In this document: positions 1 to 64,000 of the stretch, in pieces | How positions within the stretch are numbered: position 1 is the stretch's first letter | Layout: each line of letters starts with the position of its first letter | From: a virus | Lineage: Duplodnaviria > Heunggongvirae > Uroviricota > Caudoviricetes | Strand: one strand, 5' to 3' | Virus record (IMG/VR): IMGVR_UViG_3300036945_000745 | DNA: 64,000 bases | Notes under the pieces: model-generated | The model's input: the letters and a program-made list of their open reading frames with translations, nothing else | Database searches by the model: none | What the model was told of the DNA's origin: nothing | Position numbers and translations under genes: made by a program

Positions 1-202
1 ATACATTTTTCTCACTAACCATAAATACTACATTATCTGCCAAATTTGAAATCATAATAGCTTCAATCATATCAAATTCACCTAAAATCAATTTTTCACA
101 ATACCTAATTAGTTCCGAATGTATTATGTATTTGTTAGCACTAGCCCAACTAACCAACGATTGATTTCCAATATCGATATGTAATAGCATTGGCTTTATC
201 AT
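1..202 (-). CDS. hypothetical protein, C-terminus cut by window edge
   Basis: ATG at 202 overlaps stop of the downstream ORF (ATGA); open to the window start. Confidence 0.3.
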   Translation of the reverse strand, partial: MIKPMLLHIDIGNQSLVSWASANKYIIHSELIRYCEKLILGEFDMIEAIMISNLADNVVFMVSEKNV

Positions 203-525
203 CCCTTATATGCTTTTATAGATATAATTCTGAAATCATCATCAAATTCAATTACATCCATTATTTCTATAATTTCACCATCAATTTTAATTACTATGGT
301 ATTAAATGTTTTGGTATCGGATTGAACGATATCTAAAACTTTTATTTCGAAATCATTTTCAAAAAGTTGTTTATTAGCATCTAATACATTATTCGGCTTA
401 AACCAACTACCATTCCAATCTACCAATGAAATCCTATCAGAATACATTTCGGATAATGTAGCTAAATCCTTTGAGGATATTGCTTCAAAATATTCATTTG
501 TTTTGATTATAAGATTTTTATACAT
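199..525 (-). CDS. hypothetical protein
   Basis: 108-aa ORF in the co-oriented minus-strand gene string; no recognisable motif. Confidence 0.5.
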   Translation of the reverse strand: MYKNLIIKTNEYFEAISSKDLATLSEMYSDRISLVDWNGSWFKPNNVLDANKQLFENDFEIKVLDIVQSDTKTFNTIVIKIDGEIIEIMDVIEFDDDFRIISIKAYKG

Positions 526-530
526 AAAAA

Positions 531-770
531 CTATTTTTCTATTTTATTTAATCGCTTCGTAAACCATATATAAAGTCCAAAAAACAATCCCGCTATACAA
601 TACAAAACGAAGTTCGCTTTCCATAAACTTCCTGTCAGTAGCAATAGGGAATATTGTACGGCATCGAAGCCAAATGGATTGAAGAATAGAGCCAGCATCA
701 GTGCCATATCTTTGTATAGCATCAATCTGTTTTTCCTGCTTTTCAGCTGTTTGATTGTTTTTACTATCAC
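531..770 (-). CDS. small membrane protein (alternative frame 544..813 overlaps)
   Basis: 79-aa ORF with two hydrophobic helices; competing 89-aa ORF in another frame cannot be excluded. Confidence 0.35.
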   Translation of the reverse strand: MIVKTIKQLKSRKNRLMLYKDMALMLALFFNPFGFDAVQYSLLLLTGSLWKANFVLYCIAGLFFGLYIWFTKRLNKIEK

Positions 771-813
771 CTTCGTCCATTTTATTAAGTTTAATTAAAC
801 AATATATAACCAC

Positions 814-1305
814 CTATAATAAGTATTCAAGTCCTTTAGTATTCGAACGTCTGAATTGAATATCTATTTCCGATTTGGTAGTACCTTCCTTAACTTGCTT
901 CTTATACCATAAATATAAATCTTCTAATGTACCCTTACCTCTTTGCCTTTCCATAGCTTTATCCCATAAATCCTTACCGAATTCCAATGTAAGTTCCTTA
1001 CGAAGTTTCCATAAAATAGATTTCTCATTTTTATCGGCTTCTATTTCTAATTTAAGAGCTTTAATTCGCTTCATCCTACCAGCTTCCAAAGAAGCCTCAA
1101 TACGATTTTGCTCATCCGTACCCCCATAATTCTTATAAGCATCCTCACCGGCTTTCTTGGCAGTTTCTCTAACTTGTATAGCTTCACTAAACATATAAGA
1201 ATAATCAAAGTCACCATTACGGATTTTTAATAAGAGTGGAGCATCTGCTTTAAGTGGCTTATTTGGTCTACCTTTAGTCCACCATCTGAATTTATTGTAC
1301 GCCAT
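814..1305 (-). CDS. hypothetical protein
   Basis: 163-aa ORF; no recognisable motif. Confidence 0.5.
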   Translation of the reverse strand: MAYNKFRWWTKGRPNKPLKADAPLLLKIRNGDFDYSYMFSEAIQVRETAKKAGEDAYKNYGGTDEQNRIEASLEAGRMKRIKALKLEIEADKNEKSILWKLRKELTLEFGKDLWDKAMERQRGKGTLEDLYLWYKKQVKEGTTKSEIDIQFRRSNTKGLEYLL

Positions 1306-1355
1306 AAGTTTTAAGATTTATGTAAAGATAGTAAAAAAAATTGGAGTATCCTAAT

Positions 1356-2501
1356 TTATTTACGATTTAATATTTTATCAAATTCCCATCTGATATTTAG
1401 AGATTTATTATTTACGAATACATCCACTTTACCATTACCATCTATATCAGCTATATTTATCATATCATTATATGCTATACTATTGGATGTATTATCGATG
1501 ATATCATTTGTATTTTCAACATAAGTAACATTATTAATGGTCTTAAACATATTTAGCTTCCATTTTCCATCTGACGAGTTTGTAGCTATTATAAGTTCTT
1601 TAAATCCATCTTTATCAAAATCATACACATCTACTTCCGATATAGTAGCAGATTTTGCTACATCTATACGAATTGAATTAGATTGTGTAAAATTTGCACC
1701 ATCGCCCCACAAAATTCTGAATCGGTTTGTGTAAGTCGGATTATTAATAACATCGTTAATAACCAAATCCAAATAGCCATCATTATTTACATCAATTAAT
1801 TCAGTTACATCAGCCCATTCAATTGAGTCTATATCACTTTTTCGTACAGTAAAATTTCCTTTACCATCATTTATTAATAACTTATTAGATAATCCTTTTG
1901 CATGATGTGTACTAAATATTAGTAAATCAACATCACCATCTTTATCGATATCGCCAGCGGATGCGGTTCTCCAAATTCCTTTCCAATCACTTAACTCCTT
2001 TACTTTAAATGATTTACCACCATCGTTAAACATAATGTTATTGGGTAATATAGGGTCGCAATACCAACAAGTACTCCAATCAGTTCCAGACGGGTCCATT
2101 CCTGATTGAACGAAAATATCTTTATATCCATCCCCATCGAAATCTGCAGCTATCAGTTTACTACCAAATATTTTTTTATTATCTATTGGTAAATTGGTTT
2201 TTGTTAATGGATTTCCAATATAAAATGTTGGTCCTGGCCAAGTATATGCTACATTTACATCGTACCCATCGAACATAACTACATCATCAACTTTATCATT
2301 ATTGAAATCGAATTGCACAAACGAAGCAAATCCATTTGGTATATTCAACCATTGAGGTAAATCTTCTTTAGCTACCGGTTTGGTTTCGGTTGTAGGTGCT
2401 AATGGTAATACATCTTCTTTCTGACAGCTAATTAAAGCTATTGATAAGATTAATATTATTGTTTTTAATATTCTCATACTCTTTTGTTTTATGTAACTCA
2501 T
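1356..2501 (-). CDS. FG-GAP/VCBS-repeat lipoprotein
   Basis: Signal peptide with lipobox (LISC). Five or more Dx(D/N)xDGxxD calcium-loop repeats (DFDGDGYKDIF, DIDKDGDVDLLIF, DVNNDGYLDLVIND, DFDKDGFKELIIAT, DIDGNGKVDVFVNN) typical of FG-GAP beta-propeller blades. Confidence 0.6.
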   Translation of the reverse strand: MSYIKQKSMRILKTIILILSIALISCQKEDVLPLAPTTETKPVAKEDLPQWLNIPNGFASFVQFDFNNDKVDDVVMFDGYDVNVAYTWPGPTFYIGNPLTKTNLPIDNKKIFGSKLIAADFDGDGYKDIFVQSGMDPSGTDWSTCWYCDPILPNNIMFNDGGKSFKVKELSDWKGIWRTASAGDIDKDGDVDLLIFSTHHAKGLSNKLLINDGKGNFTVRKSDIDSIEWADVTELIDVNNDGYLDLVINDVINNPTYTNRFRILWGDGANFTQSNSIRIDVAKSATISEVDVYDFDKDGFKELIIATNSSDGKWKLNMFKTINNVTYVENTNDIIDNTSNSIAYNDMINIADIDGNGKVDVFVNNKSLNIRWEFDKILNRK

Positions 2502-2658
2502 ATTCCATTATTTTTACTTCTAAAAATTCAAATGATTCGGATGAGCCAGTTAAAGAATCGTATTTTTGATAACGTTTTACAAATTCCTCTAATCCATTTT
2601 TATTCAACTCCTCATTTAAATCTTCAACACTTTTAAGATAACATTGATTAAATCCCAT
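2428..2658 (-). CDS. hypothetical protein
   Basis: 76-aa ORF; overlaps the 5' end of 1356..2501, so its start is uncertain. Confidence 0.35.
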   Translation of the reverse strand: MGFNQCYLKSVEDLNEELNKNGLEEFVKRYQKYDSLTGSSESFEFLEVKIMEYELHKTKEYENIKNNNINLINSFN

Positions 2659-3014
2659 TATTTCTTTTTATTTTTTCTACTACCATAATCATCAAATTCC
2701 TCTTCATTGATTTGCTGTTCTTGTAATTCTTGCAACACATTAACATACTCTTCAGCTGCTCTTCTCAATTCAGGTGATGGTTCATATAAACCCCTATCTA
2801 TTGCATTTTCCATCTCCTCTTCTTTGTATTCATATGCTCTTTCAGCAATCCATTCTCTCCAACCAGATTCGTGATACCCTAATCCAACTACCAATGTGTG
2901 GAATGCTTCCATTAATTCATCGATATCGGTATCACTATGGTCTAATTCAACTGATACTTTTGTACCATATTGCTGTGCCGTAATTATTGTTGGCTTCTTA
3001 AAATCTAAATTCAT
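2658..3014 (-). CDS. hypothetical acidic protein
   Basis: 118-aa ORF, Glu-rich. Confidence 0.5.
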   Translation of the reverse strand: MNLDFKKPTIITAQQYGTKVSVELDHSDTDIDELMEAFHTLVVGLGYHESGWREWIAERAYEYKEEEMENAIDRGLYEPSPELRRAAEEYVNVLQELQEQQINEEEFDDYGSRKNKKK

Positions 3015-3024
3015 ATTATTTGGT

Positions 3025-3357
3025 TTAATCGAACCATTGCGTTCGGTTTGTTTTAATATTTACGATACCATCATCTTTGAACTTCGGGTCTCCACCCTTT
3101 CTTTCCGCTGCTTCAGCTATCTTACGGGCTCTCTCATCATCACCAACCTTACCCAATTCTTTAGCTCTCTTTAGCTCTTCAGTTGTTAATGCTTCACCTT
3201 TTGTCATTGCGGCGAATTGCTTTGCGTGATATTGACCGATGGGTGTGGTGAATTGTTTTAAGTAAGCCGCTTTGCTATCTAAGTATTCAAAGAAATCAGC
3301 TTCACTTAATTTAGCCATTTGCTCATCGGTTAATTCGTTATTCGGATTGTAAATCAT
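3025..3357 (-). CDS. hypothetical protein
   Basis: 110-aa ORF. Confidence 0.5.
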   Translation of the reverse strand: MIYNPNNELTDEQMAKLSEADFFEYLDSKAAYLKQFTTPIGQYHAKQFAAMTKGEALTTEELKRAKELGKVGDDERARKIAEAAERKGGDPKFKDDGIVNIKTNRTQWFD

Positions 3358-3778
3358 CTATATCAATTTCAGGGTTTAATTTATAAAGAAGTTCTCCATC
3401 AGCGTTAACTGAATTCATTATAATAGTTCCATCCATTACCATTTCACCAAACGTTTTATGAATACCTTCGGTTGTAAGTCTTTCAACTATTTCTGCAAAT
3501 TGTTCATCCAATAAATGGATATCATTTAATTGTTCCCAATTACGTTGCATTTGTATTTCTAATTCTCTTCTAAGTTTGAATATGTCACAGAATATATATT
3601 GCTCATAGAATCCATTTGACTCCAATTCATACATTATATTATCAGCCGTTTCTATTATTTCGGTTAATATATCCACTTTACGATTTTTGTTCGTTAAACA
3701 ATTTAAATGCCTCATCCTCTTCTTCTTTGGTTGGATGATATGTGGAATTATGGTACTCATCATCATAAAATAATTCAT
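3338..3778 (-). CDS. hypothetical protein (start probably internal)
   Basis: 146-aa ORF; the 5' 100 nt overlap 3678..3941 in another frame. Confidence 0.45.
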   Translation of the reverse strand: MNYFMMMSTIIPHIIQPKKKRMRHLNCLTNKNRKVDILTEIIETADNIMYELESNGFYEQYIFCDIFKLRRELEIQMQRNWEQLNDIHLLDEQFAEIVERLTTEGIHKTFGEMVMDGTIIMNSVNADGELLYKLNPEIDIDDLQSE

Positions 3779-3941
3779 CTGGAATTATTGAACCATTTTT
3801 AATTTGATTCCAAAATTCTATCTCTTCATTGGCTTTTTGTTCACACCATTGTTGAAATTGATACTCATCATCAACCATATCAGAATTACTTCCAGTCATA
3901 TGTTGTTGATATTCCATAAATAACTCTTTCATTTTTCCCAT
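3678..3941 (-). CDS. hypothetical acidic protein
   Basis: 87-aa ORF. Confidence 0.4.
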   Translation of the reverse strand: MGKMKELFMEYQQHMTGSNSDMVDDEYQFQQWCEQKANEEIEFWNQIKNGSIIPDELFYDDEYHNSTYHPTKEEEDEAFKLFNEQKS

Positions 3942-3944
3942 AAC

Positions 3945-4313
3945 TTATTTATTTTTAATGTTACTAATAATATTCTCCAATAGTTCAACCTCATTTTGAA
4001 ATATAGTTTCTTCAAACTCATTTCTATCGGCTTCAATAAATAGGTTTACCATTTCAACTAGCTTTTTTTGGTATTCCGAATTGATTGTATTAGTTAATGT
4101 AAATTTATGATTGGTAATCGATATACTAAAATCTTCCACCTTTGCCCAATATGATAAACGCTTATTGACCATAAAGTATCTGCCAGTAAGAGGTGCGATT
4201 TTTAAATCAGTATCCGGTTGCTCACACAACATTTGAATAACATCGTATGTAAGTTGTTCCTTCTCATTCATTTTGTAAGGAGGAAAAAGTTTTCGTTTCA
4301 GTGCTTTTATCAT
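3945..4313 (-). CDS. hypothetical protein
   Basis: 122-aa ORF. Confidence 0.5.
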   Translation of the reverse strand: MIKALKRKLFPPYKMNEKEQLTYDVIQMLCEQPDTDLKIAPLTGRYFMVNKRLSYWAKVEDFSISITNHKFTLTNTINSEYQKKLVEMVNLFIEADRNEFEETIFQNEVELLENIISNIKNK

Positions 4314-4359
4314 ATCGTTTAAGTTTTAATTGTTACACAATATACAAAAAATATTTGAA

Positions 4360-4905
4360 TTAATCAAGTATTATTTTAACTATTTTTGCCAATCTATTTG
4401 ATTTAGCTACAATAGTTAACGTATCCCCTTTCATATTATACATCGGAGCTATTACTGTATTGATACTACCATCTGCCGAATTGTAACATATAGGGTTGAT
4501 AGTTGGTACTTGCGCAGATTTAAGATTAACTACCTTAATACTATCTACGATTTGCCATCCCAATCCTCGCCACGTCCTACGATATATTGTACCAATGGAC
4601 TCACCTTGCTTCAGTGTCCAATAATGAGAGCTTTCCCATTCCACTTTCTCTCTTGGATTATCTGGCACTCTTCCATTTATTCTAATTGAGCCTGATATTG
4701 TATGGATGTTTTGAGTTGTAGTTGAATACAACTTAAAATGAGAATACCCATTCACATCAATTGGTAAACGGGTATCGATATTCATTTCAATACTATTGTT
4801 TGGAAATATATCTTCTTTACTACATGATGAAAAAAATGTGATACATGCTAATAACAAAATATAAATTGCCATAAGTATCAATTTATCATATGATTTATTT
4901 TTCAT
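4360..4905 (-). CDS. putative lipoprotein
   Basis: N-terminal hydrophobic segment ending FFSSC (lipobox-like). Confidence 0.5.
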   Translation of the reverse strand: MKNKSYDKLILMAIYILLLACITFFSSCSKEDIFPNNSIEMNIDTRLPIDVNGYSHFKLYSTTTQNIHTISGSIRINGRVPDNPREKVEWESSHYWTLKQGESIGTIYRRTWRGLGWQIVDSIKVVNLKSAQVPTINPICYNSADGSINTVIAPMYNMKGDTLTIVAKSNRLAKIVKIILD

Positions 4906-4906
4906 A

Positions 4907-5206
4907 TTATTCAGTTTGAGTTGTGAGTATTAATTCAAATTCTTCAGCTGCTTTTTTATTTTTTTCTTTTAATAATTCCAAAGCAATTTCATATCTACCT
5001 AATTGTATTTGTAGTGGTAAATTTTCAGCACTAACTGAATCAATCATCGTTTCCAATGAATCGATAGTTTGTATAGTTTGAATGTTCCCTCGCATCGCAG
5101 GTGCTTTTTCTTTCAACTCTTTAATTTCATTATTCTGCATATAGATTACACTTAACAATGCAATTGCAGTACCCAATCTTAGTAATGGATTGATAAATTT
5201 TTTCAT
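4907..5206 (-). CDS. secreted coiled-coil protein
   Basis: Signal-peptide-like N-terminus; heptad-rich remainder. Confidence 0.45.
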   Translation of the reverse strand: MKKFINPLLRLGTAIALLSVIYMQNNEIKELKEKAPAMRGNIQTIQTIDSLETMIDSVSAENLPLQIQLGRYEIALELLKEKNKKAAEEFELILTTQTE

Positions 5207-5210
5207 ATAA

Positions 5211-5582
5211 CTAAACTTTTACTTCTATTTCGTATGCTTTTACAGATGGTAATCCACTATATTCACAATATAATTCTTCCTTCTTTTCAATTATCATTCG
5301 CTTAATATCATCATCAAAATATACACCATCAGATTCCATATCCGCAATTGTTCTAAACATTGCTTGATATACAGCTTTCTTTTCCTTTTTAGGAACTGTT
5401 TCACCATCAAATAAACGTTGCATTACAACAAATAATGCATCTCTGCCATACTTCTTAGCGTTTGGGTCGTGCTGGTAACCATTTTTTTCCATATTAGAAA
5501 ACTCTTTATACATCAGAATACCAAATACGATAAACAAAGTTGAAACGATGGTTGTTAGAATTATTATATCTAAATTTTCCAT
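5211..5582 (-). CDS. membrane-anchored hypothetical protein
   Basis: N-terminal transmembrane helix. Confidence 0.5.
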   Translation of the reverse strand: MENLDIIILTTIVSTLFIVFGILMYKEFSNMEKNGYQHDPNAKKYGRDALFVVMQRLFDGETVPKKEKKAVYQAMFRTIADMESDGVYFDDDIKRMIIEKKEELYCEYSGLPSVKAYEIEVKV

Positions 5583-5583
5583 T

Positions 5584-5757
5584 TTTACTTTCTTTTAATG
5601 TTAATAAAATTAATTAATCCCAATATTGTTGGAGGCCATAATCCAATAAAAATTGCCTTTAATACGTTATTCTGAACTAAGTAGATATATTCACTTACGA
5701 ATATACACACTACACAAACTGCTACTATAAGAATTTCACTTATGCTAAATTTTTTCA
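5584..5757 (-). CDS. small two-helix membrane protein (58 aa, below the ORF-track cut-off)
   Basis: Manual translation MKKFSISEILIVAVCVVCIFVSEYIYLVQNNVLKAIFIGLWPPTILGLINFINIKRK. Confidence 0.3.
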
Positions 5758-5759
5758 TA

Positions 5760-6020
5760 TTATAATTGTTGTATTTTGATTAAAACTTCAGTTACTTCAT
5801 TGGGTGATAGATACCCTAATACATCATCCGTAATCGGCGTATCGTATGTAATTCCATCGGATTTCAATACTGCTAATTCATATAATCCATCCTTACCTCC
5901 ATATGAATAATCATGCTTCACAATAGATGCACCATATCCATTTTCGAAATTAACAATACATTGAACTCCGTTATAGAACGAATCCAACTCTTTGAACTCT
6001 AAGTCTTTAAATGTTTTCAT
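5760..6020 (-). CDS. hypothetical protein
   Basis: 86-aa ORF. Confidence 0.5.
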   Translation of the reverse strand: MKTFKDLEFKELDSFYNGVQCIVNFENGYGASIVKHDYSYGGKDGLYELAVLKSDGITYDTPITDDVLGYLSPNEVTEVLIKIQQL

Positions 6021-6039
6021 TTGTTTTAAATTTTATGTT

Positions 6040-6076
6040 ATTGAAGATAGTAGGGGAATCGAACCCCTACTCCATT
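6040..6076 (-). other. tRNA T-arm-like hairpin in an intergenic region
   Basis: Minus-strand AGUAGGGG-UUCGAUU-CCCCUACU, an 8-bp stem with a canonical T-loop heptamer. Confidence 0.35.
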
Positions 6077-6086
6077 CCAAACTATC

Positions 6087-7010
6087 TTATTTAATGTTCT
6101 TAAACATTTGTGGTACTTCACCATAAACTGGCAACTTACCATCCCATTTGTTGATGTACTCCAATTGTAATAACAATGGTGTTAGGGTTTGTTGCTTCAT
6201 TCTATTTGATTCAGCTTCAGCTTTTGCTGATGTTAACATCGCCTGTGCATTACCTTCTGCGGTTGCTACTTTAATCTTCGCTTGTGCTTCAGCCGTTTTA
6301 ACTTCGTTCTCTGCTCTCAATGCTGCCTGAACTGCGTTGTTCTTAGCCTCAATAGATTTCTTAAAGGTTTCAGGGTAAATCAAATTCGATGTGAACTGAT
6401 TGATTACAAATCCCTCCTTTAATAACTGCCCATCTAATAATCTACGAACTTCGATTTCAAATACTGCTCTATTACTAATCAATTCATCAGCCGTATATTT
6501 GTTAGTTGCTAATCTGAATGCATCATACACTGCGGTCTTTAAGAATCCTTCTTCGATATCTTCCAAAGGTCTACGATACTTACTAAAGATTGCCGGTACT
6601 TTATCCCTTTGTACTGAATAGTTCATAATAGGTGATACATTAAATTCCGAACCATCCTTACTATTTACGATGAATGAATTCTCTCCTTTGTATTCCTTAT
6701 GTTGAATAAATGTAGGGAACTCATAAATGGCAGTTGTAAGTGGATTATAAAATACCATACCTGTAACTGCTACTACATCATCTACACCTTTATTATCACC
6801 ATACTGATTGACCTTAACACCAACGTGTCCTGCATCAATTCTTTCACACGAATTAAATAATACTACTAATCCGATAAATGCTCCAATACCTACTAAAATT
6901 TTCTTAATCATTTGTTTAATTTTTAATTGTTGTTCTACTTTTAATTGTTCTCGTTCTCTTTCGATTTCAGCCTGTCTTTGTGCCCAAACATCTTGCATAT
7001 CATACGCCAT
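6087..7010 (-). CDS. SPFH/band-7 (prohibitin/HflKC-like) membrane protein
   Basis: N-terminal TM helix followed by IDAGHVGVKV core. Ala/Gln/Glu-rich coiled-coil tail and a C-terminal W-DGKLP motif, as in stomatin/prohibitin-family proteins. Confidence 0.7.
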   Translation of the reverse strand: MAYDMQDVWAQRQAEIEREREQLKVEQQLKIKQMIKKILVGIGAFIGLVVLFNSCERIDAGHVGVKVNQYGDNKGVDDVVAVTGMVFYNPLTTAIYEFPTFIQHKEYKGENSFIVNSKDGSEFNVSPIMNYSVQRDKVPAIFSKYRRPLEDIEEGFLKTAVYDAFRLATNKYTADELISNRAVFEIEVRRLLDGQLLKEGFVINQFTSNLIYPETFKKSIEAKNNAVQAALRAENEVKTAEAQAKIKVATAEGNAQAMLTSAKAEAESNRMKQQTLTPLLLQLEYINKWDGKLPVYGEVPQMFKNIK

Positions 7011-7011
7011 A

Positions 7012-7290
7012 TTACTTTGTTTTTTTAGTGTACTTACGTTTTGGTTTTACAATTGGAGATTCTGTTATAGTTTCATCCACCTGCGATGGATATGGATTTC
7101 CATTTGAACTCTTAACATAATCATATAGAGATAATCCTCCCCATAATAAAAATAATAATGCTCCTATACCTCCTAATATATTTAGCAAGGTATTAGCGGC
7201 TGTTAATGCTGGGAATATACCATACGTTGCCAATAAAAATATTGTAATAAAGGTAACGATTTGTTTTTTGTATTGTTTAATTTTTTCCAT
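7012..7290 (-). CDS. membrane protein adjacent to the SPFH gene
   Basis: Two hydrophobic helices; Lys-rich tail. Confidence 0.5.
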   Translation of the reverse strand: MEKIKQYKKQIVTFITIFLLATYGIFPALTAANTLLNILGGIGALLFLLWGGLSLYDYVKSSNGNPYPSQVDETITESPIVKPKRKYTKKTK

Positions 7291-7578
7291 AATTCAAATA
7301 TACGAATTTATTTTTAATTTACCAATTAATTTAAATAGAATAATTCTAATCCGTTTGGCATTCCTACGATAACTTCCATAGGAATTTGACTACTATGCAT
7401 CATAATTTATGAGTTTAAAGTTCTTCAACAATTCCCAATATTTCAGCTACAATGAATAACACACCTGCTACCCAAATATCGGATTTACATAATGCAATAC
7501 CAGCGCAAATTCGTAATGCAGATTTAACTACACTAATTCGAAAATGCCAATTCGTTTTTGATTCTTTTAGTTGTGCCA

Positions 7579-7821
7579 TTATAGTATAATTTTTTTGGTT
7601 ATGTTTAAAATTGTTTGCTCATCTTCTTTGGATAATCTCCAACTATTACCTAATAATTTACGAACAGAGATATCAAAATCGTTAGCATCATCACTCTCAT
7701 CTAAATGCCCATCTTCTTTAAGGGCTTGAACTAAATCTTTAATTTCACTATTCGAACATGCTGATAAAAAGTCATTAACATCAACTTCAATTTCATCTGG
7801 GTTTGTTTCAAAATACGGCAT
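7579..7821 (-). CDS. hypothetical acidic protein
   Basis: 80-aa ORF. Confidence 0.45.
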   Translation of the reverse strand: MPYFETNPDEIEVDVNDFLSACSNSEIKDLVQALKEDGHLDESDDANDFDISVRKLLGNSWRLSKEDEQTILNITKKIIL

Positions 7822-7855
7822 AATTTATATTTTTAAATGTTATTAAATTTTTATA

Positions 7856-7890
7856 CTCAAAAAAACATAGAACCCCACTAAAAGTGGGGT
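7856..7890 (-). terminator. intrinsic terminator after the AAA+ ATPase gene
   Basis: Minus-strand ACCCCACU-UUU-AGUGGGGU hairpin followed by UCUAUGUUUUUUU. Confidence 0.55.
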
Positions 7891-7952
7891 CTATGCAACC
7901 GGGGTGGGAGAGTTATGAGTATGAGTTATGAGTAATACCACCCCTTATATTT

Positions 7953-9176
7953 TTACCAAACAATTTCATCCTTTTGTGGTTCTTCCACAACGTTATCATA
8001 TAAGCCTGAATTATCTTCAGCTCTTACATACTTTTGAACTAATTGTTTGATGTAAGTACGTTCTGAATCCATACCACCATCTTGCGAATACATTGGGAAG
8101 ATAGCAACTTCAGCTGCTTCGATTAAGTTGAACCCATCGTAAATCAATCCAGCCATCTCTACCGAAGTACGAGTCGATACTGCTGTGCTAATTTTACCCA
8201 CATCGGATTTGATTTGCTCACGAGTGTGATGAGTGATTTCGGCAATTGCTCTTAAGTCCTCAGCGTTTGTATCGGGATACAACATAGTAAGTAATTCAAG
8301 CTCTTGCTCAGCGTTCAACACATCAACCTCAATCGTTACGAAACGGTCAACCAATGCACGGTCAAGAACACGTGTCGATGTAAATTCATTACCGATGTTA
8401 GCGGTAGCGATAAAGGTAACACCTTCGGCTACTTTAACGATTGGTGAATCAACAGCCTCATCCAAACGTAAGTAACGTTGGGTTTGGTCTAACACAGTCA
8501 TTAAGATATTCCATGCTTCGGGATGTGAACGGGATAACTCATCCAATAAGATAACTGAATACGGAGTCTTAATAGCTTTAACGAATGCTGATTCGTTGAA
8601 GTAAGTACCATCAGCTTTACTGAAGTGAGTATTACCAATAAGTGATGCTCTGGGGTCTTGCGTTGCTCCTAAGTTAAAGTAGAAGAACGGGCGATTAAGA
8701 GCTTCAACTAATGCTTTAGCTGCCATAGTTTTACCACTACCTGCAGGTCCAGTCATCATAATATTTTTTGCTCTAACTGCTGAACGAAGTAAGTATTTCC
8801 ACTTCAATTCAGTCATAATAAGATTCTTAGGTTTAAGGGAGATACCATCTTTGTGGATAAAATCGATAACTGCCGTATGGTCGGTTGGATTTTCAACCAC
8901 AGTCTCAGCGATTGCGGTGTTGATTGGTTTAACCAACATTTCCGTATATTGATTCATATCAACCATACGAAACGATTTCTGTCCGTTTTTATTGATGTGG
9001 GAACGGATAGCTGAACCACTTTTGTTTGCTTTCTTTCTAAGGAAAGATGAAACGATTGTAGAATCGGTTTCTACTTCACCGGCCGTATTAACTAAGTTAA
9101 AACGATTACCAACATTCTCAACTTTGTAGATTTCATTAGTGTAACCTACTAACACTTCTTTTTTTGAATTTCTCAT
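7953..9176 (-). CDS. AAA+ ATPase, MoxR/CobS-like (AAA_5)
   Basis: Walker A MMTGPAGSGKTM; Walker B VILLDELSRSHPEAWNILMTVLDQ; sits next to a vWA partner gene. Confidence 0.7.
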   Translation of the reverse strand: MRNSKKEVLVGYTNEIYKVENVGNRFNLVNTAGEVETDSTIVSSFLRKKANKSGSAIRSHINKNGQKSFRMVDMNQYTEMLVKPINTAIAETVVENPTDHTAVIDFIHKDGISLKPKNLIMTELKWKYLLRSAVRAKNIMMTGPAGSGKTMAAKALVEALNRPFFYFNLGATQDPRASLIGNTHFSKADGTYFNESAFVKAIKTPYSVILLDELSRSHPEAWNILMTVLDQTQRYLRLDEAVDSPIVKVAEGVTFIATANIGNEFTSTRVLDRALVDRFVTIEVDVLNAEQELELLTMLYPDTNAEDLRAIAEITHHTREQIKSDVGKISTAVSTRTSVEMAGLIYDGFNLIEAAEVAIFPMYSQDGGMDSERTYIKQLVQKYVRAEDNSGLYDNVVEEPQKDEIVW

Positions 9177-9225
9177 AACTCTATTTTTTTAAAGGATTAA
9201 TAATAACTCTCATTGTTATTACATA

Positions 9226-9260
9226 GTAAATATACGAAATATAATCGGTATTGCCAAATA
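9226..9260 (-). promoter_or_regulatory. long-form promoter (TTGGCAATACCGATTATATTTCGTATATTTAC)
   Basis: TTTG ... TATATTTA -33/-7-like elements upstream of 7953..9176; near-identical copies at 11670, 28025, 29267 and 31591. Confidence 0.5.
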
Positions 9261-9405
9261 TATTATCAATTATTTTAAAAATATTTCAGAAATATACCAT
9301 AAATAAGGGGTCAAATTCTCACATAAACCCGGCAGGAATCGATTATAATTACCCAATAAGGTCAGTATTCCATTCTTCATATTAGTATAGTTTAGATGTG
9401 TAACT

Positions 9406-9445
9406 CATTGATAATCAATGGGTCATAACTTATTGATTATCAACA
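9406..9445. promoter_or_regulatory. pair of palindromic TTGATAATCAA / TTGATTATCAA sites (operator candidates)
   Basis: Perfect 11-bp palindromes 25 bp apart in a long intergenic region; further copies at 11729, 11778, 29476 and a half-site at 31724. Confidence 0.4.
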
Positions 9446-9468
9446 CGTTATGAACCCATTGTTTTTTA

Positions 9469-11643
9469 CTACTTAGTAAGGAATAATTCATTCAAAGTCT
9501 TAGTGATTGGCATGATATCGTTAATGTTAATAAAACGGCTATCTTCACCATACATCGTTTTGAATTTACGTTTTGATGAGTCGGAGTCGTAATCAGATAC
9601 GAAATAAGCCATCACTCTAACACCCTGCTCTTTAATTTTCTTAACCATCTTACGAGTATGTAGTACGGCAACATCACCATAATAGTTAGTACCATCTTCA
9701 CTAAAGTTTGGCTCACCATCACATATGTTTAAGAAGTATGAATCCACATCTTTGGTAGTAGGAACAAAGTATTTCATAGTTGCTTCGTAACATAAACCTT
9801 CAGGCGTTGTACCATTAGCTCTAAGTGCAGGGAACAAACGTTTCACTTTATCAAACTTATCAACTCTACTATCATATGCCTGGCAGATGTAAGCTTTCGT
9901 ACCCCATATACCTCTAATTGTAACCTGAACATCTAAGTTAGAAACCATCGATGCTGCTTTACAAATAGCGATTGTAGTTGTAAGTGCCTTATCCCAAGTA
10001 CCACCACTCATAGAACCACTACCATCTAAACTGATATGTAAGTTAGCTTTCTTAAATTTATCTACATCCTTAGTACTGAATACATTTACATAATCATAAC
10101 CAAGTCCGGCAATCAATCTACGGTCAATCTTACCACTCTTTTGGCGGGGATTATCAGTAACACGCTCTTCACTACGAATTGCCAAACGTTTACCTAACAA
10201 CGTACCCAATTGAATACCCTTTCTTAAAGTTGCCTCATTGTATGAGTAGAACTTACCTTCGCCACCATATGTACTCCAATCAGCGAATGGGAAAGCGTAA
10301 TCTTTCATCAACTCTTCGGTCATACGTTTTGATACAATACATTGTGTACCTTTAAGGAACACACCATTAGTTTGAACTTCTCCACCCACACTAACCATTT
10401 CAGTACCACTTTTTTCAACAGAATCAAGCAACTGATTATCTTTCTTAGTAATTGCTTTCTTTTTGATTTGGTTATTGATAAAGTCTTTCTGATTCTGAAT
10501 CTTTTTGTCAAGTTGCTTCTTAACATTATCAGATAATGTTTCTTTAGCTTTACCATTGGCATCATCTTTATCACCATCAGCTTCAGAATTACTATCTTCA
10601 TCCGATTCACTACCATTCATATTTGGTTGATTTTTCATAGAACCACCGCCTGTTGAAGGAGATTGTTCATCATCTGAAGCATCATTGTCAATCTCATTTT
10701 GCTCACTTTCACCACCTTCACCACCACTACCTTCGGTTTGTTGTGGTTCACCATCTTTATCTTGCTCACCTTGTCCACCATCTTGTGGTTTTGGTTGTGA
10801 TTGTGGAAGCGGGTCAATTGCTAAACCAATGATTTCAGCGATTTGCTCAGCTACCAATAAACTATCATAAGTTGATTTTAATCTACTAATGTTTTTAAGT
10901 TCAACCAATGAATAAATCTTAGCCAAACCTTTAAGTTTGTTTAAAACAGTGTTAGGGTTTGTAAGATTGATAACACGGAACATATATGAATCAATTGTTT
11001 CATCAGTAAATTCATCGGAAACAATACCCTTATCAATTACTTTATCATTAAAGTATTCATCGTATAAAGCACGATAGTAATCTCTATAACCTGGACAAGT
11101 ATTGAAGATGTATTGGTCAATACGTCTATCTTCAATCCAATTGGTAAGGTTCTTAATTAACTGCCAAACCTCCCCATTGTAAACTCCCTTTACTTCAAAC
11201 AATTCTCTCAAACTTTGAGGAACTGAATAATTACTAAAGGTATCGAAATTTGTTAAATTAATGTGAGATGCTTCGTGCAATGCTAATCCAACCGCCACAT
11301 CAAATTTCTCTGGCTTAACTTCGGCTGATAATACTACCGATTTACCATCAGTATAAGAATCACCTTTTTTGTAAAACTTAACAGGGATATTTTTGTTGGT
11401 TAAGATATTAACAAAGTTACCAATTGCTCTTCGGTGAGCCGATAACCTTAACATTTCCACAGTCGATGATTGTGAAGATGATAACTTTTTTGTTTGAAAT
11501 GAATCCGTTTCAGCATCATAGTAAGATTCGGTAAACATTTCGTCATCATAGTTACTCCATTCATCAGCCCAAAAGGATGATGCGGATGATACTTTAGATT
11601 TTTTGTTGGAACTAAATTTGGATAGATAACTCATATTACTCAT
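9469..11643 (-). CDS. vWA-domain protein, CobT-like partner of the AAA+ ATPase
   Basis: C-terminal MIDAS motif DGSGSMSGGT; long acidic low-complexity linker (DDASDDEQS...SESDEDSNSEADGDKDD), as in CobT. Confidence 0.65.
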   Translation of the reverse strand: MSNMSYLSKFSSNKKSKVSSASSFWADEWSNYDDEMFTESYYDAETDSFQTKKLSSSQSSTVEMLRLSAHRRAIGNFVNILTNKNIPVKFYKKGDSYTDGKSVVLSAEVKPEKFDVAVGLALHEASHINLTNFDTFSNYSVPQSLRELFEVKGVYNGEVWQLIKNLTNWIEDRRIDQYIFNTCPGYRDYYRALYDEYFNDKVIDKGIVSDEFTDETIDSYMFRVINLTNPNTVLNKLKGLAKIYSLVELKNISRLKSTYDSLLVAEQIAEIIGLAIDPLPQSQPKPQDGGQGEQDKDGEPQQTEGSGGEGGESEQNEIDNDASDDEQSPSTGGGSMKNQPNMNGSESDEDSNSEADGDKDDANGKAKETLSDNVKKQLDKKIQNQKDFINNQIKKKAITKKDNQLLDSVEKSGTEMVSVGGEVQTNGVFLKGTQCIVSKRMTEELMKDYAFPFADWSTYGGEGKFYSYNEATLRKGIQLGTLLGKRLAIRSEERVTDNPRQKSGKIDRRLIAGLGYDYVNVFSTKDVDKFKKANLHISLDGSGSMSGGTWDKALTTTIAICKAASMVSNLDVQVTIRGIWGTKAYICQAYDSRVDKFDKVKRLFPALRANGTTPEGLCYEATMKYFVPTTKDVDSYFLNICDGEPNFSEDGTNYYGDVAVLHTRKMVKKIKEQGVRVMAYFVSDYDSDSSKRKFKTMYGEDSRFININDIMPITKTLNELFLTK

Positions 11644-11669
11644 TTTTATAGTTTAACTCTCAATTGTTA

Positions 11670-11704
11670 TACAATATACGAAAAATAATCGGTATTGCCA
11701 AACA
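11670..11704 (-). promoter_or_regulatory. long-form promoter copy
   Basis: Plus-strand caatatacgaaaaataatcggtattgccaaaca upstream of 9469..11643. Confidence 0.5.
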
Positions 11705-11802
11705 TTTATTAAAATATTTTTTAATGTATTGATTATCAACACATTAGGCATAAAAAAAGACCTACATATGTAAGTCTTTGATTATCAATTAGTTATGAAA
11801 TA

Positions 11803-12552
11803 CTACTTTTTTGAAGCCTGTTTAACCATAGCAACAGTTGCTTTATATACTGGCGATTCTTTATCATACTTCAAAGCGGATTTTACTTTAATCATTTTGC
11901 CCGTTTCAGGGTTCTTAACCATCTTATCAGCTATACCTTTTGGTAAAAGTGATTTCAATTGTGTCGGATTTGCTACCATCTTTTGAGAACCCGGCTCAGC
12001 TTTTGTTTGAACTTTTGGTTCATCAACTTTTTGTGGTTCATCTTTTGGTTCAAATGTAAATACTTGCCCACCTTTCAATTTACTATATCCTTGTGCTACT
12101 TTTCCAGGTGAGAACTTTCCAATATTAAATGCTTCACCTGATTTTGAATCGATGAATGTTGCCTCACCTTTTGCTTTAGTTTCTTCATCTGCAAATAATA
12201 CACTATCTTGCTCATACTTCTTACCCAATGATTGAACATCTTCTTTTGATATATTAGGTATGAATAACGATTTCTCTTGCGTTGGAACTTTCATATCATC
12301 CGGACAATCCTTATATTCGGTATCAGGCTTTCTACATTCTTGCCACATACCATCTACGTGAACAAATCCATATCCCATTTTACGCAAATCAGCTTCTAAT
12401 TCTTTGTTTCGTTGCTTATTTTCAGCAGATGTTAATTCACCTCTACTTGCTGTTACGACTCCCCAATTTTTCATTTTAGGATTAGAAACAACGTGCTGAT
12501 ATATTCTACCTAACGATGCTTCGTTTAAATCGTATCTTCCTGCTTTTATCAT
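11803..12552 (-). CDS. hypothetical protein with Lys-rich C-terminal tail shared with 54340..55173
   Basis: C-terminal KSLLPKGIADKMVKNPETGKMIKVKSALKYD matches SLKSLLPKDLEKTIKNPETGRMIKIKSALGYD in the other gene. Confidence 0.5.
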   Translation of the reverse strand: MIKAGRYDLNEASLGRIYQHVVSNPKMKNWGVVTASRGELTSAENKQRNKELEADLRKMGYGFVHVDGMWQECRKPDTEYKDCPDDMKVPTQEKSLFIPNISKEDVQSLGKKYEQDSVLFADEETKAKGEATFIDSKSGEAFNIGKFSPGKVAQGYSKLKGGQVFTFEPKDEPQKVDEPKVQTKAEPGSQKMVANPTQLKSLLPKGIADKMVKNPETGKMIKVKSALKYDKESPVYKATVAMVKQASKK

Positions 12553-12582
12553 TTGTATATTATCTTTGGTATAAATATAAAT

Positions 12583-12762
12583 TAAAACTCAAAATCTTCA
12601 GTTGGATTGAATCCTTTTGCTTTAATTGGTGAATTAGTTTGTGGTTTATTACCAACCACTGTAATCTTAGTCGTTGGTTGCTGATTGGATTGTTGCTCTT
12701 TTATAGCATCTCTAATCTCTTCCAATAAGTTTTTAATGATTGTAAATTGTTCAACTTCCATA
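12583..12762 (-). CDS. small hypothetical protein (59 aa, below the ORF-track cut-off)
   Basis: Manual translation MEVEQFTIIKNLLEEIRDAIKEQQSNQQ... Confidence 0.25.
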
Positions 12763-12770
12763 TATTATAT

Positions 12771-13028
12771 TTATAACGTTTCATGTGGATACCAATCTTC
12801 ATCCCATCCATCTCTACCTGCTGCCGCTCGTTTATGAGCATCTTCTTCCCAATTTAGAAAAGTATCTACTTTATTGTAAGTAGGATATTTTTTTTTCTTA
12901 TTAAAAATTGATTTAGTTAAAATATTAGCTATAAATACAGCTACTAAAGATTTCCGGCTATTCGGTGAGCGGCGTCCCATAATGATGATAAGATAAAGAT
13001 TTAGCTGTAATGGGAGGATTCGAACCAT
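12771..13028 (-). CDS. hypothetical protein (5' end overlaps a tRNA-like fragment, so the start is doubtful)
   Basis: 85-aa ORF. Confidence 0.3.
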   Translation of the reverse strand: MVRILPLQLNLYLIIIMGRRSPNSRKSLVAVFIANILTKSIFNKKKKYPTYNKVDTFLNWEEDAHKRAAAGRDGWDEDWYPHETL

Positions 13029-13090
13029 CCACGATGCGATTCAGTTAGTAACATCCGCCGGCCGGCTTGGTGGTCTACCCCATATTACTA
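13008..13090 (-). other. tRNA-like fragment next to tRNA-Ser
   Basis: GGAUGG-UUCGAAU-CCUCC T-arm and a GCCGGCCGGC palindrome; no cloverleaf can be built. Confidence 0.25.
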
Positions 13091-13186
13091 ACCTATTTCG
13101 TACTCATCACCCCCGAGACAGGAGGGCTTGTCTGCCAGATTTGCACACGTACAAATCATTTTCCAACACACTACAATTTATTTTTG

Positions 13187-13272
13187 CGGAAGGAGTAGGA
13201 TTCGAACCCACGGTACCTTTCAGTACACTTGATTTCAAGTCAAGCGCGATAGACCAACTCTGCCATCCTTCC
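13187..13272 (-). tRNA. tRNA-Ser (anticodon UGA), type II
   Basis: Acceptor GGAAGGA/UCCUUCC; anticodon arm CUUGA-CUUGAAA-UCAAG; long variable arm; T-arm GUGGG-UUCGAAU-CCUAC. Confidence 0.8.
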
Positions 13273-13296
13273 GTTATATACAACTATATGTATATA

Positions 13297-13578
13297 TTAT
13301 AATATTTTTTTATCATTTCTTCTACGAGCTTCTTCAGCTTCTTTATACCAACGAATCCAAGTTAGGGATACATCGATAGGCGCTAATACCCAAGCCATCA
13401 TCACCACCATAATAGAATCTAAGCCAGGTGATAATCCAATCATACCTTCATTATATCTATTTTGATATTTTGTGAATAGTTGATAGAAACAATAGATAAC
13501 GCAAATTGCGTAATAAGTCCAAAACATAACTTTTAATTTTACTTTTAATAAAAATGAGTTTATGGGGAATGATTCCAA
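13297..13578 (-). CDS. membrane protein
   Basis: Two TM helices. Confidence 0.45.
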   Translation of the reverse strand: MESFPINSFLLKVKLKVMFWTYYAICVIYCFYQLFTKYQNRYNEGMIGLSPGLDSIMVVMMAWVLAPIDVSLTWIRWYKEAEEARRRNDKKIL

Positions 13579-13761
13579 ATATAAAGGTTATCCAGGTTCA
13601 GCGAGGTTTGAATTTATTGATATCACGCGACAAGAGACCCTAATATTTTTGAAGTTTGTTAATTATTCATTATCTTATTCGTTCATCCGCTATTTGGTGT
13701 CATAGTAGAATTGTAAGAATAAACTAAATAAATGGTTTCAAACCCCACTCACTCAATATTT

Positions 13762-14220
13762 TTAGATTTGAGTTGTTGCGTTATGAACATCCAATTCATC
13801 TTGCAACTGCTCAATTTTTACATTTAGAATATCCACTTTTTTTTGGATATCTACAATTGATAATTCTACTTCTTTTACTGAAACAACACTTCCATATCGG
13901 GAGTCTTGCTTTCCTTCATCCGTTGGAACTTTCTTTAATTCCTTTACCAAACCTTTCAATTCAGCCAATGCGAAGATTTTATCATACACCGGTTGGTTTG
14001 CTCTATGCAATTCGGCTTTCAATTGAACCAACTCATTTGTCAATTCAGTAACCTTATCCAATGCTTCTGCCATTGAATATCTACGAGGATTTCCTTCTTC
14101 TATTGAATTATACTTTTTCAAAATCTCATATTGAGCTTTCAAATCTGCAACCAATTTGTTTTTTGCCTTTAAGGCCTGCTTTACGTTCATATCTTTAAGT
14201 TTTATCGTTTTGTTTTTCAA
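13762..14220 (-). CDS. coiled-coil protein
   Basis: Heptad-rich 152-aa ORF. Confidence 0.5.
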   Translation of the reverse strand: MKNKTIKLKDMNVKQALKAKNKLVADLKAQYEILKKYNSIEEGNPRRYSMAEALDKVTELTNELVQLKAELHRANQPVYDKIFALAELKGLVKELKKVPTDEGKQDSRYGSVVSVKEVELSIVDIQKKVDILNVKIEQLQDELDVHNATTQI

Positions 14221-14255
14221 ATATACTATATTAATTTGGATTTTCCAAATTTATT

Positions 14256-15401
14256 TTAATGAGAATCGCCAACATTGTGTTTTTCAGCGAAAATTAAATA
14301 ATCAGGATTTATTACCTTTGCTATCTTCTCTCTACCTTTAGATTGGTGTTTGATTACAATACCCTCCTCCGGCACTTTAGTACCTTCAATGAAATTATTG
14401 AATACATACTTATCTTGTACTTCTTGTGACCACCTACCAAAGTGTAAAATCTCTACATATGGTAATTCCAAAATATCTTTGATTAAAAGTTTAGAGTTGA
14501 TTGGGTCTAAATACTCACCATCCTCCTTTACATCGAATCCTACGAACTCAATCTCACTCAACCCATAATCGTATCCCTTTTGGATTCCAGCTCCGTAAAT
14601 CTCACCATATAAAGTGATACCATCTCCGATAACTACATCCATATCTTCATTCTTAACATAATCCCATAACTTTTGTTTGATACCATATTTCTTATCGATT
14701 TCATACCATACGTTTGTATCGTAGAATCCATTAGAATCTGAACCTTTCTCAACATTATGCGAACCAACTACGAATTCGAACTCATCCCATTTGTTACCAA
14801 ATCCAAAGAACTTCTTAATATTATGCCAAACTGATAATTTAAGTTTCCTAACAATACCATATCTGGCATTTGTTCCGTGAATTTTACGAGTGATTTCAAC
14901 CGTATCTTCTTCAGTAAACATTCCAGGTACATTCTTTAAGTTTGGAAACTTATAATATACGTGAAAGTTTGGATTATCTTGGTATCTGATTTTCTTACCA
15001 CTTGCCAATTGAACCATTTTTACGGGTGGTTCAAATTTAACAATACCAAAAATATGCATACAATCACTACCTTCTTTCAAATCCCAATCTCCGATAGTAC
15101 TTCTACCATGTAAGAATTTATTTGGAATGATTAAACATTCTGAATATACACCTCTTAATTTCACAGTCCTAACTCTACCACCTTTACGAAGATAGCTAGT
15201 AACTCCCATCTCATCCGATAATGATTCCGGAATTACGGCATCGGTTGTAGCGATGATAACTTCATCACCTATTTTTTGCTCACCTTTTTTAGTGATACAA
15301 TTCCAACCACCAACTACTGCTAACTCAATGTTATCAGCTCCTTCAATTGGTTTGATTTCATTAATTGTTGCTACATAGCAAACTGAATTATTATTTTCCA
15401 T
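14256..15401 (-). CDS. ATP-dependent RNA ligase, Rnl2-like, with N-terminal extension
   Basis: Nucleotidyltransferase motif I RKIHGTNARYG (T4 Rnl2 has KIHGTN). Motif IV EEGIVIK about 165 residues downstream, followed by conserved lysines. Confidence 0.65.
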   Translation of the reverse strand: MENNNSVCYVATINEIKPIEGADNIELAVVGGWNCITKKGEQKIGDEVIIATTDAVIPESLSDEMGVTSYLRKGGRVRTVKLRGVYSECLIIPNKFLHGRSTIGDWDLKEGSDCMHIFGIVKFEPPVKMVQLASGKKIRYQDNPNFHVYYKFPNLKNVPGMFTEEDTVEITRKIHGTNARYGIVRKLKLSVWHNIKKFFGFGNKWDEFEFVVGSHNVEKGSDSNGFYDTNVWYEIDKKYGIKQKLWDYVKNEDMDVVIGDGITLYGEIYGAGIQKGYDYGLSEIEFVGFDVKEDGEYLDPINSKLLIKDILELPYVEILHFGRWSQEVQDKYVFNNFIEGTKVPEEGIVIKHQSKGREKIAKVINPDYLIFAEKHNVGDSH

Positions 15402-15406
15402 TTCTT

Positions 15407-15823
15407 TTATAATTGAATTTCAAATCTATTAGCCATTTGTTTTATTTTTTCTTCTGGCACATTATGTACATTATCACCATCGTGTCTATTTTCAACAATG
15501 ATTGAATGAACTCTATATCCATATTGCTTTGCTAATCCAAAATATGTATCCATTTCCCATCGTTTGGTGAATGTATTGGATACTACAATATGCGGATAGA
15601 ATTGTTCATTAAGTTGATTATCTTTCATTCGCATTTCTACCTCATCTCTACACCATTTATGTGCAGCAGTTAATTTATTACTATCAAAGTTATAGTTTCC
15701 CTCCTTATCATAGAAAAACTTATCAGCTTCACATACTGAAAATTCATTTGTGATAGTATTTGCGAATGTCGTTTTACCACTTCCTGGCAACCCTCTTACT
15801 AATGTTAATATTTTTGGTATCAT
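15407..15823 (-). CDS. P-loop polynucleotide-kinase-like protein (AAA_33)
   Basis: Walker A LVRGLPGSGKTTFA; about 140 aa; adjacent to the ligase and two phosphatases. Confidence 0.6.
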   Translation of the reverse strand: MIPKILTLVRGLPGSGKTTFANTITNEFSVCEADKFFYDKEGNYNFDSNKLTAAHKWCRDEVEMRMKDNQLNEQFYPHIVVSNTFTKRWEMDTYFGLAKQYGYRVHSIIVENRHDGDNVHNVPEEKIKQMANRFEIQL

Positions 15824-15829
15824 AATTTA

Positions 15830-16048
15830 TTATTTATCTTCTATCCAAATATGCATATCGGTTATTAATGGATTTGATTCACCCGGTATGTAATATGGGT
15901 TACTAATGCTTTTCCATTTCATACCACACCTATTACATATACACTTATTGGGCATCCACCCAAAATTATATGAGTATTTGTGACCTATTATTTTACAAAT
16001 CCACTTTTTCATTTTACTTATAATTCTCCACAATCTCGTGATGGTCAA
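15830..16048 (-). CDS. small Cys-rich (zinc-ribbon-like) protein
   Basis: CKIIGHKY...CICNRCG; overlaps the start of the next ORF. Confidence 0.3.
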   Translation of the reverse strand: MTITRLWRIISKMKKWICKIIGHKYSYNFGWMPNKCICNRCGMKWKSISNPYYIPGESNPLITDMHIWIEDK

Positions 16049-16667
16049 ATATGAACATACTTTTGATTGGTTGGTTTCTCATTAATCTCAATACTTCACT
16101 CATTTGAATTGGGTACAATCCGTTTCCATCCACACCCACATCCATCATTTTTCCAGCACCAATTCGTAACCTAGGTTCAAAGTGAACGTGCCCATGCAAA
16201 TGGATAGCGCCTCTCGCCATATTATCCCAACTTGCTATTGGAAAGTGCATTAGAGCAAATCGTATATCATCATATCCACCACTTCCATTTGGAAATTTCA
16301 CATTTAAGTTTAGGTATTTGTTTACCGAAGCAAAAAGCGATTGACAACCTTCTCTGTTGTTTTCAATGTGATGGTCGTGGTTGCCTGTAATGATGTGAAT
16401 GTTTTTACAAACAATTTGATTTCTGAATTGTTCGATACTTTCAAATCCACCAAAACTCCAATCACCTAAGTGAAATAGAATATCATCCTGTCCGACCATT
16501 TCGTTGATGTTACCAACGAGGTGAGCGTTCATATGTTCTAATGTTTTGAATTCTCTACAAGTCACCGGGTCTGTCCACTTTGTTGTAGCGGAACAAATAT
16601 TAGCATGGTTGTAGTGTGTATCACTTGTAAACCATAACTTCTGTCCTTTTTCTAATACTATTTTCAT
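16014..16667 (-). CDS. calcineurin-type metallophosphoesterase
   Basis: FTSDTHYNH (DxH), LGDWSFGG (GDxx) and ITGNHDHH (GNHD/E) motifs. Confidence 0.7.
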   Translation of the reverse strand: MKIVLEKGQKLWFTSDTHYNHANICSATTKWTDPVTCREFKTLEHMNAHLVGNINEMVGQDDILFHLGDWSFGGFESIEQFRNQIVCKNIHIITGNHDHHIENNREGCQSLFASVNKYLNLNVKFPNGSGGYDDIRFALMHFPIASWDNMARGAIHLHGHVHFEPRLRIGAGKMMDVGVDGNGLYPIQMSEVLRLMRNQPIKSMFIFDHHEIVENYK

Positions 16668-16672
16668 AACTC

Positions 16673-17236
16673 TTATTTTAAGAATTCTATAATCTTTTCT
16701 TTTATTCCACTTTGTTTAATACCTTCTCTACTTTTAGGCGTTAATACGAAGTTATCTAACCCCCAGTTTTTCCAATCCTCACCATTCTTACCCATATCCA
16801 AATCATCAATAGAAACCCAATGTGTTATATCATTGTTATCTCTAAGATATTGAAGTATCTCCAATGAGCGAGATTGTTCTAAATCCCATTGTCGTGACCA
16901 TATGAAGTTTTCGGGTACATCACAATCACCTAAGTTTTTCGTAAAGGCGATTGGTTTCTTTTTGATTCCCTGTGATTCATAATATTCACCCATCTCCTCA
17001 ACACTTGCCCATCGTTTCCAATCAGATGAGATAACAATTTCAGCGTTAGTTTCTTCCAATATTTCATTTAGTATATTGATTGCTTTCTTATTAAAATTAT
17101 CAAATCGAGAAAGAACTGGCAATGAACCAACTGATTGACTTAGTTTACGTCCTGCTTCTCTTTGTTTCTTAAATCTACCTCCCCACTCTGTGGATAAACA
17201 TATAACACCATCGTGGTCTAAAAATATTACTTTCAT
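16673..17236 (-). CDS. HAD-superfamily phosphatase
   Basis: Motif I FLDHDGVI (DxDG) at the N-terminus. Confidence 0.55.
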   Translation of the reverse strand: MKVIFLDHDGVICLSTEWGGRFKKQREAGRKLSQSVGSLPVLSRFDNFNKKAINILNEILEETNAEIVISSDWKRWASVEEMGEYYESQGIKKKPIAFTKNLGDCDVPENFIWSRQWDLEQSRSLEILQYLRDNNDITHWVSIDDLDMGKNGEDWKNWGLDNFVLTPKSREGIKQSGIKEKIIEFLK

Positions 17237-17892
17237 TATTCTTCTTTTAAAGTATCTCTTAATTTTTTAATAGTTTCCAAATTATTATTTTCTAAATCCA
17301 ATGAATTTGGATAATATAATAATGTTGGATTCTTTTTCTGAATATCGATGTTTGGATATTTTTTTTTAAATTCCATTACATCAAATTTCTTAGTAATCAA
17401 ATGATGACCACTTTTTGTTGGAATTATTGATTCAATTTTAGAACCGTATGGTTTACATTCATTATCAATATACGCCATCATAATTGGACTTGCATCTTTT
17501 ATATCATCTACATCAATAATCCATCTCTTCTCTTGCGTTTTGATTTGACCAACTACTGAATCGAATAAACCTTTTTGATTTGTGTTACCATCTTGTATTC
17601 GTTGTGCGAGAGTAACCATCATATTCAAACTTACATCAAAATGATTTTGTTTCTGAATGTGTATATATGCTCTTGCTTTAAACATCTCACACATCTGAAT
17701 TACTTCATCCCATCTACGTTCTAAATGGTCAATACTCTCAATACAATAAGTTTTAATAGTTCTTACCGATTGATGATTATCCCTTTCACCTTCAGGCTGG
17801 TCCTTCTTACGTTTAAAAACATATAGCATATAGAAGTCACCCTTCGTTTCGAAGTTTAGTAACGGCTTTATTAACTTTAAATTGTTTATCAT
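17236..17892 (-). CDS. hypothetical protein, possibly AEP (primase-polymerase-like) fold
   Basis: WIIDVDD fits the hhhDhD motif and PTKSGHHLIT fits sGxGxH; the match is loose. Confidence 0.3.
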   Translation of the reverse strand: MINNLKLIKPLLNFETKGDFYMLYVFKRKKDQPEGERDNHQSVRTIKTYCIESIDHLERRWDEVIQMCEMFKARAYIHIQKQNHFDVSLNMMVTLAQRIQDGNTNQKGLFDSVVGQIKTQEKRWIIDVDDIKDASPIMMAYIDNECKPYGSKIESIIPTKSGHHLITKKFDVMEFKKKYPNIDIQKKNPTLLYYPNSLDLENNNLETIKKLRDTLKEE

Positions 17893-17920
17893 AACTTACA
17901 TTTTACTCCGTAAATATACG

Positions 17921-17954
17921 AAAAAAACCCCACATTGCCAAATAATTGTGAGGT
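17921..17954 (-). terminator. intrinsic terminator after the tRNA array
   Basis: Minus-strand hairpin CCUCACA...UGUGGGG followed by a U7 run. Confidence 0.5.
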
Positions 17955-17963
17955 TTTTTGTTG

Positions 17964-18034
17964 TTACCCGAGCAGGATTCGAACCTACCCTAACTGCACC
18001 AAAAACAGTTGTGCTACCGCTACACCATCAGGCA
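17964..18034 (-). tRNA. tRNA-Gln (UUG)
   Basis: Cloverleaf UGCCUGA...UCGGGUA; anticodon loop UUUUGGU; T-loop UUCGAAU. Confidence 0.75.
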
Positions 18035-18115
18035 AAATTCTCAAGCATTCTACTCCCCGCAATACGGAATTGTATCTAACTTAGCCCATCGTTGGCGGTA
18101 TGGGTACTTGAGTTG

Positions 18116-18187
18116 AGCGAGTATTCGGACTCGAACCGAAATCTCCGACTTGGAAGGCCGGAACACTAACCATTGTGCTATACTCGC
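18116..18187 (-). tRNA. tRNA-Gly (UCC)
   Basis: GCGAGUA acceptor; anticodon loop CUUCCAA; T-arm UUCGG-UUCGAGU-CCGAA. Confidence 0.85.
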
Positions 18188-18243
18188 ATTTAGTGGATGA
18201 ACAACATCTATCGTTCTTGCGGCTTCCCACTAAAGCCCATTTG

Positions 18244-18316
18244 AGCGAAAGACCGGGCTCGAACCGGCTACCCTCACCTTGGCAAGGTGATGCTCTACCA
18301 AATGAGCTACTTTCGC
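18244..18316 (-). tRNA. tRNA-Gly (GCC)
   Basis: GCGAAAG acceptor; anticodon loop UUGCCAA; T-loop UUCGAGC. Confidence 0.85.
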
Positions 18317-18708
18317 TTGTGACCCCTACCATTCTTTCTAGCGGATTCAGCCATTTTCTTTTTACCTTCGGCTGAAACATTTCTACTAGCGAATGTTGGA
18401 GTTTGTGAATGGCAATTAGGACAAAGTATTCTTAAATTATCATAAGTATTATTTGTTCTATCACCATCAATATGGTCTACATGCATACTAATTTCATGTC
18501 CCAACCACTCTGTGATTCCACAATCCTCACATTTATTTCCTCTAATTCGTTTAAGATAGATTGCCATATTATGATGCCAAACACTACCCTTTACAAATCT
18601 TTGTTTTACAGAGTACTCACCCTGACATTTGTTTGAACAATACTTACCATTTTTTTGAGATGGCATATAATCAAACTCTTTGTCACAATTTATACAATTA
18701 CCTTTCAT
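18307..18708 (-). CDS. HNH homing-type endonuclease
   Basis: HVDHIDGDRTNNTYDNLRILCPNCHSQ (HNH plus zinc knuckle); lies inside the tRNA array. Confidence 0.7.
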   Translation of the reverse strand: MKGNCINCDKEFDYMPSQKNGKYCSNKCQGEYSVKQRFVKGSVWHHNMAIYLKRIRGNKCEDCGITEWLGHEISMHVDHIDGDRTNNTYDNLRILCPNCHSQTPTFASRNVSAEGKKKMAESARKNGRGHKRK

Positions 18709-18766
18709 AGTTTTTTTCTTTTATATAAATATTAGAATACTTAAAAAAGATAAACTATTCTAACTA

Positions 18767-18843
18767 TGGTGGACCAGATAGGGCTCGAACCTATGACCTA
18801 CGCATTATGAGTGCGGCGCTCTAACCGACTGAGCTACAAGTCC
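18767..18843 (-). tRNA. tRNA-Met or tRNA-Ile2 (CAU), CCA encoded
   Basis: GGACUUG acceptor; loop CUCAUAA; 3' ACCA encoded. Confidence 0.8.
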
Positions 18844-18895
18844 AATTATCGTTTAATCTAACGATAAAATCTAATATCGTTTATTTCAACGATAG

Positions 18896-18969
18896 TGGAG
18901 ATAGAGGGATTCGAACCCACGACCCTCTACGTGCAAGGCAGATGCTCTAGCCAACTGAGCTATATCCCC
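18896..18969 (-). tRNA. tRNA-Ala (UGC)
   Basis: GGGGAUA acceptor with the G3:U70 alanine determinant; loop CUUGCAC. Confidence 0.8.
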
Positions 18970-19081
18970 ATTAATGTAATGTCTGTGCGGTTTGTTTCGA
19001 ATCCACTCCTTTGTACGAGTTTCAAAAGTTTCCATTTCATTCTTAGCATCTGTTCCGCTATTCTTTCGAATCATTACATTG

Positions 19082-19166
19082 TACCTCGGGCCAGACTCGA
19101 ACTGGCACGAACCTTTCGGTTCAAAGGATTTTAAGTCCTTCGTGGCTACCATTACACCACCGAGGC
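19082..19166 (-). tRNA. tRNA-Leu (UAA), type II
   Basis: GCCUCGG acceptor; anticodon arm AAGGA-CUUAAAA-UCCUU; long variable arm. Confidence 0.8.
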
Positions 19167-19169
19167 AAC

Positions 19170-19607
19170 TTATAATATGTAAAGTTTAACTTTATGAAAC
19201 TTAGTTTGTTTATCTTTCGGATTGATTAAAATATCAATTTTCTTTCTCCACCTACTATGCATCAAATCTCTAACTACATATACACCACTTAGTTTTCCAA
19301 TTCCGGTAACTCTTACCTTATCTCCAAATCTAAGTTTCTTTTTTAAATCTCTACTCACAGCTATTACCCTGTGCTTTTTAGGATTTGTTTTACTTAACCT
19401 AAATCCACTAGCCGTTATGGTTGGTGAACTATCGGTTTCTGATTCACTTACAGTATAGGTTGTTGCCGTTACTATAAGTGCATTTTGTTTCTTTACAACA
19501 ACTTCCTCTTTTTCCTTTTCAACCTCAAACTTTCTACCATCAAATTTACTAACACTTGCTGGCATCATTACAAAGATACAAAATAAAGTTCTGATTAATA
19601 TGCTCAT
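19170..19607 (-). CDS. secreted 3D-domain (MltA/YuiC-like) protein
   Basis: Signal peptide; C-terminal IAVSRDLKK-LRFGDKVRV...GVYVVRDLMHSRWRKKIDI fits the 3D-domain pattern. Confidence 0.45.
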   Translation of the reverse strand: MSILIRTLFCIFVMMPASVSKFDGRKFEVEKEKEEVVVKKQNALIVTATTYTVSESETDSSPTITASGFRLSKTNPKKHRVIAVSRDLKKKLRFGDKVRVTGIGKLSGVYVVRDLMHSRWRKKIDILINPKDKQTKFHKVKLYIL

Positions 19608-19625
19608 ACGCTTTTCTTTTGTTAG

Positions 19626-19699
<74 letters not shown>

Positions 19700-19704
19700 A
19701 TATG

Positions 19705-19778
19705 CGGGATGTACGGGACTCGAACCCGTGACCTTCGCCGTGACAGGGCGACATTGTAACCAACTCTACTAACATCCC
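19705..19778 (-). tRNA. tRNA-Asp (GUC)
   Basis: GGGAUGU acceptor; loop CUGUCAC. Confidence 0.8.
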
Positions 19779-19782
19779 ATTG

Positions 19783-19855
19783 AGCCTCCGGTCGGGCTCG
19801 AACCAACCACCTGCTGATTACAAATCAGCTGCTCTACCAAATGAGCTACGGAGGC
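19783..19855 (-). tRNA. tRNA-Thr (UGU)
   Basis: GCCUCCG/CGGAGGC acceptor; loop UUUGUAA. Confidence 0.85.
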
Positions 19856-19953
19856 AATTAAAGATTAACTACACCTATTAAAGAAATCACATCTTCTTTT
19901 CCCCAAACGAGGAATTAGTTTCACCCACATAGGCGATTTACATTAATCTTTTG

Positions 19954-20027
19954 TACTCCGTACGGGGCTCGAACCCGTAAGCTCTCCCGTGAAAGGGGAG
20001 TGTCCTAACCAATTAGACGAACGGAGC
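19954..20027 (-). tRNA. tRNA-Glu (UUC)
   Basis: Anticodon arm CUCCC-CUUUCAC-GGGAG. Confidence 0.8.
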
Positions 20028-20062
20028 GTTTGCTTTTTAAATACCTATCTATCAAAGAACTT

Positions 20063-20100
20063 ATACAAATATACAGAAAGTTTTTCAAATTTCCTAATAT
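20063..20100 (-). promoter_or_regulatory. RNA-gene-class promoter repeat (AGGAAnTTTGAAAAACTTTCTGTATATTTG)
   Basis: About 40-nt repeat shared with copies at 23463, 23584 and 24232; exact TATATTTG -7 box. Confidence 0.45.
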
Positions 20101-20104
20101 TTTT

Positions 20105-20578
20105 TTACATTTTTACTAAATGGTCAGCCGCATATGTTGCGATTGGACCTAATGTTTTATATCTAACTTCATATCCCATACCTTCAACCATACCAACCGC
20201 CTGTCTGAATACTTCGTTAGATTTATATCTAGGGTCTGGGTTCAAATCCACATCAATCCAACGAGGTTTCGGAATACCTGCTTCCTTCATCATCTCTGCC
20301 GTTTCAATAGCGTACCATACTTCATTTAACAAACGAGTAGAACGAGTCCATTCTTTTTTAGTTTGCCATCTTCTGAATAATACGTGTGCTCCTTTACCTC
20401 TATGATACAAAGCAACTACTACGGCGTATGTCGTTTTATCAGCACGATTTTGTGAATCACATCCAATAAGTATATCAACATCATCATACATATCTATATA
20501 ATTTGTAATATATTCTTCCAATTCTACACTTTCACCTGTTAGTTTTTTGTAAACCATAGTTATAAATTTTGTACCCAT
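20105..20578 (-). CDS. hypothetical protein, possible RNase H-like nuclease
   Basis: D...E...D...D spacing (ILIGCDSQ, YAIETAE, WIDVDLNPD, AADHLV); weak. Confidence 0.3.
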   Translation of the reverse strand: MGTKFITMVYKKLTGESVELEEYITNYIDMYDDVDILIGCDSQNRADKTTYAVVVALYHRGKGAHVLFRRWQTKKEWTRSTRLLNEVWYAIETAEMMKEAGIPKPRWIDVDLNPDPRYKSNEVFRQAVGMVEGMGYEVRYKTLGPIATYAADHLVKM

Positions 20579-20646
20579 AGAAGGACTCGAACCTTCAATT
20601 GTGTGGTGTCTAAAGCCACTGCGTATTCCAATTCCGCCATACGGGC
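20572..20646 (-). tRNA. atypical tRNA, anticodon UAG (Leu by anticodon) but type-I architecture
   Basis: GCCCGUA/UAUGGGU acceptor; T-arm GAAGG-UUCGAGU-CCUUC; anticodon stem GUGGC/ACCAC with a C-A at the loop end; 6-nt variable region. Confidence 0.5.
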
Positions 20647-20655
20647 AATTTTAAG

Positions 20656-20741
20656 TAGAGAGTAAGGGGCTCGAACCCTTGCGACTTTAACATCCTACCT
20701 GTTTAGCAAACAGGCCCCTTCACCAACTTGGGTAACTCTCT
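20656..20741 (-). tRNA. tRNA-Ser (GCU), type II
   Basis: AGAGAGU/ACUCUCU acceptor; loop UUGCUAA; long variable arm. Confidence 0.85.
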
Positions 20742-20743
20742 AT

Positions 20744-20820
20744 TGGGGTGATTAATGGGATTCGAACCCATACTATCAGTACCACAAACTGACGTGCTAA
20801 CCATTAACACTATAAACACC
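20744..20820 (-). tRNA. tRNA-His (GUG) with G-1 and encoded CCA
   Basis: Extra 5' G pairs with C73 (histidine identity element); loop UUGUGGU; 3' CCCA. Confidence 0.8.
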
Positions 20821-20888
20821 ATATTTCGTATAATATATTATACATTTACCCCTAAATACCAGGTTTTTGTATAGTATAATATACATTG

Positions 20889-20958
20889 TTGCATGTATGA
20901 GGTTCGAACTCATTTGGTCATCCTTATGAGAGATAACTCTTTTCCACTAAGCCATGCA
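20889..20958 (-). tRNA. tRNA-like gene, anticodon CAU, with a degenerate D-arm (possible Met/Ile2 or pseudo-tRNA)
   Basis: Loop CUCAUAA; T-arm AUGAG-UUCGAAC-CUCAU; acceptor has 6 bp plus a G-A; no convincing D-stem; 70 nt. Confidence 0.4.
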
Positions 20959-21025
20959 GTTTGTGGAATCGAACCACTTTCCCAACTCCACGTCGGGCGA
21001 TATATCCAATATCCTTCACCGGTTG
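20959..21025 (-). ncRNA. tRNA-sized element with a T-arm but no foldable acceptor or anticodon stem (tRNA remnant?)
   Basis: GUGG-UUCGAUU-CCAC T-arm; exactly fills the gap between two tRNAs. Confidence 0.25.
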
Positions 21026-21095
21026 AGGTCAATGTTGGAATCGAACCAACTCCGTAAGTTTTGCAGACCCACCGGCCTCCACGACCAAACTGACC
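21026..21095 (-). tRNA. tRNA-Cys (GCA)
   Basis: GGUCAGU/AUUGACC acceptor; loop CUGCAAA; short D-arm. Confidence 0.75.
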
Positions 21096-21101
21096 ATTAT
21101 G

Positions 21102-21173
21102 TAGTTCTATTAGGATTCGAACCCAAACTTCTTCATCCGTAGTGAAGGGTGCTATCCGTTACACCATAGAACT
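21102..21173 (-). tRNA. tRNA-Arg (ACG)
   Basis: Anticodon arm CUUCA-CUACGGA-UGAAG. Confidence 0.85.
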
Positions 21174-21178
21174 ATTAG

Positions 21179-21249
21179 CACGGATAGAAAGATTCGAACT
21201 TCCATCAAAGGTTTTGGAGACCCGTATGCTACCATTGCACCATACCCGT
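21179..21249 (-). tRNA. tRNA-Trp (CCA)
   Basis: GGUCUCCAAAACC anticodon region. Confidence 0.8.
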
Positions 21250-21340
21250 AATTAATAAGGCGTTACGCATCCATCTGTAACTTTACTTTTTTTGAGTCCG
21301 GATGTGGCCACATCAACTCTGGGAACTATTACCTTATTTG

Positions 21341-21414
21341 TTGGTAATGCGGGATTCGAACCTGCCACCTTCTCGGTATCAGCGAGATGCTCTAACCAAA
21401 TGAGCTAATTACCA
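21341..21414 (-). tRNA. tRNA-Ile (GAU)
   Basis: UGGUAAU/AUUACCA acceptor; loop CUGAUAC. Confidence 0.85.
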
Positions 21415-21420
21415 ATATTG

Positions 21421-21496
21421 TCGGATAGGCAGGATTCGAACCTGCGTGCTCTGCTTCCCAAAAGCAGCGAGATAGACCTGACTCCTCTACTATCCG
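21421..21496 (-). tRNA. tRNA-Pro (UGG)
   Basis: CGGAUAG/CUAUCCG acceptor; loop UUUGGGA. Confidence 0.85.
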
Positions 21497-21502
21497 TTAT
21501 TG

Positions 21503-21576
21503 TGAACCCGAATGGACTCGAACCATTGACTCCCTCATTAAAAGTGAGGTGCTCTAACCAACTGAGCTACGGATTC
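21503..21576 (-). tRNA. tRNA-Lys (UUU)
   Basis: Anticodon arm CCUCA-CUUUUAA-UGAGG. Confidence 0.85.
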
Positions 21577-21581
21577 AATTG

Positions 21582-21654
21582 TGGGACCTAATGGAATCGA
21601 ACCATTTCCTTTGGATTTTCAGTCCAACGTACGCACCAGCTATACGAAAGCCCC
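21582..21654 (-). tRNA. tRNA-Phe (GAA)
   Basis: Anticodon arm UUGGA-CUGAAAA-UCCAA. Confidence 0.8.
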
Positions 21655-21660
21655 AATTGG

Positions 21661-21740
21661 TGGGAGTAGACGGACTCGAACCGCCGAACCCGAAGGAGAG
21701 CATTTACAGTGCCCCGCAATTGCCGCTATGCGATACTCCC
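21661..21740 (-). tRNA. tRNA-Tyr (GUA), type II
   Basis: GGGAGUA/UACUCCC acceptor; loop CUGUAAA; long variable arm. Confidence 0.85.
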
Positions 21741-21808
21741 AATTTCCAATTTTGTTATCACCATTTCCCCTCTAAACGAGCGGCGTGTTCCGGATTGGTA
21801 ACCGTTAG

Positions 21809-21882
21809 TAGGAGATATAGGATTCGAACCTATGACCCTTTGGATGTAAACCAAATGCTCTAACCAACTGAGCTAATCTTCT
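21809..21882 (-). tRNA. tRNA-Val (UAC)
   Basis: Anticodon arm UUUGG-UUUACAU-CCAAA. Confidence 0.8.
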
Positions 21883-21885
21883 ATT

Positions 21886-21960
21886 TGGCGGGGGAAGATG
21901 GATTCGAACCAACAACCTTTGAATTAACAGTTCACTGCTCTACCGTTGAGCTATACCCCC
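21886..21960 (-). tRNA. tRNA-Asn (GUU), CCA encoded
   Basis: ACUGUUAAU anticodon region; 3' GCCA. Confidence 0.8.
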
Positions 21961-21994
21961 AAAACAAAAAACCCCTAACTTTGTGAGTTAGAGG
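21961..21994 (-). terminator. intrinsic terminator abutting the 5' end of tRNA-Asn
   Basis: Minus-strand CCUCUAAC-UCACAAA-GUUAGGGG hairpin followed by UUUUUUGUUUU. Confidence 0.5.
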
Positions 21995-23462
21995 TTTAAA
22001 TATTCTTATAAAATTTTTACACTTTATCCTAATATGATGTCCTCTAACTTTGTACTAATATAATCCACTTTGCCTAAATTCAAGACTGCCGGATTTGCTA
22101 TCGTACTAAACATACCATTCCCTGTCCACTCATTTCTTTGCGGTTGCAGGTTACAAATTGTATGTTGCGTTAAAGTTTTCATCGTTAATATATATCTAAT
22201 TATTTTAATTTATTCATTTTTTTAAAAAAAGAGTTTTGGAAGGCGGAACTCTTAATATTGTACTTCTATCTGAACCGGCAATATTTTATCGTGTCTTATT
22301 GCGTTTTTGTTGAAAACCCTTCCGAAAAACAGCTACCCTTACTTACTTTTTAGTTTATGCTTTTAGGTCATTTAAACTAAGTTGCCTTATTAGCCAAGCA
22401 CAATCTTAAATGTGGACCACGAGAATCTTAATTGAGCGGTGAAAGGTGCTGCCCCCCTCCTCCTATCTGGAATGATAGGCGTGCTACTGTTACACTAACA
22501 CCGCTTATAAAAAAAGGATGAGAATACTCCTTTTGGCGAACCAGCTTTAGAAAGATTATTTGATTCCTTCCGTTTCCACACCCTTTTGAGGTGTACCAAT
22601 TCAATGTGGGTTAGTAATGCCAACCACTCATAGAGTTTCAAACTACTCTCTTCCTACTTATTTTCTTCAAGCCTCGCAGCCTGATTAGTTCTTGCGGAAT
22701 TAGAAACCTTTCAAAAGAATCACAGACCTCTTGCGGAGGTATCGTGGCAGGGAACAACTCCCTACTATGTACACACCTTTCATCTGAAACTGGTAAACAC
22801 TTTTGCTTAATTTGATTTATAAGTTTGCACTTCATACGGCAAATTGAGTTTTGGTTTGTAGATGGATTCGAGTAGTGGTTTACCACCAGCTCCGTTATCT
22901 TTTGAACAACAGAATACTATACTACTCAATGTGTTATCCCTAACACCATACATCAAGTCATCTTCAATAGAAGGGGTTGGTGCCCCACTCTAAAGGATAG
23001 TAACGCCACCACGCGTACACAGTCTTATCTTACGTCCTTTCGGATAGCTTGATTCTCAAGACCACTTTGGTATTGAATCACGCAATGATAAGGAGAGATT
23101 AAGTCCTTACTTCTCGCAATAATTCTATGAGTTATTCTTATTGATGTTCCCATCTCAACTGAACAATCTACGTTTGCCCAGTCATTTCGGCTCTTCGATG
23201 ATAGTGTTACCCCCATCTACAAAGTCAAAATGATATCTCACTTGCCTACTCAAGCTTATCTCCCTTACGGGGGAGTAGCCGCAGTTACATTAACCAATGT
23301 ACCCACTTTATCCTACTTTCGTAGTTTATTTCACGACCATAGGCGGCCGTTGTTACACTATGTAGAACGAATCTACTATGTGTAATCTTTTCAGTATTTT
23401 AAAGAACATTTTTGAAGTTGAATACCGAGTATCTTTCATTACCTATAAGTTTCAAACTTATT

Positions 23463-23503
23463 ATAAAGATACGAAAAGTTTTTCAAACTTCCTAATTTAT
23501 TTT
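23463..23503 (-). promoter_or_regulatory. RNA-gene-class promoter repeat, reading into the ORF-free region
   Basis: Plus-strand ataaagatacgaaaagtttttcaaacttcctaatttatttt. Confidence 0.4.
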
Positions 23504-23583
23504 ACTTTTTTTGTTGAACATTTTCGGCTATCCTGCTAATGTGTGTTTAGACTATACTGCCTTCCTACTTCTGAACAACTTTA

Positions 23584-23622
23584 CAAATATACGAAAACAT
23601 TTTCACATTTCCTAATTTATTT
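23584..23622 (-). promoter_or_regulatory. RNA-gene-class promoter repeat, reading into the ORF-free region
   Basis: Plus-strand caaatatacgaaaacattttcacatttcctaatttattt. Confidence 0.45.
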
Positions 23623-23638
23623 GTAAATATTTTTTTAG

Positions 23639-23710
23639 TTGCGGATGAAGGATTCGAACCTCCGACCTTATGGTTATGAGCCACACGAGCTACCACTGCT
23701 CTAATCCGCG
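23639..23710 (-). tRNA. initiator tRNA-fMet (CAU)
   Basis: C1xA72 mismatch, A11:U24 pair, loop CUCAUAA, GG/CC at the base of the anticodon stem: all bacterial initiator hallmarks. Confidence 0.7.
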
Positions 23711-23754
23711 ATATAATTTTAAAGAACTTCTATATTGTTGTATTTATATATATA

Positions 23755-23768
23755 CAAATATACGGAAA
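23755..23768 (-). promoter_or_regulatory. promoter for initiator tRNA-fMet
   Basis: TATATTTG -7 box about 40 nt upstream of the tRNA 5' end. Confidence 0.45.
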
Positions 23769-23806
23769 AAAATAAAAAATACAAAATAATTTTTACTTTT
23801 TTTTTG

Positions 23807-24211
23807 TGGAGGTGGAGGGAGTCGAACCCTCGTCCAAATACGGAGTTAATAACCATCGTTCACAAGCTTATTTAGTTTTTCTTAACTAACAAAATAAATA
23901 GTTTCTAATTCCCCGTTGCTACTATTAAACTTAGATGGTTCTATTGTTAAGGATAATTACCAAAAACACTTCCTATTTCTTTTCGGATAGAAATCACACC
24001 TGGTTTCACATTCTTTTTTACCTCACGATGTGTGCGAGGAAGGATTAGGCTGCTACAGCGTAATCGGCACCTACGAAAGACATTGCATCTTCGAAGGTCA
24101 TTGTAGATAATTCTACTGCGTTTATTGTTCGATAGGTATTTACGGATTTCCATCTAACCCGGCTTGCATCAACTTACCAATTCATCGTACCTGTCAAATC
24201 CAGGCACCCCC
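23807..24211 (-). ncRNA. ssrA: tmRNA (SsrA)
   Basis: 5' GGGGGUGCCUGGAUUUGACAGG and 3' GAGGGUUCGACUCCCUCCACCUCCA form a tRNA-Ala-like acceptor with G3:U70. Internal reading frame ...GCCGAUUACGCUGUAGCAGCCUAA encodes ...GADYAVAA followed by a stop. Confidence 0.8.
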
Positions 24212-24231
24212 TTATTTCAAATAACTTATTA

Positions 24232-24271
24232 CAAATATACAGAAAGTTTTTTAAACTTCCAAATTTATTTT
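24232..24271 (-). promoter_or_regulatory. promoter for tmRNA
   Basis: RNA-gene-class repeat; -7 box TATATTTG about 20 nt upstream of the mature tmRNA 5' end. Confidence 0.5.
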
Positions 24272-24999
24272 ATAATATTTGCGTTTTTCAACATTAATTG
24301 TGTGGTTACCCACTTCTTACCAATTGGATTCTTTATGCCAGAAGTAATAAAATTACTAACATTCTTTTTAATATCTCCGGTAACATTATTACCATCATTA
24401 CTATTATCCACAATACGGAAATTACCGCTGAACATTGTTTGGAATTTACCCAAATTGTTTTGGCAATCTTTCCAAATTGGAATCAATAGGTTTTCTGGCA
24501 ATACTCTATCTCTCTTAGAGTTTCTATGTTTAGCAACTTCCAAAGATGTGTTTACAAATACCATAAAGGTATCGTATCCCAATGCTTCAGCTCTTTGCTT
24601 TTGTTTTTGAATCTTAGCTACATCATCACCCGTTCCATCGATAACCATTCCTAATCTACCCTCTTCATAAAATGATTTAATCTTTTGAGTAGTTTGCTTA
24701 GCCAATTCTCTTACACCATGTGGGTCTTTAGTAATCTTATCCCATAATTCGGGTTGCTCTTTTTCTATCTTAGCTAAATCCTTTGGGTCAATTCCATTCT
24801 TTTTTAATTGAGCTTCAAATGCCGTATCTGAATTTACAGACTTCAAACCACTAGCTGAAAAAGATGCAATACCTTGTATTCCAAATATCTCTTTTGATAC
24901 TTTTGATTTACCACTACCAGGTCCTCCTGCTAAAAATATACATTTTAGAATGCCTGGGTCATATACACCCTCCTTTAACAAATCAGTTAATCGCATCAT
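24265..24999 (-). CDS. P-loop nucleotide/nucleoside kinase-like protein
   Basis: Walker A IFLAGGPGSGKSKV; substrate unknown. Confidence 0.5.
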   Translation of the reverse strand: MMRLTDLLKEGVYDPGILKCIFLAGGPGSGKSKVSKEIFGIQGIASFSASGLKSVNSDTAFEAQLKKNGIDPKDLAKIEKEQPELWDKITKDPHGVRELAKQTTQKIKSFYEEGRLGMVIDGTGDDVAKIQKQKQRAEALGYDTFMVFVNTSLEVAKHRNSKRDRVLPENLLIPIWKDCQNNLGKFQTMFSGNFRIVDNSNDGNNVTGDIKKNVSNFITSGIKNPIGKKWVTTQLMLKNANIIK

Positions 25000-25304
25000 T
25001 ATAGTATTTTTTTAATTATATTATCCATATTTAAATCAAATGCATATCCTGCGCCTGGATATCTCATATTAGATTGAAATTTCAATCCAGTCTTTTTTTC
25101 TAAACGGATTATAACTAAATCTCTAAAATCTTTATCGGTTGCATTCTTTTTACTTTTAATCAATTCAATTGCATCCAATCCCTTACTATCGGGTATTAAT
25201 ATGAGTGTATTTTCTTTAGATGTAATAGTAAAGTTTACATCAGCTATTGCGAAAAAATCCAACTTAGTTTTAGCCTCTGCTAATAATGTTTTTAATTTTA
25301 TCAT
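24999..25304 (-). CDS. hypothetical protein
   Basis: 101-aa ORF. Confidence 0.45.
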   Translation of the reverse strand: MIKLKTLLAEAKTKLDFFAIADVNFTITSKENTLILIPDSKGLDAIELIKSKKNATDKDFRDLVIIRLEKKTGLKFQSNMRYPGAGYAFDLNMDNIIKKIL

Positions 25305-25684
25305 CTTACATCAAATTTTTCTATGATTGCAATAGCAGCTTCCATATGTTTAACTGCTTCCTTACTATATGGTCTAATATTGTGAATAACGTGCTTCAAA
25401 TCATCCAATGCTTTTTCTCTTGTCATATTATGCATTGTTGCTTCTGAAATGGTTTCTCTTAATTTTCCTAAATGGTTAAGAGCATCCTTTTCGTTCTTCT
25501 TAAAGTAATCTACAACTTCTCTTTTAGTATCAAATGATAATTGACCCTTTCCTTTCTTTACATCATCAACCCAAAATGAATCAGAATCTCTATTGTATTC
25601 GTAGTATCCTACAAGTTTTCCGTTTGATAATACCTTACCATCTTTAACATCCCAATTCTCTCTTAATAAGTCTTTTAATTTCAT
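25301..25684 (-). CDS. hypothetical protein
   Basis: 127-aa ORF. Confidence 0.45.
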   Translation of the reverse strand: MKLKDLLRENWDVKDGKVLSNGKLVGYYEYNRDSDSFWVDDVKKGKGQLSFDTKREVVDYFKKNEKDALNHLGKLRETISEATMHNMTREKALDDLKHVIHNIRPYSKEAVKHMEAAIAIIEKFDVR

Positions 25685-26001
25685 TAGTTGATATAGCAGT
25701 TTAGTTCGTATTTGGATTTCATTCCATATACTTGGATGTGTAATTGCTTTCTTTGAACTTTACCATCTTTGGATAATTCAATACTGAATCTATTAGTCTT
25801 ACCTTCGGATGGTTTCTTTGGCCCCATTCCTATTTTTCTGAACGAATCATCATCATTTATTTCATATCCTTGCTTCTCTGCATATTCTTTGGCCGCATTG
25901 ATAGCTGATGTATATGTATTATGATAAGTTTCAATCTTAGCAGCTTCTTTTAGAACTGATTTGATTTTTGACTCAGCTATAATTGATTTTAATGTTATCA
26001 T
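25684..26001 (-). CDS. hypothetical protein
   Basis: 105-aa ORF. Confidence 0.45.
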   Translation of the reverse strand: MITLKSIIAESKIKSVLKEAAKIETYHNTYTSAINAAKEYAEKQGYEINDDDSFRKIGMGPKKPSEGKTNRFSIELSKDGKVQRKQLHIQVYGMKSKYELNCYIN

Positions 26002-26035
26002 TTGTTTAAAAGTTTATTATAAATATAAGATAATA

Positions 26036-26419
26036 TTATAATCCTACTTCTTCCCAATTAGAATTGTTGAATCCAGCATCTCTTTTAACTGATACGGATA
26101 GTGCTCTATTACGTTCTTCATCTTTTGAAGAGTTGTTATTGATTAGGATACGTTCCTCTCTACCAATACCCATTACTAATTGATGGAATTGAAATCCTGC
26201 GTTTCCTAATTGTCTAACGGTTACTCCTCTCAAAGAATCAGGTCGTGCGGTAGTGATTACAATGTGATGTCCGGCATCAATCCACTCTCTAAATTTCTCT
26301 GCAGCGCCTGGTAGAACTTCAAAGTTATTTTCATTTAGTTCATTAAAATCTACTTGTCTTAAAAGAGTTCCATCGATATCACAAAAGATAGTTTTTACAT
26401 TTTTCTGGCTCATACTCAT
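26036..26419 (-). CDS. small HAD-family phosphatase (nucleotidase-like)
   Basis: Motif I IFCDIDGTLL. Confidence 0.5.
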   Translation of the reverse strand: MSMSQKNVKTIFCDIDGTLLRQVDFNELNENNFEVLPGAAEKFREWIDAGHHIVITTARPDSLRGVTVRQLGNAGFQFHQLVMGIGREERILINNNSSKDEERNRALSVSVKRDAGFNNSNWEEVGL

Positions 26420-26477
26420 TACGTTTTTATTGACAACAAATATACAAAATATATCCGATATATCAAAGCTTTTTTAC

Positions 26478-26699
26478 TTATTTTTTATTACCAAATCCAA
26501 TTATTTGGGGTTTATCGGCAGATTCCATATATTGTTTCAATACATCTTCTCTATTATGAATTAGGGTTGCGGTCATCATTAATAATTCCATATCCCACTC
26601 ATCCTCAACCCACTCTTTAAATAATTTTGTTAGTAATTTTGATTTTAATTTTCTAATCATATTACCAACTTGATGAATAAAGATACTCACCTCTTTCAT
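26478..26699 (-). CDS. hypothetical protein
   Basis: 73-aa ORF. Confidence 0.35.
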   Translation of the reverse strand: MKEVSIFIHQVGNMIRKLKSKLLTKLFKEWVEDEWDMELLMMTATLIHNREDVLKQYMESADKPQIIGFGNKK

Positions 26700-27111
26700 C
26701 TTCTAACGCTTCTTTAAGAATCTCAATTGTATTATCGATACCATTGAAATACCACTCATCATATTCAGTACCTCCAAAGAAGAAACCACTTGCTGACGGT
26801 AATAACTCATCAGCTAATGAATTATCTGCTTTAACTTTTTCACATAATTCCAATAGAGTTTCCAAAGTGGATTTACTTACATAGTATTCACCACAATCAT
26901 CATTACCATTCTGAACATTCTCTACGAACCAGCGATGGATTTGATTTTGCTTTCGCCAATATCCAGCCTCTTCAATAATATACTTAACCTTTTTAGGGTC
27001 AATCTTTGTAGGTTCACCACCTTTGGTTACTTTTACCTCATAGTTGTCAGCACCATTGTGTTCCCAATATTGAACATAAGTGTGTTTGTTTAAATACATG
27101 TCTAATCCCAT
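26662..27111 (-). CDS. hypothetical protein
   Basis: 149-aa ORF. Confidence 0.45.
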   Translation of the reverse strand: MGLDMYLNKHTYVQYWEHNGADNYEVKVTKGGEPTKIDPKKVKYIIEEAGYWRKQNQIHRWFVENVQNGNDDCGEYYVSKSTLETLLELCEKVKADNSLADELLPSASGFFFGGTEYDEWYFNGIDNTIEILKEALEDERGEYLYSSSW

Positions 27112-27145
27112 AATTTTAAATTTTAAAGTTTATATAATTAATTTT

Positions 27146-27400
27146 TTAAAGATGGCAATTCATATTACACATTGCCAATAAATAAATGTTGTTTCTACAA
27201 TCTGAATCTGCTCTATTAAGTGCTAAGTATAAGTTATTAGCAACTACGGCTTCAACGAACCCACCACCGGCGTAAGAACTCTTATCACGTGTACACATAA
27301 TAGAAACCATGATATCCAAAATATGTTCACTTACATTTGTGAATCCATACTCAATAGCAAACTTCGTTGCTCTTTCATAACATTGTTCTCTGATATCCAT
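27146..27400 (-). CDS. hypothetical protein
   Basis: 84-aa ORF. Confidence 0.4.
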   Translation of the reverse strand: MDIREQCYERATKFAIEYGFTNVSEHILDIMVSIMCTRDKSSYAGGGFVEAVVANNLYLALNRADSDCRNNIYLLAMCNMNCHL

Positions 27401-27425
27401 ATTTTAAGTTTTAAGTTTTAAGAAA

Positions 27426-28013
27426 TTATAAACAAGCAATTGCTTTTTCAATATTAGATTCCGAATAACCATACGTTTTAGCTTTCTCAATAGCTTTCTC
27501 TAAGGATAACACACCAAACACATATTCACCAGCGATTAACCCTCTAAGAGTTTTGATTGCCGATGGCCAACTTCCATGCGGAGCGGCGTTGTTACAACTA
27601 ACATACTTAGCGTAAGATTCTATCTTAGTACCATTTTCGGTTACATTACCCTCACCATATTCGTAGATATCTTCCATACCATTGTATTTACCACCTGAAA
27701 GAGAATTAACGAAACCAGCGATTGATTTCCATTCTTTACTATCGTAATCCACATCAGAACCATCAGCGTTACATACATAAACCGAAACCGAATTACCATT
27801 AGCGAATGTTTCTGAACTAGCCCATACCAATAAGTTAGGGAAGTTTTTCTTAACGAATTGTTTTGAGATGGAAGCAACTTCTTTACGTCCGATACGGATG
27901 AAAGGAGTTTCGATTGGCTCACCCCAATAATTTGTAGTGATTAAACAATTAGATGGTACTTCACAAACCATTCCAGCGTAGTTGAATTTCATTTTAGTTT
28001 TCATATCTCTCAT
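27426..28013 (-). CDS. hypothetical protein
   Basis: 195-aa ORF. Confidence 0.5.
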   Translation of the reverse strand: MRDMKTKMKFNYAGMVCEVPSNCLITTNYWGEPIETPFIRIGRKEVASISKQFVKKNFPNLLVWASSETFANGNSVSVYVCNADGSDVDYDSKEWKSIAGFVNSLSGGKYNGMEDIYEYGEGNVTENGTKIESYAKYVSCNNAAPHGSWPSAIKTLRGLIAGEYVFGVLSLEKAIEKAKTYGYSESNIEKAIACL

Positions 28014-28024
28014 TTTTTATTACA

Positions 28025-28062
28025 TAGTAAATATACGAAATAAATTTGGAATTGCCAAATAT
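28025..28062 (-). promoter_or_regulatory. long-form promoter copy
   Basis: Plus-strand gtaaatatacgaaataaatttggaattgccaaata upstream of 27426..28013. Confidence 0.45.
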
Positions 28063-28063
28063 T

Positions 28064-28408
28064 TTACAGAGTATTTTTAATATTTTTTATATGTTTACAC
28101 TCTTTTCCTCTACCCCACCCATATGCCGGGCAACTACAATTCCAAATTCCACCATCATTTAATACATTATATACATTACCCCTACTACCATCTACTTTAT
28201 ATGCTTTTCTAATATAAACTTTTTTAGGTGCACGTCTTACAATAGATGTACTATATGTAGCTTTACGCCACATCCTATTAAGCTCTTCCCATTCGTATTT
28301 CCTATCCACCTTAACCCATCCTAATTTAGAATCGGTAGTTGCTATATACCATTGCCCATCTACTACGGATTGAAAGGAAACTGGTGGTAATAATGAATTT
28401 ATAATCAT
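28064..28408 (-). CDS. SWIM-type zinc-finger protein
   Basis: CSCPAYGWGRGKECKH (CxC-x10-CxH). Confidence 0.45.
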   Translation of the reverse strand: MIINSLLPPVSFQSVVDGQWYIATTDSKLGWVKVDRKYEWEELNRMWRKATYSTSIVRRAPKKVYIRKAYKVDGSRGNVYNVLNDGGIWNCSCPAYGWGRGKECKHIKNIKNTL

Positions 28409-28411
28409 TGT

Positions 28412-28627
28412 TTATCTATATAAGGTTACAAATGAACCAAAGTTTTTATCAAAGACATTTACTGCATTTTCATAATCACCACTCATCATTTCTTTTTGAA
28501 TTTCTGCACTATCCAATCCCAATTGTTTGGCCAAATTTCTAGCAGTTCCAATTAAGAAAAATACATTACCTTGTGGACCTGTAAGGTCGATTTCGATGCC
28601 AGATTTTGTTGATTTAGATTTTATCAT
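28412..28627 (-). CDS. hypothetical protein
   Basis: 71-aa ORF. Confidence 0.4.
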   Translation of the reverse strand: MIKSKSTKSGIEIDLTGPQGNVFFLIGTARNLAKQLGLDSAEIQKEMMSGDYENAVNVFDKNFGSFVTLYR

Positions 28628-28641
28628 TGTTTAAGTTTTAA

Positions 28642-28851
28642 TTAAAAGAAAAATGCGTTCCAAACATACGAAATTGGTACTAAATACCTCTCCCCAATCC
28701 TACTTTCATCGCCTGAACGATATGGAGATTGAACCACTTCAAATGTGCAGGTCTTTTTATTAACCTTTACTAATTTACCACGTAAAGTTGGCGATTGATT
28801 TTGTGATGTATCCCAACCAATTTTTGTTTTTAATTCCTCTATTTTAGTCAT
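28642..28851 (-). CDS. hypothetical protein
   Basis: 69-aa ORF. Confidence 0.4.
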   Translation of the reverse strand: MTKIEELKTKIGWDTSQNQSPTLRGKLVKVNKKTCTFEVVQSPYRSGDESRIGERYLVPISYVWNAFFF

Positions 28852-28870
28852 AACTTTTATTTTTTAAAGA

Positions 28871-29251
28871 TTAAAGATATTCAGGACCATAAACACCAAA
28901 GCGGGCACTACCATCGATAATGTTTCCTCTCGCATGCTTTGCCGGAGCTTTCCAAGTTGCCGGTTTTAATAAATCACCTTTCTTAATTGGAGCACCTTTT
29001 AGTACATCATCAACTCTACTGATGAATCCCCAACACATTGTACCATCCCATAAACGAATGAATTTGTTTCCGATTTCAACCGTCAACTCTTTCCATTGAC
29101 TTAACGTATCAGATTTAACGTAATAATCTTTACGTTCAGCGTTTACTTTTTCAACGAATGTTTTAACGATTGGGTTAGCTTCTAAATAATCGATAGCTTT
29201 TTGATTTGTAGTTCTCATAACTAATTTGGTTTTATTATTAATGTCTCTCAT
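28871..29251 (-). CDS. hypothetical protein
   Basis: 126-aa ORF. Confidence 0.45.
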   Translation of the reverse strand: MRDINNKTKLVMRTTNQKAIDYLEANPIVKTFVEKVNAERKDYYVKSDTLSQWKELTVEIGNKFIRLWDGTMCWGFISRVDDVLKGAPIKKGDLLKPATWKAPAKHARGNIIDGSARFGVYGPEYL

Positions 29252-29266
29252 TTACTTAGTAAATAT

Positions 29267-29293
29267 ACGAAGAATAATCGGTATTGCCAAATA
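29267..29293 (-). promoter_or_regulatory. long-form promoter copy (about 35 nt shared with the 31569 copy)
   Basis: Plus-strand taatgtctctcatttacttagtaaatatacgaagaataatcggtattgccaaata. Confidence 0.45.
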
Positions 29294-29507
29294 TTTTATC
29301 AATTATTTTTGGAAAATTGAAAATATTTTCATAGGCTGTTTAGATATAAGGGGTCTAAAACGTACATAAACCCCCCAAATTACCCCTAAAATGCCCCAAT
29401 AAGGTACTAACTCCGCCTAACGTATTATAGCGGTTTATATACACAAAGTGTTGAAAACCAATAAGTTATAACTCATTGATAATCAACGGGTTACATATTA
29501 TAATATT

Positions 29508-29972
29508 TTAATAGTATTTTTCTACCCAATTATGAATATTAGCAATTCTAACCACATACTTACCATTGGTAGTTTTTGCTAAATACCTTTGTGTTATACG
29601 ATTCTTATAAGGTATAATTAAGTTCCTCAAACAATAAGCGAAAGTATTAGAACCATTTAGAGATTTATAGTATTCCTGTATCTCTTTATGAGTTGCCGAA
29701 ACATTTTCTTCTACATAATCTAAAATCGATTGAGCTGTTCCTTCTCCTAATTTTTTAGGAGCTGATGGAGTATGTTTCAAATTTTTGATGATGATTCCAT
29801 TAATATTTGCATCAACTTCCTCAACAACTTCGGATACAATTTTACGACTTAATTCATCATATAATCTATCCAATAAAGAAGCGTTTAATTCCTTATCACA
29901 TAGCATACCTTTAGTGGCGGTAGTACCTAACGAATAGATGAGTTCGTTTAACTCTTTGATAGTAAAATTCAT
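29508..29972 (-). CDS. hypothetical protein
   Basis: 154-aa ORF. Confidence 0.45.
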   Translation of the reverse strand: MNFTIKELNELIYSLGTTATKGMLCDKELNASLLDRLYDELSRKIVSEVVEEVDANINGIIIKNLKHTPSAPKKLGEGTAQSILDYVEENVSATHKEIQEYYKSLNGSNTFAYCLRNLIIPYKNRITQRYLAKTTNGKYVVRIANIHNWVEKYY

Positions 29973-29973
29973 A

Positions 29974-30444
29974 TTAATATTGATTTATTGGGTGATAAAT
30001 GGTTTCTCCGTTACTGAATCGAGCGGTTACTCCTAATGGTTGCGAATATTGTTCAAAGATATCTTCAATGAACTCTATATAATCATTTGAAATTCGTAAT
30101 ACATTAGCATCATCGGCATATTCATCATCTTGGTATCCATTAACATACAAACTAACGTGCCAATCTAAATTACAACCTTCATAGTAACCACTACGAATAA
30201 CAGGCGTAACGTATATCTCAACCTCATCATCGTCAATCGTTACCGAATTACTGAATGAACCTAATGATTTGGATGGAAACGACCTCAATTCGTTTGGGTC
30301 GGTTTTACCATAATCGGAAAAATCTTTGTGAGTATTGAACTCACTTTCTAAGTTATCTACTAAATCATCGTAAGCCCATTCATCTTCTAATTGAACGGCG
30401 AATATGTTAGTAGCATTTACATTGTGGAAATTTGAAGTAGCCAT
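29974..30444 (-). CDS. highly acidic protein (possible DNA mimic)
   Basis: 156 aa, dense Asp/Glu patches (DDDEVEIY, DDEYADDAN). Confidence 0.4.
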   Translation of the reverse strand: MATSNFHNVNATNIFAVQLEDEWAYDDLVDNLESEFNTHKDFSDYGKTDPNELRSFPSKSLGSFSNSVTIDDDEVEIYVTPVIRSGYYEGCNLDWHVSLYVNGYQDDEYADDANVLRISNDYIEFIEDIFEQYSQPLGVTARFSNGETIYHPINQY

Positions 30445-30597
30445 AGTTATTTTGTTTTAGATTTGATTGAATAAAATTTATCAGTTTCAGCTTTAGCCTT
30501 TGTAAGTTTCTTTTTAAATTCAGCTTTCTTACCGCTGAATAACAATTCTAATGATTCCATCATTAAAATACGATGTTTAGGTAATTTACTCATATGT

Positions 30598-30825
30598 TTA
30601 GTTTAACCATAAATTGTAAATATAATCATAACTCACATTTAGGGTCTCTGCCAGTTTTTCAAACAATCGTTCTCTAACAATACTATCACTAACACCAATG
30701 TATCTATACACATCACCATCAACAATCAGTTGATTTAATAAACCAGGAAACGTTGGGGTTTCGTTAAGTTCTAATCCCAATTCATCGGTTGGGTAAGCCT
30801 CTAAATAAAATTCTCTAATTTTCAT
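30598..30825 (-). CDS. hypothetical protein
   Basis: 75-aa ORF. Confidence 0.4.
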   Translation of the reverse strand: MKIREFYLEAYPTDELGLELNETPTFPGLLNQLIVDGDVYRYIGVSDSIVRERLFEKLAETLNVSYDYIYNLWLN

Positions 30826-30850
30826 ATCTTTTAAGTTTTAAGTTTAATAA

Positions 30851-31210
30851 TTACAATCCCTGCTCTCTGCGTAAATCGTATTCTTCTTTCTCATACTCCG
30901 AATACTCTACCACTTTAAGGTAAGGTTTAAAATCGGTTTGGTAGTAACCATTAAGGTTAGCCAAACTAATCATTGAATCAACGAATGATTTACGAACGTA
31001 AGTCATATCAGATGAACCAAATCCCTGGTCTTCGGGCCAATCTGAATAATCTTCGGCTACATCATTCAATGCCTCATATACGGCATCCGAATAAGTGATA
31101 ACACGTTTAGTAAAACGTCCCTCAACAGGGAAGGCGTTTCTAACTACATCGAACCCTTCTATTAAAGAAGCGGTTGCTAATACTGAATTAAGGTTAAATG
31201 GTAAACTCAT
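30851..31210 (-). CDS. hypothetical protein
   Basis: 119-aa ORF. Confidence 0.45.
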   Translation of the reverse strand: MSLPFNLNSVLATASLIEGFDVVRNAFPVEGRFTKRVITYSDAVYEALNDVAEDYSDWPEDQGFGSSDMTYVRKSFVDSMISLANLNGYYQTDFKPYLKVVEYSEYEKEEYDLRREQGL

Positions 31211-31232
31211 ATCTTTTAAATTTTAAGGTTAA

Positions 31233-31583
31233 TTATTTGTTATCGTTGATATTTCCGTAATGATTCATTATCATCATTAACACATTAAGATAGTGTAAGA
31301 ATTGTTCACTCTTTGTACCATCTATCATTTTAATAGTACATACATTCCATATTTCCATTCCACTACCTCTATCTACATCAAATGGAACTTCACCATCGGT
31401 TTCCCAATTTGGGGTAGCTAATATAGTAATATCGTTTTTCTCATCTCTCCATTCCAACGTACCACTCATACTATCTATACTCCCTTTAAAACTACCGATT
31501 TCTGAAATTTCACTTAGAATTTCCTCCGAACTAATGTAACTTTTACTCATTTTTGATTGATTTTGATTATTAATGTCTCTCAT
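31233..31583 (-). CDS. hypothetical protein
   Basis: 116-aa ORF. Confidence 0.45.
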   Translation of the reverse strand: MRDINNQNQSKMSKSYISSEEILSEISEIGSFKGSIDSMSGTLEWRDEKNDITILATPNWETDGEVPFDVDRGSGMEIWNVCTIKMIDGTKSEQFLHYLNVLMMIMNHYGNINDNK

Positions 31584-31590
31584 TTACTTA

Positions 31591-31620
31591 GTAAATATAC
31601 GAAAAAAGATTGGATTGCAC
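31591..31620 (-). promoter_or_regulatory. long-form promoter variant
   Basis: Plus-strand taatgtctctcatttacttagtaaatatacgaaaaaagattgg. Confidence 0.4.
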
Positions 31621-31774
31621 AAGCTTTTTACCAAAATATTTGTAAAATTCAAAAATTTTTTATAGAAAACCAACCCGTTACATATAGAAAAAACCTTAAT
31701 ATAAGGCAAAAAAATAACCCATTGGTTATCAATGAGTTATAATGCGTTAAAAATCAATAAGTTAGCGAGATACC

Positions 31775-32335
31775 CTATTTCCAATGGTTATTATCCCTTT
31801 CCCACCAAAAAGTAAGGTCCTGAATCGAATCATCATAGAAGTTGCCCACAAAATCGGATTTGAACTCACTTCCCAAATTCTCATATACAGTCAATGTAAA
31901 TATCTTACCGTCGTAACCTAAAATGTTTTTCATCCATTCGGTAACGTATTTATAATTACTTCCCCTTATTACCCCAGCTTCCACCAATATAGGGATTTTT
32001 CCTTTTAGGAGGTGTTTGTGGGTTTGAAAGGCGGTTCTCATTTCGAATTCATATCTATCATCCCATTTCTCATCGGGGTAAGGAACATCGATACCAAACC
32101 CATCACATATTTCACCACCCGATGTGAGATGATGTCGTAGGATTTGAGCGGCAATAGATGAATAATCCGTAGATACCGTTATAATGATAGAATTCGAAGA
32201 ATCCAATCCGGCCTCCAACAACTCATCACCCAATGTATCGATAAGCTCGAACTCTTCGGTACGAGATACAAATCTTATTTCTCTTTTCATATCACTATTG
32301 GTTTCGTTCCAACATACATTTCCAACATATCCCAT
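31775..32335 (-). CDS. hypothetical protein
   Basis: 186-aa ORF. Confidence 0.45.
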   Translation of the reverse strand: MGYVGNVCWNETNSDMKREIRFVSRTEEFELIDTLGDELLEAGLDSSNSIIITVSTDYSSIAAQILRHHLTSGGEICDGFGIDVPYPDEKWDDRYEFEMRTAFQTHKHLLKGKIPILVEAGVIRGSNYKYVTEWMKNILGYDGKIFTLTVYENLGSEFKSDFVGNFYDDSIQDLTFWWERDNNHWK

Positions 32336-32389
32336 CCGCTCCGATTATCGAAGCGCACTTAGGGCAAATATCTCCTTGCTGCATAACTA

Positions 32390-32821
32390 TCAAAAATTTT
32401 TGGGTTTACGACTGCGTTTCCCCCAGCCCCCCGTCCATTGTCCGGCTCCTGCTGAAACGAAATCTTCACCATTTCTATCTAACATAATCCAATTAGCTGA
32501 TTCCAACTGAAACCAACTATTTAATTCTTCTAATACTTCTTCTGCCGTAAAACACGAACAACTATATAAATCAAACTGAAACATCGATGGATTTTGTGCA
32601 TCCCAAACGTGTATCGATGAGTGCGATGTTGCCAACGTTACTGTTCCCGTAATTCCTTCATTACCTACCTCATTCACATACACCGATGTGGGGCCGGCAA
32701 CTACTACCATTCTAACTTTATTTACTAAACTTTTGAAAAATTCATTCAAACGAGCCTCTTCTTTTGGTGGGTTGCTCATATACCCCTTTACTAATAGATG
32801 CAGATGATTTGGTACAAACAC
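32390..32821 (-). CDS. S-adenosylmethionine decarboxylase-like proenzyme (SpeD/SpeH class)
   Basis: HLHLLVKGY...GITGTVTLATSHSSIHVWD...FDLYSC parallels the GxHhhhEhYGC...SESHhTIHTWPE...VDVFTC pattern, with the processing Ser in TSH. Confidence 0.55.
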   Translation of the reverse strand: MFVPNHLHLLVKGYMSNPPKEEARLNEFFKSLVNKVRMVVVAGPTSVYVNEVGNEGITGTVTLATSHSSIHVWDAQNPSMFQFDLYSCSCFTAEEVLEELNSWFQLESANWIMLDRNGEDFVSAGAGQWTGGWGKRSRKPKNF

Positions 32822-32837
32822 TACTTTTAATTTTATT

Positions 32838-33437
32838 TTATTGGTGGTCGGATGGTGGGCAAACCATTTCTAGCTCATCCCACTTATATTTAGGTTTTTC
32901 ATTTAAGAATACATAACACTTCCATTTCTTTTGTGTTTCGAAATAGATATGCTTTTGTAATACCAATGGAATTGCTGCTCCGGATGGTACTCTCTTTGGA
33001 TTTTTATCGAATATAGTTTTAATGATTACTGTTAAGTTTTCAGTATCATCCCATTTTCTTTCTTGCTCTTCTAATAATCTCCATTCACCTCTATTAAGAT
33101 ATTGGTCTTGCATTATACAATTCAAATACGAAAACGTTTGTTTAAGGTTTTCCATATTATCAGAAAATGATGCAGCAGGTGCTCCATGTCCTTTATCGTA
33201 TATGTTTGATTTGTAATCAGCCGCATCCGATGTTTTAATATTTACTTCTTTGTAAAAATCCATAGAACCTCTATTTACTTTTGTAGGTCTATTTATATCT
33301 CTATATAGTATTCGTAATGGTTGCTCCAATTGTTGAGAATACAATACCTCAAATACATTGTTTTTAACTTTGATATCTTGTCCGAATCCTGATAACGTTA
33401 CACTTATAAAAGTAATAACCGATAATAATTGTTTCAT
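32838..33437 (-). CDS. secreted non-specific DNA/RNA endonuclease (Serratia/EndoG family)
   Basis: Signal peptide; active-site-like NIYDKGHGAPAASF (DRGH motif). Confidence 0.55.
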   Translation of the reverse strand: MKQLLSVITFISVTLSGFGQDIKVKNNVFEVLYSQQLEQPLRILYRDINRPTKVNRGSMDFYKEVNIKTSDAADYKSNIYDKGHGAPAASFSDNMENLKQTFSYLNCIMQDQYLNRGEWRLLEEQERKWDDTENLTVIIKTIFDKNPKRVPSGAAIPLVLQKHIYFETQKKWKCYVFLNEKPKYKWDELEMVCPPSDHQ

Positions 33438-33691
33438 TTAATAGTTGCTTATTTTAAGTATATATATAATTTTGTATAATTTAAAGGACTTTCATCAAAT
33501 TATTGGGAAAGTACTATTTTTCTTTCTTTTTTAACATTTAAGTCGATATATATATTAAAATAATATAATATGATAAACTTAATAATAGCAATCCTTTTAA
33601 TGTGTGGCTCTTTAGGAGCAGTAATTTCAAAAACAACAAAAGAGTATGGTTTCAGAAAACAAAGAGAACATACTGAACCTTTAAAATTAGA

Positions 33692-35104
33692 TTAAAGCAC
33701 CATTCTACTTCCTATTAAGAAGTTACTTAGAAATTGAGAATTAGGTGTCGTATTTCCACTTAGTTTATAATTGAAACTGAATCCAAATCTTCTACTTATT
33801 TTATAATCAAATGATGCACCTAATAAGAAACCCATATGTCTATTTACAGTTGACATTCCGGTTACACTATTCCAACCAATTGGTGCAAACATTGTAAATA
33901 TTTGTGGAGATATTGTTAGCTTTTTAGAATACTGATATGGTTTAGTCCAAAATGCTACCATTGATGATGACATATTGTAATCATATTTAGTATCGGATGA
34001 TTTTAAGAATAAATTAATTACTGCCAAATTATAGCCAAATACACCTCTCTTTGGAGTAGGCTTAATCCAAGTGTAACCCAATAAATTCATATAATTACCA
34101 TTCAGATATGCAAATGCGGATGAATATGAATGTATGGCATTTAGTTTACCTTCTGAAAAGTCCATTTGAGTATATCCACCACTTACTATGAATGTTTTCA
34201 AATCACTCATAATAACAGCATTTGCCGAATAACTTTCATCTCCAGCCATTGATGATTTAGATACCCCAATTGTTGCTGATTGTAAAAATCTACCATCGGG
34301 TGATTCTATTGTAGATAAGTCGGATGATAATAGCATTGGATTAGCTACCACTGCTTTTTCTTTTTTCTTTTCTTCCTTCTTCTCCTCTTTCTTTTCTTCT
34401 TTTTTCTCTTCAGATTTGCTTTCCTCTTTCTTTTCTTCTTTTGATTCAGATTTAGCTTCTTCTTTCTTTTCTTCACTCTTACTTTCAGATTTACTTTCTG
34501 ATTTTGATTCGGATTTGGATTCAGTTTTAGCTTCAGTCTTTGCTTCGGTTTTGCTTTCCGAAGATGATGATGAGCTAGAAGATGAACTACTATTCGATGA
34601 TGAGGATGATGATGAACTATTACTCGCCGGTGGCGGGGATGATGCCGGCGGAGGTGTTGTTGGCGGTGGTGTTGATGCGGCTGAACTCGCAGCTGCTGAA
34701 CTAGCTGAACTACTTGCTGCCGAACTAGCCGATGATGATGCCGCTGAACTAGCTGCAGATGATGCCGCTGTTGCTGCCGCATTACTAGCGGCTGTTGCTG
34801 CCGCATTTGCTACCGCTTGTTGTACAATTGGATTATTTATTACGGGACAAGTTAATGATTCGTATGTAGCCTTTGTTGTTATTAACCAAGTTTGTACTAT
34901 ACCCGTCTGAACTTCTAATGGAGAAAATACTCGTGTTTGATTATAAAAGGATACAGTTGCATATCCATTAATCATTGTAGTTGTAGCTATTTTAGTTTCA
35001 CCTGTACACTTATCTACGAAAGTTTGTGTATAGGTTTGCCCATTCGCATTTTCAGCAAATAATGTAGTAACAATTATCGTTAAAAATACTAGCCATTTAT
35101 TCAT
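33692..35104 (-). CDS. secreted repeat protein: Ser/Ala and SESK/EEKK low-complexity arrays plus a C-terminal beta-barrel-like domain paralogous to 40345..41112
   Basis: Signal peptide MNKWLVFLTIIVTTLFAENANGQ. Poly-(SSAA), PPPTTPPPASSPPPAS, (SESK)n and (EEKK)n runs. C-terminal ...GASFDYKISRRFGFSFNYKLSGNTTPNSQFLSNFLIGSRMVL. Confidence 0.5.
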   Translation of the reverse strand: MNKWLVFLTIIVTTLFAENANGQTYTQTFVDKCTGETKIATTTMINGYATVSFYNQTRVFSPLEVQTGIVQTWLITTKATYESLTCPVINNPIVQQAVANAAATAASNAAATAASSAASSAASSSASSAASSSASSAAASSAASTPPPTTPPPASSPPPASNSSSSSSSSNSSSSSSSSSSSESKTEAKTEAKTESKSESKSESKSESKSEEKKEEAKSESKEEKKEESKSEEKKEEKKEEKKEEKKKEKAVVANPMLLSSDLSTIESPDGRFLQSATIGVSKSSMAGDESYSANAVIMSDLKTFIVSGGYTQMDFSEGKLNAIHSYSSAFAYLNGNYMNLLGYTWIKPTPKRGVFGYNLAVINLFLKSSDTKYDYNMSSSMVAFWTKPYQYSKKLTISPQIFTMFAPIGWNSVTGMSTVNRHMGFLLGASFDYKISRRFGFSFNYKLSGNTTPNSQFLSNFLIGSRMVL

Positions 35105-35286
35105 TATACATTTCCATCCAATACATTAGATACCGCAACATATGTATGTCTTACGAACATCAAACATATAATGCCTATTATTACCGATAATGTTTCGTTT
35201 GGAAACTTATAAAGTATATATCCAAATCCACTTACTATTAATAGTATAACGATTGTCAATAAAACCGATGATAATTTTTTATTCAT
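35104..35286 (-). CDS. small membrane protein
   Basis: Two hydrophobic helices in 60 aa. Confidence 0.4.
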   Translation of the reverse strand: MNKKLSSVLLTIVILLIVSGFGYILYKFPNETLSVIIGIICLMFVRHTYVAVSNVLDGNV

Positions 35287-35312
35287 AATTTAGTTTTATA
35301 TAAATATATCAT

Positions 35313-36128
35313 TTATTCAATCTCCGATAATTTAAATTGTATTTTTGGAATATATTCAGTTGGTAACATATTAACATATCCGATAAATTCTGAAAATTCT
35401 TTATCAAATCTATAATGCATATACAATTTATCTAAATTAACTAAAATTTGTCCGGTTGTAAATATATCATATTCACTCTTTCTTCTGTATGGATTTAGAA
35501 AATTATTAGTAGTATATTGAGTTGATAACGTATTTAGAGCATCATTTACCTTTTCCACTTTTTCCAATTCTCGTTTAGAAATATCCAATCTACTTATTGA
35601 TGATTTCTTCTTTATACCATTACGATATCCTGCTTCTGGATGGAATATTCCGTGATTGGTTCTAACTATTAATTCGGATTTGTTTAATTCCTTTACAAAT
35701 GGTTGATGTTTACGAGTTCCTTCATATACATATTTTTTTTCCGAATTAGCTATAATAGTAATTCCTTTTAATCCATCATGTAATTTGTTTTTGGAAGTAT
35801 AGTTAGTTAAGTAACTCAATGTATCATCGATGTTTTTGATTGTCAATGCATGTCTTATCTTTACACCATCATTTGATATTGTATTTTTTCTTTTTTTAAC
35901 AACAACGCCTTCCGTTTCATCTTGCGCCACCATCAAAGTTGCATTGGTTATTCCAATACCAAATTCATTTAATCCTTCAGACCAGTCGGTGCCGGTATCA
36001 TGCATATAAAGAACTTCAACACCATCTCGTATCTCGTGAACTACTCTAACAAATGCTTTATACTTTCTATCTCTATTTTTAATTAAAACGGATTCATTCT
36101 CTAAATATAGAGATGCTATTACACACAT
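35313..36128 (-). CDS. Ntn-hydrolase-like protein (N-terminal Cys nucleophile)
   Basis: Begins MCVIASLY...NRDRK, as in choloylglycine-hydrolase/C59-type amidases; weak. Confidence 0.35.
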   Translation of the reverse strand: MCVIASLYLENESVLIKNRDRKYKAFVRVVHEIRDGVEVLYMHDTGTDWSEGLNEFGIGITNATLMVAQDETEGVVVKKRKNTISNDGVKIRHALTIKNIDDTLSYLTNYTSKNKLHDGLKGITIIANSEKKYVYEGTRKHQPFVKELNKSELIVRTNHGIFHPEAGYRNGIKKKSSISRLDISKRELEKVEKVNDALNTLSTQYTTNNFLNPYRRKSEYDIFTTGQILVNLDKLYMHYRFDKEFSEFIGYVNMLPTEYIPKIQFKLSEIE

Positions 36129-36134
36129 TATTTT

Positions 36135-36914
36135 TTATTTTTTATATAAACTAATTTTACTATCGGAATCAATTAAAATAGAACTCATATTCTCTACCCA
36201 ATCCCCACTATTAAGATATCTCTTACCATTAATCATTCTATCGGATGGTTGGTGAATATGTCCACAAATTACACCATTGCATCCTTTTTTGGTTGCCATC
36301 GATAACGCAGTTACTTCAAAATCATTTACATAATTAGTTGCAACCTTAACACTTTCCTTAATCTTTTGGGATATAGATATATATGGCAATTTTCGCCATT
36401 TACGATAAGTATTATAAATTCTATTTAACCACAATGCGAAATCGTATCCTACTGAACCTATTTTCGATAGCCATTTGTATTTTGTTATAAAAACATCAAT
36501 AACATCTCCGTGGAAAATATAGTAACTCTCCATAGTATTATCGATATCCAACTTATAATCTTCTCTAATTTCAATTGCTCCCAAATGGGTGCCAATGAAT
36601 TCTTGTATAAACTCATCGTGATTTCCTCTTATCCAGATGATTTTGGTTTTCTTTGATAATTTTAATAATTTGGATATAACTTTTGTATGTTGTTTTTTCC
36701 ATTTAGTTCCTCTACTCAAAGCCCATCCATCTACAATATCTCCATTTAGAATTAGTAAATCAGTTGGATGTGAATCTAAGAATTCAATAAACTCTTCTGC
36801 TTTAGAATCTTTAGTTCCTAAATGTAAATCGGATACGATTATTGTTTGATATTTCATATCCAATAATTTTGATGGTTTTTGAAGAAGTCTGTGTTGTTTC
36901 GGTTGATGTAGCAT
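36135..36914 (-). CDS. LpxH-like calcineurin-type phosphoesterase
   Basis: IIVSDLHLG, LNGDIVDGW, RGNHDEF and IFHGD motifs. Confidence 0.55.
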   Translation of the reverse strand: MLHQPKQHRLLQKPSKLLDMKYQTIIVSDLHLGTKDSKAEEFIEFLDSHPTDLLILNGDIVDGWALSRGTKWKKQHTKVISKLLKLSKKTKIIWIRGNHDEFIQEFIGTHLGAIEIREDYKLDIDNTMESYYIFHGDVIDVFITKYKWLSKIGSVGYDFALWLNRIYNTYRKWRKLPYISISQKIKESVKVATNYVNDFEVTALSMATKKGCNGVICGHIHQPSDRMINGKRYLNSGDWVENMSSILIDSDSKISLYKK

Positions 36915-37549
36915 TTGATACTTAATATAAACATATAAAAAAATCCTTTATTCTTAAATCTTCTCGCAGATGTCCATACGCCGTTTGTTTTGTGTATTTT
37001 CATTACCTCTGCTTTTTGTGATACCCAATAATCTTCTGCAAATAAATGTGTTTCATCATAACCACCTGCTTTCCAATATGATTCAGTTTTCCACAATTGA
37101 AATCCACCAACTGCAAATGGAGTTCCTACCCAATTACTCATCCGTTGTTGAATATCGAATAATCTGAATATCCAATTGAATCCCTTTTCGGTTTGGAATG
37201 GAACAGTCGCCAAATCCGTATCATATGATAAACAATCACCTAATAAGAATCTATCTTCTAACATTATATCCGCATCTAAAAAAAGAATATAAGGAGTGGT
37301 TACTAATTTACTACCATCCAATCTAGCCTTCGCAGGAAATCCACCTTCTATTATTTGAATATCTAATTTATTTCTAAAATGTAATTGAGTTTTATACAAC
37401 CATTTTAAACTTTCAGCTGTATCCGAAGTGTCTGCTATAATAACTTTAGTTTCATTTATACCAATTTGTTTGGCTATAAGTGAAATACATTTATAAATGT
37501 TATCCTCTTCATTTTTGCAAGGAATAACGATAGTTATTTTTTCTTTCAT
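36854..37549 (-). CDS. family-2 glycosyltransferase
   Basis: ITIVIPCKNEEDNI ... ILFLDADIML (DxD). Confidence 0.6.
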   Translation of the reverse strand: MKEKITIVIPCKNEEDNIYKCISLIAKQIGINETKVIIADTSDTAESLKWLYKTQLHFRNKLDIQIIEGGFPAKARLDGSKLVTTPYILFLDADIMLEDRFLLGDCLSYDTDLATVPFQTEKGFNWIFRLFDIQQRMSNWVGTPFAVGGFQLWKTESYWKAGGYDETHLFAEDYWVSQKAEVMKIHKTNGVWTSARRFKNKGFFYMFILSIKCYINRNNTDFFKNHQNYWI

Positions 37550-37554
37550 ACCAA

Positions 37555-37584
37555 TAAATAAAAAACCCTCATATAATGTGAGGG
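37555..37584 (-). terminator. intrinsic terminator after the CsgG-like gene
   Basis: Minus-strand CCCUCACAUUAUAUGAGGG followed by UUUUUUAUU. Confidence 0.5.
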
Positions 37585-37611
37585 TTTCAATGTTAATAAA
37601 TCATTAACATA

Positions 37612-38334
37612 TTATTTTTCAAATATTTGCTTATCAATCATTCTTTTTAAAATTCTAGCACATGCGATATCTAATGCTTTTTTAGTTGCTATACTAATAG
37701 TTGATTGATTGAATTTAATTGGGTCTATTGTAGCATCTGATAATAAGGTTAATTGTCTGTTTGTAGTTGCTTCACCCAAACCACTTGCACCAAATACTAC
37801 GCCGGTTTCTGCATTTGTGAAACGAACCTGTAATCCCAAACGAGTTACCATATTATCTTTAATACCATCTTTTAAATTGATTGATTCATCTTCTGATATG
37901 GAATAATCATATACTTCGATAGCAACAAAATACTCTGCTAAATTAATTTTACCACGACCATCCAATTTGTTTTCGGAAATTCCAGCTTGCGATGCTTGGA
38001 ATTGCTTTACCATACGATTTTTGATTTCCGTTTTATCTTCTGTGAATTTGAATCGATTGAGATTTTCTAAATATTCCATTGTAATATTCGCAACCCCCAA
38101 TCCTACTCTCTTTTCTTTCAATTCGGGATACATTTCATATACCTCATCCGATATGCCACATTTTAATATTTGAATTGGTATTTGCTTACCACTATAATCC
38201 AAATATTGCTCAATATCAATAGCACGTTCGAATGATGCTTTATATTGTTCGGTTTGCGTTTTTCCTATTGTTTGTGCAACAACCACATTGCTGCTTAATA
38301 AAAAGAAACTTAATAATACTAATAAATTTTTCAT
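37612..38334 (-). CDS. CsgG/HfaB-like secreted protein
   Basis: Signal peptide; RVGLGVANITMEYLENLNRFKFTED and later VAIEVYD...LGLQVRFTNAETGVVFGASGLGEAT resemble the CsgG core. Confidence 0.4.
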   Translation of the reverse strand: MKNLLVLLSFFLLSSNVVVAQTIGKTQTEQYKASFERAIDIEQYLDYSGKQIPIQILKCGISDEVYEMYPELKEKRVGLGVANITMEYLENLNRFKFTEDKTEIKNRMVKQFQASQAGISENKLDGRGKINLAEYFVAIEVYDYSISEDESINLKDGIKDNMVTRLGLQVRFTNAETGVVFGASGLGEATTNRQLTLLSDATIDPIKFNQSTISIATKKALDIACARILKRMIDKQIFEK

Positions 38335-38357
38335 ACATAAATTGTTTAGTATAAATA

Positions 38358-38382
38358 TAAAAAAAGGGAGAATAAATCTCCC
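38358..38382 (-). terminator. bidirectional hairpin terminator
   Basis: GGGAG-AUAAAU-CUCCC flanked by an A-run and a T-run. Confidence 0.45.
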
Positions 38383-38391
38383 TTTTAATTA

Positions 38392-38646
38392 TTATCCTAA
38401 TTCATCTTCTTTAGGTTCTTTTTTAGCCGTAAACTTATCTAATGTATCAGCTCCCATTCCGATTGCTGTTATTACCATTACCGCGTTTACTAATTCTGCT
38501 GATGGTTTGATATCACCATGTGAGAAAGAGTTTACTAACATAGTTCCACAAAGGAATAATGCTCCGAAGAATGCAATTACAGGTTTTACTGATATTGCTC
38601 CTCTCTCATCTTTGAATAAATCAATTACCCATTCTTTAAATGTCAT
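38392..38646 (-). CDS. small membrane protein
   Basis: 84 aa, two TM helices. Confidence 0.45.
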   Translation of the reverse strand: MTFKEWVIDLFKDERGAISVKPVIAFFGALFLCGTMLVNSFSHGDIKPSAELVNAVMVITAIGMGADTLDKFTAKKEPKEDELG

Positions 38647-38684
38647 AGTTTTACATTTTAATTGTTAATACTATGTAACTTATT

Positions 38685-39290
38685 TTATCCTACCATTTCG
38701 GCATCATCATCTCTGATTTTACCACATTTCAAACACTCTTCTTCACCATCGCCATCTAAATCACCCCAAACGTGTTCACATTGTCTATGGTCAAAATATT
38801 CATCAATATCACCATCGCCATCGGTATCAATACCATCCATTATACCATCACCATCTTCATCAATTTCAATTCCTTTTTTCTCTTCTTTTGGTAGTGATAC
38901 TACGGATTCTTCACTATTTTTAAACTCCGAATTTGGTAATACTAATGGTTTTATATCCATTGGAACTATTGGATTGTTTGGCATATCGGCAGTATTACTG
39001 ATTGATGTACCATCTTCCTCATCCATTTTTTGAACTAACATTTTATCCTTATCAGTATCACTAAACCAATAGTCAATGATTTTACCATAAGAACCAATGA
39101 AAGCTCCTAATAATAGCAAAAGAAGTTCTTTCCATTCTCCTGCTATTTCATTTTTATTAATAATAGCGGCAAACATACCACCGATTATTAACATAAATCC
39201 ACCCAATACTAACGCAGTGATGTACCATCTACGTTTCATCATAGCATTTAGTAATTGTTTGAATCCATCCGGCGTTTGTTGATTATTCAT
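38685..39290 (-). CDS. membrane protein with Asp-rich calcium-binding-like tail
   Basis: TM helix; IDEDGDGIMDGIDTDGDGDIDEYF...GDLDGDGEEECLKCG. Confidence 0.45.
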   Translation of the reverse strand: MNNQQTPDGFKQLLNAMMKRRWYITALVLGGFMLIIGGMFAAIINKNEIAGEWKELLLLLLGAFIGSYGKIIDYWFSDTDKDKMLVQKMDEEDGTSISNTADMPNNPIVPMDIKPLVLPNSEFKNSEESVVSLPKEEKKGIEIDEDGDGIMDGIDTDGDGDIDEYFDHRQCEHVWGDLDGDGEEECLKCGKIRDDDAEMVG

Positions 39291-39296
39291 ATTTTA

Positions 39297-39617
39297 TTAC
39301 CATTTAGGTGCTTCTTCTTTAAACTCATCACCTTCCTTTTTCTTAGGCTTAGGTGCGGGCGCAGGTTGAGTGTTTCCGCCTACTGCTTTCTCTTTAATGA
39401 TTACAGTCTTACCACCTGCCGATTGTTGTTGAGCTTGTTGGTTAGAGTTTGTAATATTAATAACCGGTGCCGCTTGTACTGCTGCTGGCTTTTCTTCTTC
39501 ACCACCCGTCAATTTATTTGTAATGAAACCACCTACACCCAATGTGATAGTACTCACTAAACCAATAAGGATACTTTTAATCGAAGTACCACCCTTTTCT
39601 TCTTGTTCTTCTGCCAT
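39297..39617 (-). CDS. membrane-anchored Ala/Gln/Pro-rich protein
   Basis: TM helix followed by low-complexity sequence. Confidence 0.4.
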   Translation of the reverse strand: MAEEQEEKGGTSIKSILIGLVSTITLGVGGFITNKLTGGEEEKPAAVQAAPVINITNSNQQAQQQSAGGKTVIIKEKAVGGNTQPAPAPKPKKKEGDEFKEEAPKW

Positions 39618-39630
39618 AATTGTTTATTTG

Positions 39631-40002
39631 TTATAATTTATTAAAATCTGTTATTCCTAATTCGTTACCAACTGAATCATACAATCCAATTCTATATGCC
39701 GATGATGGTAATGCTGATGTATATACTTTTAAAATATTATCACCTGCTTTTACATTTACCACTTCCTTTGATATTACTTTGTTTGCGATATCAAATATCT
39801 TAATAGTTGCCGTTTGAGCAACTTCACTTTTAACATTCATAGCAACTTCTGATGTTACAAATGCTGTTTCTAATTTGATACCAACTTTATTTGCAATTTG
39901 CAATTCAGTCTTAATTTGTTGTGCCGGTTCAATGAATACATCATCTTTTGTACATCCTACAAATCCAATGATTATCAATCCTAATGTAATTACTTTTTTC
40001 AT
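39631..40002 (-). CDS. small lipoprotein with T9SS-CTD-like beta-sandwich tail
   Basis: Lipobox GFVGC; tail KIFDIANKVISKEVVNVKAGDNILKVYTSALPSSAYRIGLYDSVGNE. Confidence 0.4.
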   Translation of the reverse strand: MKKVITLGLIIIGFVGCTKDDVFIEPAQQIKTELQIANKVGIKLETAFVTSEVAMNVKSEVAQTATIKIFDIANKVISKEVVNVKAGDNILKVYTSALPSSAYRIGLYDSVGNELGITDFNKL

Positions 40003-40003
40003 T

Positions 40004-40345
40004 TTATTTTATTATTATTACTGTTTTTGCTATTTCTTTTTTAGTAACATCTTCTAATAACAGATATAAATATGTAGATTGTATTGATTTCGTATAAATC
40101 TTTTTTACATTTTCACCACGCTGTCCAATAAACCTTTCTCTACTGATTACTTGTCCACTTTCTTTATCAATTAAAGTTAAAGTATATGTTCCTGCTGATG
40201 GTAAATCGAAATGAATAGATTGACCATTTTCTACTTTACTTTCAGTTACATTGAATATCTTTTCAATTGGCATAGTTGGTGTTGGTAAATCTGGTTTACT
40301 ACATCCTACCAATAAAATCAACGATATCAATATTATTTTTTTCAT
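40004..40345 (-). CDS. small lipoprotein with T9SS-CTD-like tail ending in Lys
   Basis: Lipobox LLVGC; GTYTLTLIDKESGQVISRERF...TYLYLLLED...TVIIIK. Confidence 0.4.
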   Translation of the reverse strand: MKKIILISLILLVGCSKPDLPTPTMPIEKIFNVTESKVENGQSIHFDLPSAGTYTLTLIDKESGQVISRERFIGQRGENVKKIYTKSIQSTYLYLLLEDVTKKEIAKTVIIIK

Positions 40346-41112
40346 TAGAAATTAAATTTATTTCCTATGGATATATTATTCATCAATCCAAACTTAGGGT
40401 TAGTATTTATGTTTCCTCTATAAGCAACTAATAAAATAAATCTTTTTGAAATCTTATATCCAAACGAAGTTCCTACTAATGCGTTAAATGTTGGGTCTAT
40501 TGTTTTATTACTTAATCCCAAATCCCAATACATATGCGAATAACTTAAAAGTAAGTCGGGAGTAATTGTAAATCTACCATTTTCATATGTTCTATTAAGA
40601 AATATCATAGCCGATGGTGCACCTGTGTGCATTGGTGGTAAACTATCAGTTATTTGGCTGAAAGTATTCGATAAATTAATACCAAATCCTTTATTCCACT
40701 TTCCTTTATATAACTTTACATAAGTTAATGTTGTTGTTCTATTTGTGCTTATTTCGGTAAATGAAAGGAATAGGTTATTATTGCCTTTACTTACAAATGC
40801 CGATACTCCATATTGAGAGCCATCCGTTGTAAGAAAACCATTACCACCATACGAATAAACACCATTTAACGATTGTCTACCACCCCCTAATGAAAGGGCT
40901 TTTAACCATCCACCTACATAAGTTGGTTTTTGCAAAAATACAAAATCAGATGATGTTAGGAATGCATTTGTCTTAACTATTGAACCTTTTTGACCAGATG
41001 GCGGTGGAGGTGGTTGCAAATTATTTACCTGCATTTGCATTTCCCTATTCTTTGCATCTTGTGAGAATACAAAAATAGGAAATAATAACAATATTAATAT
41101 TATCTTTTTCAT
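40345..41112 (-). CDS. predicted outer-membrane beta-barrel protein (PorP/SprF-like?)
   Basis: Signal peptide; alternating beta-strand pattern; C-terminal ...GTSFGYKISKRFILLVAYRGNINTNPKFGLMNNISIGNKFNF ends in Phe and is homologous to the tail of 33692..35104. Confidence 0.5.
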   Translation of the reverse strand: MKKIILILLLFPIFVFSQDAKNREMQMQVNNLQPPPPPSGQKGSIVKTNAFLTSSDFVFLQKPTYVGGWLKALSLGGGRQSLNGVYSYGGNGFLTTDGSQYGVSAFVSKGNNNLFLSFTEISTNRTTTLTYVKLYKGKWNKGFGINLSNTFSQITDSLPPMHTGAPSAMIFLNRTYENGRFTITPDLLLSYSHMYWDLGLSNKTIDPTFNALVGTSFGYKISKRFILLVAYRGNINTNPKFGLMNNISIGNKFNF

Positions 41113-43418
41113 TAATTTACCTTTACTTTTAATTGTATTCCACTCTTACTTACTGCATCGGTATTTGAAACTGAAGTCAATCCTAATGTACTACTCAATC
41201 CCATTAAAGGTAAGAATGTTATTTTATATTCGGTTGTTTTATCTAATGTAGTTGAGCCATCTGTTATTAATGAACCCAATGTTATGTATGTATTTCTATC
41301 AGTTCCAAAATTGATAGGTGTTCCCTTTGTAGTGAATTCTACCTTTTCAAATTTTAGAGCGGTATTATCATAGTTTAAATTAAATTGAGTTCCTACCAAT
41401 TCTTGCTGTAATGGGTCTACTGAAATAGTTACTATCAATTTACCACCAACATTTTCACCCATTAGATATGCGTTGATTTGATTAGAAACCGATTGAGTTG
41501 ATAAACTCATAGTTCTATATGAATTGGTAGCAATACTACTTTGTGTTTGTTTTGCTGAATGTGATAAATTCACATCACCCACCCAAGTTACATTTACATT
41601 ATATGTGTTATTTAATACTCCACTATTCAAATTAAATGGATATAAACTTCTAGTTGCGTTAAATTGAGTATTCCAATTTGATTTTGTTATAGCATCGTAT
41701 TCGGTTTTACCATACAGTTTCATCAAATAGGTTAATGCTGAATATTGTGTTAGTGGTGCGGCTCCCGTCAAATGTTGTAATAATTTGTATGTATCTGCTT
41801 CATTAAATATACCATTACCATCTACATCAGCGTTCATATATTGAATACCCGATGTAAACTCATTTCCACTTTCATTTCCAAATAATCCACCCAATGATAA
41901 TTCTTTAAATGCCAAATAAACATCCGATACTCCAACTATATTGCTATAAAGAGTATTCAAATCGGTTTGATTGGTATATGATAAATCAATACCATGCTGT
42001 TTGTAAGATTGTATTGGTGAAAATGTAAAATTTGTACCGGCAGTTACCGCAAACCCATCCCCCATATTTCTTATTGAACTTTGATAAGTACTATTTGCTA
42101 TTTGTGTTGTTAAGTTAGTTGATATTAAATACGTTTTCCACCAACCATTTACATTATATACTTGCATCCCACCTTCGTATATATCTAAAAATTTAACGGA
42201 TGTTATGTTTGCAAATGCGGGTGATGATGAATTAAAAACCCTTTCATCTATTTGTAATCTATGTCCTCCCAAATTAGCATCGTAATTAGATATTATTAAA
42301 GATTCCCAATTGGATGCTCCAATTATAATTTTGTAATTACCTGTTTGCGTTTTAGCAGTATCTAAATCGTTTGTTAAATCAACTTTACCCAATCCACTTA
42401 TTGTTCTTGATGTATTGGTTATTGTACCCCATACATTATTTACATATGAGTTTGCTTTTGCTGAAAATTTTGTTTCATCCACATTACCACCAAAGTCAAA
42501 ATTGAATCTTGCGGTTAAAACTTCTCCATTTGAGTGAGTTACCGAATTAGTGTAAAATTCCGTAAAGGTTGCATCATCAGGATTAGACCAAGTTCCATAT
42601 TCAATTACATAAGGACAATTAAAATGATTGGGTAAATCATTCCATTGTGTCCCATTCCACTTTGTTACTGCATAATCTTCATTACCACTATTGTTTGGTT
42701 CGCCACCTGCCCAGTTATTATATTGACCAGGGATATTTCCGTTTGTTTGTCCGTTGTTGATTTTAATTAAAGTTCCTTTTTCAGGACCAGCATCAATTAC
42801 CCATCTGGCTTCACTCGCTTCATCGGTTAACGCAAACCATATTTGAGATTGGGGAACATTATTATAAATAAAAGCATCTTCATCAGCCGAAGTAATTGTT
42901 ACCAAATATCCCGTTTGTCCTTTGAATGTTGTTAATTCAGATGCTGCTCTTGCGTTCGTATAAGTTGTACCCGTTGATATTGGTTTATAAAAGTGTCCGT
43001 TCACACCATTGTAGAAATATCCCGCGGGATTGACTGTTGCTGCTACCGATAATGCCACATTACCTTTTATTGAACCTGTGTTTATTTTTAGAGATGCTAA
43101 TGCTGTATTAACATCAGCCATAGTTCCCATTACTACTAAACGAGTTTTATTACCCGTTAGAGTAAATCCACTTGCTGCAATTAAACCTCTTGTTTCATTT
43201 AAATAAAATGTTGTACCAGATGGTGGATTTACTAAACTTATTGATGTTAATAAAGTTGATGTTGTACTAAACCCACTCAATACAAATCCACTAGCATCTT
43301 GTCCGGTTGTGGATGGTATAAACGATTTAGAGTCCGGCGCAGATACACTCTGACCGAACCCTAAAAATGATGTTAATAGAAATAATAATGTAACTATTAA
43401 ATTTTTCATATTATTCAA
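41112..43418 (-). CDS. large secreted protein with C-type lectin domain (EPN type)
   Basis: Signal peptide MNNMKNLIVTLLFLLTSFLGFGQ. CTLD signature WFALTDEASEARWV...YNNWAGGEPNNSGNEDYAVTKWNGTQWNDLPNHFNCPYVIEY. Confidence 0.7.
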   Translation of the reverse strand: MNNMKNLIVTLLFLLTSFLGFGQSVSAPDSKSFIPSTTGQDASGFVLSGFSTTSTLLTSISLVNPPSGTTFYLNETRGLIAASGFTLTGNKTRLVVMGTMADVNTALASLKINTGSIKGNVALSVAATVNPAGYFYNGVNGHFYKPISTGTTYTNARAASELTTFKGQTGYLVTITSADEDAFIYNNVPQSQIWFALTDEASEARWVIDAGPEKGTLIKINNGQTNGNIPGQYNNWAGGEPNNSGNEDYAVTKWNGTQWNDLPNHFNCPYVIEYGTWSNPDDATFTEFYTNSVTHSNGEVLTARFNFDFGGNVDETKFSAKANSYVNNVWGTITNTSRTISGLGKVDLTNDLDTAKTQTGNYKIIIGASNWESLIISNYDANLGGHRLQIDERVFNSSSPAFANITSVKFLDIYEGGMQVYNVNGWWKTYLISTNLTTQIANSTYQSSIRNMGDGFAVTAGTNFTFSPIQSYKQHGIDLSYTNQTDLNTLYSNIVGVSDVYLAFKELSLGGLFGNESGNEFTSGIQYMNADVDGNGIFNEADTYKLLQHLTGAAPLTQYSALTYLMKLYGKTEYDAITKSNWNTQFNATRSLYPFNLNSGVLNNTYNVNVTWVGDVNLSHSAKQTQSSIATNSYRTMSLSTQSVSNQINAYLMGENVGGKLIVTISVDPLQQELVGTQFNLNYDNTALKFEKVEFTTKGTPINFGTDRNTYITLGSLITDGSTTLDKTTEYKITFLPLMGLSSTLGLTSVSNTDAVSKSGIQLKVKVN

Positions 43419-45078
43419 CTATTAGGTCAATTTTATTACCTTTTGAATCTACTGCATCTGATAATACAAAGTAGAATAATCCCGCAGTATTTGTTAAAGT
43501 TGTCTTTGGTGTAAATATTAATTTATATGGAGTTCCTACTTTAATTCTTGCAGTTTTTAATTGGTCAATCGAACCAAATGTCAATCTACCATTATTATGT
43601 GTAGAGAAATTTGTAATCGTAGAGCCAGAATCAAATATCACATTATCCAAAGTTAATTTAGATTCATCATAATTCATAATAACTTGCAAACCTGCTAATT
43701 CAGCTTTTGTCAAAGTTGTAGTTAATATTACTTTACCACCTTCTAAGGTAGATGCAATACCCAATGTTGCTTTTTCAGCTGCCAAAGTTTGATAAGCCAT
43801 TGGAGCGGTACTCATAGATTTAATTGAACTAGTAGCTTTATCACTTAGCGAATTTGTATATTGTCCCGCAGTTATCTTAGTAGCAATTACTGCCGGGTCC
43901 GATGAATGTGACCAGTTCAAATCACCACCCCAAGCAAATACTGCATAAACTTCTTTTATAGGAGTATCGATTAATACTCTATTCTTTACAACTCCATCTA
44001 ACCAACTTTGATTTAATAAACCACTATACCATCTTACTGATGTTGATGTTGGTGTTGGAATCATTGCATTTGAATCCATATTTTGCCCCATTACGTGTGC
44101 AAATAATGCGTATGAATCTCCTTCACCGAATGCGTTCATATTGTTAGTAACTTTACCAACTTTCTTTTCCAATGCAGGTAAAGTAAAGAAGTTTGAAGTT
44201 CCACTAATATCAGTTTGTGAGTGTCCTAAGAATGCTTTATATGCATCGGATACTGTCACAATGTTATTCATCCAACTCTTTTGAAATGCTGCTCCTACGA
44301 ATACACCAACCGAATCACCAACTTTAATTTGTGTTGTGAAAAGAGCTTCACCACTTGCATCCAATGGTAATTGAGCAATTGGGGCTTGTGTCCAATCAAT
44401 ATTACCACTACCATCCGATTTCAATTTCATCAATTGAACACTATGGTCAGTAATAGTGTATCCTTCTGGATATAATACTTTTACTTTGAATTGAGATGTG
44501 TTACCCGTTACACCCGTTATAGATGATGAGCCACCCCCATATATAGTTCCAACGTTTGCACCATCGGTATCGGTACCAGTTGCTAAATCTATTTTGAATA
44601 TATTTGAATAAGTATTTTGGTCTTTTAAGATATATTTTTGAGTAGCAATTACACCACTAATAGATGCGTCTGCTCTCTGAACAGTTAATTGTCCAACATT
44701 CCAATCTGCGTTTGCAGTATAAGCCCAAGGAGTCAATCCATATTGAACATCTAAATCATTATCACCACCTCTACTATTGAAAGTAAACTTATAGTTACTC
44801 CAACCCGTATAAAATGTTTGTGCGGATGTTCCTTGATTAAACGTAGTAGATACATACGCCAATGATTTATTACTATACTGATATCTAAACCAAAGGTAAC
44901 GTGGATTTTTAATTACTTGTCCTTTTGATAAAGTATATTTGACTGTAATTGTATCACCAACTTTCAACCCCGTTGAGGGTGTCAACGATTGACTGATTGT
45001 TAATTGTCCATAAGATGATAGAGATATTAGAAGTATCCCTAAAAATGCGATTAGTTTTTTCATTTTATTTTTCCTCAA
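43411..45078 (-). CDS. large secreted protein, C-terminal domain homologous to 41112..43418
   Basis: Signal peptide MRKNKMKKLIAFLGILLISLSSYGQ. C-terminal QVIMNYDESKLTLDNVIFDSGSTITNF...RLTFGS matches QFNLNYDNTALKFEKVEFTTKGTPINF...ITLGS. Confidence 0.55.
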   Translation of the reverse strand: MRKNKMKKLIAFLGILLISLSSYGQLTISQSLTPSTGLKVGDTITVKYTLSKGQVIKNPRYLWFRYQYSNKSLAYVSTTFNQGTSAQTFYTGWSNYKFTFNSRGGDNDLDVQYGLTPWAYTANADWNVGQLTVQRADASISGVIATQKYILKDQNTYSNIFKIDLATGTDTDGANVGTIYGGGSSSITGVTGNTSQFKVKVLYPEGYTITDHSVQLMKLKSDGSGNIDWTQAPIAQLPLDASGEALFTTQIKVGDSVGVFVGAAFQKSWMNNIVTVSDAYKAFLGHSQTDISGTSNFFTLPALEKKVGKVTNNMNAFGEGDSYALFAHVMGQNMDSNAMIPTPTSTSVRWYSGLLNQSWLDGVVKNRVLIDTPIKEVYAVFAWGGDLNWSHSSDPAVIATKITAGQYTNSLSDKATSSIKSMSTAPMAYQTLAAEKATLGIASTLEGGKVILTTTLTKAELAGLQVIMNYDESKLTLDNVIFDSGSTITNFSTHNNGRLTFGSIDQLKTARIKVGTPYKLIFTPKTTLTNTAGLFYFVLSDAVDSKGNKIDLIVE

Positions 45079-45727
45079 GTATTTTGGTTATAAGTTTTTC
45101 AGAAGCTTTCTTTAAAGCATTACTTAAAGATGTTTGGTTAAACTTACCACCTTCATCTACTATGAGAGTTGACATAGAAATTTCTGATGATGATTCTTCA
45201 ACCATAACCTCTTTTGTCTTTTTACCATCTTTATAAAGGATACCCTTCATTCGGATGACAACTTCTTCTTCATTTTTGTGAAATACGGAAACGTTTTTCT
45301 TTGTTGTTAAAACGTCCAAATACACGATTTGTACTTGTAATTTATTTGATGCGGATGACGTTAAATTGTATCCCTTTTCTTGTATGAATTCTTCTAATAC
45401 ATTTTTAACACCAAATTCCAATTGTCTGTTTCCAGCCAATTTTCCAATTTTAACATTATTTGTTACAGATTCAACCCAAATATGTTCATCGGCATTATAC
45501 ATAATATTGCCTGGAGTATTTTTGTATGTACCATCAAATTTTTGATTGAATGCGTCTGTTGCCTTTTGTATTAATTCATTTTTATCCAAAAAATGTAAAA
45601 CTACAAAAGTAATTTGTGTAATTAGTGCTAACGTTATGAACGCTGCTACCGAATAAACAAAAAACCCTAATAACTTTTCTTTTAACTTTTCTACAAAGTT
45701 TACTGAATAAACATCTTGTGTGACCAT
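45065..45727 (-). CDS. membrane-anchored hypothetical protein
   Basis: N-terminal TM helix. Confidence 0.5.
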   Translation of the reverse strand: MVTQDVYSVNFVEKLKEKLLGFFVYSVAAFITLALITQITFVVLHFLDKNELIQKATDAFNQKFDGTYKNTPGNIMYNADEHIWVESVTNNVKIGKLAGNRQLEFGVKNVLEEFIQEKGYNLTSSASNKLQVQIVYLDVLTTKKNVSVFHKNEEEVVIRMKGILYKDGKKTKEVMVEESSSEISMSTLIVDEGGKFNQTSLSNALKKASEKLITKILEEK

Positions 45728-45805
45728 TGGTTATGATAATTTTTAATTAACTTATACATAACCAATTTAATTTATTTACTATTTACTCATATAAATATAA
45801 AATTT

Positions 45806-46198
45806 TTATTTAACCATAAGGTCCTCTACATTATTTCTATAAACTCTATAAGAATCGTCATCGAAGTGCTCCGTTGATACTTCAAATATAGTCGATTCAT
45901 TTACCATTGCTTCCAATTGATGTGGTAATCCTCTTTCTATCAAAACACTATCTCCTGCAGCCAATACTTTTGTATTCAGCTTTCCGTTTTCAACATCTAT
46001 CCAATTGAATATAAATCCACCTTTCTGAACATACCAACTTTCTTTCTTTTTAAGATGGTAGTGCATTGAGAACTTATCTCCAATTTTATTAAATACTAAT
46101 AATTTTCCACAATACTCTTCATCATTGTGAATCCACAATTCATACCCCCATTTTTTATCTACTCTATGGGGTGCTTTAATATCTACATTTATTTCCAT
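45806..46198 (-). CDS. cupin-fold protein
   Basis: GYELWIHNDEEYCGKLL...SMHYH...GDSVLIERGLPHQ, a two-His cupin pattern. Confidence 0.45.
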   Translation of the reverse strand: MEINVDIKAPHRVDKKWGYELWIHNDEEYCGKLLVFNKIGDKFSMHYHLKKKESWYVQKGGFIFNWIDVENGKLNTKVLAAGDSVLIERGLPHQLEAMVNESTIFEVSTEHFDDDSYRVYRNNVEDLMVK

Positions 46199-46200
46199 AA

Positions 46201-47424
46201 TTAATTACTTAGTGGTGCTTTTATAGGTGAGTGTGATTGATAATTTTCAATTTGGAAATCGGAAATTTCAAATCCTTTTAAATTTGTTTTTAATGGTCCA
46301 ATTCCACATTCACCACCTTCGGTTTGCCAGAATTCAGTATTAATGTTCAATTTGGGCAATTTGAAAGGTTCTCTCGTTGAATATGGTATTTTATATGAAT
46401 CGTAATACTCACTCATCCCACCACCAAACGGCATTAATTCATCAACAGCTTTATTGTAATTTTCTTTACCCATTGATTGCTTTAATAATTCAACTCGTTC
46501 TTCATTGGTGTACTTTCTTCCAATTTGTTCTTTTGCTTGCTCAATATGATTTGAATATAAATGAGTATCGCCTAAGTTACCAATTAATTCATCGGGTATC
46601 ATATCTACTTCATTTGCTATAATGTGAAGTAGTAATCCATATGAAGCAATATTAAAAGGTAATCCTAAAAATGTATCTACACTTCGTTGATTCCACATTA
46701 GAGAAATTGCTCTTTTAGGTATATTTTCTTCATCTAAATCTTTGTTGGTAATCTTTTCTAAAAATCTTTCAACTTTTTTACCTTGCATAAATAAATTAAC
46801 TCTTTCGCCTATACTCAACTCTCTTGTATATAATTGGAATCCATAGTGGCAAGGTGGTAATACCATTTGGTTTAACTCTGCTACATTCCAAGCCGATACC
46901 ATTAATCTTCTACTATCGGGATTTGTTTTAAGTTCTTTTACCAAATCATCTATTTGGTCAGTTCCTCTACCATTCCAATTTCTCCACTGCGCACCATAAA
47001 TTGGTCCTAATTCTCCCCATTGTTTTGCAAATTCAGGAACTGTCTTAATTAGATTTTCAAACTCCTTAACATCAGGATATGATTTTTCTAATTGTTCGGG
47101 AGTCATTTTATCACTCCATTCCTTTTTATGCGCTTCAACATATCTTTTGTAAGCATCACCAGTCCAAATGTGGCAATCATTATCAACTAAATACTTAATA
47201 TTAGTATCTCCTCGTAAAAACCATAGCAATTCGGTTACAATTGATTTCCATGCCATTTTCTTTGTAGTAAGTAATGGAAACCCTTCGCTCATTTTATGGC
47301 GAATTTGTCTACCAAATACTGAAGTTGTTCCGGTACCGGTTCTATCCTCTTTCTTTACTCCATTATCCAAAATATCTTGCAATAAGTTCTGATATTTCTC
47401 ATCTAATGTATTCATAAATCCCAT
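46201..47424 (-). CDS. thyA: thymidylate synthase (ThyA family) with internal insertions
   Basis: DRTGTGT; catalytic MVLPPCHYGFQLY; FLGLPFNIASYGLLLHIIA (Asn-type specificity loop); GDTHLYSNH. Confidence 0.9.
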   Translation of the reverse strand: MGFMNTLDEKYQNLLQDILDNGVKKEDRTGTGTTSVFGRQIRHKMSEGFPLLTTKKMAWKSIVTELLWFLRGDTNIKYLVDNDCHIWTGDAYKRYVEAHKKEWSDKMTPEQLEKSYPDVKEFENLIKTVPEFAKQWGELGPIYGAQWRNWNGRGTDQIDDLVKELKTNPDSRRLMVSAWNVAELNQMVLPPCHYGFQLYTRELSIGERVNLFMQGKKVERFLEKITNKDLDEENIPKRAISLMWNQRSVDTFLGLPFNIASYGLLLHIIANEVDMIPDELIGNLGDTHLYSNHIEQAKEQIGRKYTNEERVELLKQSMGKENYNKAVDELMPFGGGMSEYYDSYKIPYSTREPFKLPKLNINTEFWQTEGGECGIGPLKTNLKGFEISDFQIENYQSHSPIKAPLSN

Positions 47425-47499
47425 TTACTTTTCTTTTTTCTTTTAAATCTATCCAATATCAATTCTATTAAGAACGAAATTATCTTTAACATATATTAT

Positions 47500-47676
47500 T
47501 CATCTCGCTTCATTAATAGGTTATGGATTGGTGTCCAAATACAATATACACCTATTGCTTCCAAAAAGTTTAATTTTGGGAAATTTGGAACTATTTGTGT
47601 AACATATGATAATGCCAATCCAATTACACAGGTTACGATTGTAACGTTAGTGACTAATTTTAGTTTTTCGTTCATT
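47500..47676 (-). CDS. small single-TM protein directly downstream of the endolysin (holin candidate; 59 aa, below the ORF-track cut-off)
   Basis: Manual translation MNEKLKLVTNVTIVTCVIGLALSYVTQIV...; position only. Confidence 0.3.
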
Positions 47677-47697
47677 TATTTGTAGTTTATATTGTAA

Positions 47698-47712
47698 CAA
47701 ATATACGAAAAG
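47698..47712 (-). promoter_or_regulatory. promoter between the endolysin terminator and the holin-candidate/thyA genes
   Basis: Plus-strand caaatatacgaaaag, i.e. CTTTTCGTATATTTG on the minus strand. Confidence 0.45.
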
Positions 47713-47728
47713 TTTGTTACAAATCCAA

Positions 47729-47756
47729 ATAAAAAAGGGAAAACTTTCGTTCTCCC
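47729..47756 (-). terminator. terminator after the endolysin gene (hairpin is also T-flanked on the plus strand)
   Basis: GGGAAAAC-UUUC-GUUCUCCC with A/T runs on both sides. Confidence 0.45.
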
Positions 47757-47763
47757 TTTTCTT

Positions 47764-48606
47764 TTATGCTAATAAATGATAATATTCTTTAAAGTGTTTA
47801 ATTCTATCGGCTAATCCGATAGTTCCACCATTTACTCTTTTTGTGATTGATGTTACTGCCGTATCACTTGCCCCACCATCTGCTAATTTGTTTAATCCGT
47901 TTTTTGACCAGAACCAAGCTGCCGATGCTAATGCGTATTTAGATGATACCAAATCTGGGTTAGATGGAATATCTACTCCAATTGCTTTACCAAATTGAGT
48001 GTAATTATCTCTACCTGTCAATTGGATATATCCTCTTCCTCTGAATTTATAGCCATCTCCACTTGCTTCAGAACCATTAGCCATACGATTTGCATAAACT
48101 TTGTTTGCAATCTTTTGTGGTTGTCTAGCATATGGAGTTGCTGCTGCTTCCGTTGGGAAATATTTCTTAAATATACCATTCAATCCTTTTGCTGAATAGT
48201 TTAAGTTTTCTTGCGTTACTCTGAATCCACCGCTTTCGTGTCCACATTGTGCTAAAAAGTGTGCTACTCTCAATGGAGTATTAATTCCAAATTTAGAAGC
48301 AACTTCTGGTATTGAATCGATTACAACTTGAGGAACGTGTCCTTTAAGTTTATCTAATTTTAATCCTGCAACTTGTGGCGCCGGAGTTGTAGCTATTGGT
48401 TGTGGCGTTGGTGTAGTTGAACCTACATTCATAACCTTTGCCCAAGTTCCATCACCTACTATACCATCTGCTGTTAATCCATGTTTTGATTGAAAAGCTT
48501 TCACAGCTTCTTCGGTTTTTGGACCAAAGTTACCAATTGGCTCTATTCCTAATTTTGTTTGTAATAATTTAACGTTTTCGTTGTTGTCACCTTTTTTAAG
48601 TAGCAT
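47764..48606 (-). CDS. endolysin: PG_binding_1 domain plus GH19 muramidase/chitinase-like domain
   Basis: N-terminal LLQTKLGIEPIGNFGPKTEEAVKAFQSKHGLTADGIVG; GH19 signatures AQCGHESGGF and YKFRGRGYIQLTGRDNY. Confidence 0.8.
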   Translation of the reverse strand: MLLKKGDNNENVKLLQTKLGIEPIGNFGPKTEEAVKAFQSKHGLTADGIVGDGTWAKVMNVGSTTPTPQPIATTPAPQVAGLKLDKLKGHVPQVVIDSIPEVASKFGINTPLRVAHFLAQCGHESGGFRVTQENLNYSAKGLNGIFKKYFPTEAAATPYARQPQKIANKVYANRMANGSEASGDGYKFRGRGYIQLTGRDNYTQFGKAIGVDIPSNPDLVSSKYALASAAWFWSKNGLNKLADGGASDTAVTSITKRVNGGTIGLADRIKHFKEYYHLLA

Positions 48607-48618
48607 AGTTCTCTGAAT

Positions 48619-49389
48619 TTAATATTTGGTTACTATTTTATAATCAAGTATAGATATTGGTTGAACGATGATTTCGTTCCATAAAGATGTTTTATTTTCT
48701 TTACACTCTGCCCAATTTCTACAAAGATTGTTCTCATTATCAGGATAAGAGAATCTAAATAAATTAGCTGCTCTATTTCCTTTATCAGTTGCGAAAGATT
48801 TCACATCCGATTGAAATGCGGCTACCAACCTACCTTTTAGTTTTACCAAAACATTACTTTCAGGTCTAAAAAACTCCTTTTGTTGTACAGTAAAAGTTGA
48901 TAACGAATATGTGTAACCTGATTGTAAACTATCTACTAAGTTTTTCATACCTTCGGGCGATGTCCAATGCATCGTTTCTACTTCAACGTTTGCATCGCCA
49001 TATGTATCTTGTGTAAATTGTTTATCCAATAAGATGTAGGGTTCTATTGCCCCTCTACTTTGAAAAAATGCTATCTTATCATTTTGTATATTAACAATGT
49101 ATTCTGCAAATTCATCAGCCAATGCCCAAACTCTATGGTTTATGAAATCTTCGATAAAATCTAATACATTCTTTTTTGTAAGGTCTGAATATAATTCCGT
49201 TTCAATGTACAATTGATATCCGAAGTATTTGTTTATTAAACCAACTAATTCGGCATTATCATCGACCATACCACCCCTAACATCATATCCCTTTTTTTGT
49301 AATATCAAAAATTCTTTCGCAATTTCTTCCCACTCACTTATTGTGTGAAAGGTTGTTTCTGGTTTTTGATATCCTCTAACTGGGTACAT
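48619..49389 (-). CDS. hypothetical protein
   Basis: 256-aa ORF. Confidence 0.5.
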   Translation of the reverse strand: MYPVRGYQKPETTFHTISEWEEIAKEFLILQKKGYDVRGGMVDDNAELVGLINKYFGYQLYIETELYSDLTKKNVLDFIEDFINHRVWALADEFAEYIVNIQNDKIAFFQSRGAIEPYILLDKQFTQDTYGDANVEVETMHWTSPEGMKNLVDSLQSGYTYSLSTFTVQQKEFFRPESNVLVKLKGRLVAAFQSDVKSFATDKGNRAANLFRFSYPDNENNLCRNWAECKENKTSLWNEIIVQPISILDYKIVTKY

Positions 49390-49392
49390 AGT

Positions 49393-50439
49393 TTATCCTT
49401 TAGCGCCGGTATCAGCGGCTTTTGCTTTAATACCAATTGCTTCTGCAAATTTATTTGAACGATGTACTAATGGTACAATTGGTTCATCAATAACTCTAAC
49501 TTGCATTGGAATTTGTTCCTTTGGGTGAGATGCGTTATATGCTACAATTGCTGCCCATCTATGGTGTCCATCTAATACATATCCGTCATTCGAAACATAT
49601 ATAGGTGCGGTAATAGATGGATGCTTTGGATTTTCTTCCAATGCTTTTTCCATACCAGCTACTTTTACACCAACTAATTCAGATTGAGTTGCTTTTAATC
49701 TATCCGGTGGAACTGCCGCCGGCTGCGATACGTTTATACCTTGCTTCTCCAACATTTGTTTAAAGAACTCTTCGGTATCAGCTTCTCCACTTTTATCTTT
49801 TGGTAACTTATCGGCAGGAGAACCTGGTTCAGGCGTTCCTTTGAATTGTGGCATATCCTCACGAGGAATACCTTTGTTACCATCACAATATAAGTTGGTA
49901 CCTGGAATTGAAACCTGGCATAAATTAAAGTTTGGTGCTTTTTCACCACTTGCTTTTGCCTGATTACCTAACTCTGCCAACTTATCTATAATAGTAGATA
50001 TTTGTTGTCTTTCTACGGGAGTTACTTTGGATAATGGTTTGTTTGAAAAATCTGCACCTGGCATCAAATCTTTCAATTTGGGAATACCATTACTTTTTTC
50101 AGCAGATGTTTTTAAATCACTACCGCTCAATTTTTGTCCAGGTTTAGTGGGTGCAGTATTTTGTGGAGTTTGTTTTGGCTGAGGTTCGCCTTTTGGTAGT
50201 ACTCCATTATTAGCTTGCTTAGTTTTTTCAATTTCAGCAGGAGATGGTTTATCGTGTTTGGATGGGTCAAAGGTTTGAACCACATAAACGTTACCCGTCT
50301 TTTTGTTCTTTACAACATCTTCCTCCGTTAATAATGATTTAAGTTTTATCATTTTATCTACCTTGTCCTCTATATTTCTTTGGCTTTTGTTCTTTAGGGC
50401 CGAAATTCTTTTTAAATTTACCAGTTCCTTTTTTTCCAA
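49393..50439 (-). CDS. ParB-like nuclease-domain protein with low-complexity N-terminal half
   Basis: C-terminal SNDGYVLDGHHRWAAIVAYN (DGHHR ParB/Srx motif). Confidence 0.5.
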   Translation of the reverse strand: MEKKELVNLKRISALKNKSQRNIEDKVDKMIKLKSLLTEEDVVKNKKTGNVYVVQTFDPSKHDKPSPAEIEKTKQANNGVLPKGEPQPKQTPQNTAPTKPGQKLSGSDLKTSAEKSNGIPKLKDLMPGADFSNKPLSKVTPVERQQISTIIDKLAELGNQAKASGEKAPNFNLCQVSIPGTNLYCDGNKGIPREDMPQFKGTPEPGSPADKLPKDKSGEADTEEFFKQMLEKQGINVSQPAAVPPDRLKATQSELVGVKVAGMEKALEENPKHPSITAPIYVSNDGYVLDGHHRWAAIVAYNASHPKEQIPMQVRVIDEPIVPLVHRSNKFAEAIGIKAKAADTGAKG

Positions 50440-50518
50440 AGGAAGCCTTTTGTGCGGTATTCGCAGATTTTGCTTTTGCCATCTAAAAATTAAGTTATTC
50501 TCTGATTGATTTGATTGA

Positions 50519-50785
50519 TTACTTTACTTTTGGTGTAGAAGCCTTTTTAGCCTTTACAGTTTTAGCAACTGTTTCTACAACATTGATTGCTGCTTCATTT
50601 TCGGAAACGATTTCTGCGGCTTGTTTAGTAGCCTTTTTTGCCTTTGAAATTCCCGATTTAACTTTTTGAGTTACTTTCTTTGTTTCAGGTGCAATTACTT
50701 CCACTTGATTTACAAATATTTCAGCAGCGTTTTCAATCTGTTCTGCTTTTGCAAAAAGATTTTTAATAAATGCGAATAATCCCAT
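50519..50785 (-). CDS. Ala/Lys-rich small protein
   Basis: 88 aa, AKKA repeats. Confidence 0.4.
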   Translation of the reverse strand: MGLFAFIKNLFAKAEQIENAAEIFVNQVEVIAPETKKVTQKVKSGISKAKKATKQAAEIVSENEAAINVVETVAKTVKAKKASTPKVK

Positions 50786-50849
50786 TGTTTTTGTTTTTAG
50801 TTAAAGATTTATTTTAAATATAAATATAAAAAATTTTTAGATTAAATTA

Positions 50850-51278
50850 TTATAGTTGATTTTTTAATTCTGATGAAGATTGTATTTTATCGCCTAATCC
50901 ATCTACTAATGATATTCCCAATTCATTACATAAATCTTTCTCCAAAATAGTATCTCCAAATTGGTCTCCGCCATTTGTAAATATGTATTTATCAGCTTTT
51001 ATGAATTTATGAATGAAATCTATACTACGTTTTACACTTCTATCCTCATCTATGGATATTAAAGTGTAATTTACACATTTTAATTCATCTATAATATCTT
51101 TTCTTTCTAATTCATTTTGAAATGGTTTAGAGCCTTTTAATCCAACTTGCATATCATTGTTAATAATGACTATAAGTGAATCTCCCAACTCTCTACTTCT
51201 TTTAAGATATTCGATGTGTCCTTTGTGTAATGGATTAAAATATCCACTTGCTATTACTAATGTTTTAATCTTCGCCAT
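50850..51278 (-). CDS. cytidylyltransferase-like nucleotidyltransferase (TagD/RfaE-domain-II type)
   Basis: IASGYFNPLHKGHIEYLK (HxGH motif); 142 aa. Confidence 0.6.
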   Translation of the reverse strand: MAKIKTLVIASGYFNPLHKGHIEYLKRSRELGDSLIVIINNDMQVGLKGSKPFQNELERKDIIDELKCVNYTLISIDEDRSVKRSIDFIHKFIKADKYIFTNGGDQFGDTILEKDLCNELGISLVDGLGDKIQSSSELKNQL

Positions 51279-51513
51279 ATAGTGAGAATCGTTTTACTTC
51301 TTTTTCTACTTCTTTAGATTTTATTATTTCTACCGTTCCCTTTCTTGCTTCAATATAAAAATTGGTATCTTCATTAATTTGAAACCAACCTTCTAGAGCA
51401 TCAGTAAGAGATGGATAAATGCCTTTCTGACTACCATCGGCAAATATCCATCTATCTCCTGGAGGAACTCGTTTAAGAACTAATATTTTTTCTTCTTTGA
51501 GTTCTTTTTCCAT
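51265..51513 (-). CDS. hypothetical protein
   Basis: 82-aa ORF. Confidence 0.4.
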   Translation of the reverse strand: MEKELKEEKILVLKRVPPGDRWIFADGSQKGIYPSLTDALEGWFQINEDTNFYIEARKGTVEIIKSKEVEKEVKRFSLYGED

Positions 51514-51515
51514 AA

Positions 51516-51722
51516 TTAAAATACTTCTAAGATTTTAGTATCGGATACCTTAACTACTTCATATTCCAAATTCACACCTTCAGATACGAATTTTTGAACC
51601 AATTTAGCTTCCGCTTCGGTTACCGATAAGGCATCAACTAAATAGTTTTCTCTGTTCTTTTTAATTTTACCTTTTGCATCTTCCACTTCGACTGCTACCA
51701 TTACTGAATAATACTTTGCCAT
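51516..51722 (-). CDS. hypothetical protein
   Basis: 68-aa ORF. Confidence 0.4.
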   Translation of the reverse strand: MAKYYSVMVAVEVEDAKGKIKKNRENYLVDALSVTEAEAKLVQKFVSEGVNLEYEVVKVSDTKILEVF

Positions 51723-51792
51723 AATTTTGTTTTTTGTTAATTATTTATTTTATTTAATGTTTCAAATATACAATTATTTTTGGAAATTACCA

Positions 51793-51818
51793 AATAAAAA
51801 AGGGAGAATTTATCTCCC
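51793..51818 (-). terminator. intrinsic terminator
   Basis: Minus-strand GGGAGAUAAAUUCUCCC followed by UUUUUU. Confidence 0.5.
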
Positions 51819-51824
51819 TTTAAT

Positions 51825-52007
51825 TTAATTACCACTCTTAGTTTCTTCAACCGATGCTTGTCTATAATCGGTAACCAATTTCTTTAAGTCACCAATTGCA
51901 GTTCTTGCATTTTTTTTAGATACTTTAGTTGTCTTGTTGTGTTCTTCTTCAAATTTTGTAAACAACGATTTCATTGTTTCGAAAATTTCCTGCGTCTTAC
52001 TAGCCAT
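51825..52007 (-). CDS. hypothetical protein
   Basis: 60-aa ORF. Confidence 0.35.
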   Translation of the reverse strand: MASKTQEIFETMKSLFTKFEEEHNKTTKVSKKNARTAIGDLKKLVTDYRQASVEETKSGN

Positions 52008-52060
52008 AATTTTAATTTTTAATTAAACAAATATAAGGAGATTATTTTAAATTAACAAAT

Positions 52061-52261
52061 TTATCTTCCCCTTTTTCTTTTCAGCTCCATTTCTTTTAGA
52101 TATTTTGCTGTGTATTTATTTTCAACGGATATTGGTCCGAATGGTTGCTTATTTAAATCGTATTTCCAAATCGATGTACAATCCTCATCTTCGAATATGT
52201 ATTCAAATTTGCGAGGTTTTTCGGTTTTACTATTATTCTCTTTAATTACTTTCATACTCAA
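52061..52261 (-). CDS. hypothetical protein
   Basis: 66-aa ORF. Confidence 0.35.
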   Translation of the reverse strand: MSMKVIKENNSKTEKPRKFEYIFEDEDCTSIWKYDLNKQPFGPISVENKYTAKYLKEMELKRKRGR

Positions 52262-52273
52262 ATATACGGAAAA
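52259..52273 (-). promoter_or_regulatory. promoter upstream of 52061..52261
   Basis: Plus-strand caaatatacggaaaa. Confidence 0.4.
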
Positions 52274-53326
52274 TTATCCAATTTGCCAAGTTCTAAGACC
52301 AAATTGTGTCCAAGTAAATGGTTGATAGTATCCTATTTTTAATTTATCCAATGCATTTATAACGTTATACTTTGTATTGTTTGGACAATAAAAAATCATA
52401 AAACCTCCTCCACCTGCTCCACTTATCTTACCACCAGTTGCGCCTGATTGTATAGCGGTTTCATAAATCTTATTAATCTCGGGATTGGTAATATTACTTG
52501 CTAATTGAGATTTTTGTTTGAATCCATAATCTAATATCTCACCCAAACCATCTATGTTACCTTTGATTAAACAATCTTTAATCATCTTTGCTTGCTCAAC
52601 CAATGCGTGTAAAGAAAGTATTGATGTTTTACTATTGTTTTCAATTCGGCTTATTTGCTCTTCTAATATATCCGTACTTTTACGAGATGAATTTGTATAA
52701 TATAAAACTATATTATTTGCTAATTCATTTTGAATTTTATCTTTTATTCGTAATGGGTTTACTATAACATCATTACCTTTAAATTCCATATAATTCCATC
52801 CTCCAAACGCAGCTGCATATTGGTCTTGCTTTCCACCATTCTCTTTCAATTCATTTCTTTCGATTTGAACTGCCATATCTGCTATATCATATTCACCTAA
52901 TGGTAAATTAAATAATTCCTGATAAACTCCTATCAATGAAACTATGAGAGTAGATGATGTCCCCAATCCACTTCCCGTTGGTACGTCTTGATATGTAACT
53001 ATATCATAACCAATTGGTTCTAAATTAAAACGCTTGAATATGTGATTGTGGGTTGCTTTAAACAGCTTTAAACCATCGGAACAATCTAACTCATTTGAAA
53101 ACGAATGCTGCTCTCTTTCATCCTTATTTACCCATTCAAACGTAACAACATTATCATCTCTTAATTGAAGGGACGTATGTGTAAATAAATGTAAAGTTAC
53201 ATTGATGACGGCTCCGGTGTGGTTTTTTGAAAATGATAATATATCAGTTCCACCACCACCTAAACTAATCCTGAACGGGACTTTGCTCCTGTATATTTTC
53301 TTCATCTGCATATCCGTTTTCTTCAT
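52274..53326 (-). CDS. GHMP-family sugar kinase
   Basis: Motif 2 PTGSGLGTSS; C-terminal GATGGKISGAGGGGFMIFY (motif 3). Confidence 0.7.
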   Translation of the reverse strand: MKKTDMQMKKIYRSKVPFRISLGGGGTDILSFSKNHTGAVINVTLHLFTHTSLQLRDDNVVTFEWVNKDEREQHSFSNELDCSDGLKLFKATHNHIFKRFNLEPIGYDIVTYQDVPTGSGLGTSSTLIVSLIGVYQELFNLPLGEYDIADMAVQIERNELKENGGKQDQYAAAFGGWNYMEFKGNDVIVNPLRIKDKIQNELANNIVLYYTNSSRKSTDILEEQISRIENNSKTSILSLHALVEQAKMIKDCLIKGNIDGLGEILDYGFKQKSQLASNITNPEINKIYETAIQSGATGGKISGAGGGGFMIFYCPNNTKYNVINALDKLKIGYYQPFTWTQFGLRTWQIG

Positions 53327-53855
53327 ACCAATGTTTTACATTTCTATCACCTACCAATAAGAAGAAGCAATTATAACATAATGGTCTGATATTTTCTAAT
53401 TTACGATTATTAAGATTACCATCTAAAAAATCTATAAGTAATGGCATCTTACCATCGGTAATTCTTTCTTCTCCAAATCCACAGCTACCACATACTTTTG
53501 GAACATATCCACTATCAAATAATTTATTTTTAAATTTATGTAATGGATATCTAATATGCTTACCTGCGATTAAATCATCTATGTGATATTTTTTGTTTTT
53601 TATTTTCTTAGCTTTCTCAATTCCGATACCATATGGATTTTTTAAGTTTTCGAATAATCCATATAATTTAGCATATTTTTTATAGGTGTTGTATGATACA
53701 CCCAATGTTCTTGCTGCTTCAAACGCAGAGCGTGATTTTTCTTGTGCTGCTTTAATTTGAGATTCCAATAAAGGTTTTGCGCCTAATCCTCTTTTTGTAG
53801 TTCTACTATTGGGTTCTATATTTGGAAAAAATTCTTCTACTTCTTGGTTTTCCAT
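53265..53855 (-). CDS. HNH/zinc-finger endonuclease-like protein
   Basis: CGSCGFGEE...NLNNRKLENIRPLCYNCF. Confidence 0.4.
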   Translation of the reverse strand: MENQEVEEFFPNIEPNSRTTKRGLGAKPLLESQIKAAQEKSRSAFEAARTLGVSYNTYKKYAKLYGLFENLKNPYGIGIEKAKKIKNKKYHIDDLIAGKHIRYPLHKFKNKLFDSGYVPKVCGSCGFGEERITDGKMPLLIDFLDGNLNNRKLENIRPLCYNCFFLLVGDRNVKHWYEENGYADEENIQEQSPVQD

Positions 53856-53889
53856 ACTAATAACATTTAATTTTATACTAATAAGTATA

Positions 53890-54336
53890 TCAAATCAAAA
53901 TTTTTATTAACTTATTAAATGTATTATCGGGAGAATCGGATGTATCCATATCCATATAAAATTCAATTGGTGGTTCATAATCCAATGCAAAGAAGTTTTC
54001 TCTACCTCTCATTTTTTTAGTATGACAATATATTTCCTGAACATTACATTCGGATTTTAACTTTTCTCGCAATTCTCTATAAGGAGCAACCAATGATATT
54101 ACAACATCGGTATTGTTACTATCCAAATATTTAGCAATATCAAATGCTTTTTGAATATTACGTTCTCTTCCTTCTTTGGAATAATCTGTGTTTGGGAATA
54201 ATTCTCTTAATTGGTCACCATCAATGTGGAATACGGATTTTCTCCAATTCTTTTTATCAGTTTGAAGAAAGTATTGTAATTTTTTTGCCAAAGTAGTTTT
54301 ACCACTACCTGGCTGACCTGTGAAAAGGTATATCAT
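53890..54336 (-). CDS. P-loop kinase (AAA_33/APS-kinase-like)
   Basis: Walker A MIYLFTGQPGSGKTTLAKKL. Confidence 0.5.
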   Translation of the reverse strand: MIYLFTGQPGSGKTTLAKKLQYFLQTDKKNWRKSVFHIDGDQLRELFPNTDYSKEGRERNIQKAFDIAKYLDSNNTDVVISLVAPYRELREKLKSECNVQEIYCHTKKMRGRENFFALDYEPPIEFYMDMDTSDSPDNTFNKLIKILI

Positions 54337-54339
54337 AAC

Positions 54340-55173
54340 TTATTTTTTTAAACTACGTTGGGCTGCTTGATATGCTTTCGATTTTTCATCATATCCCAAT
54401 GCAGATTTTATTTTAATCATTCTACCCGTTTCAGGGTTTTTAATAGTTTTTTCTAAATCTTTTGGTAATAGTGATTTTAAACTTATATTATTACCTTTAA
54501 TATTATTTGATTTAGTTGGTTCGTTTTTAGTTTTCTTTACCGTTGTATCATTTTTAGGTAAGGATGGTATATTATGTTGAACATGCTTAACCTTCAAAGA
54601 TACATTTGGATATTTTTTAGATAATTCCTTTACTGCTGAAACATTTTTATGCGAATCATCTATAAAGAATACATCATTAACTCCATCTTTAATTTTACTT
54701 TCTATCCAATCTGCTTTCTTTTGTGGATTCGCATCTGCCAATGCTATTACATATATGTTATCCAATCCGATATCCGAAAGATATTGTTTTACCGGCTTAT
54801 ATGCGGCTCTTGCAGTCAATATAACAACTTCAGAACCGCCAACTCTTACTACATTTTTAAGTAATCTAGTAACACCTTTAATTTCTTGTGGTTGTTTTAC
54901 TTTTTCAAAATCGGAAAAATCAAACTTATCATCATCCTTTGGCTCATACACTGCGTATTCGCCGGGGGTTAGTTTTGATTTTTTACCATCACCATGTGTT
55001 ATGTATATATTCGAATTAGTCTGAACTAACGTATCATCAAAATCAAATACTCTTAATTTTTTACTATCAGCTTCGTTTAATGGATTAAATGCGAAAGCGT
55101 TTAAGTTTGAATATACTTTTCCAAACTCAACCTTCATACCATTCCACATACCTGATGTAAAGTTATTAACCAT
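54340..55173 (-). CDS. HAD-family hydrolase with Lys-rich C-terminal tail
   Basis: Motif I RVFDFDDTLV; tail shared with 11803..12552. Confidence 0.5.
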   Translation of the reverse strand: MVNNFTSGMWNGMKVEFGKVYSNLNAFAFNPLNEADSKKLRVFDFDDTLVQTNSNIYITHGDGKKSKLTPGEYAVYEPKDDDKFDFSDFEKVKQPQEIKGVTRLLKNVVRVGGSEVVILTARAAYKPVKQYLSDIGLDNIYVIALADANPQKKADWIESKIKDGVNDVFFIDDSHKNVSAVKELSKKYPNVSLKVKHVQHNIPSLPKNDTTVKKTKNEPTKSNNIKGNNISLKSLLPKDLEKTIKNPETGRMIKIKSALGYDEKSKAYQAAQRSLKK

Positions 55174-55483
55174 TTAATGTTTGCTTCTTTGTCTTTGGAA
55201 GTGCTTTTTCTAATTTATCATTTTCTTTGGTAAGGAACTCTACCTTAACGCTTAATGCTGCAACTTCTTTTGTAAGAGCTAAAACCATATTACGAAGGTC
55301 ATCTTTTTCTTTTCCAGCTGCAATTAATAGTGCTTCCAATTTTGCAATTCTATCTTTACAATCGTGTCTGATAAATTCTTCGTCTTTTTCTTTATTTATC
55401 GCTCGCTTTTCGTAATATCTCCAAGCTCCTGTCCCACCTAATACGGTTATTGCCGTAATTAATACCGAATACATATTCTCCAT
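55166..55483 (-). CDS. membrane-anchored coiled-coil protein
   Basis: TM helix plus heptads. Confidence 0.45.
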   Translation of the reverse strand: MENMYSVLITAITVLGGTGAWRYYEKRAINKEKDEEFIRHDCKDRIAKLEALLIAAGKEKDDLRNMVLALTKEVAALSVKVEFLTKENDKLEKALPKTKKQTLNG

Positions 55484-55498
55484 AATTAATTCTTTTTC

Positions 55499-56188
55499 TT
55501 ATACAAATAATCTAAATGAAAGAATAACATCATTATCTATTTTTAAATTTCTTACTACATGCTTTTCAAAATCGTAAGCCGGATTGATTACAGTTGCTTT
55601 AGCTATTACTCCGTTTTTAATAAAGTGTGGTTGTAATCCAGAAAAGTTATCTTGTCTGAACATAAACACATCTTTAGGAGAATCTTTTGATATTTTAATT
55701 ATCTTCATCAAACCACTCTTACCAACAAAGCATCCACCTTTACAACTACTTCCACCATAAGTTTGACCTTTGGTAAATGATTCTTTTAACATTGGCTCTC
55801 TTTCACCATCATCACCATCCATTGCATCATGTACTGAATTCAAATTCTCTAAAGCGATTGTAAGTTGAGAATACATCCAAGAATCCAATTCCTGTCCTTC
55901 TTTCATTCGGGTCTCAATCATATTTGCATAATCAGCAATTCTTTCCAAATTCCCCATTGCCATATCCTTTAATCCTGCTAAAGTTTCTTCTGGCGAAGAA
56001 TTATCATCACCTTCTTGCATTTTATGTTTAAGCAATTCGGTCATTTTATTAAATACTTGCTCTCCCCCATTTTCTCCTAAACGATACGCTCCACCTAATT
56101 TCTCATATACTTTTATTTTATGAGACATTGGAATTTGCTTTTCATTTACAGCTTTCCAAGCTTTTGGGTTTGTTACTTCGAATTTCAT
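55499..56188 (-). CDS. hypothetical protein
   Basis: 229-aa ORF. Confidence 0.5.
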   Translation of the reverse strand: MKFEVTNPKAWKAVNEKQIPMSHKIKVYEKLGGAYRLGENGGEQVFNKMTELLKHKMQEGDDNSSPEETLAGLKDMAMGNLERIADYANMIETRMKEGQELDSWMYSQLTIALENLNSVHDAMDGDDGEREPMLKESFTKGQTYGGSSCKGGCFVGKSGLMKIIKISKDSPKDVFMFRQDNFSGLQPHFIKNGVIAKATVINPAYDFEKHVVRNLKIDNDVILSFRLFV

Positions 56189-56252
56189 ATTACTATTAAT
56201 TATGTATATACGGATATAAATATTGAAAAAAATAAAGAAGTGTTAATAAATA

Positions 56253-57152
56253 CTATACTATTTTATTAATTTCCATTTCAAATGATTGATTTGCTTGATT
56301 CCTAAAATCATCTTTTCTATCAATTCGTTTTATTAATGTATCATAATGGGTTCTATCTCTATAAACATAGTTTTCACATACAACATAATTTTTTAATTTA
56401 AATTGATACATCTGCTCACCATTTTGATTTAATTTCTCAGATGCCCACATAATAAACGTATCATCCGGCCCATAGTGTCCCATCGATTCAGGCAAAGGTG
56501 CTCTATCTAATAGTGGTTTTGATAAACAATTAAACCAACCTCCACCGAATTTCATTTTAGGTTGACCCGGCACATTATTTAAAACAGTTTCCAATGTAAC
56601 ATCGCCAATTTCTCCACTATCTATAAATGGATTATTTATTTTACAATATCCAACTTCCTTATTAAGAAAATTTTCATTCACTAAACAATCCCAAGTCGTA
56701 TCCCATATCTTTACACATTCTGGACTGATTATATATTTTTGTAAATTATCAGTTTCAGCTATTCTATCAATACTTGCTTCAATATAATATAAGATTCTGT
56801 CATCAAAACATATATCTGTATCCAACCAAATAAAATGAGTTGCATCCTTACATTCATTATGAGCTATTCTTCTCAATGATGTACATCCCATAATATCCTC
56901 TCTGATATGGAATGAAGTTTTCCCAGCCCATTCAGTTAATGGTTTCAATTTATTAAATCTATCGATAAAATATTGCTTATCCAATTTAGAATTACTCCAA
57001 TCAACCAAAAAGTCATCTACCGTAAGTGCTAAATATAATTCATAATTTTCACCTTTAATGTACTTAGATGCTTTATTTAAATCCATTAAAATTCTTTCCA
57101 AATCATCAATTTCATTTGGCATTATAAAAGTTGTAATAACTATTTTTTTCAT
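56253..57152 (-). CDS. putative glycosyltransferase-like protein
   Basis: HFIWLDTDICFDD (DxD-like); in the sugar cluster. Confidence 0.35.
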   Translation of the reverse strand: MKKIVITTFIMPNEIDDLERILMDLNKASKYIKGENYELYLALTVDDFLVDWSNSKLDKQYFIDRFNKLKPLTEWAGKTSFHIREDIMGCTSLRRIAHNECKDATHFIWLDTDICFDDRILYYIEASIDRIAETDNLQKYIISPECVKIWDTTWDCLVNENFLNKEVGYCKINNPFIDSGEIGDVTLETVLNNVPGQPKMKFGGGWFNCLSKPLLDRAPLPESMGHYGPDDTFIMWASEKLNQNGEQMYQFKLKNYVVCENYVYRDRTHYDTLIKRIDRKDDFRNQANQSFEMEINKIV

Positions 57153-57925
57153 TTGTATTTGTTTATAACTAAATTATTTAATTTTGTATTTCTATCGTAT
57201 TGATGAACTAACACATATGGCGTTTCACCATTCATAATTATATCATCTTTTATTTTCAAATCCTTTGTAGTAGTCCCAACTTGTAATGCAAAATCCGAAC
57301 TAATGGATATTCTATCTCGTATAAGTTCATTGTGTATAATAAAATTAAATGAGCTCTGGTCGGTGAAATGTCTTGTATCTCCCGATTGAGATACTAACCA
57401 ATTTAACATCAATAATTCTTTTACAAATTTTCCCTTTCCAGCTATAACACCTACATTACCAATTGTGTTAGGTTTAATCCAATCCCAAAACATTGGTCCA
57501 TATCCTTCGTGAATATTTTTGTGTCCCCATGCTTCATTTTCATATGCAACACATTCGGATGCACAAATGATTTCAGTTTTAAGATTTTCTTTTAACCATT
57601 CCGATGGATTTGTTTGCCATACAATATCTCTAACATCTGTTGTGATTATATGATTCCACTCTCTATTATCGTTTTGTAAGAACCACCACATATCTACCAA
57701 TCGTTTCATATGAGGATGTCCTACTAATTCTGCACCATAACACTCCCATCCAAATGAAGAAAGATATTCAATCGTTTCGGTTGGTATGTTGTAGCATATC
57801 ATTACTTTATCACCATCAAATCCACAATCTTTTAGGGATTCAACATATACTTTAATCTTTTCTGGCAAATAGTTTGCAATTGCCGATATAACTAAATCTT
57901 TCATTATCTTCCGTATTTTTGCCAA
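57149..57925 (-). CDS. hypothetical protein in the sugar cluster
   Basis: 258-aa ORF. Confidence 0.4.
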   Translation of the reverse strand: MAKIRKIMKDLVISAIANYLPEKIKVYVESLKDCGFDGDKVMICYNIPTETIEYLSSFGWECYGAELVGHPHMKRLVDMWWFLQNDNREWNHIITTDVRDIVWQTNPSEWLKENLKTEIICASECVAYENEAWGHKNIHEGYGPMFWDWIKPNTIGNVGVIAGKGKFVKELLMLNWLVSQSGDTRHFTDQSSFNFIIHNELIRDRISISSDFALQVGTTTKDLKIKDDIIMNGETPYVLVHQYDRNTKLNNLVINKYK

Positions 57926-58644
57926 TCGTTATGTTTGAATAATCCCTCACCATGCGCAACTGAATAGTTTTGTTGTGCCCACCATTTACTGATGTTTCCT
58001 TCCAATCCAATACCCTCACCTGCGAATGGTTTAACGGTATCTAAGTAAAATTGCTTTTTATACATACACGGATTATTTGTCCAATTACCATATCGAGATG
58101 ATGTTAAAAAGTATTCACCAAACTGCCCTATGTATTCGGGAAATTCTTTTTTAGGGTCTAACCAATGTAACGAATCTAAAAGGTGCGGAGATGTACATCC
58201 AATCTCATCATCATAATAAGTAAGTTCTTTACCTTTATGTCTAAATGAGAAATGTGGATTACCAGGTTGCTCTCTGTGTCTATATCTTACAACATCAACA
58301 CTACCACCCAATAGTTCTAATCCCGATTCCAATCTTTGATAAGTGGTTTCTTTATTCTCTATTAGATTCCAATCGTGTTCTAATATTAGTACATTTTCGG
58401 ATTCGGCATTTTCAGTTAATTTTATAAATGCTTTACCAATACCAACATTTTGAGTTAAACCTATAAAATCTAATCCAAAGTGTTTTGCTATTTGGTAATC
58501 TTGCTCCGAAAACTCTTGGAATAAAATAGTAGTATCATTTACCATATTAAACAATCCATTCTGATGGTAAGTACTCAATGTATCCACTAATACTTGCCCA
58601 CTATTCCAAGCTAATATTCCAATACTAATTGGTAATTTTTGCAT
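57904..58644 (-). CDS. hypothetical protein in the sugar cluster (GT-A-like?)
   Basis: ISIGILAWNSGQ ... NVLILEHDWNL. Confidence 0.35.
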   Translation of the reverse strand: MQKLPISIGILAWNSGQVLVDTLSTYHQNGLFNMVNDTTILFQEFSEQDYQIAKHFGLDFIGLTQNVGIGKAFIKLTENAESENVLILEHDWNLIENKETTYQRLESGLELLGGSVDVVRYRHREQPGNPHFSFRHKGKELTYYDDEIGCTSPHLLDSLHWLDPKKEFPEYIGQFGEYFLTSSRYGNWTNNPCMYKKQFYLDTVKPFAGEGIGLEGNISKWWAQQNYSVAHGEGLFKHNDWQKYGR

Positions 58645-59311
58645 TTCTTAAATAATTTATAAAGTTATTGTAATCTTCTTTCTTTCTATCATTCCAAATA
58701 GGTTCATCCGATGTTGTACTCATTTCAGTATCAACTCTAAAATTTCTTAATACCGCTTTAGGTGTTGGGTTTACATCTTTTATAATATTATCCCCATACC
58801 ATATTTTTATGTCGTTTGGAATATCTATCCAATGGGTTTTATTCAACATAATAAAACAACCCCAACCCCAATCATTTACACCAGGTTGCCATACTTCTAA
58901 TATGGGGTCACCATCTATGTTTAGGGATTTATAATTACCTTCGCCCATTCCGATGATACCGAATTGATTTAATACATTTTCGGTTATTACTTCAAATATA
59001 TTTGGGTTAAAATTTATATCATCATTTATCAATGCTATTGATGTATTTTTGGCATTATGTATTCCCCAATTCCATGCTGGATTAACAAATATGTTTTCAC
59101 CAAATGAAACTATTCTCATTTTACCTTCTTGAGTATCACTAATAGATGTTAAAGTATTATCTATAACGATGATTTCATCCACATACTCACACTCATTTAA
59201 ATCTGAAAGTAGTCTTTTTGTTCTATTGGATTTCCAAAGTGTTGGTATTACTATACTATATTTATCCATTGTATAAATTGTTCGGGTGATATAATATTTA
59301 ACATATTCCAT
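58625..59311 (-). CDS. family-2 glycosyltransferase
   Basis: YSIVIPTLWKS...VDEIIVIDN. Confidence 0.5.
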   Translation of the reverse strand: MEYVKYYITRTIYTMDKYSIVIPTLWKSNRTKRLLSDLNECEYVDEIIVIDNTLTSISDTQEGKMRIVSFGENIFVNPAWNWGIHNAKNTSIALINDDINFNPNIFEVITENVLNQFGIIGMGEGNYKSLNIDGDPILEVWQPGVNDWGWGCFIMLNKTHWIDIPNDIKIWYGDNIIKDVNPTPKAVLRNFRVDTEMSTTSDEPIWNDRKKEDYNNFINYLRNAKITN

Positions 59312-59844
59312 TTATTCATAGAGTAGTGAGAATATGTTTTATAATTAGTAGTTGTTTCGTACGGAATATTAGTTCCTCTACGAATAATTCCGCAACCATA
59401 ATCAGTATCAACTACTTTAATATCTAAATCAATTGTTTCAACTCTTAATTCAGCAATTGCTTTCCACACATCGCCAGTCCATTCTCCACCATGGTCATCT
59501 CTTTCTTGCATCTTTTCAGTTGTTGGTAAACAATCGTGACAAACAATAGTTCCATTATCTGATAAATGATTTAAGGAATTTTCGATATCCTTCAATACTT
59601 GGTCTGAATGATGCAATCCATCTATAAAGATTATATCAAATTTTGCATTTTCATCTATTGATTCAAAATATTCATCCGATGTTCCAATAAATGTAACCTC
59701 TCCTCGTGGAAATGGGTCAATAGACACTTTACATTCCGCATTTATCAAATCGAAATTGGATGTTGGGTCTTGCGTTCCAATCTCTAAATAAGATTTATAT
59801 CCAAATTTTTGGATTAAAGTATTGATTATATCTGTTCTTTTCAT
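59251..59844 (-). CDS. class I SAM-dependent methyltransferase (CmcI/TylF-like)
   Basis: SYLEIGTQDP ... IIFIDGLHHSDQVLKDI ... NGTIVCHDC. Confidence 0.5.
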   Translation of the reverse strand: MKRTDIINTLIQKFGYKSYLEIGTQDPTSNFDLINAECKVSIDPFPRGEVTFIGTSDEYFESIDENAKFDIIFIDGLHHSDQVLKDIENSLNHLSDNGTIVCHDCLPTTEKMQERDDHGGEWTGDVWKAIAELRVETIDLDIKVVDTDYGCGIIRRGTNIPYETTTNYKTYSHYSMNKWNMLNIISPEQFIQWINIV

Positions 59845-60371
59845 TATATATTATTTAATCTTTCTAAATCATTTGAGCAAAGTATATCCGATATTTCATT
59901 TATTTTACTCTCTTCCATATCCCACCATTTTAATTCCAAAAGTTTATTGATTATATCATCATTAAATCTTTTACGAATTTGTTTAGCAGGATTTCCACCT
60001 ACTATTGTATAGGGTGGAACATCTTTCGTTACTACACTATATGCCGCAACAACCGCACCATCTCCAATCGTAACACCGCTCATTATGGATACATTCGTTG
60101 CAATCCATACATCATTCCCAATTGTAATATCACCATTCGATGTTGGGTGTCCCATACCTTTCTTCATTTTTGGGAATTTGGTATCATATATATGCCCAAA
60201 TGGATATGTGCTAAACCAATCTAATCTATGATTTGCTCCTAGAAACATAGTAACACCTTCTGCAATAGAGCAAAATTTACCTATTCTAATTTTTTCAGGT
60301 CCTTCGGTATGTATTATTCTTATACCATCGTGCCCGTATGTATTACTTCCTACTTCTTTCATATTCTCCAA
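59844..60371 (-). CDS. hexapeptide-repeat (LbH) O-acetyltransferase
   Basis: IGKFCSIAEGV ... ITIGNDVWIATNVSIMSGVTIGDGAVVAAYSVV ... GGNPAKQIRKRF. Confidence 0.75.
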   Translation of the reverse strand: MENMKEVGSNTYGHDGIRIIHTEGPEKIRIGKFCSIAEGVTMFLGANHRLDWFSTYPFGHIYDTKFPKMKKGMGHPTSNGDITIGNDVWIATNVSIMSGVTIGDGAVVAAYSVVTKDVPPYTIVGGNPAKQIRKRFNDDIINKLLELKWWDMEESKINEISDILCSNDLERLNNI

Positions 60372-61230
60372 TTAATGTATCTACAACTTGTATTTGTGTG
60401 TAATTATGCAATACTTTCATCATACCATTATGTGCGATTCTCTCCCTTTCTTCTTCGTTTTCGTTATAATAGTTCATCTTCTCTATACAATCAAACATAT
60501 CATTGTAGAAAACTATTTCCTCACCTTCTTTGAATATGGATTGTAATTCAGTTGTGATATTCAATCTATCAGTTAATACCAATTTGCCACAAGCCATTCC
60601 TTCGAATATTCTGCGAGTTATTTCACCCCATCTACTATTCTGAATAACCATCAAACCACTATTCAAAAATTCAGTATGTTCTTTTGGCCCCATACCATTT
60701 TTATTACCAACGGCACCTTCTGCCCATCTCGTAAGATGGTCTAAAAATTCCGAACTACCATATCCACGCGTAGTAACTGCTACATACTTCGGCTCAATAT
60801 TCATTGGATATTGAACTGCTGTATCGGCGAAGTGATTTACCCATATAGCATTAATACCTCTCCTAATATATTCTTTACAACTTTCGGATGCGGGTGTGAT
60901 TGTTAAATGGAATCGATTTGCTTTAGGATAGTTTCTTTCAAAGTTTTGAGGGTCATCTCCACTTTCTTGTATCCAAAAGGCAGGAACTAAATCTTTATTA
61001 AGATATTGTGAATCAAATCTACCCCAATCCATAAACAATACGATATCAGTTTGTGGTTTGGAATCTACCCAATTCTTTAAGTCGGTATCGTTTGTTTTAA
61101 TTATTTGTGTTTCCCATCCTCTCTCTTTAAATTCATTTATAAGAGCCATTGGTGTAGACCACGCCTCCCCATCTTTGTAATCGTATATGAATGTTATTTT
61201 ATTTTGCATATTCTTCTCTTTTAAATTCAA
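60343..61230 (-). CDS. GT-B (GT1/GT4-like) glycosyltransferase
   Basis: C-terminal ...IFEGMACGKLVLTDR... motif. Confidence 0.5.
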   Translation of the reverse strand: MNLKEKNMQNKITFIYDYKDGEAWSTPMALINEFKERGWETQIIKTNDTDLKNWVDSKPQTDIVLFMDWGRFDSQYLNKDLVPAFWIQESGDDPQNFERNYPKANRFHLTITPASESCKEYIRRGINAIWVNHFADTAVQYPMNIEPKYVAVTTRGYGSSEFLDHLTRWAEGAVGNKNGMGPKEHTEFLNSGLMVIQNSRWGEITRRIFEGMACGKLVLTDRLNITTELQSIFKEGEEIVFYNDMFDCIEKMNYYNENEEERERIAHNGMMKVLHNYTQIQVVDTLIGEYERSRK

Positions 61231-61837
61231 TTAGATAATGATTTTCTCCATCTTTATTATATGGAGAATATGGTTTCCAATCTATCCCATTTTGAATAAA
61301 ATTCGTTTCGGCTTTTGTTCTACTTTTACGAATACTATCCAATTTCAAGCTCTTAGCATATTTGCCGGTCATCCACCAAAAATTACCAGAATATATTCTC
61401 CAATTTGCAACAGATGTAAACAATACACCATATGTGTTGTAATTTGTTTTTTCAAAAATATTAAATACTTTCTTATTTAATTCTATATTATAATAATTCA
61501 TAAGATGTCTCCAACTTATTATATTATTATATGCTTCGGTACTTTGCTTAGATGCTCCCTTTGTGTGAAGATACAAAATATAATCCAAATCACCAAATTT
61601 ATGCTTATCGTTTTCTATCAAATCCAATGTAACAAACTCATTTGCATTAACTCTAACATCTCTAACATCTTTAACTTTATCAAAAATATGTGCTATGGAT
61701 TGATTTTGATTTACCAATACAATTCCAACGTTTAAGATATAAGGAAAATCAAAGTGCTTTTTAATTAAAGATAATTGTTCATCTATTATGGACTCAACGC
61801 CATCTATTGCATATATGTGATAATAGATGTGTACCAT
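61199..61837 (-). CDS. hypothetical protein in the sugar cluster
   Basis: 212-aa ORF. Confidence 0.4.
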   Translation of the reverse strand: MVHIYYHIYAIDGVESIIDEQLSLIKKHFDFPYILNVGIVLVNQNQSIAHIFDKVKDVRDVRVNANEFVTLDLIENDKHKFGDLDYILYLHTKGASKQSTEAYNNIISWRHLMNYYNIELNKKVFNIFEKTNYNTYGVLFTSVANWRIYSGNFWWMTGKYAKSLKLDSIRKSRTKAETNFIQNGIDWKPYSPYNKDGENHYLIEFKREEYAK

Positions 61838-62463
61838 TATAGAGTATCGTAATAGTTATTTTGCTTTTCTTGTCTTTCTATATTCTTTGGATGTATAATA
61901 CAATATATTTCTTCTAATGGAAAATTTGTATAATTTTCAAATCCACCGATTCTTTCGTGTACGTTACCATTCCATCCAATCTGCTCTGGCTTATTTTTAT
62001 ATATACGAGTCTGAACATCGGGAAAGTTTACCCATCCCTTTTCATTTACATTCCAACCCCATTTTTGAATATGTTCATCGGTTAATCCCTCGACTGTATT
62101 AATACGAGGAACTAAAATAAGGTCCTTATCTACATTAGCTTCCAATAGTGCTTCCAAATTTACAATCAAATCTGGTGTAAGATATTCATCTGCATCCAAT
62201 TGAAATATCCACTCACCTTTACATTGTGAGTTTAAAAAGTTTTTCCATTGTGCAAAATCGTTATTGAATTCGGATTCAATAAGTGTAATATGGTCGGCGT
62301 TTGCTTGAAGTTCTAAATATTCTATCAGTTCGGTAGGAGCTTTGGGTGTATCTAATAGAACTACTATTTCAGAATTCTCTTCTTTGTAGTTTAATAACTG
62401 ATTAACCAAACGAATGGTTTCTTCGACTTCATTACAAGCCGTTATTGCGTAACTTAATTTCAT
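61837..62463 (-). CDS. family-2 glycosyltransferase
   Basis: LSYAITACNE ... IVVLLDTP ... FQLDADEYL. Confidence 0.55.
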   Translation of the reverse strand: MKLSYAITACNEVEETIRLVNQLLNYKEENSEIVVLLDTPKAPTELIEYLELQANADHITLIESEFNNDFAQWKNFLNSQCKGEWIFQLDADEYLTPDLIVNLEALLEANVDKDLILVPRINTVEGLTDEHIQKWGWNVNEKGWVNFPDVQTRIYKNKPEQIGWNGNVHERIGGFENYTNFPLEEIYCIIHPKNIERQEKQNNYYDTL

Positions 62464-63295
62464 TTAAATATTCTTTTAATTGGTCTTTTGGTTGCCATCC
62501 CAATCTATTTAAGGCATCATCATTAATTCTAATGGTTTCTCTATAATTGCCTTTTACATCATCAACATATTGTATAGGATGTGGTGCAAATAAACTAGCT
62601 ACTTCATTCAAAGAGTAATTATGGCCTGTACCTAATTCCCAAGCATCTTCATGCGTTTCATTACTTTCAGCTATTCTAATTAACCCATCTACGATATCAT
62701 CTATATGCGTAAAATCTCTCTTTTGCTTACCATCTCCGTGAATTAAAATAGGAGTATTATTTTTTACAGCTGCCCTCCATAATCCAATTACAGCGGCCAT
62801 ATGAGAGTCTACCAATTCACCAGGCCCATATACATTATAGAATCTAACTATTTCAGCACTCATTCCAAATACTTTCTTTTCCATTTTAATCCACTCCTCA
62901 CCCATATGTTTACTCATTGCATATGGTGAAAGTTCTGGATTATGATGACGAGATGATGAACCTGCGTATATTAATTTTGAATTATTTCTATGTGCATAGC
63001 TAACAACTTCTTTAGTTCCATCGACATTAACTGAAAATGTTGTATATGGATTTTTAAAGGAGGGTTGTATTCTACTTAATGCTGCTAAATGAAAAATGTA
63101 ATCATATGGAGTATCTTTAATATTATCCATAGCCCTAATATCTCCAGCTAAAAACTTTACATATGGGGAAATCTTAGCTTCAGAACCGATTGATAGATTA
63201 TCAATCACATGGACTTTATAGCCTCTTTTAAGTAATTCAGATGATAGAGCGTATCCAACAAATCCTGCTCCTCCCGTAACTAATACTTTCTTCAT
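62432..63295 (-). CDS. NAD-dependent sugar epimerase/dehydratase (SDR)
   Basis: VLVTGGAGFVGYAL Rossmann motif; catalytic SPYAMSK (YxxxK). Confidence 0.8.
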   Translation of the reverse strand: MKKVLVTGGAGFVGYALSSELLKRGYKVHVIDNLSIGSEAKISPYVKFLAGDIRAMDNIKDTPYDYIFHLAALSRIQPSFKNPYTTFSVNVDGTKEVVSYAHRNNSKLIYAGSSSRHHNPELSPYAMSKHMGEEWIKMEKKVFGMSAEIVRFYNVYGPGELVDSHMAAVIGLWRAAVKNNTPILIHGDGKQKRDFTHIDDIVDGLIRIAESNETHEDAWELGTGHNYSLNEVASLFAPHPIQYVDDVKGNYRETIRINDDALNRLGWQPKDQLKEYLNEIKLRNNGL

Positions 63296-63531
63296 TAATC
63301 TTCGTTATGATATTTTTTAATCTCATCATCTCCACCCGTTGTATATGGTGGATTGTATGTTGAATTTGTATAATTCCAATTAGAAGTAATTGGTGATTTG
63401 AGAATTAATGGTTTATCCTCTACTTCTGCTAATTTATCTTTTAAAATATCCCATTGTTTTGGAGTAATATTAAATTCGTGTACTCCTTCTGAAAATCCTT
63501 TTAACCAAAGGACAAATTCGTTTGATGTCAT
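63295..63531 (-). CDS. hypothetical protein
   Basis: 78-aa ORF. Confidence 0.4.
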   Translation of the reverse strand: MTSNEFVLWLKGFSEGVHEFNITPKQWDILKDKLAEVEDKPLILKSPITSNWNYTNSTYNPPYTTGGDDEIKKYHNED

Positions 63532-63977
63532 TATGTATTTCTTTTTGGTGTTTTGTTAGGCGTAAGTTGATTGATATCCATATTTAATTCTATAACTTTA
63601 CCAAATCCACTAATCTTATAAGTTCGATAAGCATCGTTAGTTATTATTGGAATTCTGGATACAACATTTGTATAAAATTTCTTAGCTCCACCTTTCATTT
63701 GTAAAGTCTCTTCTTCTTCATCAACAAATTTACCAAAAAACTTTTTTATTAAATTTGGATTAACATTGGATACTTTAACTGCGTGAACTAAATTTTTAGC
63801 TTTAGATACAAACAATGTATAAATTATAGGAGCATTCGTTTCTGAATATTTCCCTTTAGTACCATCCACATATTCATATTCTTTTATAAGATAGAATTTA
63901 GCTCTAACCATTCTAGCTGGTTGAACTAAATTTCTATCATCTATAAATTTACGATATATTGGATTGTAATTAAGCAT
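63531..63977 (-). CDS. hypothetical protein
   Basis: 148-aa ORF. Confidence 0.45.
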   Translation of the reverse strand: MLNYNPIYRKFIDDRNLVQPARMVRAKFYLIKEYEYVDGTKGKYSETNAPIIYTLFVSKAKNLVHAVKVSNVNPNLIKKFFGKFVDEEEETLQMKGGAKKFYTNVVSRIPIITNDAYRTYKISGFGKVIELNMDINQLTPNKTPKRNT

Positions 63978-64000
63978 TACTTATTTAAACTTTTTAATTT

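Follow-up and report, generated by a model that had tools for sequence, protein, structure and literature searches.

Large virulent phages such as T4 and T5 possess uniform sets of early promoters that are served by the host polymerase, and the late promoters of T4-type phages consist of TATAAATA, without a -35 element. The sigma-ABfr promoters of Bacteroides are summarised as a -33 TTTG element and a -7 TAnnTTTG element (Bayley et al. 2000, as cited in PMC7366714). Mapped promoters of F. johnsoniae (PMC6847099) and F. psychrophilum (PMC9723704) have the same arrangement, at -33 and at -12 to -5, and those of F. johnsoniae also carry AT-rich motifs at -18 and -28 (PMC6847099).

The window analysed here, a 64,000-nt stretch of phage DNA, contains a recurrent element of related design. 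The earlier note had reported at least 16 copies of a 12-nt sequence, AAATATACGAAA; that figure holds for a degenerate family and not for the sequence as written, which occurs in the 64-kb window six times exactly (0.07 expected) and 14 times with at most one mismatch (2.0 expected), all on the plus strand. Behind it lies a bipartite motif of 40 nt, AAATAAATTTGG-AAT-N-TTTTCGTATATTT(G/A), whose T(T/A)GG and GTAT(A/C)TT cores are always 18 nt apart: with gaps of 15-23 nt tried across the window, all 16 minus-strand matches fall at exactly 18, and other gaps give none save one plus-strand match at 16. At a cut-off of at least 20 bits, a 40-nt matrix trained on 18 sites finds 21 matches on the minus strand of the window and none on the plus strand. 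In Markov simulations 0.2 matches reach 15 bits, and the training sites have leave-one-out scores between 22.7 and 41.3 bits. The copies are all oriented for minus-strand transcription and, at 19-20 of the 21 sites, intergenic, as the earlier note had held. Their -7 box is TATATTTG in 11 sites, TATATTTA in five, TATCTTTA and TATATTGT in two each and TATCTTCA in one. Predicted transcripts start 0-46 nt upstream of start codons or mature RNA 5' ends, and terminator hairpins directly precede several sites. The putative class-1 promoters that lie outside two sub-families, A and B, and before protein genes are as follows (starts are predicted; scores are leave-one-out values unless marked).

1323..1354, minus strand: TTAGG-N-ACTATCTTTA, start 1318, 13 nt before ORF 814-1305; 24.6 bits, non-training site
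4337..4368, minus strand: start 4332, 19 nt before ORF 3945-4313; 22.7 bits
7295..7326, minus strand: start 7290, ORF 7012-7290; 26.0 bits
14218..14249, minus strand: start 14213, 23 nt before in-frame ATG 14190 of ORF 13762-14220; 28.5 bits
17911..17942, minus strand: start 17906, 14 nt before ORF 17236-17892, embedded in the terminator hairpin downstream of tRNA-Gln; 31.2 bits
26437..26468, minus strand: start 26432, 13 nt before HAD-like ORF 26036-26419; 27.3 bits
47698..47729, minus strand: immediately preceded by a terminator, start 47693, 18 nt before ORF 47496-47675, then thyA; 26.6 bits
51763..51794, minus strand: post-terminator, start 51758, 36 nt before ORF 51516-51722; 24.5 bits
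52028..52059, minus strand: T replaces G at -13, start 52023, 16 nt before ORF 51825-52007; 25.0 bits, non-training site
52259..52290, minus strand: start about 52254/5, ORF 52061-52261; 28.6 bits
61566..61597, minus strand: doubtful site with a poor -7 box, within ORF 61199-61837; matrix score 23.5 bits

Two of these would give leaderless mRNAs, since the predicted start at 7290 falls on the A of the ATG that opens ORF 7012-7290 and that at about 52254/5 coincides with in-frame ATG 52255 of ORF 52061-52261. Site 1323..1354 has B-like flanks and belongs to repeat family D10, site 4337..4368 clusters with sub-family A, and site 52028..52059 lies in repeat family D5.

Numbered from its predicted start, a site would comprise an A-rich tract at about -46 to -37, TTTG at -36 to -33 (mostly as TTTGG), AAT close to -29, a T-run at -18 to -15 leading into C-14 G-13, and TATATTT(G/A) at -12 to -5. 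With the spacing TTTG-N20-TAnnTTTG, the first element ends with its G at -33 and the second occupies -12 to -5, as mapped in the two Flavobacterium species and deduced for Bacteroides, and the match of the core to the Bacteroidetes sigma-A box that had been proposed is borne out by this -33/-7 architecture. The upstream TTTG is likewise present, at exactly 20 nt from TA and not at about 21, and initiation would fall some 5 nt past the final base of the -7 box, the distance after the G of TAnnTTTG in mapped promoters (PMC6847099, PMC9723704), and not 6-8 nt downstream as previously suggested. The likeness extends to the lack of G at either free position in the -7 box (TAHHTTTG), to the AT-rich blocks, the T-run (about -18) and AAT (about -28) coinciding with those of F. 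johnsoniae, and to the enrichment of the pattern in Bacteroidota genomes. The phage sites differ in being far more uniform than cellular ones, in a strong -33 element extended to TTTGG where that of the F. johnsoniae logo is barely visible, in A at -5 in a quarter of sites, and in a near-fixed C-14 G-13, of which G-13 was a condition of the pattern used to select the 18 training sites and is replaced by T and C in two later matrix-only sites.

The motif is an ordinary kind of element, yet unusually clean. Because the sites are strand-specific and intergenic, have a fixed internal spacing, lie 0-46 nt before starts, often follow terminators and keep an orthologous position in a relative, they behave like promoters. 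They are best read as about 20 strong promoters for the primary sigma factor of Bacteroidota (Flavobacterium-like) hosts, each of which would open one unit of minus-strand transcription, be it a short gene cluster or the gene of a stable RNA; recognition by sigma-A and the exact start positions are what we infer from this geometry. As in the early promoter sets of T4 and T5, many near-identical, co-oriented and apparently very strong host-type promoters precede small early or auxiliary genes and tRNA genes, some of them in repeated promoter-containing cassettes. The phage motif differs from those sets in its sigma type and host phylum.

Sub-families A and B of the earlier note are both real, being recovered independently by repeat search (D1/D4 and D5/D7) and by clustering of non-core positions, which fall into discrete groups that are 55-75% identical (about 28% expected); the positions given for their members were right to within a few nucleotides (9226, 11670, 28025, 29267 and 31591 for A; 20063, 23463, 23584 and 24232 for B). 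The putative sub-family A promoters, and the repeated cassette that contains four of them, are as follows.

9227..9258, minus strand: TTTGGCAATACCGATTAT-ATTTCGTATATTTA, predicted start 9222, upstream of a 10-codon uORF (ATG 9213) and AAA/MoxR-like ATPase ORF 7953-9176; 39.1 bits
11671..11702, minus strand: predicted start 11666, 23 nt before the 724-aa ORF 9469-11643; 33.4 bits
28028..28059, minus strand: predicted start 28023, 10 nt before ORF 27426-28013; 41.3 bits; D4
29260..29291, minus strand: predicted start 29255, 4 nt before ORF 28871-29251; 37.4 bits; D4
31592..31623, minus strand: predicted start 31587, 4 nt before ORF 31233-31583; 23.6 bits; D4
9181-9296, 27982-28097, 29214-29329 and 31546-31661, minus strand: 116-nt cassette of family D4, from the repeat search

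Group A is a duplicated cassette of at least 116 nt that comprises promoter, very short leader and first codons (ATGAGAG), and that fronts small putative genes; a hairpin repeat (D16) lies about 170-200 nt upstream of it. ORFs 28871-29251 and 31233-31583 share the N-terminus MRDINN.

Sub-family B precedes RNA genes, as had been noted: tmRNA, a tRNA sub-array, GOLLD RNA and a small non-coding stretch. Its members share a spacer, GGAAGTTTGAAAAACTT, which forms a 6-bp dyad (AAGTTT-N3-AAACTT) between -31 and -16, and also an initial transcribed sequence, TAATAAGTT. The distinction between B and A looks more like one between RNA genes and protein genes. The putative promoters of the RNA genes are listed with the GOLLD RNA itself.

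20066..20097, minus strand: sub-family B, predicted start 20061, before tRNA-Glu (from 20027) and then the Thr-Asp-Arg sub-array; 35.6 bits; D5
23464..23495, minus strand: sub-family B, TTAGGAAGTTTGAAAAACTTTTCGTATCTTTA, predicted start 23459; 30.3 bits
23584..23615, minus strand: sub-family B, predicted start 23579, followed by a conserved non-coding stretch of about 75 nt; 33.0 bits
23755..23786, minus strand: class-1, predicted start 23750, before tRNA-Met (from 23710); 27.6 bits
24232..24263, minus strand: sub-family B, predicted start 24227, 16 nt before the tmRNA mature 5' end at 24211; 33.3 bits
22515..23459, minus strand: GOLLD RNA, with the Rfam RF02032 3' domain at 22515-22929 (292 bits; gathering threshold 150 bits)

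The region below 23463 and 23584 that had been described as ORF-free corresponds to a full-length GOLLD RNA with its 5' half, and to short stretches that are conserved and RNA-like. A GOLLD transcript of about 945 nt likely begins at 23459, the predicted start to which its conserved 5' half probably extends; in the relatives L073 and L103 a promoter lies 490-535 nt upstream of the GOLLD 3' domain. The stretch of about 75 nt after 23584..23615 resembles that downstream of the L103 promoter at 1599.

The leaders of these RNA genes contain boxA-like elements. The published boxA consensus is GYTCTTTAANA (PMC5725501), and an example from Bacteroidia in a supplementary file is AGTTCTTTGACA (PMC7665894).

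20060-20050, minus strand: boxA-like GTTCTTTGATA, between predicted start 20061 and tRNA-Glu
23727-23717, minus strand: boxA GTTCTTTAAAA, between predicted start 23750 and tRNA-Met
23397..23407, minus strand: boxA-like GTTCTTTAAAA, in the GOLLD leader, and conserved in that of both L073 and L103

Exact or near-exact GTTCTTT(A/G)A is found in three of the five RNA-gene leaders; that of tmRNA has only a weaker variant, GTTATTTGAAAT, and that of promoter 23584..23615 has no boxA-like sequence. Exact boxA matches number two against 0.71 expected, which is not significant by itself, so that only their placement and conservation are informative. Like the boxA of rRNA operons and CRISPR arrays, these elements stand in untranslated leaders of non-coding RNAs shortly after the promoter; they differ in belonging to phage tRNA, tRNA-array and GOLLD transcripts, and no boxB or boxC partner was found.

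The motif also occurs in related phages. Scanning viral contigs for the pattern yields over 117 loci with the right spacing and 29 when one base is added to the gap, and about 55 of 117 encode homologues of window proteins and bear further co-oriented copies. The L052 orthologue of site 47698..47729 shows only two differences over terminator tail and promoter, the downstream protein being 46% identical. Flavobacterium phage immuto has nine proteins in common with the window, and its first 50 kb contain nine matrix matches on the coding strand and none on the other, every one just upstream of an annotated gene. Mel-JY01, a relative deposited as a Microcystis phage, carries a few such sites, which implies that the motif tracks phage lineage besides host.

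[quoted passage not shown] Among the bacterial genome matches listed, 58 of 80 (72%) are in Bacteroidota, 6 of 80 (8%) in Ignavibacteria, Kapaibacteria or Chlorobi, and 14 of 80 outside Bacteroidota and sister lineages. Of 118 matches from 120 genome loci, 59% have G at the free position that follows TATATTT and 61% have T ahead of TTGG; only 6 of the 120 loci encode any protein in common with the window. A Shine-Dalgarno core precedes 3 of 87 starts in the window (7.3 expected), and A accounts for 67-71% of bases at -13 to -11, where translation starts of F. johnsoniae are likewise A-rich (PMC6847099).

Other readings of the motif have to be weighed against recognition by host sigma-A. A phage-encoded sigma factor or phage-modified polymerase, for which TTTGG, C-14, G-13 and the genome-specific spacers would be a phage code, seems improbable. 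In its favour, the consensus greatly exceeds host promoters in uniformity. Of the 18 training sites, 12 have C-14, whereas -14 and -13 are not strongly conserved in a small host sample, which leaves room for such a reader; related phages each hold their own uniform spacer variant, and a relative reported on a cyanobacterium has such sites too. Against this, every known sigma-A contact position is at consensus with the right spacing, the 18-base pattern occurs mainly in Bacteroidota chromosomes that have no genes in common with this phage, and the roughly 55 window proteins scanned, from the 64 kb of genome covered, include no sigma factor or polymerase gene.

That the sites are ordinary sigma-70-type promoters of a non-Bacteroidota host (-35 TTGGCA, 17 nt, -10 TATATT) is very improbable. 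Sub-family A sites do match the E. coli consensus at 10 of 12 positions and the TTG-N20-TA geometry is common to both promoter types, so geometry alone leaves such an enzyme possible, and Mel-JY01 is of reported Microcystis origin; conservation, however, runs past the -10 hexamer through T-7 T-6 (G/A)-5, the ACA of the -35 hexamer is not conserved, and E. coli-type sites are not enriched overall in the window (66 against 84.5 expected). The pattern is also 72-80% from Bacteroidota and allies among the listed genome matches, Shine-Dalgarno sequences are depleted in a Flavobacterium-like start context, and the closest cultured relative infects Flavobacterium. Least credible of all are non-promoter repeats, such as recombination or packaging sites, terminators or mobile-element remnants. 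The group A cassette with its upstream hairpin repeat (D4, D16) recalls mobile promoter/stem-loop modules of other phages, but the motif is strictly co-oriented with genes, has two conserved blocks at sigma-contact positions across an invariant gap, lies 0-46 nt before starts that include those of stable-RNA genes, and also fronts annotated genes of a DNA-unrelated cultured phage and occurs in bacterial chromosomes.

Whether the groups bear on timing is a separate matter. Sub-families A, B and the remaining sites may be temporal classes set by phage regulators that bind class-specific spacers or flanks, for instance the B dyad, a reading we hold tentatively and think rather unlikely. It draws on the discrete grouping of non-core positions, on the recurrence of the B dyad in the same RNA-gene region of L073, and on orthologous promoters in L060 that share one spacer, unlike that of the window. 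The likeness within group A, however, spans leader and first codons as a 116-nt repeat, for which duplication or gene conversion suffices with no need of a regulator, and group B follows the kind of gene, stable RNA, with no demonstrable link to timing. A second motif with no -33 element, ATATTTATA, was missed in the earlier reading and is the stronger candidate for a promoter class of its own; it lies 12-62 nt before genes, often just after a terminator, and its count in the window is not by itself significant. Like T4-type late promoters it consists of one AT-rich block, with no element upstream, but its sequence differs and is equally readable as a -33-less TATATTTA sigma-A box.

We consider it probable that the motif marks strong promoters, roughly 20 in number, in a large virulent phage distantly related to the Flavobacterium myophage Immutovirus, and that these promoters are read by the host polymerase with a sigma-A of the B. 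fragilis type. The same promoters are best read as driving the phage tRNA, tmRNA and GOLLD RNA genes. In the untranslated leaders, boxA would probably recruit host NusB/NusE, which would probably shield the RNA-gene transcripts from Rho and allow terminator read-through.

The most enriched oriented motif in the intergenic DNA of the window, found by k-mer enrichment independently of the motif in the earlier note, is GTATATTT(G/A). That note had counted at least 16 copies of a 12-mer; the exact 12-mer occurs only six times (0.07 expected), so the figure of 16 holds just for the degenerate family, and with at most one mismatch there are 14 copies in the window against 2 expected. Its statement on orientation stands in full: every copy, exact or with at most one mismatch, lies on the plus strand, as required for minus-strand transcription. 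The wider element, which we call class 1 and whose sites are named by an anchor G, is bipartite and 40 nt long. The pattern T[TA]GG-N18-GTAT[AC]TT gives 16 minus-strand matches at N=18 and none on that strand at the other spacings from N=15 to N=23. A 40-nt matrix trained on 18 sites, with leave-one-out scores of 22.7–41.3 bits, finds 21 matches at or above 20 bits, all of them on the minus strand, compared with 0.2 in simulated sequence at or above 15 bits; the sites gained in this way are 52036, 1331 and a doubtful intragenic match at 61574. Judged from its sequence, the class-1 motif is a real and clean set of predicted promoters; the type is known, the phage is new.

Promoters of this kind are well known already. 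The class-1 consensus is AAATAAATTTGG-(A/C)AAT-N-TTTTCGTATATTT(G/A), and its -7 box reads TATATTTG in 11 of the 21 sites; TA and TTT vary little or not at all, the free positions are never G, and the final base is G or A in 18/21. As the earlier note had proposed, this core matches the Bacteroidetes sigma-A -7 box TAnnTTTG (here TAHHTTTG), the -7 element of the sigma-ABfr promoter, and the -33 element TTTG is found at the proper distance from it, with TT(T/A)G(G) followed by exactly 20 nt and then TA in all sites. In F. johnsoniae (PMC6847099) and F. psychrophilum (PMC9723704), mapped transcription starts put TAnnTTTG at -12 to -5. On this Flavobacterium numbering the class-1 TTTG occupies -36 to -33, the AAT lies near -29 and the T-run covers -18 to -15, and the AT-rich motifs of F. 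johnsoniae promoters sit at positions matching the AAT and the T-run (PMC6847099).

Starts predicted 13 nt downstream of the anchor G (anchor minus 13), about 5 nt past the -7 element, give leaders of 0–46 nt. Those at 7290 and ~52255 fall on the ATG itself and are candidates for leaderless transcripts, which, like the short leaders, supports the predicted placement indirectly; the leaders at 29251 and 31583 are 4 nt long, and the remaining protein-gene leaders 10–36 nt. For the stable RNAs the predicted leaders are 16 nt to the mature end of the tmRNA, 40 nt for tRNA-Met and 34 nt for tRNA-Glu. Terminator hairpins directly precede several class-1 sites, and site 17919 is nested inside a terminator. 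Class-1 sites are absent from 32 to 47 kb, and just the doubtful 61574 falls between 53 and 64 kb; the genes in these regions are tightly packed or overlapping, which fits transcription as long operons.

The window has a G+C content of 30–41%, and its credible genes lie exclusively on the minus strand. All annotatable proteins belong to auxiliary functions: thymidylate synthase, RNA ligase, RNA-repair HAD domains, a MoxR-like ATPase, glycosyltransferases, GHMP and APS kinases, SAM lyase, SAM decarboxylase and a GH19-type endolysin. For the genes that follow class-1 promoters, Pfam and PHROGs searches on ~55 proteins assigned hardly any function and pointed to no temporal class, and they showed no sigma factor or regulator. 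Also seen was an 80-nt direct repeat of 81% identity (11839-11918 and 54364-54443), located within the minus-strand ORFs 11803-12552 and 54340-55173, one of them SAM-lyase-like; its position suggests paralogous domains.

That these promoters indicate the host phylum, as previously claimed, is well supported: the distribution of the motif among bacterial genomes, the translation starts, the viral contigs and a cultured Flavobacterium relative all agree, four independent tests that favour a Bacteroidota host polymerase as the probable reader. When the 18-base pattern TTGGNAA-N12-TTCGTATATTT was scanned over one genome per bacterial species, 58 of 80 among the matches listed were from Bacteroidota, six from Ignavibacteria, Kapaibacteria or Chlorobi, 14 from other phyla and two unnamed. 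Among the bacterial-genome matches listed, the unconstrained base that completes TAnnTTTG is G in 59% and that completing TTTG is T in 61%. Only 6/120 of the bacterial-genome loci among the matches listed have proteins in common with the window, so these matches are not the phage lineage found again; tRNAs lie 3' of the pattern in just 1/111 of the bacterial-genome matches listed. In a small Bacteroidota sample TTTG-N20-TAnnTTTG is the modal spacing (19 cases, with 14 at N19 and 5–7 at others); the region around -18 is T-rich there, and the fixed CG before the -7 box (TTTCG) was not seen in that sample. Translation starts point the same way. Shine-Dalgarno cores occur at 3 of 87 window gene starts (7.3 expected) and A makes up 67–71% at -13 to -11, and the lack of a Shine-Dalgarno sequence together with an A-rich -13 to -11 is the Flavobacterium translation-start context (PMC6847099).

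A plain sigma-70 reading of the sites is disfavoured by the conservation that runs through -7 to -5 and by the unconserved ACA in the upstream block; sub-family A nonetheless scores 10/12 on the sigma-70 consensus. Over the window as a whole, sites of the E. coli type (TTGACA, 16–18 nt, TATAAT) are not enriched, with 66 compared with 84.5 +/- 8.4 in shuffled sequence.

The same architecture recurs in other phages. A scan of viral contigs with the 18-base pattern gave more than 117 loci at the right spacing against 29 at a spacing wrong by one base, and about 55 of 117 viral loci among the matches listed encode homologues of window proteins together with more co-oriented copies of the motif. 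Viral contigs unrelated to the window also have uniform variants of their own, such as TTTGG-N-TTTTTTTCGTACCTTTGC. Extremely uniform variants of the class-1 architecture were noted in seven retrieved loci (L001, L021, L025 and L029; L004, L007 and L008); TTTGG-N-TTTTTTTCGTACCTTTGC reaches 18 copies in 15 kb, and another variant is AAATAAATTTGGAATATAA-N-GTTGTATATTTGT. GenBank phages, searched by DNA and by protein, included no close relative and gave only weak matches to huge uncultured phages. Among cultured phages the nearest relative is Flavobacterium phage vB_FspM_immuto (160 kb), which has at least nine proteins in common with the window at 29–62% identity. In its first 50 kb the window matrix has nine matches at or above 12 bits, every one of them on the coding strand and 20–60 nt upstream of an annotated gene. 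In the related contig L052, the site orthologous to 47706 differs from it, terminator tail included, at only two positions; the flanks have diverged and the 59-aa protein downstream is 46% identical.

Phage Mel-JY01 (PP395634.1, positions 80-130 kb), deposited as a Microcystis phage and having several proteins in common with the window, was intended as a control of the same lineage from another host phylum. It has sites itself, with five gene-oriented matches at or above 15 bits in 50 kb, among them CTTGCATACGTCAAAGAATTTGCGTATATTTGT twice, and the control is therefore ambiguous. Either Mel-JY01 in truth infects a Bacteroidota bacterium present in a culture that was not axenic, or part of the motif's distribution follows phage lineage; it may be worth re-examining the host assigned to this phage. 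A literature search found no paper on the promoters of these phages.

Clustering on non-core positions bears out both sub-families proposed earlier, with their meaning reinterpreted, and adds a small third group.

Class-1 groups and associated repeats
9235, 11679, 28036, 29268, 31600 and 4345, minus strand: group A sites
20074, 23472, 23592, 24240 and also 52036, minus strand: group B sites
7303, 47706 and 51771, minus strand: group C sites
9181-9296, 27982-28097, 29214-29329 and 31546-31661: 116-nt direct repeat that includes a group A promoter
9401-9433, 29469-29501 and 31715-31747: palindromic hairpin repeat TAACTCATTGATAATCAATGGGTTA, ~170-200 nt upstream of three group A promoters

The 116-nt repeat spans the leader (ACTAWGTAA...) together with the first codons, ATGAGAG, which encode MRD or MRV, and the two proteins with a common MRDINN start are otherwise unrelated. 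Group A resembles a promoter-leader cassette that was duplicated or converted, and not necessarily an operator. With the hairpin upstream, the intergenic module consists of a terminator-like hairpin, ~150 nt, and then promoter and leader.

Group B, as the earlier note had it, precedes RNA genes: the tmRNA, a tRNA sub-array (tRNA-Glu/Thr/Asp/Arg), a conserved non-coding stretch of ~75 nt and a GOLLD RNA. Its sites have the spacer GGAAGTTTGAAAAACTT, with the dyad AAGTTT-N3-AAACTT, and the initial transcribed sequence TAATAAGTT. Tandem promoters of the group B type are found in the same RNA island of two related contigs, L073 and L103.

RNA-gene features of the window
23804-24211, minus strand: tmRNA, with an unusually long predicted tag AVELSTMTFEDAMSFVGADYAVAA
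23579-23500, minus strand: short conserved non-coding stretch with its own promoter
23459-23410, minus strand: short conserved non-coding stretch with its own promoter
23727-23717, minus strand: boxA-like GTTCTTTAAAA in the tRNA-Met leader, exact consensus match
23407-23397, minus strand: boxA-like GTTCTTTAAAA in the GOLLD leader, exact consensus match
20060-20050, minus strand: boxA-like GTTCTTTGATA in the tRNA-Glu array leader, near match
24225-24214, minus strand: weaker boxA-like variant GTTATTTGAAAT in the tmRNA leader, near match

With 25 tRNA genes covering most amino acids as well as the tmRNA, the window has a large translation-related RNA set. The full-length GOLLD RNA (RF02032) at 22515-22929 on the minus strand, located within the tRNA/tmRNA island, scores 292.2 bits against a gathering threshold of 150 and covers model positions 1-416; L073 and L103 both keep its 5' half. 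Each of the three genomes has a promoter 490–535 nt upstream of the Rfam-modelled 3' domain, implying a GOLLD transcript of ~900–950 nt, and in the window the RNA probably extends upstream to ~23459. The two short non-coding stretches have counterparts in L103 (after promoter 1599) and L073 (after promoter 5189); those following promoters 23592 and 23472 show no significant fold stability (z-scores +0.35 to -1.6). A further stretch beginning GTTGAAGCC is common to L073 and L103 and was not seen in the window.

Directly 3' of GOLLD lies a cloverleaf-like element (minus strand; ~22436-22505 in the window, ~460-530 in L103) with a 7-bp acceptor-like stem, three arms and a 6-nt 'anticodon' loop. 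Four of its base pairs are maintained between the two genomes despite changes on both sides, and neither ARAGORN nor Rfam calls it. Separately, one bacterial-genome locus found with the promoter pattern (L249) matches the translated GOLLD 5' half at 57% identity, which suggests a GOLLD-bearing prophage or a phage contig within the genome assembly.

The published boxA consensus is GYTCTTTAANA (PMC5725501), and one Bacteroidia boxA, from a CRISPR leader, is AGTTCTTTGACA according to Stringer et al. (PMC7665894). Matches to GYTCTTTAANA are present in predicted leaders of the untranslated RNA-gene transcripts, and the window's exact matches, two in all, both fall in such leaders. The raw count is not significant (2 against 0.71 expected; with one mismatch, 21 against 18.5 in the window), and the case for boxA rests instead on placement and conservation: the element is found in the GOLLD leaders of the window, L073 and L103 (3/3), 25–60 nt past the proximal promoter, and also in tRNA leaders of relatives. 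We infer Nus-factor antitermination of the untranslated transcripts, perhaps with polymerase reading on from the GOLLD unit into the block of 14 tRNAs at 21960-20571, which lies behind a terminator and lacks a class-1 promoter. A more tentative proposal, which we hold to be possible and rather unlikely, is that the RNA-gene promoters form a dedicated module, kept throughout a clade of uncultured Flavobacteriia phages, in which a class-specific sigma-A promoter with a dyad spacer is joined to a boxA antiterminator and a common initial transcribed sequence. Such a module would define a GOLLD transcription unit of ~900–950 nt, and the boxA-modified polymerase would pass the terminators into the promoterless 14-tRNA block downstream.

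A second motif, ATATTTATA, has nine minus-strand copies and one plus-strand copy in the window, eight of them intergenic, a count that alone is not significant.

Minus-strand copies of ATATTTATA
56223, 50827, 45798, 40073, 38358, 35307, 26026, 18732 and 12578 (5' ends): all 12-62 nt before ATGs

Copies also occur in the regions without class-1 sites, and in 32 related loci the motif is found 38 times on the coding strand against four on the other, often right after terminators. The motif has no -33 block and could be either a sigma-A promoter with just the -7 box (TATATTTA) or a promoter class of its own. T4-type late promoters consist of a TATAAATA box and depend on a phage late sigma factor. 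The second motif differs from that box, and no late sigma factor was found among the window proteins scanned.

From sequence alone, the class-1 motif assigns a host (Bacteroidota, probably Flavobacteriia) to a large phage that is uncultured, and likewise to dozens of related contigs. It also offers a ready promoter consensus, predicted to be very strong, for genetic tools in Flavobacteriia, and a transcription-unit map for a region of mostly unannotated proteins. The most useful by-product is the set of probable start points for the GOLLD RNA, tmRNA and tRNA transcripts, for which the leaders suggest a candidate antitermination mechanism. If the proposed module is true, GOLLD expression, phage tRNA arrays and host Nus-factor antitermination would be connected for the first time.

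Follow-up and report, generated by a model that had tools for sequence, protein, structure and literature searches.

A predicted RNA end-healing and sealing cassette with an Rnl5-type ligase in the tRNA island of a large freshwater phage

Layout of the locus

In a 64,000-nucleotide stretch of a large freshwater phage (IMG/VR record IMGVR_UViG_3300036945_000745), we found six closely packed genes (Table 1), whose intergenic spacing ranges from a 1-nt overlap to 6 nt (counting the 60-aa ORF from its ATG at 16012), i.e., an operon-like arrangement. All six lie on the minus strand, a correction to the first-pass annotation of this DNA. That annotation had described four consecutive genes; the enzyme ORFs are found where it placed them, and every motif it quoted for the kinase, phosphoesterase, HAD phosphatase and ligase is present in the translations, but it overlooked the 60-aa ORF that separates the phosphoesterase from the kinase.

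Table 1. Genes and RNA features of the cassette locus, in minus-strand order
Feature	Coordinates	Strand	Basis and remarks
Upstream RNA island: tmRNA, tRNA-Met, GOLLD RNA, 23 tRNAs	17963..24211	-	ARAGORN, Rfam
Terminator-like hairpin between tRNA-Gln and first ORF	17923..17958	-	Sequence read and RNA fold
AEP-fold protein (RepB'-like), 218 aa	17236..17892	-	Neighbour, probably outside the repair cassette
HAD phosphatase, 187 aa, 'Swiss Army Knife RNA repair' family	16673..17236	-	PF18143; accessory cassette member
Calcineurin-superfamily binuclear metallophosphoesterase, 217 aa	16014..16667	-	PF00149, phrog_547; predicted 2',3'-cyclic-phosphate/3'-phosphate end-healing enzyme
Zinc-ribbon-like ORF, 60 aa	15830..16012	-	DUF1660, phrog_2670; accessory, role uncertain
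Minimal P-loop kinase, 138 aa	15407..15823	-	AAA_33, phrog_2071; predicted polynucleotide 5'-OH kinase
Rnl5-family ATP-dependent RNA ligase, 381 aa	14256..15401	-	PF21189, PF09414, TIGR02306
tRNA-Ser(UGA), ~1 kb downstream of the ligase	13186..13272	-	ARAGORN, Rfam

ARAGORN and Rfam identified a tmRNA and an array of 25 tRNAs that covers all 20 amino acids; in Rfam the tmRNA scored 108 bits and the GOLLD RNA 292 bits, and the tRNAs were matched as well. Only intact, contiguous tRNAs and tmRNA were reported by the two programs, with no split, permuted or intron-containing forms among them. The end of tRNA-Gln (17963) is separated from the first ORF by 70 nt, in keeping with the earlier placement of the cassette next to a full tRNA set; since tRNA-Ser flanks the other side, however, the cassette in fact sits within this island. 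Within the 70-nt gap lies a hairpin composed of an A-run, a 12-bp stem and a U-run, which folds at -17.7 kcal/mol (z -3.1 versus shuffles). A terminator consensus scan did not pick it up, possibly owing to its 12-nt loop. The hairpin is terminator-like, and its position between the tRNA array and the cassette counts against reading the locus as a repair module.

Ligase, kinase and phosphatases

The ligase consists of an N-terminal OB domain and a nucleotidyltransferase domain, without a C-terminal appendage. It matches PF21189 (PHA02142 OB domain, 1.3e-14) and PF09414 (RNA_ligase, 2.8e-14) in Pfam, and TIGR02306 over its full length (3.3e-27), at a score of 95 bits that falls below the equivalog cut-off of 151 bits. 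It had been assigned to the Rnl2 family. However, whereas its profile matches NgrRnl (PDB 5cot) at 3.3e-22 across both domains (4.7e-15 with the single sequence), the match to T4 Rnl2 stands at 3.3e-4 and spans 46 residues only. Rnl2 was rejected on these grounds, and the ligase is, judging from its sequence, an Rnl5 enzyme of the DraRnl/NgrRnl type. What had been called an N-terminal extension is indeed present, but corresponds to the OB domain by which Rnl5 is defined. The motifs KIHGTN (at 173) and EGIVIK (at 346) are intact, and across 31 homologs T171, K173, H175, G176, E267, E346 and K362 vary little or not at all, in agreement with the DraRnl motifs (PMC1807946), whose essential positions are all kept. 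As in DraRnl and NgrRnl, to which the matches are full-length, an OB-like domain is followed by a nucleotidyltransferase domain that ends ~35 aa past motif IV, with TxKxHG, GE, EGhVhK and the motif V lysine retained; read against the motif spacing of DraRnl, the phage ligase differs in an insertion of ~25 aa that follows motif I and precedes the next block of conserved residues. Its identity to homologs from phage isolates is only ~25-30%.

The kinase carries GLPGSGKTT at residue 11 and matches AAA_33 (2e-12), phrog_2071 (3.8e-42) and phrog_505, a 'polynucleotide kinase' family (1.1e-7). The top PDB match of its profile is T4 polynucleotide kinase (1ltq), a modest similarity at E 6.6e-5, with further matches to PSTK, Pnkp1 (4xrp, 0.007) and the CthPnkp kinase (4gp7, 0.045), so that its best solved relatives are all kinases of polynucleotides or tRNA. 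Its invariant D34 aligns with D35, the catalytic base of T4 Pnk; R38 of T4 Pnk is not kept. Together with its retention beside the ligase in related phages, these features support the 5'-kinase call of the first-pass annotation and predict a polynucleotide 5'-OH kinase.

The metallophosphoesterase contains the motifs DTH16, GDWS68, GNHD95 and GHVH159, and its full set of metal ligands (D16, H18, D69, N96, H97, H141, H160 and H162) shows little or no variation across 44 homologs; the binuclear metal site is intact. It matches phrog_547 (6e-43) and, in Pfam, PF00149 (Metallophos, 1.3e-4). Searched against the PDB, its profile recovered a single solved relative, the uncharacterised aq_1665 (1xm7, 6.8e-8), and no match to Pnkp or lambda phosphatase. 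The HAD phosphatase bears DHDGV at 7, and all of 16 homologs keep its DxD and DD motifs, with D7, D9, S70, S71, D144 and D145 unchanged. It matches PF18143 (HAD_SAK_2, 2e-22), which Pfam names for RNA-repair proteins, and we count it as an accessory member of the cassette. The matches of ligase, kinase, phosphoesterase and HAD to their families go well beyond what chance would give. By family and motif, the four end-healing and sealing activities proposed earlier are plausibly encoded, with the phosphoesterase assignment holding at superfamily level only.

Two smaller assignments complete the locus. The 60-aa ORF has a CxxxGH...CxRCG pattern, reaches DUF1660 exactly at the gathering score (3.7e-4) and also matches phrog_2670; a few related loci have a homolog immediately after the phosphoesterase. 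The AEP-fold protein yielded no sequence-level match to Pfam and PDB families. In contrast to the RSF1010 RepB' primase and other AEP primase-polymerases, it lacks any partner domain of the helix-bundle, zinc-finger or helicase kind, and its homologs revealed no invariant third acidic residue. An AEP-like ORF just upstream had been noted and is indeed there, but its gene is widely conserved in Bacteroidota phages (the only sequenced isolates to carry it), mostly without the cassette.

Conservation of the neighbourhood

We compared 44 dereplicated related phage loci, taking 10 kb around the ligase. They belong to a single phage lineage, with a ligase identity of at least 63%; it is an uncultured freshwater group that probably infects Bacteroidota. 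Of the 44 loci, 38 have the kinase inside this 10-kb range, with 17 placing it directly upstream of the ligase despite rearrangements, and 34 have the metallophosphoesterase (31 have both genes), counts that shared synteny inflates because all the loci represent one lineage. Since these three co-occur most, phosphoesterase, kinase and Rnl5 ligase make up the core, and this conserved, operon-like setting sets the phage ligase apart from the Rnl5 enzymes studied so far. The HAD is found near the ligase in only 11 loci (it is missing from ~75% of related cassettes) and the AEP-fold gene in 13.

The core genes are often linked to a tRNA island as well: 24/44 loci have at least three tRNAs no more than 10 kb from the ligase, the array being upstream of it in some loci and downstream in others, and ~45% of the related lineages have no tRNA array within that distance. 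Of 7 relatives tested, 5 share the tmRNA-GOLLD-tRNA island on the upstream side of the cassette, and a tRNA at the position equivalent to tRNA-Ser is kept in three loci (L086, L090 and L101).

Relation to known systems and possible roles

Iyer et al. (2021, PMC7824862), citing Burroughs & Aravind 2016, described tRNA arrays of jumbo phages that come with ATP-dependent RNA ligases, polynucleotide kinases and SAK-HAD, and in a few phages with calcineurin-like phosphatases too. The present cassette has the same tRNA complement, RNA ligase, polynucleotide kinase, stand-alone SAK-HAD and calcineurin-like phosphatase, and is a real member of this type of phage system; the phage ligases of that survey, however, are Rnl1, Rnl2 and rare divergent forms, whereas the present one is of the Rnl5 type. 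Neither an RlaP nucleotidyltransferase nor a 2H/cRec cyclic phosphodiesterase was seen next to the cassette. With T4 Pnkp and Rnl1, which counter PrrC, it shares a phage-encoded 5'-kinase, a DxD-type HAD phosphatase and an ATP-dependent RNA ligase, but kinase and phosphatase are separate polypeptides here, the HAD is of the SAK rather than the PNK family, and there is an additional metallophosphoesterase. The earlier label 'split Pnkp-like' serves as a functional analogy: Pnkp/Hen1 of Clostridium thermocellum and Pnkp1-Rnl-Hen1 of Capnocytophaga gingivalis (4xrp/4xru) likewise bring a P-loop kinase together with a binuclear metallophosphoesterase and an adenylyltransferase ligase. In the phage, however, each activity would have a protein of its own, with phosphoesterase, kinase and ligase encoded in that order. 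No sequence similarity between its phosphoesterase and the Pnkp phosphatase could be detected, its ligase does not belong to Rnl4, and the neighbouring ORFs that were scanned showed no Hen1 methyltransferase. By analogy, then, the cassette may work like Pnkp/Hen1 or T4 Pnkp and Rnl1, yet it belongs to neither.

The role first suggested, defence against anticodon nucleases, would have the cassette rejoin tRNAs whose anticodon loop has been cleaved by PrrC, RloC or colicin-like enzymes of the host, as T4 Pnkp and Rnl1 do. Its position inside a complete tRNA island, the tRNAs near many related ligases, and a heal-and-seal enzyme set that fits the T4 paradigm and the jumbo-phage framework (PMC7824862) are all consistent with this. 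Yet the nicks that DraRnl and NgrRnl seal lie in duplexes and have an RNA 3'-OH, and on single-stranded RNA both enzymes are feeble, stem-loop (anticodon) breaks being suited to Rnl1 and Rnl4, and the physiological substrates of Rnl5 enzymes are unknown (PMC4408790). The preference for duplex nicks weakens the proposal, specificity for loop breaks is not expected of an Rnl5 rather than an Rnl1 ligase, and a phage with a full replacement set of tRNAs may have no need to mend those of its host. We therefore regard this role as possible but doubtful.

It is less likely still that DNA or RNA:DNA hybrids, rather than damaged RNA, are the substrates and that the enzymes serve phage genome replication or repair, with the Pnk-type kinase/phosphatase cleaning 5'-OH/3'-phosphate DNA ends and Rnl5 sealing nicks with a short 3' ribonucleotide patch, e.g., after primer or gap-filling synthesis. 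DraRnl and NgrRnl do join an RNA 3'-OH to 5'-phosphate DNA, Deinococcus without DraRnl is more sensitive to ionising radiation, an AEP-fold primase-like gene lies immediately upstream, and relatives carry the cassette among thymidylate synthase, RNR, DNA ligase, dUTPase and NT5C genes. Nevertheless, the AEP gene has no specific linkage to the cassette, the HAD comes from a family named for RNA repair, many lineages hold the cassette inside a tRNA/tmRNA/GOLLD island, and one relative encodes a separate ATP-dependent DNA ligase next to it.

We consider it improbable that the cassette matures the phage's own RNAs, e.g., by joining or circularising products of the tRNA, GOLLD or tmRNA transcripts, a kind of maturation for which we know of no precedent. 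The cassette is kept next to the tmRNA-GOLLD-tRNA island, GOLLD is of unknown function and some GOLLD RNAs hold tRNAs in their linker (PMC12286853), but the RNAs detected here are all contiguous and many cassette-bearing relatives have no array nearby. That the genes are chance neighbours (an unrelated housekeeping nucleotide kinase, a nucleotidase and a generic phosphoesterase) is hardly credible: kinase and phosphoesterase are assigned at broad family level only and relatives carry nucleotide-metabolism genes nearby, but the kinase recurs beside the ligase, its best solved relatives act on polynucleotides, and the HAD family is tied to RNA-repair contexts.

Taken together, we lean towards a phage RNA end-healing and sealing module, with a core of metallophosphoesterase, Pnk-type kinase and Rnl5 ligase to which a SAK-family HAD has here been added. 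Host or rival ribonucleases would cut structured RNAs, leaving 2',3'-cyclic phosphate and 5'-OH ends; the metallophosphoesterase, here with the HAD phosphatase, would strip the cyclic or 3'-phosphate to a 3'-OH, the kinase would phosphorylate the 5'-OH, and the ligase would seal the resulting 3'-OH/5'-PO4 break via lysyl-AMP at K173. Because Rnl5 prefers duplex nicks, the likely substrates of such a module, which may serve in counter-defence, would be breaks in or near the helices of tRNA, tmRNA, rRNA and other structured RNAs rather than free single strands.

A row of predicted enzyme ORFs within an RNA island

The six ORFs of the row all lie on the minus strand, so transcription would run from high toward low coordinates, and they are tightly packed, with spacings from a 1-nt overlap up to 6 nt. 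For the small ORF, the ATG start (60 aa) was preferred over the listed TTG version (72 aa). Every motif quoted in the first-pass annotation was found where expected in these ORFs. That annotation had placed the cassette beside a tRNA array, and the first ORF indeed begins 70 nt downstream of a tRNA-Gln (ending at 17963); however, since a tRNA-Ser follows ~1 kb further downstream, the cassette is embedded in the tRNA island rather than just adjoining it.

The tRNA-Gln is the last element of an upstream RNA island made up of a tmRNA, a tRNA-Met, a GOLLD RNA and 23 more tRNAs, with GOLLD positioned within the tRNA array, just downstream of the tRNA-Met and tmRNA. The window contains 25 tRNAs in all, covering all 20 amino acids. 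Closeness of GOLLD to tRNA islands is already known (PMC12286853). The gap between the tRNA-Gln and the first ORF holds a hairpin composed of an A-run, a 12-bp stem and a U-run (-17.7 kcal/mol, z -3.1). A scan for sigma-70 promoters and terminators gave no more hits than expected from shuffling, the sigma-70 consensus being unsuited to the probable Bacteroidota host, and PADLOC returned no informative match for the cassette proteins.

Other protein-coding genes are interspersed here. An AAA_33/Zeta-toxin-like kinase ORF lies directly upstream of the tmRNA, and three ORFs break the tRNA array: one encodes an HNH endonuclease and overlaps tRNA-Gly(GCC) by ~10 nt at its 3' end, another (145 aa) matches phrog_21574 and, more weakly, an L-alanyl-D-glutamate peptidase phrog, and the third encodes a PF04308 'RNaseH_like' protein.

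Coordinates of the cassette, the RNA genes and other ORFs of the window
Feature	Coordinates	Strand	Length or match
AEP-fold ORF	17892-17236	-	218 aa
HAD phosphatase ORF	17236-16673	-	187 aa
Metallophosphoesterase ORF	16667-16014	-	217 aa
Small zinc-ribbon ORF	16012-15830	-	60 aa
Kinase ORF	15823-15407	-	138 aa
Ligase ORF	15401-14256	-	381 aa
tRNA-Ser	13186-13272		
tmRNA	23804-24211	-	Rfam 108 bits; ARAGORN tag peptide AVELSTMTFEDAMSFVGADYAVAA
GOLLD RNA (RF02032)	22515-22929, probably reaching toward 23637	-	full-length match, 292 bits, E 3e-83
AAA_33/Zeta-toxin-like kinase ORF	24265-24999	-	244 aa
ORFs breaking the tRNA array	18307-18708, 19170-19607, 20105-20578	-	
SPFH/Band_7 protein	6087-7010	-	4.8e-21
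AAA_5/CbbQ_C ATPase	7953-9176	-	
Protein with acidic middle	9469-11643	-	724 aa
Protein matching the S-adenosylmethionine lyase family	11803-12552	-	249 aa
Further enzymes	36135-36914, 32838-33437, 46201-47424, 52274-53326	-	

The ligase, kinase and phosphatase ORFs

The first-pass annotation had assigned the ligase to the Rnl2 family, whereas our comparisons point to Rnl5, the type represented by DraRnl of Deinococcus radiodurans and NgrRnl of Naegleria gruberi. The N-terminal part of the protein (residues 10-93) matches PF21189, the PHA02142 OB domain (1.3e-14), and is followed by an RNA_ligase domain (2.8e-14); an OB-like domain ahead of the nucleotidyltransferase domain is a criterion of Rnl5. 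The extra N-terminal part described as an extension in the first-pass annotation is thus present, but it is the defining domain of this family. NgrRnl was matched both by the single ligase sequence (4.7e-15) and by a 31-sequence profile (3.3e-22, both domains aligned), with the NgrRnl N domain (10-128) falling on profile residues 10-125 (domain E 1.2e-16), and Naegleria gruberi RNA ligase entries were the only strong solved relatives. The DraRnl model TIGR02306 aligned over its full length (residues 11-369 against 6-339 of 341, E 3.3e-27).

Across 31 homologs, little or no variation was seen at T171, K173, H175, G176, E267, E346 and K362, and motifs I (TxKxHG), III (Glu), IV (EGhVh) and V (Lys) agree with the positions listed as essential in DraRnl (PMC1807946); equivalents of motifs Ia and IIIa (S214, and W324 replacing Phe) were placed by position only. 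The protein terminates at residue 381, 35 residues beyond E346 of EGIVIK and without a C-terminal appendage, and Rnl5 ligases likewise lack an appendage and end ~30 aa past motif IV (PMC1807946). Given the OB domain, the TIGR02306 and NgrRnl matches, the DraRnl motifs and the short C-terminal end, we classify the ligase by sequence as a member of Rnl5, and as a divergent one because its 95.3 bits fall below the TIGR02306 equivalog cut-off of 151.15 bits. The Rnl2 assignment was abandoned: the profile matched T4 Rnl2 at no better than 3.3e-4, along a 46-residue stretch surrounding motif III, 18 orders of magnitude behind NgrRnl, and the Rnl2 C-terminal domain is absent. Hundreds of isolated phages carry Rnl5-type ligases annotated simply as 'RNA ligase', with <30% identity to the ligase of the window.

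The kinase ORF encodes an AAA_33 P-loop protein (2e-12) whose PHROG matches are 'ATPase' (3.8e-42) and 'polynucleotide kinase' (1.1e-7). A single-sequence PDB search with it, or with the HAD protein, gave no match, and a 40-sequence kinase profile retrieved T4 polynucleotide kinase (Pnk) as the best hit (6.6e-5), followed by PSTK, Pnkp1 and the Clostridium thermocellum Pnkp kinase. All features of a T4-type Pnk kinase domain (P-loop, catalytic Asp ~17-20 residues downstream, lid arginine) were found: the P-loop (GxxxxGK(S/T)) spans G11-T19, D35, the catalytic base of T4 Pnk, has the invariant D34 as its counterpart in the alignment, and the invariant R113 is a candidate lid arginine; the counterpart of T4 R38 is F37. 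We therefore regard the protein, with modest confidence, as a T4-type polynucleotide kinase domain rather than a member of an unrelated NMP-kinase family, the outcome that the first-pass annotation had named as contrary to its proposal, and the margin is not large. Its family and its conserved adjacency to the ligase suggest that it would act as a 5'-OH polynucleotide kinase.

The phosphoesterase carries the complete binuclear metal-site motif set (DxH / GD / GNH(D/E) / H / GHxH), with D16-H18, G68-D69, G95-N96-H97-D98, H141 and G159-H160-x-H162 showing little or no variation among 44 homologs. Its PF00149 score is just over the cut-off. It is placeable only at the level of the calcineurin superfamily; a PDB profile search found a single solved relative, the uncharacterised Aquifex aq_1665 (6.8e-8), and no link to the Pnkp or lambda phosphatase branches. 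At the DNA level, the only match among isolated phages was the phosphoesterase of Flavobacterium phage immuto (68%). In immuto (NC_055915) this gene, at 8960-9640, directly adjoins tRNA-Gln, Glu and Ser, and the annotation shows neither a kinase nor a ligase less than 9 kb away.

The HAD protein scores 80.5 bits against PF18143 ('HAD domain in Swiss Army Knife RNA repair proteins'; cut-off 27.5, E 2e-22), and the residues of motifs I (DxD), II (S/T) and IV (DD), namely D7, D9, S70, S71, D144 and D145, do not vary among 16 homologs; it is a clear member of this (SAK) family. The 60-aa ORF resembles a DUF1660-like zinc ribbon, right at the gathering score.

The neighbourhood in related phages and the AEP-fold ORF

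We collected 80 IMG/VR loci anchored on ligase homologs (63-83% identity) and dereplicated them at 95%, leaving 44 lineages with usable flanks, in which features within 10 kb of the ligase were counted. The loci all represent a single phage lineage, and the counts are therefore raised by synteny: the kinase is near the ligase in 38/44 lineages (directly upstream in 17), the phosphoesterase in 34, both together in 31, the HAD in 11 and the small ORF in 3, while at least three tRNAs are found in 24 and at least ten in 17. From these counts, the conserved core is phosphoesterase-kinase-Rnl5, with the HAD as an accessory and the tRNA island as a frequent but not obligatory neighbour. The side of the ligase on which the array lies, upstream or downstream, varies among lineages; the same tmRNA-GOLLD-tRNA order preceding the cassette was seen in five of the seven relatives tested (loci L086, L090, L091, L095 and L101). 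Related contigs reach 230-290 kb, the size of jumbo phages. Three homologous loci fall in genome bins labelled Sediminibacterium, uncultured Bacteroidetes and uncultured bacterium, and one relative also carries a Por_Secre_tail protein; on these grounds the hosts are probably Bacteroidota.

The AEP catalytic fold was found in the 218-aa product of the first ORF. Its D127, D129, G162 and H164 (motifs I, DxD, and II, (G)xH) are invariant in 111 sequences, and no third invariant carboxylate (motif III) was found, D183 being variable. No sequence match emerged from Pfam (103 family members) or a PDB profile search; Foldseek against BFVD returned uncharacterised viral proteins only, and a first structure model from a shallow alignment was uninformative. 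The family (phrog_14949; 1,761 clusters at 50% identity) is unannotated, and its relatives in sequenced phages, all annotated hypothetical, are confined to Bacteroidota phages (Cellulophaga phi17:2, Prevotella Lak, crAss-like cr116_1 and Tenacibaculum pT24). We considered whether this ORF is an obligate part of the cassette, for example a repair nucleotidyltransferase. The counts do not support this: roughly 20 of 84 loci anchored on AEP homologs have the phosphoesterase, the kinase or a near relative of the ligase in the surrounding 10 kb, and only 13/44 ligase lineages carry the ORF, so it has no specific association with the cassette. In the distant relative L167, the AEP gene adjoins SmpB, a DHH phosphoesterase and a DUF2828/DUF7788 protein.

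Several genes elsewhere in the window were also recorded. The SPFH/Band_7 gene lies ~7 kb downstream of the ligase, and in relatives, too, Band_7 homologs are found close to the cassette or to the AEP gene (22/84 AEP-anchored loci); Band-7 modules were reportedly proposed by Burroughs and Aravind in 2016 as scaffolds of RNA-repair systems. The MoxR/CobS-like ATPase gene adjoins that of the 724-aa protein. The middle of this protein is acidic and of low complexity, and inspection of the sequence suggests that the protein carries a vWA-like DGSGS (MIDAS) motif; together, the two proteins resemble CobS/CobT or MoxR-vWA. The 249-aa protein matches an S-adenosylmethionine lyase family (PF23780, 1.7e-12) and DUF3293, and is possibly an anti-restriction SAM-degrading enzyme. 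Further enzymes are another calcineurin-like phosphoesterase (6.8e-14), the second of the window, together with a DNA/RNA non-specific endonuclease, an enlarged, 407-aa thymidylate synthase and a kinase of the GHMP family.

Relation to known repair systems and possible substrates

RNA repair encoded by phages counters the cleavage of tRNA and other RNAs by host defences; to our knowledge, nearly all experimental work on it concerns T4. The cassette is best read as a heal-and-seal RNA repair module, a reading in which all activities are predicted from sequence: the phosphoesterases would convert 2',3'-cyclic or 3'-phosphate ends to 3'-OH, the kinase would convert 5'-OH to 5'-phosphate, and Rnl5 would close the break via K173-AMP. 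It would thus work like T4 Pnkp with Rnl1 and like bacterial Pnkp/Hen1, and is a member of neither. The description of the cassette as Pnkp-like accordingly holds for the kind of activities but not for their organisation, as Pnkp/Hen1 unites kinase, lambda-phosphatase-type metallophosphoesterase and Rnl4 on one polypeptide, whereas here they are separate ORFs in another order. Membership was rejected because phosphoesterase, ligase family and architecture all differ; moreover, no methyltransferase family that could represent the Hen1 2'-O-methyltransferase was found among those neighbouring ORFs that were scanned at 6-35 kb, a set that takes in some but not every small ORF of the window.

The first-pass annotation had suggested repair of anticodon loops cut by host nucleases. 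This specific role is weakened by the Rnl5 literature, since DraRnl and NgrRnl act, in a Mn-dependent reaction, on nicks in duplexes where the 3'-OH strand is RNA, and are feeble on single strands, whereas the stem-loop sealers are Rnl1 and Rnl4 (PMC4408790). In view of this nick preference, the substrates are at least as likely to be structured RNAs broken in their helical regions, or hybrids with an RNA-terminated nick; the physiological substrates of Rnl5 are not known (PMC4408790). We further put forward, as a long shot, that the triad in its tmRNA-GOLLD-tRNA island, carried by a freshwater phage lineage that is abundant, may be the first natural context for Rnl5, mending RNase breaks (5'-OH / 2',3'-cyclic phosphate) in helical parts of translation RNAs; tRNA stems, tmRNA or rRNA may then be substrates, or even the cage formed by GOLLD RNA and the tRNAs linked to it. 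Still more speculatively, the AEP-fold protein might supply a complementary strand or fill-in nucleotides, creating the duplex nick that Rnl5 prefers.

Jumbo phages have been described to combine tRNA complements with ATP-dependent RNA ligases, polynucleotide kinases and stand-alone SAK-HAD phosphatases, a few of these phages having calcineurin-like phosphatases as well (Iyer et al. 2021, PMC7824862). The cassette falls within this framework and refines the picture without altering it, its modest added value being the consistent partners and RNA-island context that it gives to the functionally uncharted Rnl5. It constitutes a compact, well-conserved example of RNA repair built on this family, which has no known biological role, and the Pnk-type kinase, the metallophosphoesterase and the tRNA/tmRNA/GOLLD surroundings offer testable partners and substrates for Rnl5 biochemistry.

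Follow-up and report, generated by a model that had tools for sequence, protein, structure and literature searches.

What occupies the approximately 1.5 kb between the tRNA-Met/tmRNA pair and the tRNA array of this viral genome? An initial annotation, made from the sequence alone, had described the stretch as devoid of credible open reading frames (ORFs) and proposed that it encodes one or more large structured non-coding RNAs. We analysed it within the window, i.e. the whole 64,000-nt stretch of DNA from IMG/VR record IMGVR_UViG_3300036945_000745. No ATG-initiated ORF of at least 90 aa was found in positions 21996–23462, compared with ∼84% coverage by such ORFs (a crude measure) outside of 17.9–24.3 kb. 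To this extent the description holds, but a conserved 52-aa ORF (22182–22024, minus strand) had been missed and, since it is kept in frame in relatives, the region is not ORF-free. Among the three short, low-quality ORFs that had been reported, those of 82 aa (22638–22886) and 63 aa (23025–23216) do exist, whereas the third, of 68 aa (23947–24153), lies inside the tmRNA gene and outside the region.

The best overall explanation, which we hold with high confidence, is that the region represents a non-coding transcription unit of a large phage, with a full-length GOLLD gene (23351–22515, minus strand) as its core (Table 1). The gene is located between tRNA-Met/tmRNA and an array of 24 tRNAs, and the proteins encoded nearby match PHROGs. 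Viral contigs of IMG/VR share this synteny, as do two uncultured-phage genomes (635–642 kb). The latter genomes were also the only matches (66–74%) in a search for close relatives among GenBank phages, which returned none. The phage probably infects a member of the Bacteroidota, a host phylum suggested by the promoter type only.

Table 1. Elements of the GOLLD transcription unit and its surroundings, in order of transcription. Positions are those of the window.
Element	Position	Strand	Basis and remarks
Promoter repeat, copy 1	23575..23633	-	Repeat family; -7 box TATATTTG at 23591–23584
Promoter repeat, copy 2 (GOLLD promoter)	23460..23513	-	-7 box TATCTTTA at 23471–23464; repeat at 23455–23513
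Leader hairpin motif, 44 nt	23415..23458	-	Covarying stem; predicted 5' end of the transcript
boxA-like element GTTCTTTAAAA (as RNA, GUUCUUUAAAA)	23397..23407	-	∼52 nt past the predicted start
P0 hairpin	23353..23385	-	Directly 5' of GOLLD P1; UUACAC-AUA-GUAGA-UUCGU-UCUAC-AUA-GUGUAA
GOLLD 5' domain, env-38 type	22930..23351	-	Alignment with env-38; covariation; homologous in 125 loci
GOLLD 3' domain	22515..22929	-	Region covered by the Rfam model (RF02032, 1–416)
tRNA-Gly(UCC)-derived cloverleaf (TL)	22435..22504	-	10 nt past the GOLLD 3' end
Variable spacer	22183..22434	-	Window-specific insertions; unstructured
Small ORF, 52 aa, MKTLTQHTICNLQPQRNEWTGNGMFSTIANPAVLNLGKVDYISTKLEDIILG	22024..22182	-	In-frame conservation
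Terminator-like hairpin and U-run	21961..21997	-	Terminator scan; 12-pair stem, 5-nt loop, TTTTTTGTTTT

A GOLLD RNA of the env-38 subtype

GOLLD RNAs are among the largest RNAs of bacteria and phages. The earlier suggestion of a large ornate phage RNA, GOLLD or ROOL, to be checked by cmscan against Rfam and by comparative covariation, was borne out for GOLLD by both approaches. Family RF02032 was matched over its full length (model positions 1–416 of 416) with 292.2 bits (GA 150) and an E-value of 1.6e-82. None of the other Rfam families, including ROOL, HEARO, group I/II introns, RNase P and 6S, was matched at threshold, and searches of 21900–24300 and 21960–22530 at E≤10 yielded no meaningful further match. 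The gene is 837 nt long (833 nt in env-38) and aligns with env-38 end to end, over both domains, at ∼70% identity. The env-38 sequence was taken from Suppl. Table 4 of PMC12286853 as machine-read PDF text and, because this text contains errors (815/833 nt), env-38 residues were mapped by local sequence context. The large 5' domain (P1–P13) is present, its half of the RNA aligning to env-38 residues 1–420. Landmarks within it are the invariant CUAC-GAAA-GUAG hairpin (loop at 23320–23317), the loops GGAA (23150–23147), GGU (23010–23008) and ACCAA (22981–22977), and G140/G141...A145/C146 within 23212–23205. The 3' domain holds the linker J13/15, in which no embedded tRNA was found at this locus, and two CCGCAAG loops (22736–22730 and 22697–22691). 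The RNA is thus a member of the GOLLD family and of the same subtype as env-38.

Both domains are highly structured. Across 38 homologues, compensatory changes were observed at 131 of the 186 predicted pairs, and 96.9% of cells were paired versus 38–45% in slid controls; none of 500 shuffles matched the observed values. Helices 1–20, in the 5' domain, covary, and helices 21–32 of the 3' domain (RNAalifold consensus) are 90–100% paired, most of them with compensatory changes. The long-range L20-J13/15 interaction, between G546-C547 of J13/15 (22806–22805) and G618-C619 of the loop (22734–22733), is paired in all 38 sequences, as GC/GC in 26, GG/CC in eight and GA/UC in four. The five hairpins listed previously are real and belong to GOLLD, except for the one at 22455, which is the anticodon arm of the tRNA-like element described below. 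Their sequences had, however, been quoted in plus-strand orientation, while the RNA is encoded on the minus strand, and the hairpin at 23255, to which a GNRA loop had been ascribed, is actually CUCCC-CCGUAA-GGGAG, with a 6-nt loop and no GNRA tetraloop.

The conservation of RNA structure, as judged by the slid and shuffle controls, rules out junk or decaying DNA. The alternative that the region is decaying, or else codes for the 82-aa and 63-aa proteins, carries a negligible probability: both ORFs are present in the window, but their frames are not conserved (open in 1/38 and 7/38 homologues, respectively), which identifies them as spurious, and conservation is at the level of RNA structure. 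As regards the proposal that the 1.5 kb consist of large structured RNA, it holds for the ∼840 of 1467 nt that are GOLLD; the remainder is made up of the leader elements, the cloverleaf derived from a tRNA, the spacer, what is probably a small protein gene, and the terminator.

GOLLD nanocages are built without protein. Cryo-EM showed env-38 GOLLD to be a 14-mer nanocage with D7 symmetry (Kretsch et al. 2025, PMC12286853), whereas other GOLLDs assemble as 8- to 12-mers, P21b and the L21a/L21b kissing loops being specific to the env-38 tetradecamer (review PMC12990946). Our comparison of the subunit bridges covered B1–B7 and the L21a/L21b loops. Among the bridging residues, the GAAA loop (A34/A35), GGU and AAAA do not vary in any of the 38 homologues and ACCAA is kept in 36/38; G140, G141, A145 and C146 are likewise invariant, and GGAA is present. 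The B7 pair is complementary and covaries without exception, the B4 kissing helix is complementary with one G.U wobble in the window copy, and both L21a/L21b-type CCGCAAG loops are kept. This GOLLD therefore retains the subunit-bridging nucleotides of the env-38 14-mer. Judging by homology only, stoichiometry included, it would self-assemble, protein-free, into a D7 tetradecameric nanocage.

Predicted promoter and leader of the unit

Both copies of the promoter repeat that had been reported to face the region were found. Copy 1 matches TTTTCGTATATTTGT exactly and faces a decayed remnant (23574–23514) of a small RNA-like element, which aligns with a conserved element of relatives and is followed by copy 2. 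The latter carries an extended upstream element, AAATTAGGAAGTTTGAAAAAC, at 23498–23478, which occurs only at 20080, 23478 and 24246, in each case ahead of RNA genes; relatives also keep a promoter at the position of copy 2. The designation of these promoters as 'RNA-class' is accurate for this extended part alone. The -7 core is a general promoter of the genome (29 matches vs 10 expected), which rules out a special core promoter for RNA genes. In Flavobacterium, the sigma-A -7 consensus is TAnnTTTG at -12 to -5 (PMC9723704). By its sequence, the GOLLD promoter is of the Bacteroidota type, and the -12 to -5 position of the box predicts a transcript start at ∼23459, near which transcription would begin from a sigma-A type promoter (TTAGG...TATCTTTA).

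Folded as one unit, the leader (23460–23352) is uninformative (z = -0.84), and its three elements were resolved by comparison only. The leader hairpin has an invariant apical region of 22 nt, TATAGGYRATGAAAGATACTCGG, and a stem that is 83% paired versus 22–58% in slid controls, with compensatory changes at 9/11 pairs. The motif is found once in the window (0 expected) and in 75 distinct versions in viral contigs, each beginning a few nucleotides past a -7 box. In Rfam its sole match was mir-4077 (23409–23458), at 18.9 bits against a threshold of 83. GOLLD follows 67–426 nt downstream in 60 of the 105 occurrences; ∼25 other genuine copies precede other units, so the motif is not specific to GOLLD, and ∼12 matches of the pattern, in coding sequence, are due to chance. 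P0, located beyond both the Rfam model and the env-38 cryo-EM construct, is 96% paired in an alignment of 21 loci, compared with 21–56% in slid controls, and 9/11 of its pairs display compensatory changes.

Between these two hairpins lies GTTCTTTAAAA, a perfect match to the published boxA consensus GYTCTTTAANA (PMC5725501). A box is present 38–116 nt upstream of P1 in 37/38 GOLLD loci, the background frequency being 0.07 per kb. The nascent RNA would form the leader hairpin first and then expose the putative boxA, which would probably recruit host NusB/NusE; these, in turn, would keep Rho from stopping the polymerase on a long, untranslated and highly folded transcript. Antitermination by boxA has precedents in rRNA operons and CRISPR arrays (PMC7665894, PMC5725501). 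It is nevertheless quite conceivable, if the less probable reading, that the GTTCTTTAA box is a promoter-proximal, RNase-processing or phage-protein site that merely looks like boxA, given that it is short and AT-rich and always accompanied by phage-specific elements (the hairpin and the RNA-gene promoter). Against this stand the exact match to the 11-nt consensus, the retention of the box despite variable leader length around it, and its rarity: the 64 kb contain only three matches to GYTCTTTRANA, each on the minus strand a short way past an RNA-gene promoter, in the leader of an untranslated RNA unit, the two further ones being in tRNA leaders. In addition, E. coli-like boxA has been reported upstream of CRISPR arrays, which are also untranslated, in Bacteroidetes.

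From the GOLLD 3' end to the tRNA array

Conservation falls sharply at 22515, where homology in ∼100 loci ends. Of 98 distinct contexts, 25 have a tRNA starting 7–24 nt past GOLLD, 19 have a tRNA-derived element there and 42 a terminator-like hairpin. The window belongs to the second group: its cloverleaf consists of a 6-bp acceptor stem plus U.U, a D stem, an anticodon stem and a T stem, and can be aligned to the genuine tRNA-Gly(tcc) genes that relatives carry there. In 16 homologous sequences the four helices are present, 94.9% of cells are paired and 14/21 pairs display compensatory changes. The minimum-energy fold is a four-arm cloverleaf in 3/4 degenerate copies from relatives, while in the copies of the window and of locus L094 the acceptor and D regions merge into an extended helix; folding z-scores of the degenerate copies range from -2.3 to -2.9. 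The T loop is GCAGCA and the D loop AACAGUA, the T-loop UUCRANY and the D-loop G18/G19 having been lost, and the anticodon loop CAUUCCAG has 8 nt, or 6 nt if one more pair is formed, rather than the canonical 7 nt with U33. Either the U-run after the last hairpin would define the 3' end of GOLLD, or tRNA-processing enzymes would do so by acting on the cloverleaf. RNase P and RNase Z normally use the tRNA elbow, the loss of which weakens the latter idea.

The spacer beyond the cloverleaf is poorly conserved (two loci matched, and large indels are seen in the alignment of relatives), has no match in Rfam and shows no folding advantage over shuffled sequence (z = +1.28). A second large RNA in the 520 nt 3' of GOLLD is ruled out by this poor conservation and shuffled-like folding. 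The spacer is followed by the small ORF, whose ATG and upstream TAGATATATATT are invariant in five relatives. ORFs of 22–53 aa occupy the same position in 18 loci; they start with MKTLxLHT, contain W.G, often end in LEDTDVG and differ by in-frame indels. The dN/dS values among close relatives are 0.22–0.75, and no family was found in Pfam or PHROG. Such a pattern suggests that the 52-aa ORF is probably a real small protein gene. Conserved small protein genes had been named in the initial annotation as evidence against an RNA; this one is confined to the last 160 nt and leaves the GOLLD part untouched. An intrinsic terminator at the 5' end of tRNA-Asn, as claimed previously, was located as a hairpin with a T-run at 21997–21961, tRNA-Asn starting at 21960. 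The terminator-like hairpin is kept in 16 loci, where it always abuts tRNA-Asn, and there is no space for a promoter between it and the tRNA array. Further downstream of GOLLD, the unit would thus carry an ORF that is small and probably translated and, after it, the terminator-like hairpin; the promoter-less tRNA array would depend on some read-through of this hairpin (at 21997–21961). Nus/boxA complexes act mainly against Rho and for that reason may not account for how the polymerase would get past the intrinsic-type hairpin at 21997.

Other readings of this distal part differ widely in plausibility. Compensatory changes that maintain the cloverleaf, the presence of real tRNA-Gly(UCC) genes at its position in relatives and the retention of the CAUUCCAG loop in 8/9 degenerate copies (CGUCCAG in the ninth, L004) could be taken to mean that 22504–22435 is a working tRNA, e.g. 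one that decodes four bases through an anticodon loop of 8 nt. We consider this very improbable, as the T loop has been replaced and G18/G19 lost together, the acceptor stem is reduced to 6 bp plus U.U, the element escapes both ARAGORN and the Rfam tRNA model (even at E≤10), and a normal tRNA-Gly(UCC) is encoded elsewhere in the array (18115–18187). With a single promoter upstream and a single terminator-like hairpin downstream, the primary transcript may span the whole 1.5 kb, and a cloverleaf without an elbow for efficient tRNA-type processing could stay attached; the mature molecule might then be one giant RNA, GOLLD with a clade-specific ∼520-nt 3' extension. The end of homology at 22515, the variable and unstructured spacer, the coding behaviour of the distal part and the terminators found directly after GOLLD in other loci make such a molecule unlikely.

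A better case can be made for the 52-codon frame (22182–22024) being untranslated and conserved as an RNA or DNA element, although we still regard this as the less probable interpretation. It would account for dN/dS values of 0.6–0.75 in some pairs, for lengths that vary from 22 to 53 codons, for the lack of a Pfam/PHROG match and for conservation that resides mostly at the two ends. It fits less well with an ATG and a frame that 18 loci maintain although indels reach 23 codons, with a C-terminal LEDTDVG-stop kept in several of these loci, and with the predominance of third-position changes in more diverged pairs (dN/dS 0.22–0.36); moreover, AT-rich sequence seldom stays open over 52 codons by chance. 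A small protein gene remains our preferred reading of this frame.

Relation to known systems and possible roles

The locus resembles that of env-38 in the full-length RF02032 match, two-domain architecture, length, sequence identity, bridge residues and CCGCAAG loops, as well as in its location in a phage, downstream of tRNA-Met and beside a tRNA array. It differs from the env-38 construct and the Rfam model in the addition of the covarying P0, leader hairpin and boxA, and from env-38 in the G.U wobble of the B4 kissing helix, the degenerate tRNA-like cloverleaf after GOLLD and the absence of a linker tRNA. ROOL is similarly a phage-borne large RNA found beside tRNA arrays, and a nanocage-forming family, but its sequence and fold are unrelated and the Rfam scans gave no ROOL match. 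The order of a hairpin and then an exact boxA consensus, just past the promoter of a long untranslated and structured transcript, is reminiscent of the rRNA-operon and lambda nut signals (boxB hairpin plus boxA) and of boxA-protected CRISPR arrays (PMC7665894, PMC5725501). Unlike boxB of lambda or rrn, however, the hairpin described here has a 22-nt invariant apical region; no boxC was identified, and the present case is a phage non-coding RNA operon instead of a cellular rRNA or CRISPR locus. Elements of the MALAT1 mascRNA type are tRNA-like 3' elements that serve as processing or stability signals. Within the GOLLD family, a linker-embedded tRNA is exemplified by tRNA-Phe of Mycolicibacterium (PMC12990946). 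With both, the present locus shares a tRNA-shaped module covalently joined to a large non-coding RNA, genuine tRNAs taking this place in relatives, but in contrast to the linker-embedded tRNAs the cloverleaf is located at the 3' end and no longer has a T-loop/D-loop elbow.

The GOLLD family was already known, and no new RNA class is introduced here; as features of the unit, the putative boxA/hairpin leader, the tRNA-like 3' element and the candidate small gene are modestly new. Because GOLLD is obligatorily linked with genes for tRNA, tmRNA and tRNA-like elements, we would tentatively guess that, during lytic growth, the cage serves to hold or shield RNA cargo related to translation. More speculative still, and in our view rather improbable, is a joint reading in which GOLLD is the core of a conserved four-part module composed of a nut-like leader, the P0-extended GOLLD, an elbow-less tRNA-shaped appendage and a dedicated micro-protein. 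The leader, with its new hairpin motif and boxA, would then render the polymerase resistant to termination, whereas the appendage would either escape processing and stay tethered to the cage or act as a dedicated signal for 3'-end maturation.

If that reading were true, the GOLLD nanocage would have its first candidate cargo or partner in the appendage, the peptide or both, and the leader hairpin would represent a new class of phage RNAs for antitermination or stability, in broad use in the non-coding RNA operons of Bacteroidota phages. The ∼100 relatives provide a clean map of the transcription unit, with a dedicated promoter, a leader hairpin and boxA-like element, an extra 5' helix, a linked small ORF and a sharp GOLLD 3' end, past which lies a tRNA, an element derived from one, or a terminator. 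The features mapped in this way could make the purpose of the GOLLD cage open to concrete experiments.

A GOLLD RNA gene downstream of tRNA-Met

The initial annotation had singled out 21996-23462 as lacking credible ORFs and as a candidate large ornate RNA. The ORF listing partly upheld the former claim: there are only short frames and no ATG-ORFs of at least 90 aa, but a conserved 52-codon ORF is present at 22182-22024. When the whole window was compared with Rfam 15, GOLLD (RF02032) was the sole match besides tRNA and tmRNA, covering the full model with 292.2 bits (gathering score 150; E 1.6e-82). At a permissive cut-off (E<=10), 21900-24300 matched no other credible Rfam family. The Rfam model spans just the universally conserved 3' domain. 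In env-38, a GOLLD of 833 nt, residues 1–420 form the 5' domain and residues 421–833 the 3' domain; its gene sits downstream of tRNA-Met and the RNA assembles as a D7 14-mer nanocage (Kretsch et al. 2025, PMC12286853). With env-38 as query (Supplementary Table 4 of PMC12286853, machine-read text, 815 of 833 nt), positions 23351-22515 aligned end to end at ∼70% identity, the entire 5' domain included. Positions 23351-22515 therefore specify a GOLLD RNA of 837 nt that belongs to the env-38 subtype and shares with env-38 the genomic position after tRNA-Met.

Features of the GOLLD locus and its surroundings
Feature	Position	Strand	Remark
244-aa P-loop protein	24265-24999	minus	AAA_33 / zeta-toxin-like / polynucleotide-kinase-like, phrog_12810
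tmRNA	23806-24211	minus	ARAGORN
tRNA-Met	23638-23710	minus	ARAGORN
Inter-promoter element, decayed 60-nt remnant	23514-23574	minus	window copy
Leader hairpin	23458-23415	minus	invariant 22-nt apical sequence
boxA-like box GTTCTTTAAAA	23407-23397	minus	exact match to consensus GYTCTTTAANA
P0 hairpin	23385-23353	minus	directly 5' of P1, the first GOLLD helix
GOLLD Rfam match	22929-22515	minus	model positions 1-416 of 416
Cloverleaf element, 70 nt	22504-22435	minus	ten bases past last GOLLD nucleotide
Spacer, ∼250 nt	22434-22183	minus	variable among relatives, window-specific insertions
Small ORF, 52 codons	22182-22024	minus	ATG and conserved frame
Terminator-like 12-pair hairpin and U-run	21997-21961	minus	terminator scan; ends one base before tRNA-Asn (21960)
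tRNA array, 24 tRNAs	13186-21960	minus	ARAGORN
157-aa ORF inside tRNA array	20105-20578	minus	PF04308 RNaseH_like (E 2e-18), phrog_11311
Normal tRNA-Gly(UCC)	18115-18187		elsewhere in window

Sixty-five related viral loci were retrieved with the neighbouring P-loop kinase-like protein, and the invariant 5'-domain motif CTACGAAAGTAGGATAAAG led to more than 119 additional viral contigs. The four closest loci share the order kinase, tmRNA, tRNA-Met, promoters, GOLLD, gap and tRNA array. Segment-wise blast placed homologues of the 5' domain in 125 loci and of the 3' domain in 109; similarity stops abruptly at 22515. RNAalifold applied to an alignment of 38 distinct full-length GOLLD sequences predicted 186 pairs, at least one compensatory change being found in 131 of them. 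The predicted structure has 96.9% of cells paired versus 38–45% with partners slid by 1–3 columns, and a covariation score of 0.587 versus 0.08–0.13 in the slid controls; none of 500 shuffles reached the observed values. The covariation that the annotation had proposed to look for is thus present in the GOLLD part, and together with the RF02032 match it bears out the large-RNA interpretation. Conserved protein genes, named there as evidence to the contrary, were not found across this part: the 82-aa and 63-aa frames overlapping GOLLD are open in just 1 and 7 of the 38 homologues, respectively, and were rejected as genes. We consider the assignment of the core to GOLLD RNA virtually certain, and the overall anatomy described here is very likely correct.

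Full-length GOLLD of the env-38 subtype also occurs in two uncultured-phage genomes, L001 (LR756502.1, 642 kb; 275 bits) and L002 (LR745206.1, 635 kb; 287 bits), and L001 has a tRNA beginning ∼10 nt past the GOLLD 3' end. The P-loop protein gene lies directly upstream of tmRNA, a linkage kept in the four closest loci (L003–L006). The phage tmRNA has an unusually long 24-aa tag, AVELSTMTFEDAMSFVGADYAVAA, conserved among relatives (...FEDAMAFVGADYAVAA); that of locus L104 has a short host-like tag, GEYNYAIAA, instead.

The residues bridging env-38 subunits (B1–B7), taken from the env-38 supplement, were located in the window through their immediate sequence surroundings. The GAAA loop holding A34/A35 (B1) is invariant (38/38), as are the G140, G141, A145 and C146 columns (B2), the GGU loop of B5, whose partner ACCAA occurs in 36 of 38 sequences, and the AAAA loop of B6. 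All 38 sequences can form the B7 pairing between J13/15 and a hairpin loop: GC/GC in 26, GG/CC in eight and GA/UC in four. The window keeps the GGAA loop of B3, the B4 kissing helix is complementary with one G.U, and both CCGCAAG hairpin loops are found. P21b and the L21a/L21b kissing loops set the env-38 tetradecamer apart from smaller Streptococcus assemblies (2026 review, PMC12990946). Retention of the bridge residues gives good grounds to infer that the window RNA would form a cage; confidence in any specific cellular function proposed for that cage is low.

Promoters and leader elements

The promoter repeat seen in the initial annotation is real and has five copies (20057, 23455, 23575, 23746 and 24223), all on the minus strand and each with TAnnTTTG, or TATCTTTA in the copy preceding GOLLD. 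The sigma-A -7 box of Flavobacterium is of the TAnnTTTG type and located at -12 to -5 (PMC9723704), so that the predicted GOLLD start falls near 23459 and the host may belong to Bacteroidota. The window has 29 copies of the core TTTCGTATATTTG versus 10 expected, chiefly preceding protein genes; the extended upstream part was found ahead of RNA genes only. In 25 related loci, a ∼100-nt sRNA-like element lies between the promoters (for example, L004 11470-11578), consisting of GGTTGAAGCCAACAWCTAATAAAACCGAWTGTGTGA, a variable hairpin and AAAGCCGGAYAYC, with compensatory changes (ACAA/TTGT, ACAT/ATGT, TCAA/TTGA, ATAG/CTAT) and no match in an Rfam search.

Aligning the sequence 5' of P1 from 38 loci resolved three leader elements. 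Viral contigs contain the leader hairpin in 75 distinct versions, all beginning a few bases past a -7 box, and its stem is 83% paired versus 22–58% in slid controls. Among 105 occurrences with sufficient downstream sequence, 60 are upstream of GOLLD, by 67–426 nt; the hairpin is not exclusive to GOLLD, since about 25 lie ahead of tRNAs or units of unknown nature; about 12 further ones are fortuitous hits in coding sequence. In four loci (L188, L190, L210 and L260) the hairpin and GTTCTTTGAAA precede a non-GOLLD, non-tRNA sequence starting ...ATATTGTGGTATT..., which may be another ncRNA of the same unit type. P0 is 96% paired versus 21–56% in slid controls, with compensatory changes in 9 of 11 pairs; neither the Rfam GOLLD model nor the env-38 construct includes it.

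The boxA-like box, matching the published consensus (PMC5725501), is carried by 37 of the 38 GOLLD loci. BoxA/Nus complexes shield untranslated transcripts (rRNA, CRISPR arrays) from Rho, Bacteroidetes included (PMC7665894), and we lean towards GTTCTTTAAAA functioning as boxA. Relaxing the pattern to GYTCTTTRANA yields only three matches in all 64 kb, each on the minus strand shortly past an RNA-gene promoter; they precede GOLLD, tRNA-Met and tRNA-Glu. Since the remaining two also lie between promoter and tRNA (23717-23727 before tRNA-Met at 23710; 20050-20060 before tRNA-Glu at 20027), a promoter-plus-boxA design common to all ncRNA units of the phage is suggested. The tmRNA promoter is too near its gene to accommodate boxA.

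The 3' end of GOLLD and the region beyond

The cloverleaf element aligns with genuine tRNA-Gly(UCC) genes that relatives have in its place (such as L182 8671-8742), is 94.9% paired and has compensatory changes in 14 of 21 pairs. The minimum-energy fold is a four-arm cloverleaf in three of four degenerate copies from relatives; the copy in the window and that of L094 instead form an extended helix uniting the acceptor and D regions. Folding z-scores range from -2.3 to -2.9. The window copy and those of eight other loci have lost the D-loop GG, carry a replacement T loop and read CAUUCCAG in the anticodon loop (L004: CGUCCAG). Neither ARAGORN nor Rfam calls a tRNA at this position, and the element is thus tRNA-derived rather than a tRNA. 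Whether it is a processing or tethered element or a product of drift appears evenly balanced. Three loci carry two tandem tRNA-Gly-like genes behind GOLLD (L152 3004-3153, L180 10087-10233, L184 8044-8190), one with a normal UCC anticodon loop and the other called by ARAGORN with a 2-nt 'anticodon' (6-nt loop), which points to duplication and ongoing remodelling at this position.

Classification of 98 distinct GOLLD 3' contexts showed a terminator-like hairpin in 42, a called tRNA 7–24 nt on in 25 (16 Met, 5 Gly), a T-arm-containing fragment in 10, a cloverleaf of the window type in nine and other neighbours in 12. To define the GOLLD 3' end, the terminal hairpin and U-run of the RNA would act together with either tRNA-type processing or a terminator close by.

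The sequence following the cloverleaf folds no better than shuffled sequence and is regarded as a spacer. Eight loci (L003 at ∼4672-4760, L004, L005, L122, L094, L131, L148 and L183) have between cloverleaf and small ORF a conserved ∼65-nt element with a 10-bp closing stem, GTAATTTAATGAGGCT...GAGCATGACTTGG.TGGCGTATTTTGAAATTAAATTAC; the window has unrelated or diverged sequence in its place. In a five-way alignment the ATG of the small ORF and the upstream TAGATATATATT are invariant. At this position 18 loci have ORFs of 22 to 53 codons with an MKTLxLHT start, a W.G motif, often an LEDTDVG end and in-frame indels. Among the five closest, dN/dS is 0.22–0.75, and no family in Pfam or PHROG matches. 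The ORF is probably a translated small protein gene. The terminator placed next to tRNA-Asn by the annotation was recovered as a hairpin and U-run, an arrangement kept in 16 loci. As the hairpin abuts tRNA-Asn and no promoter intervenes, transcription of the leading tRNA block (21960-21025) probably relies on read-through, with antitermination as another possible means.

Relation to known GOLLD RNAs

Kretsch et al. (PMC12286853) retrieved 806 non-redundant GOLLD sequences; the 2025–2026 literature searched contains no established GOLLD function. In the literature searched we found no description of an exact boxA with a conserved leader hairpin at GOLLD, of the P0 helix, of systematic tRNA, tRNA-derived or terminator alternatives at the GOLLD 3' end, of an elbow-less cloverleaf beside GOLLD or of a small ORF linked to it. 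These leader, P0, 3'-end, cloverleaf and ORF features are deduced from sequence and leave the GOLLD identity unchanged. GOLLD is a curated family already known to be associated with phages and tRNA arrays, and therefore the window copy adds a member to a known family.
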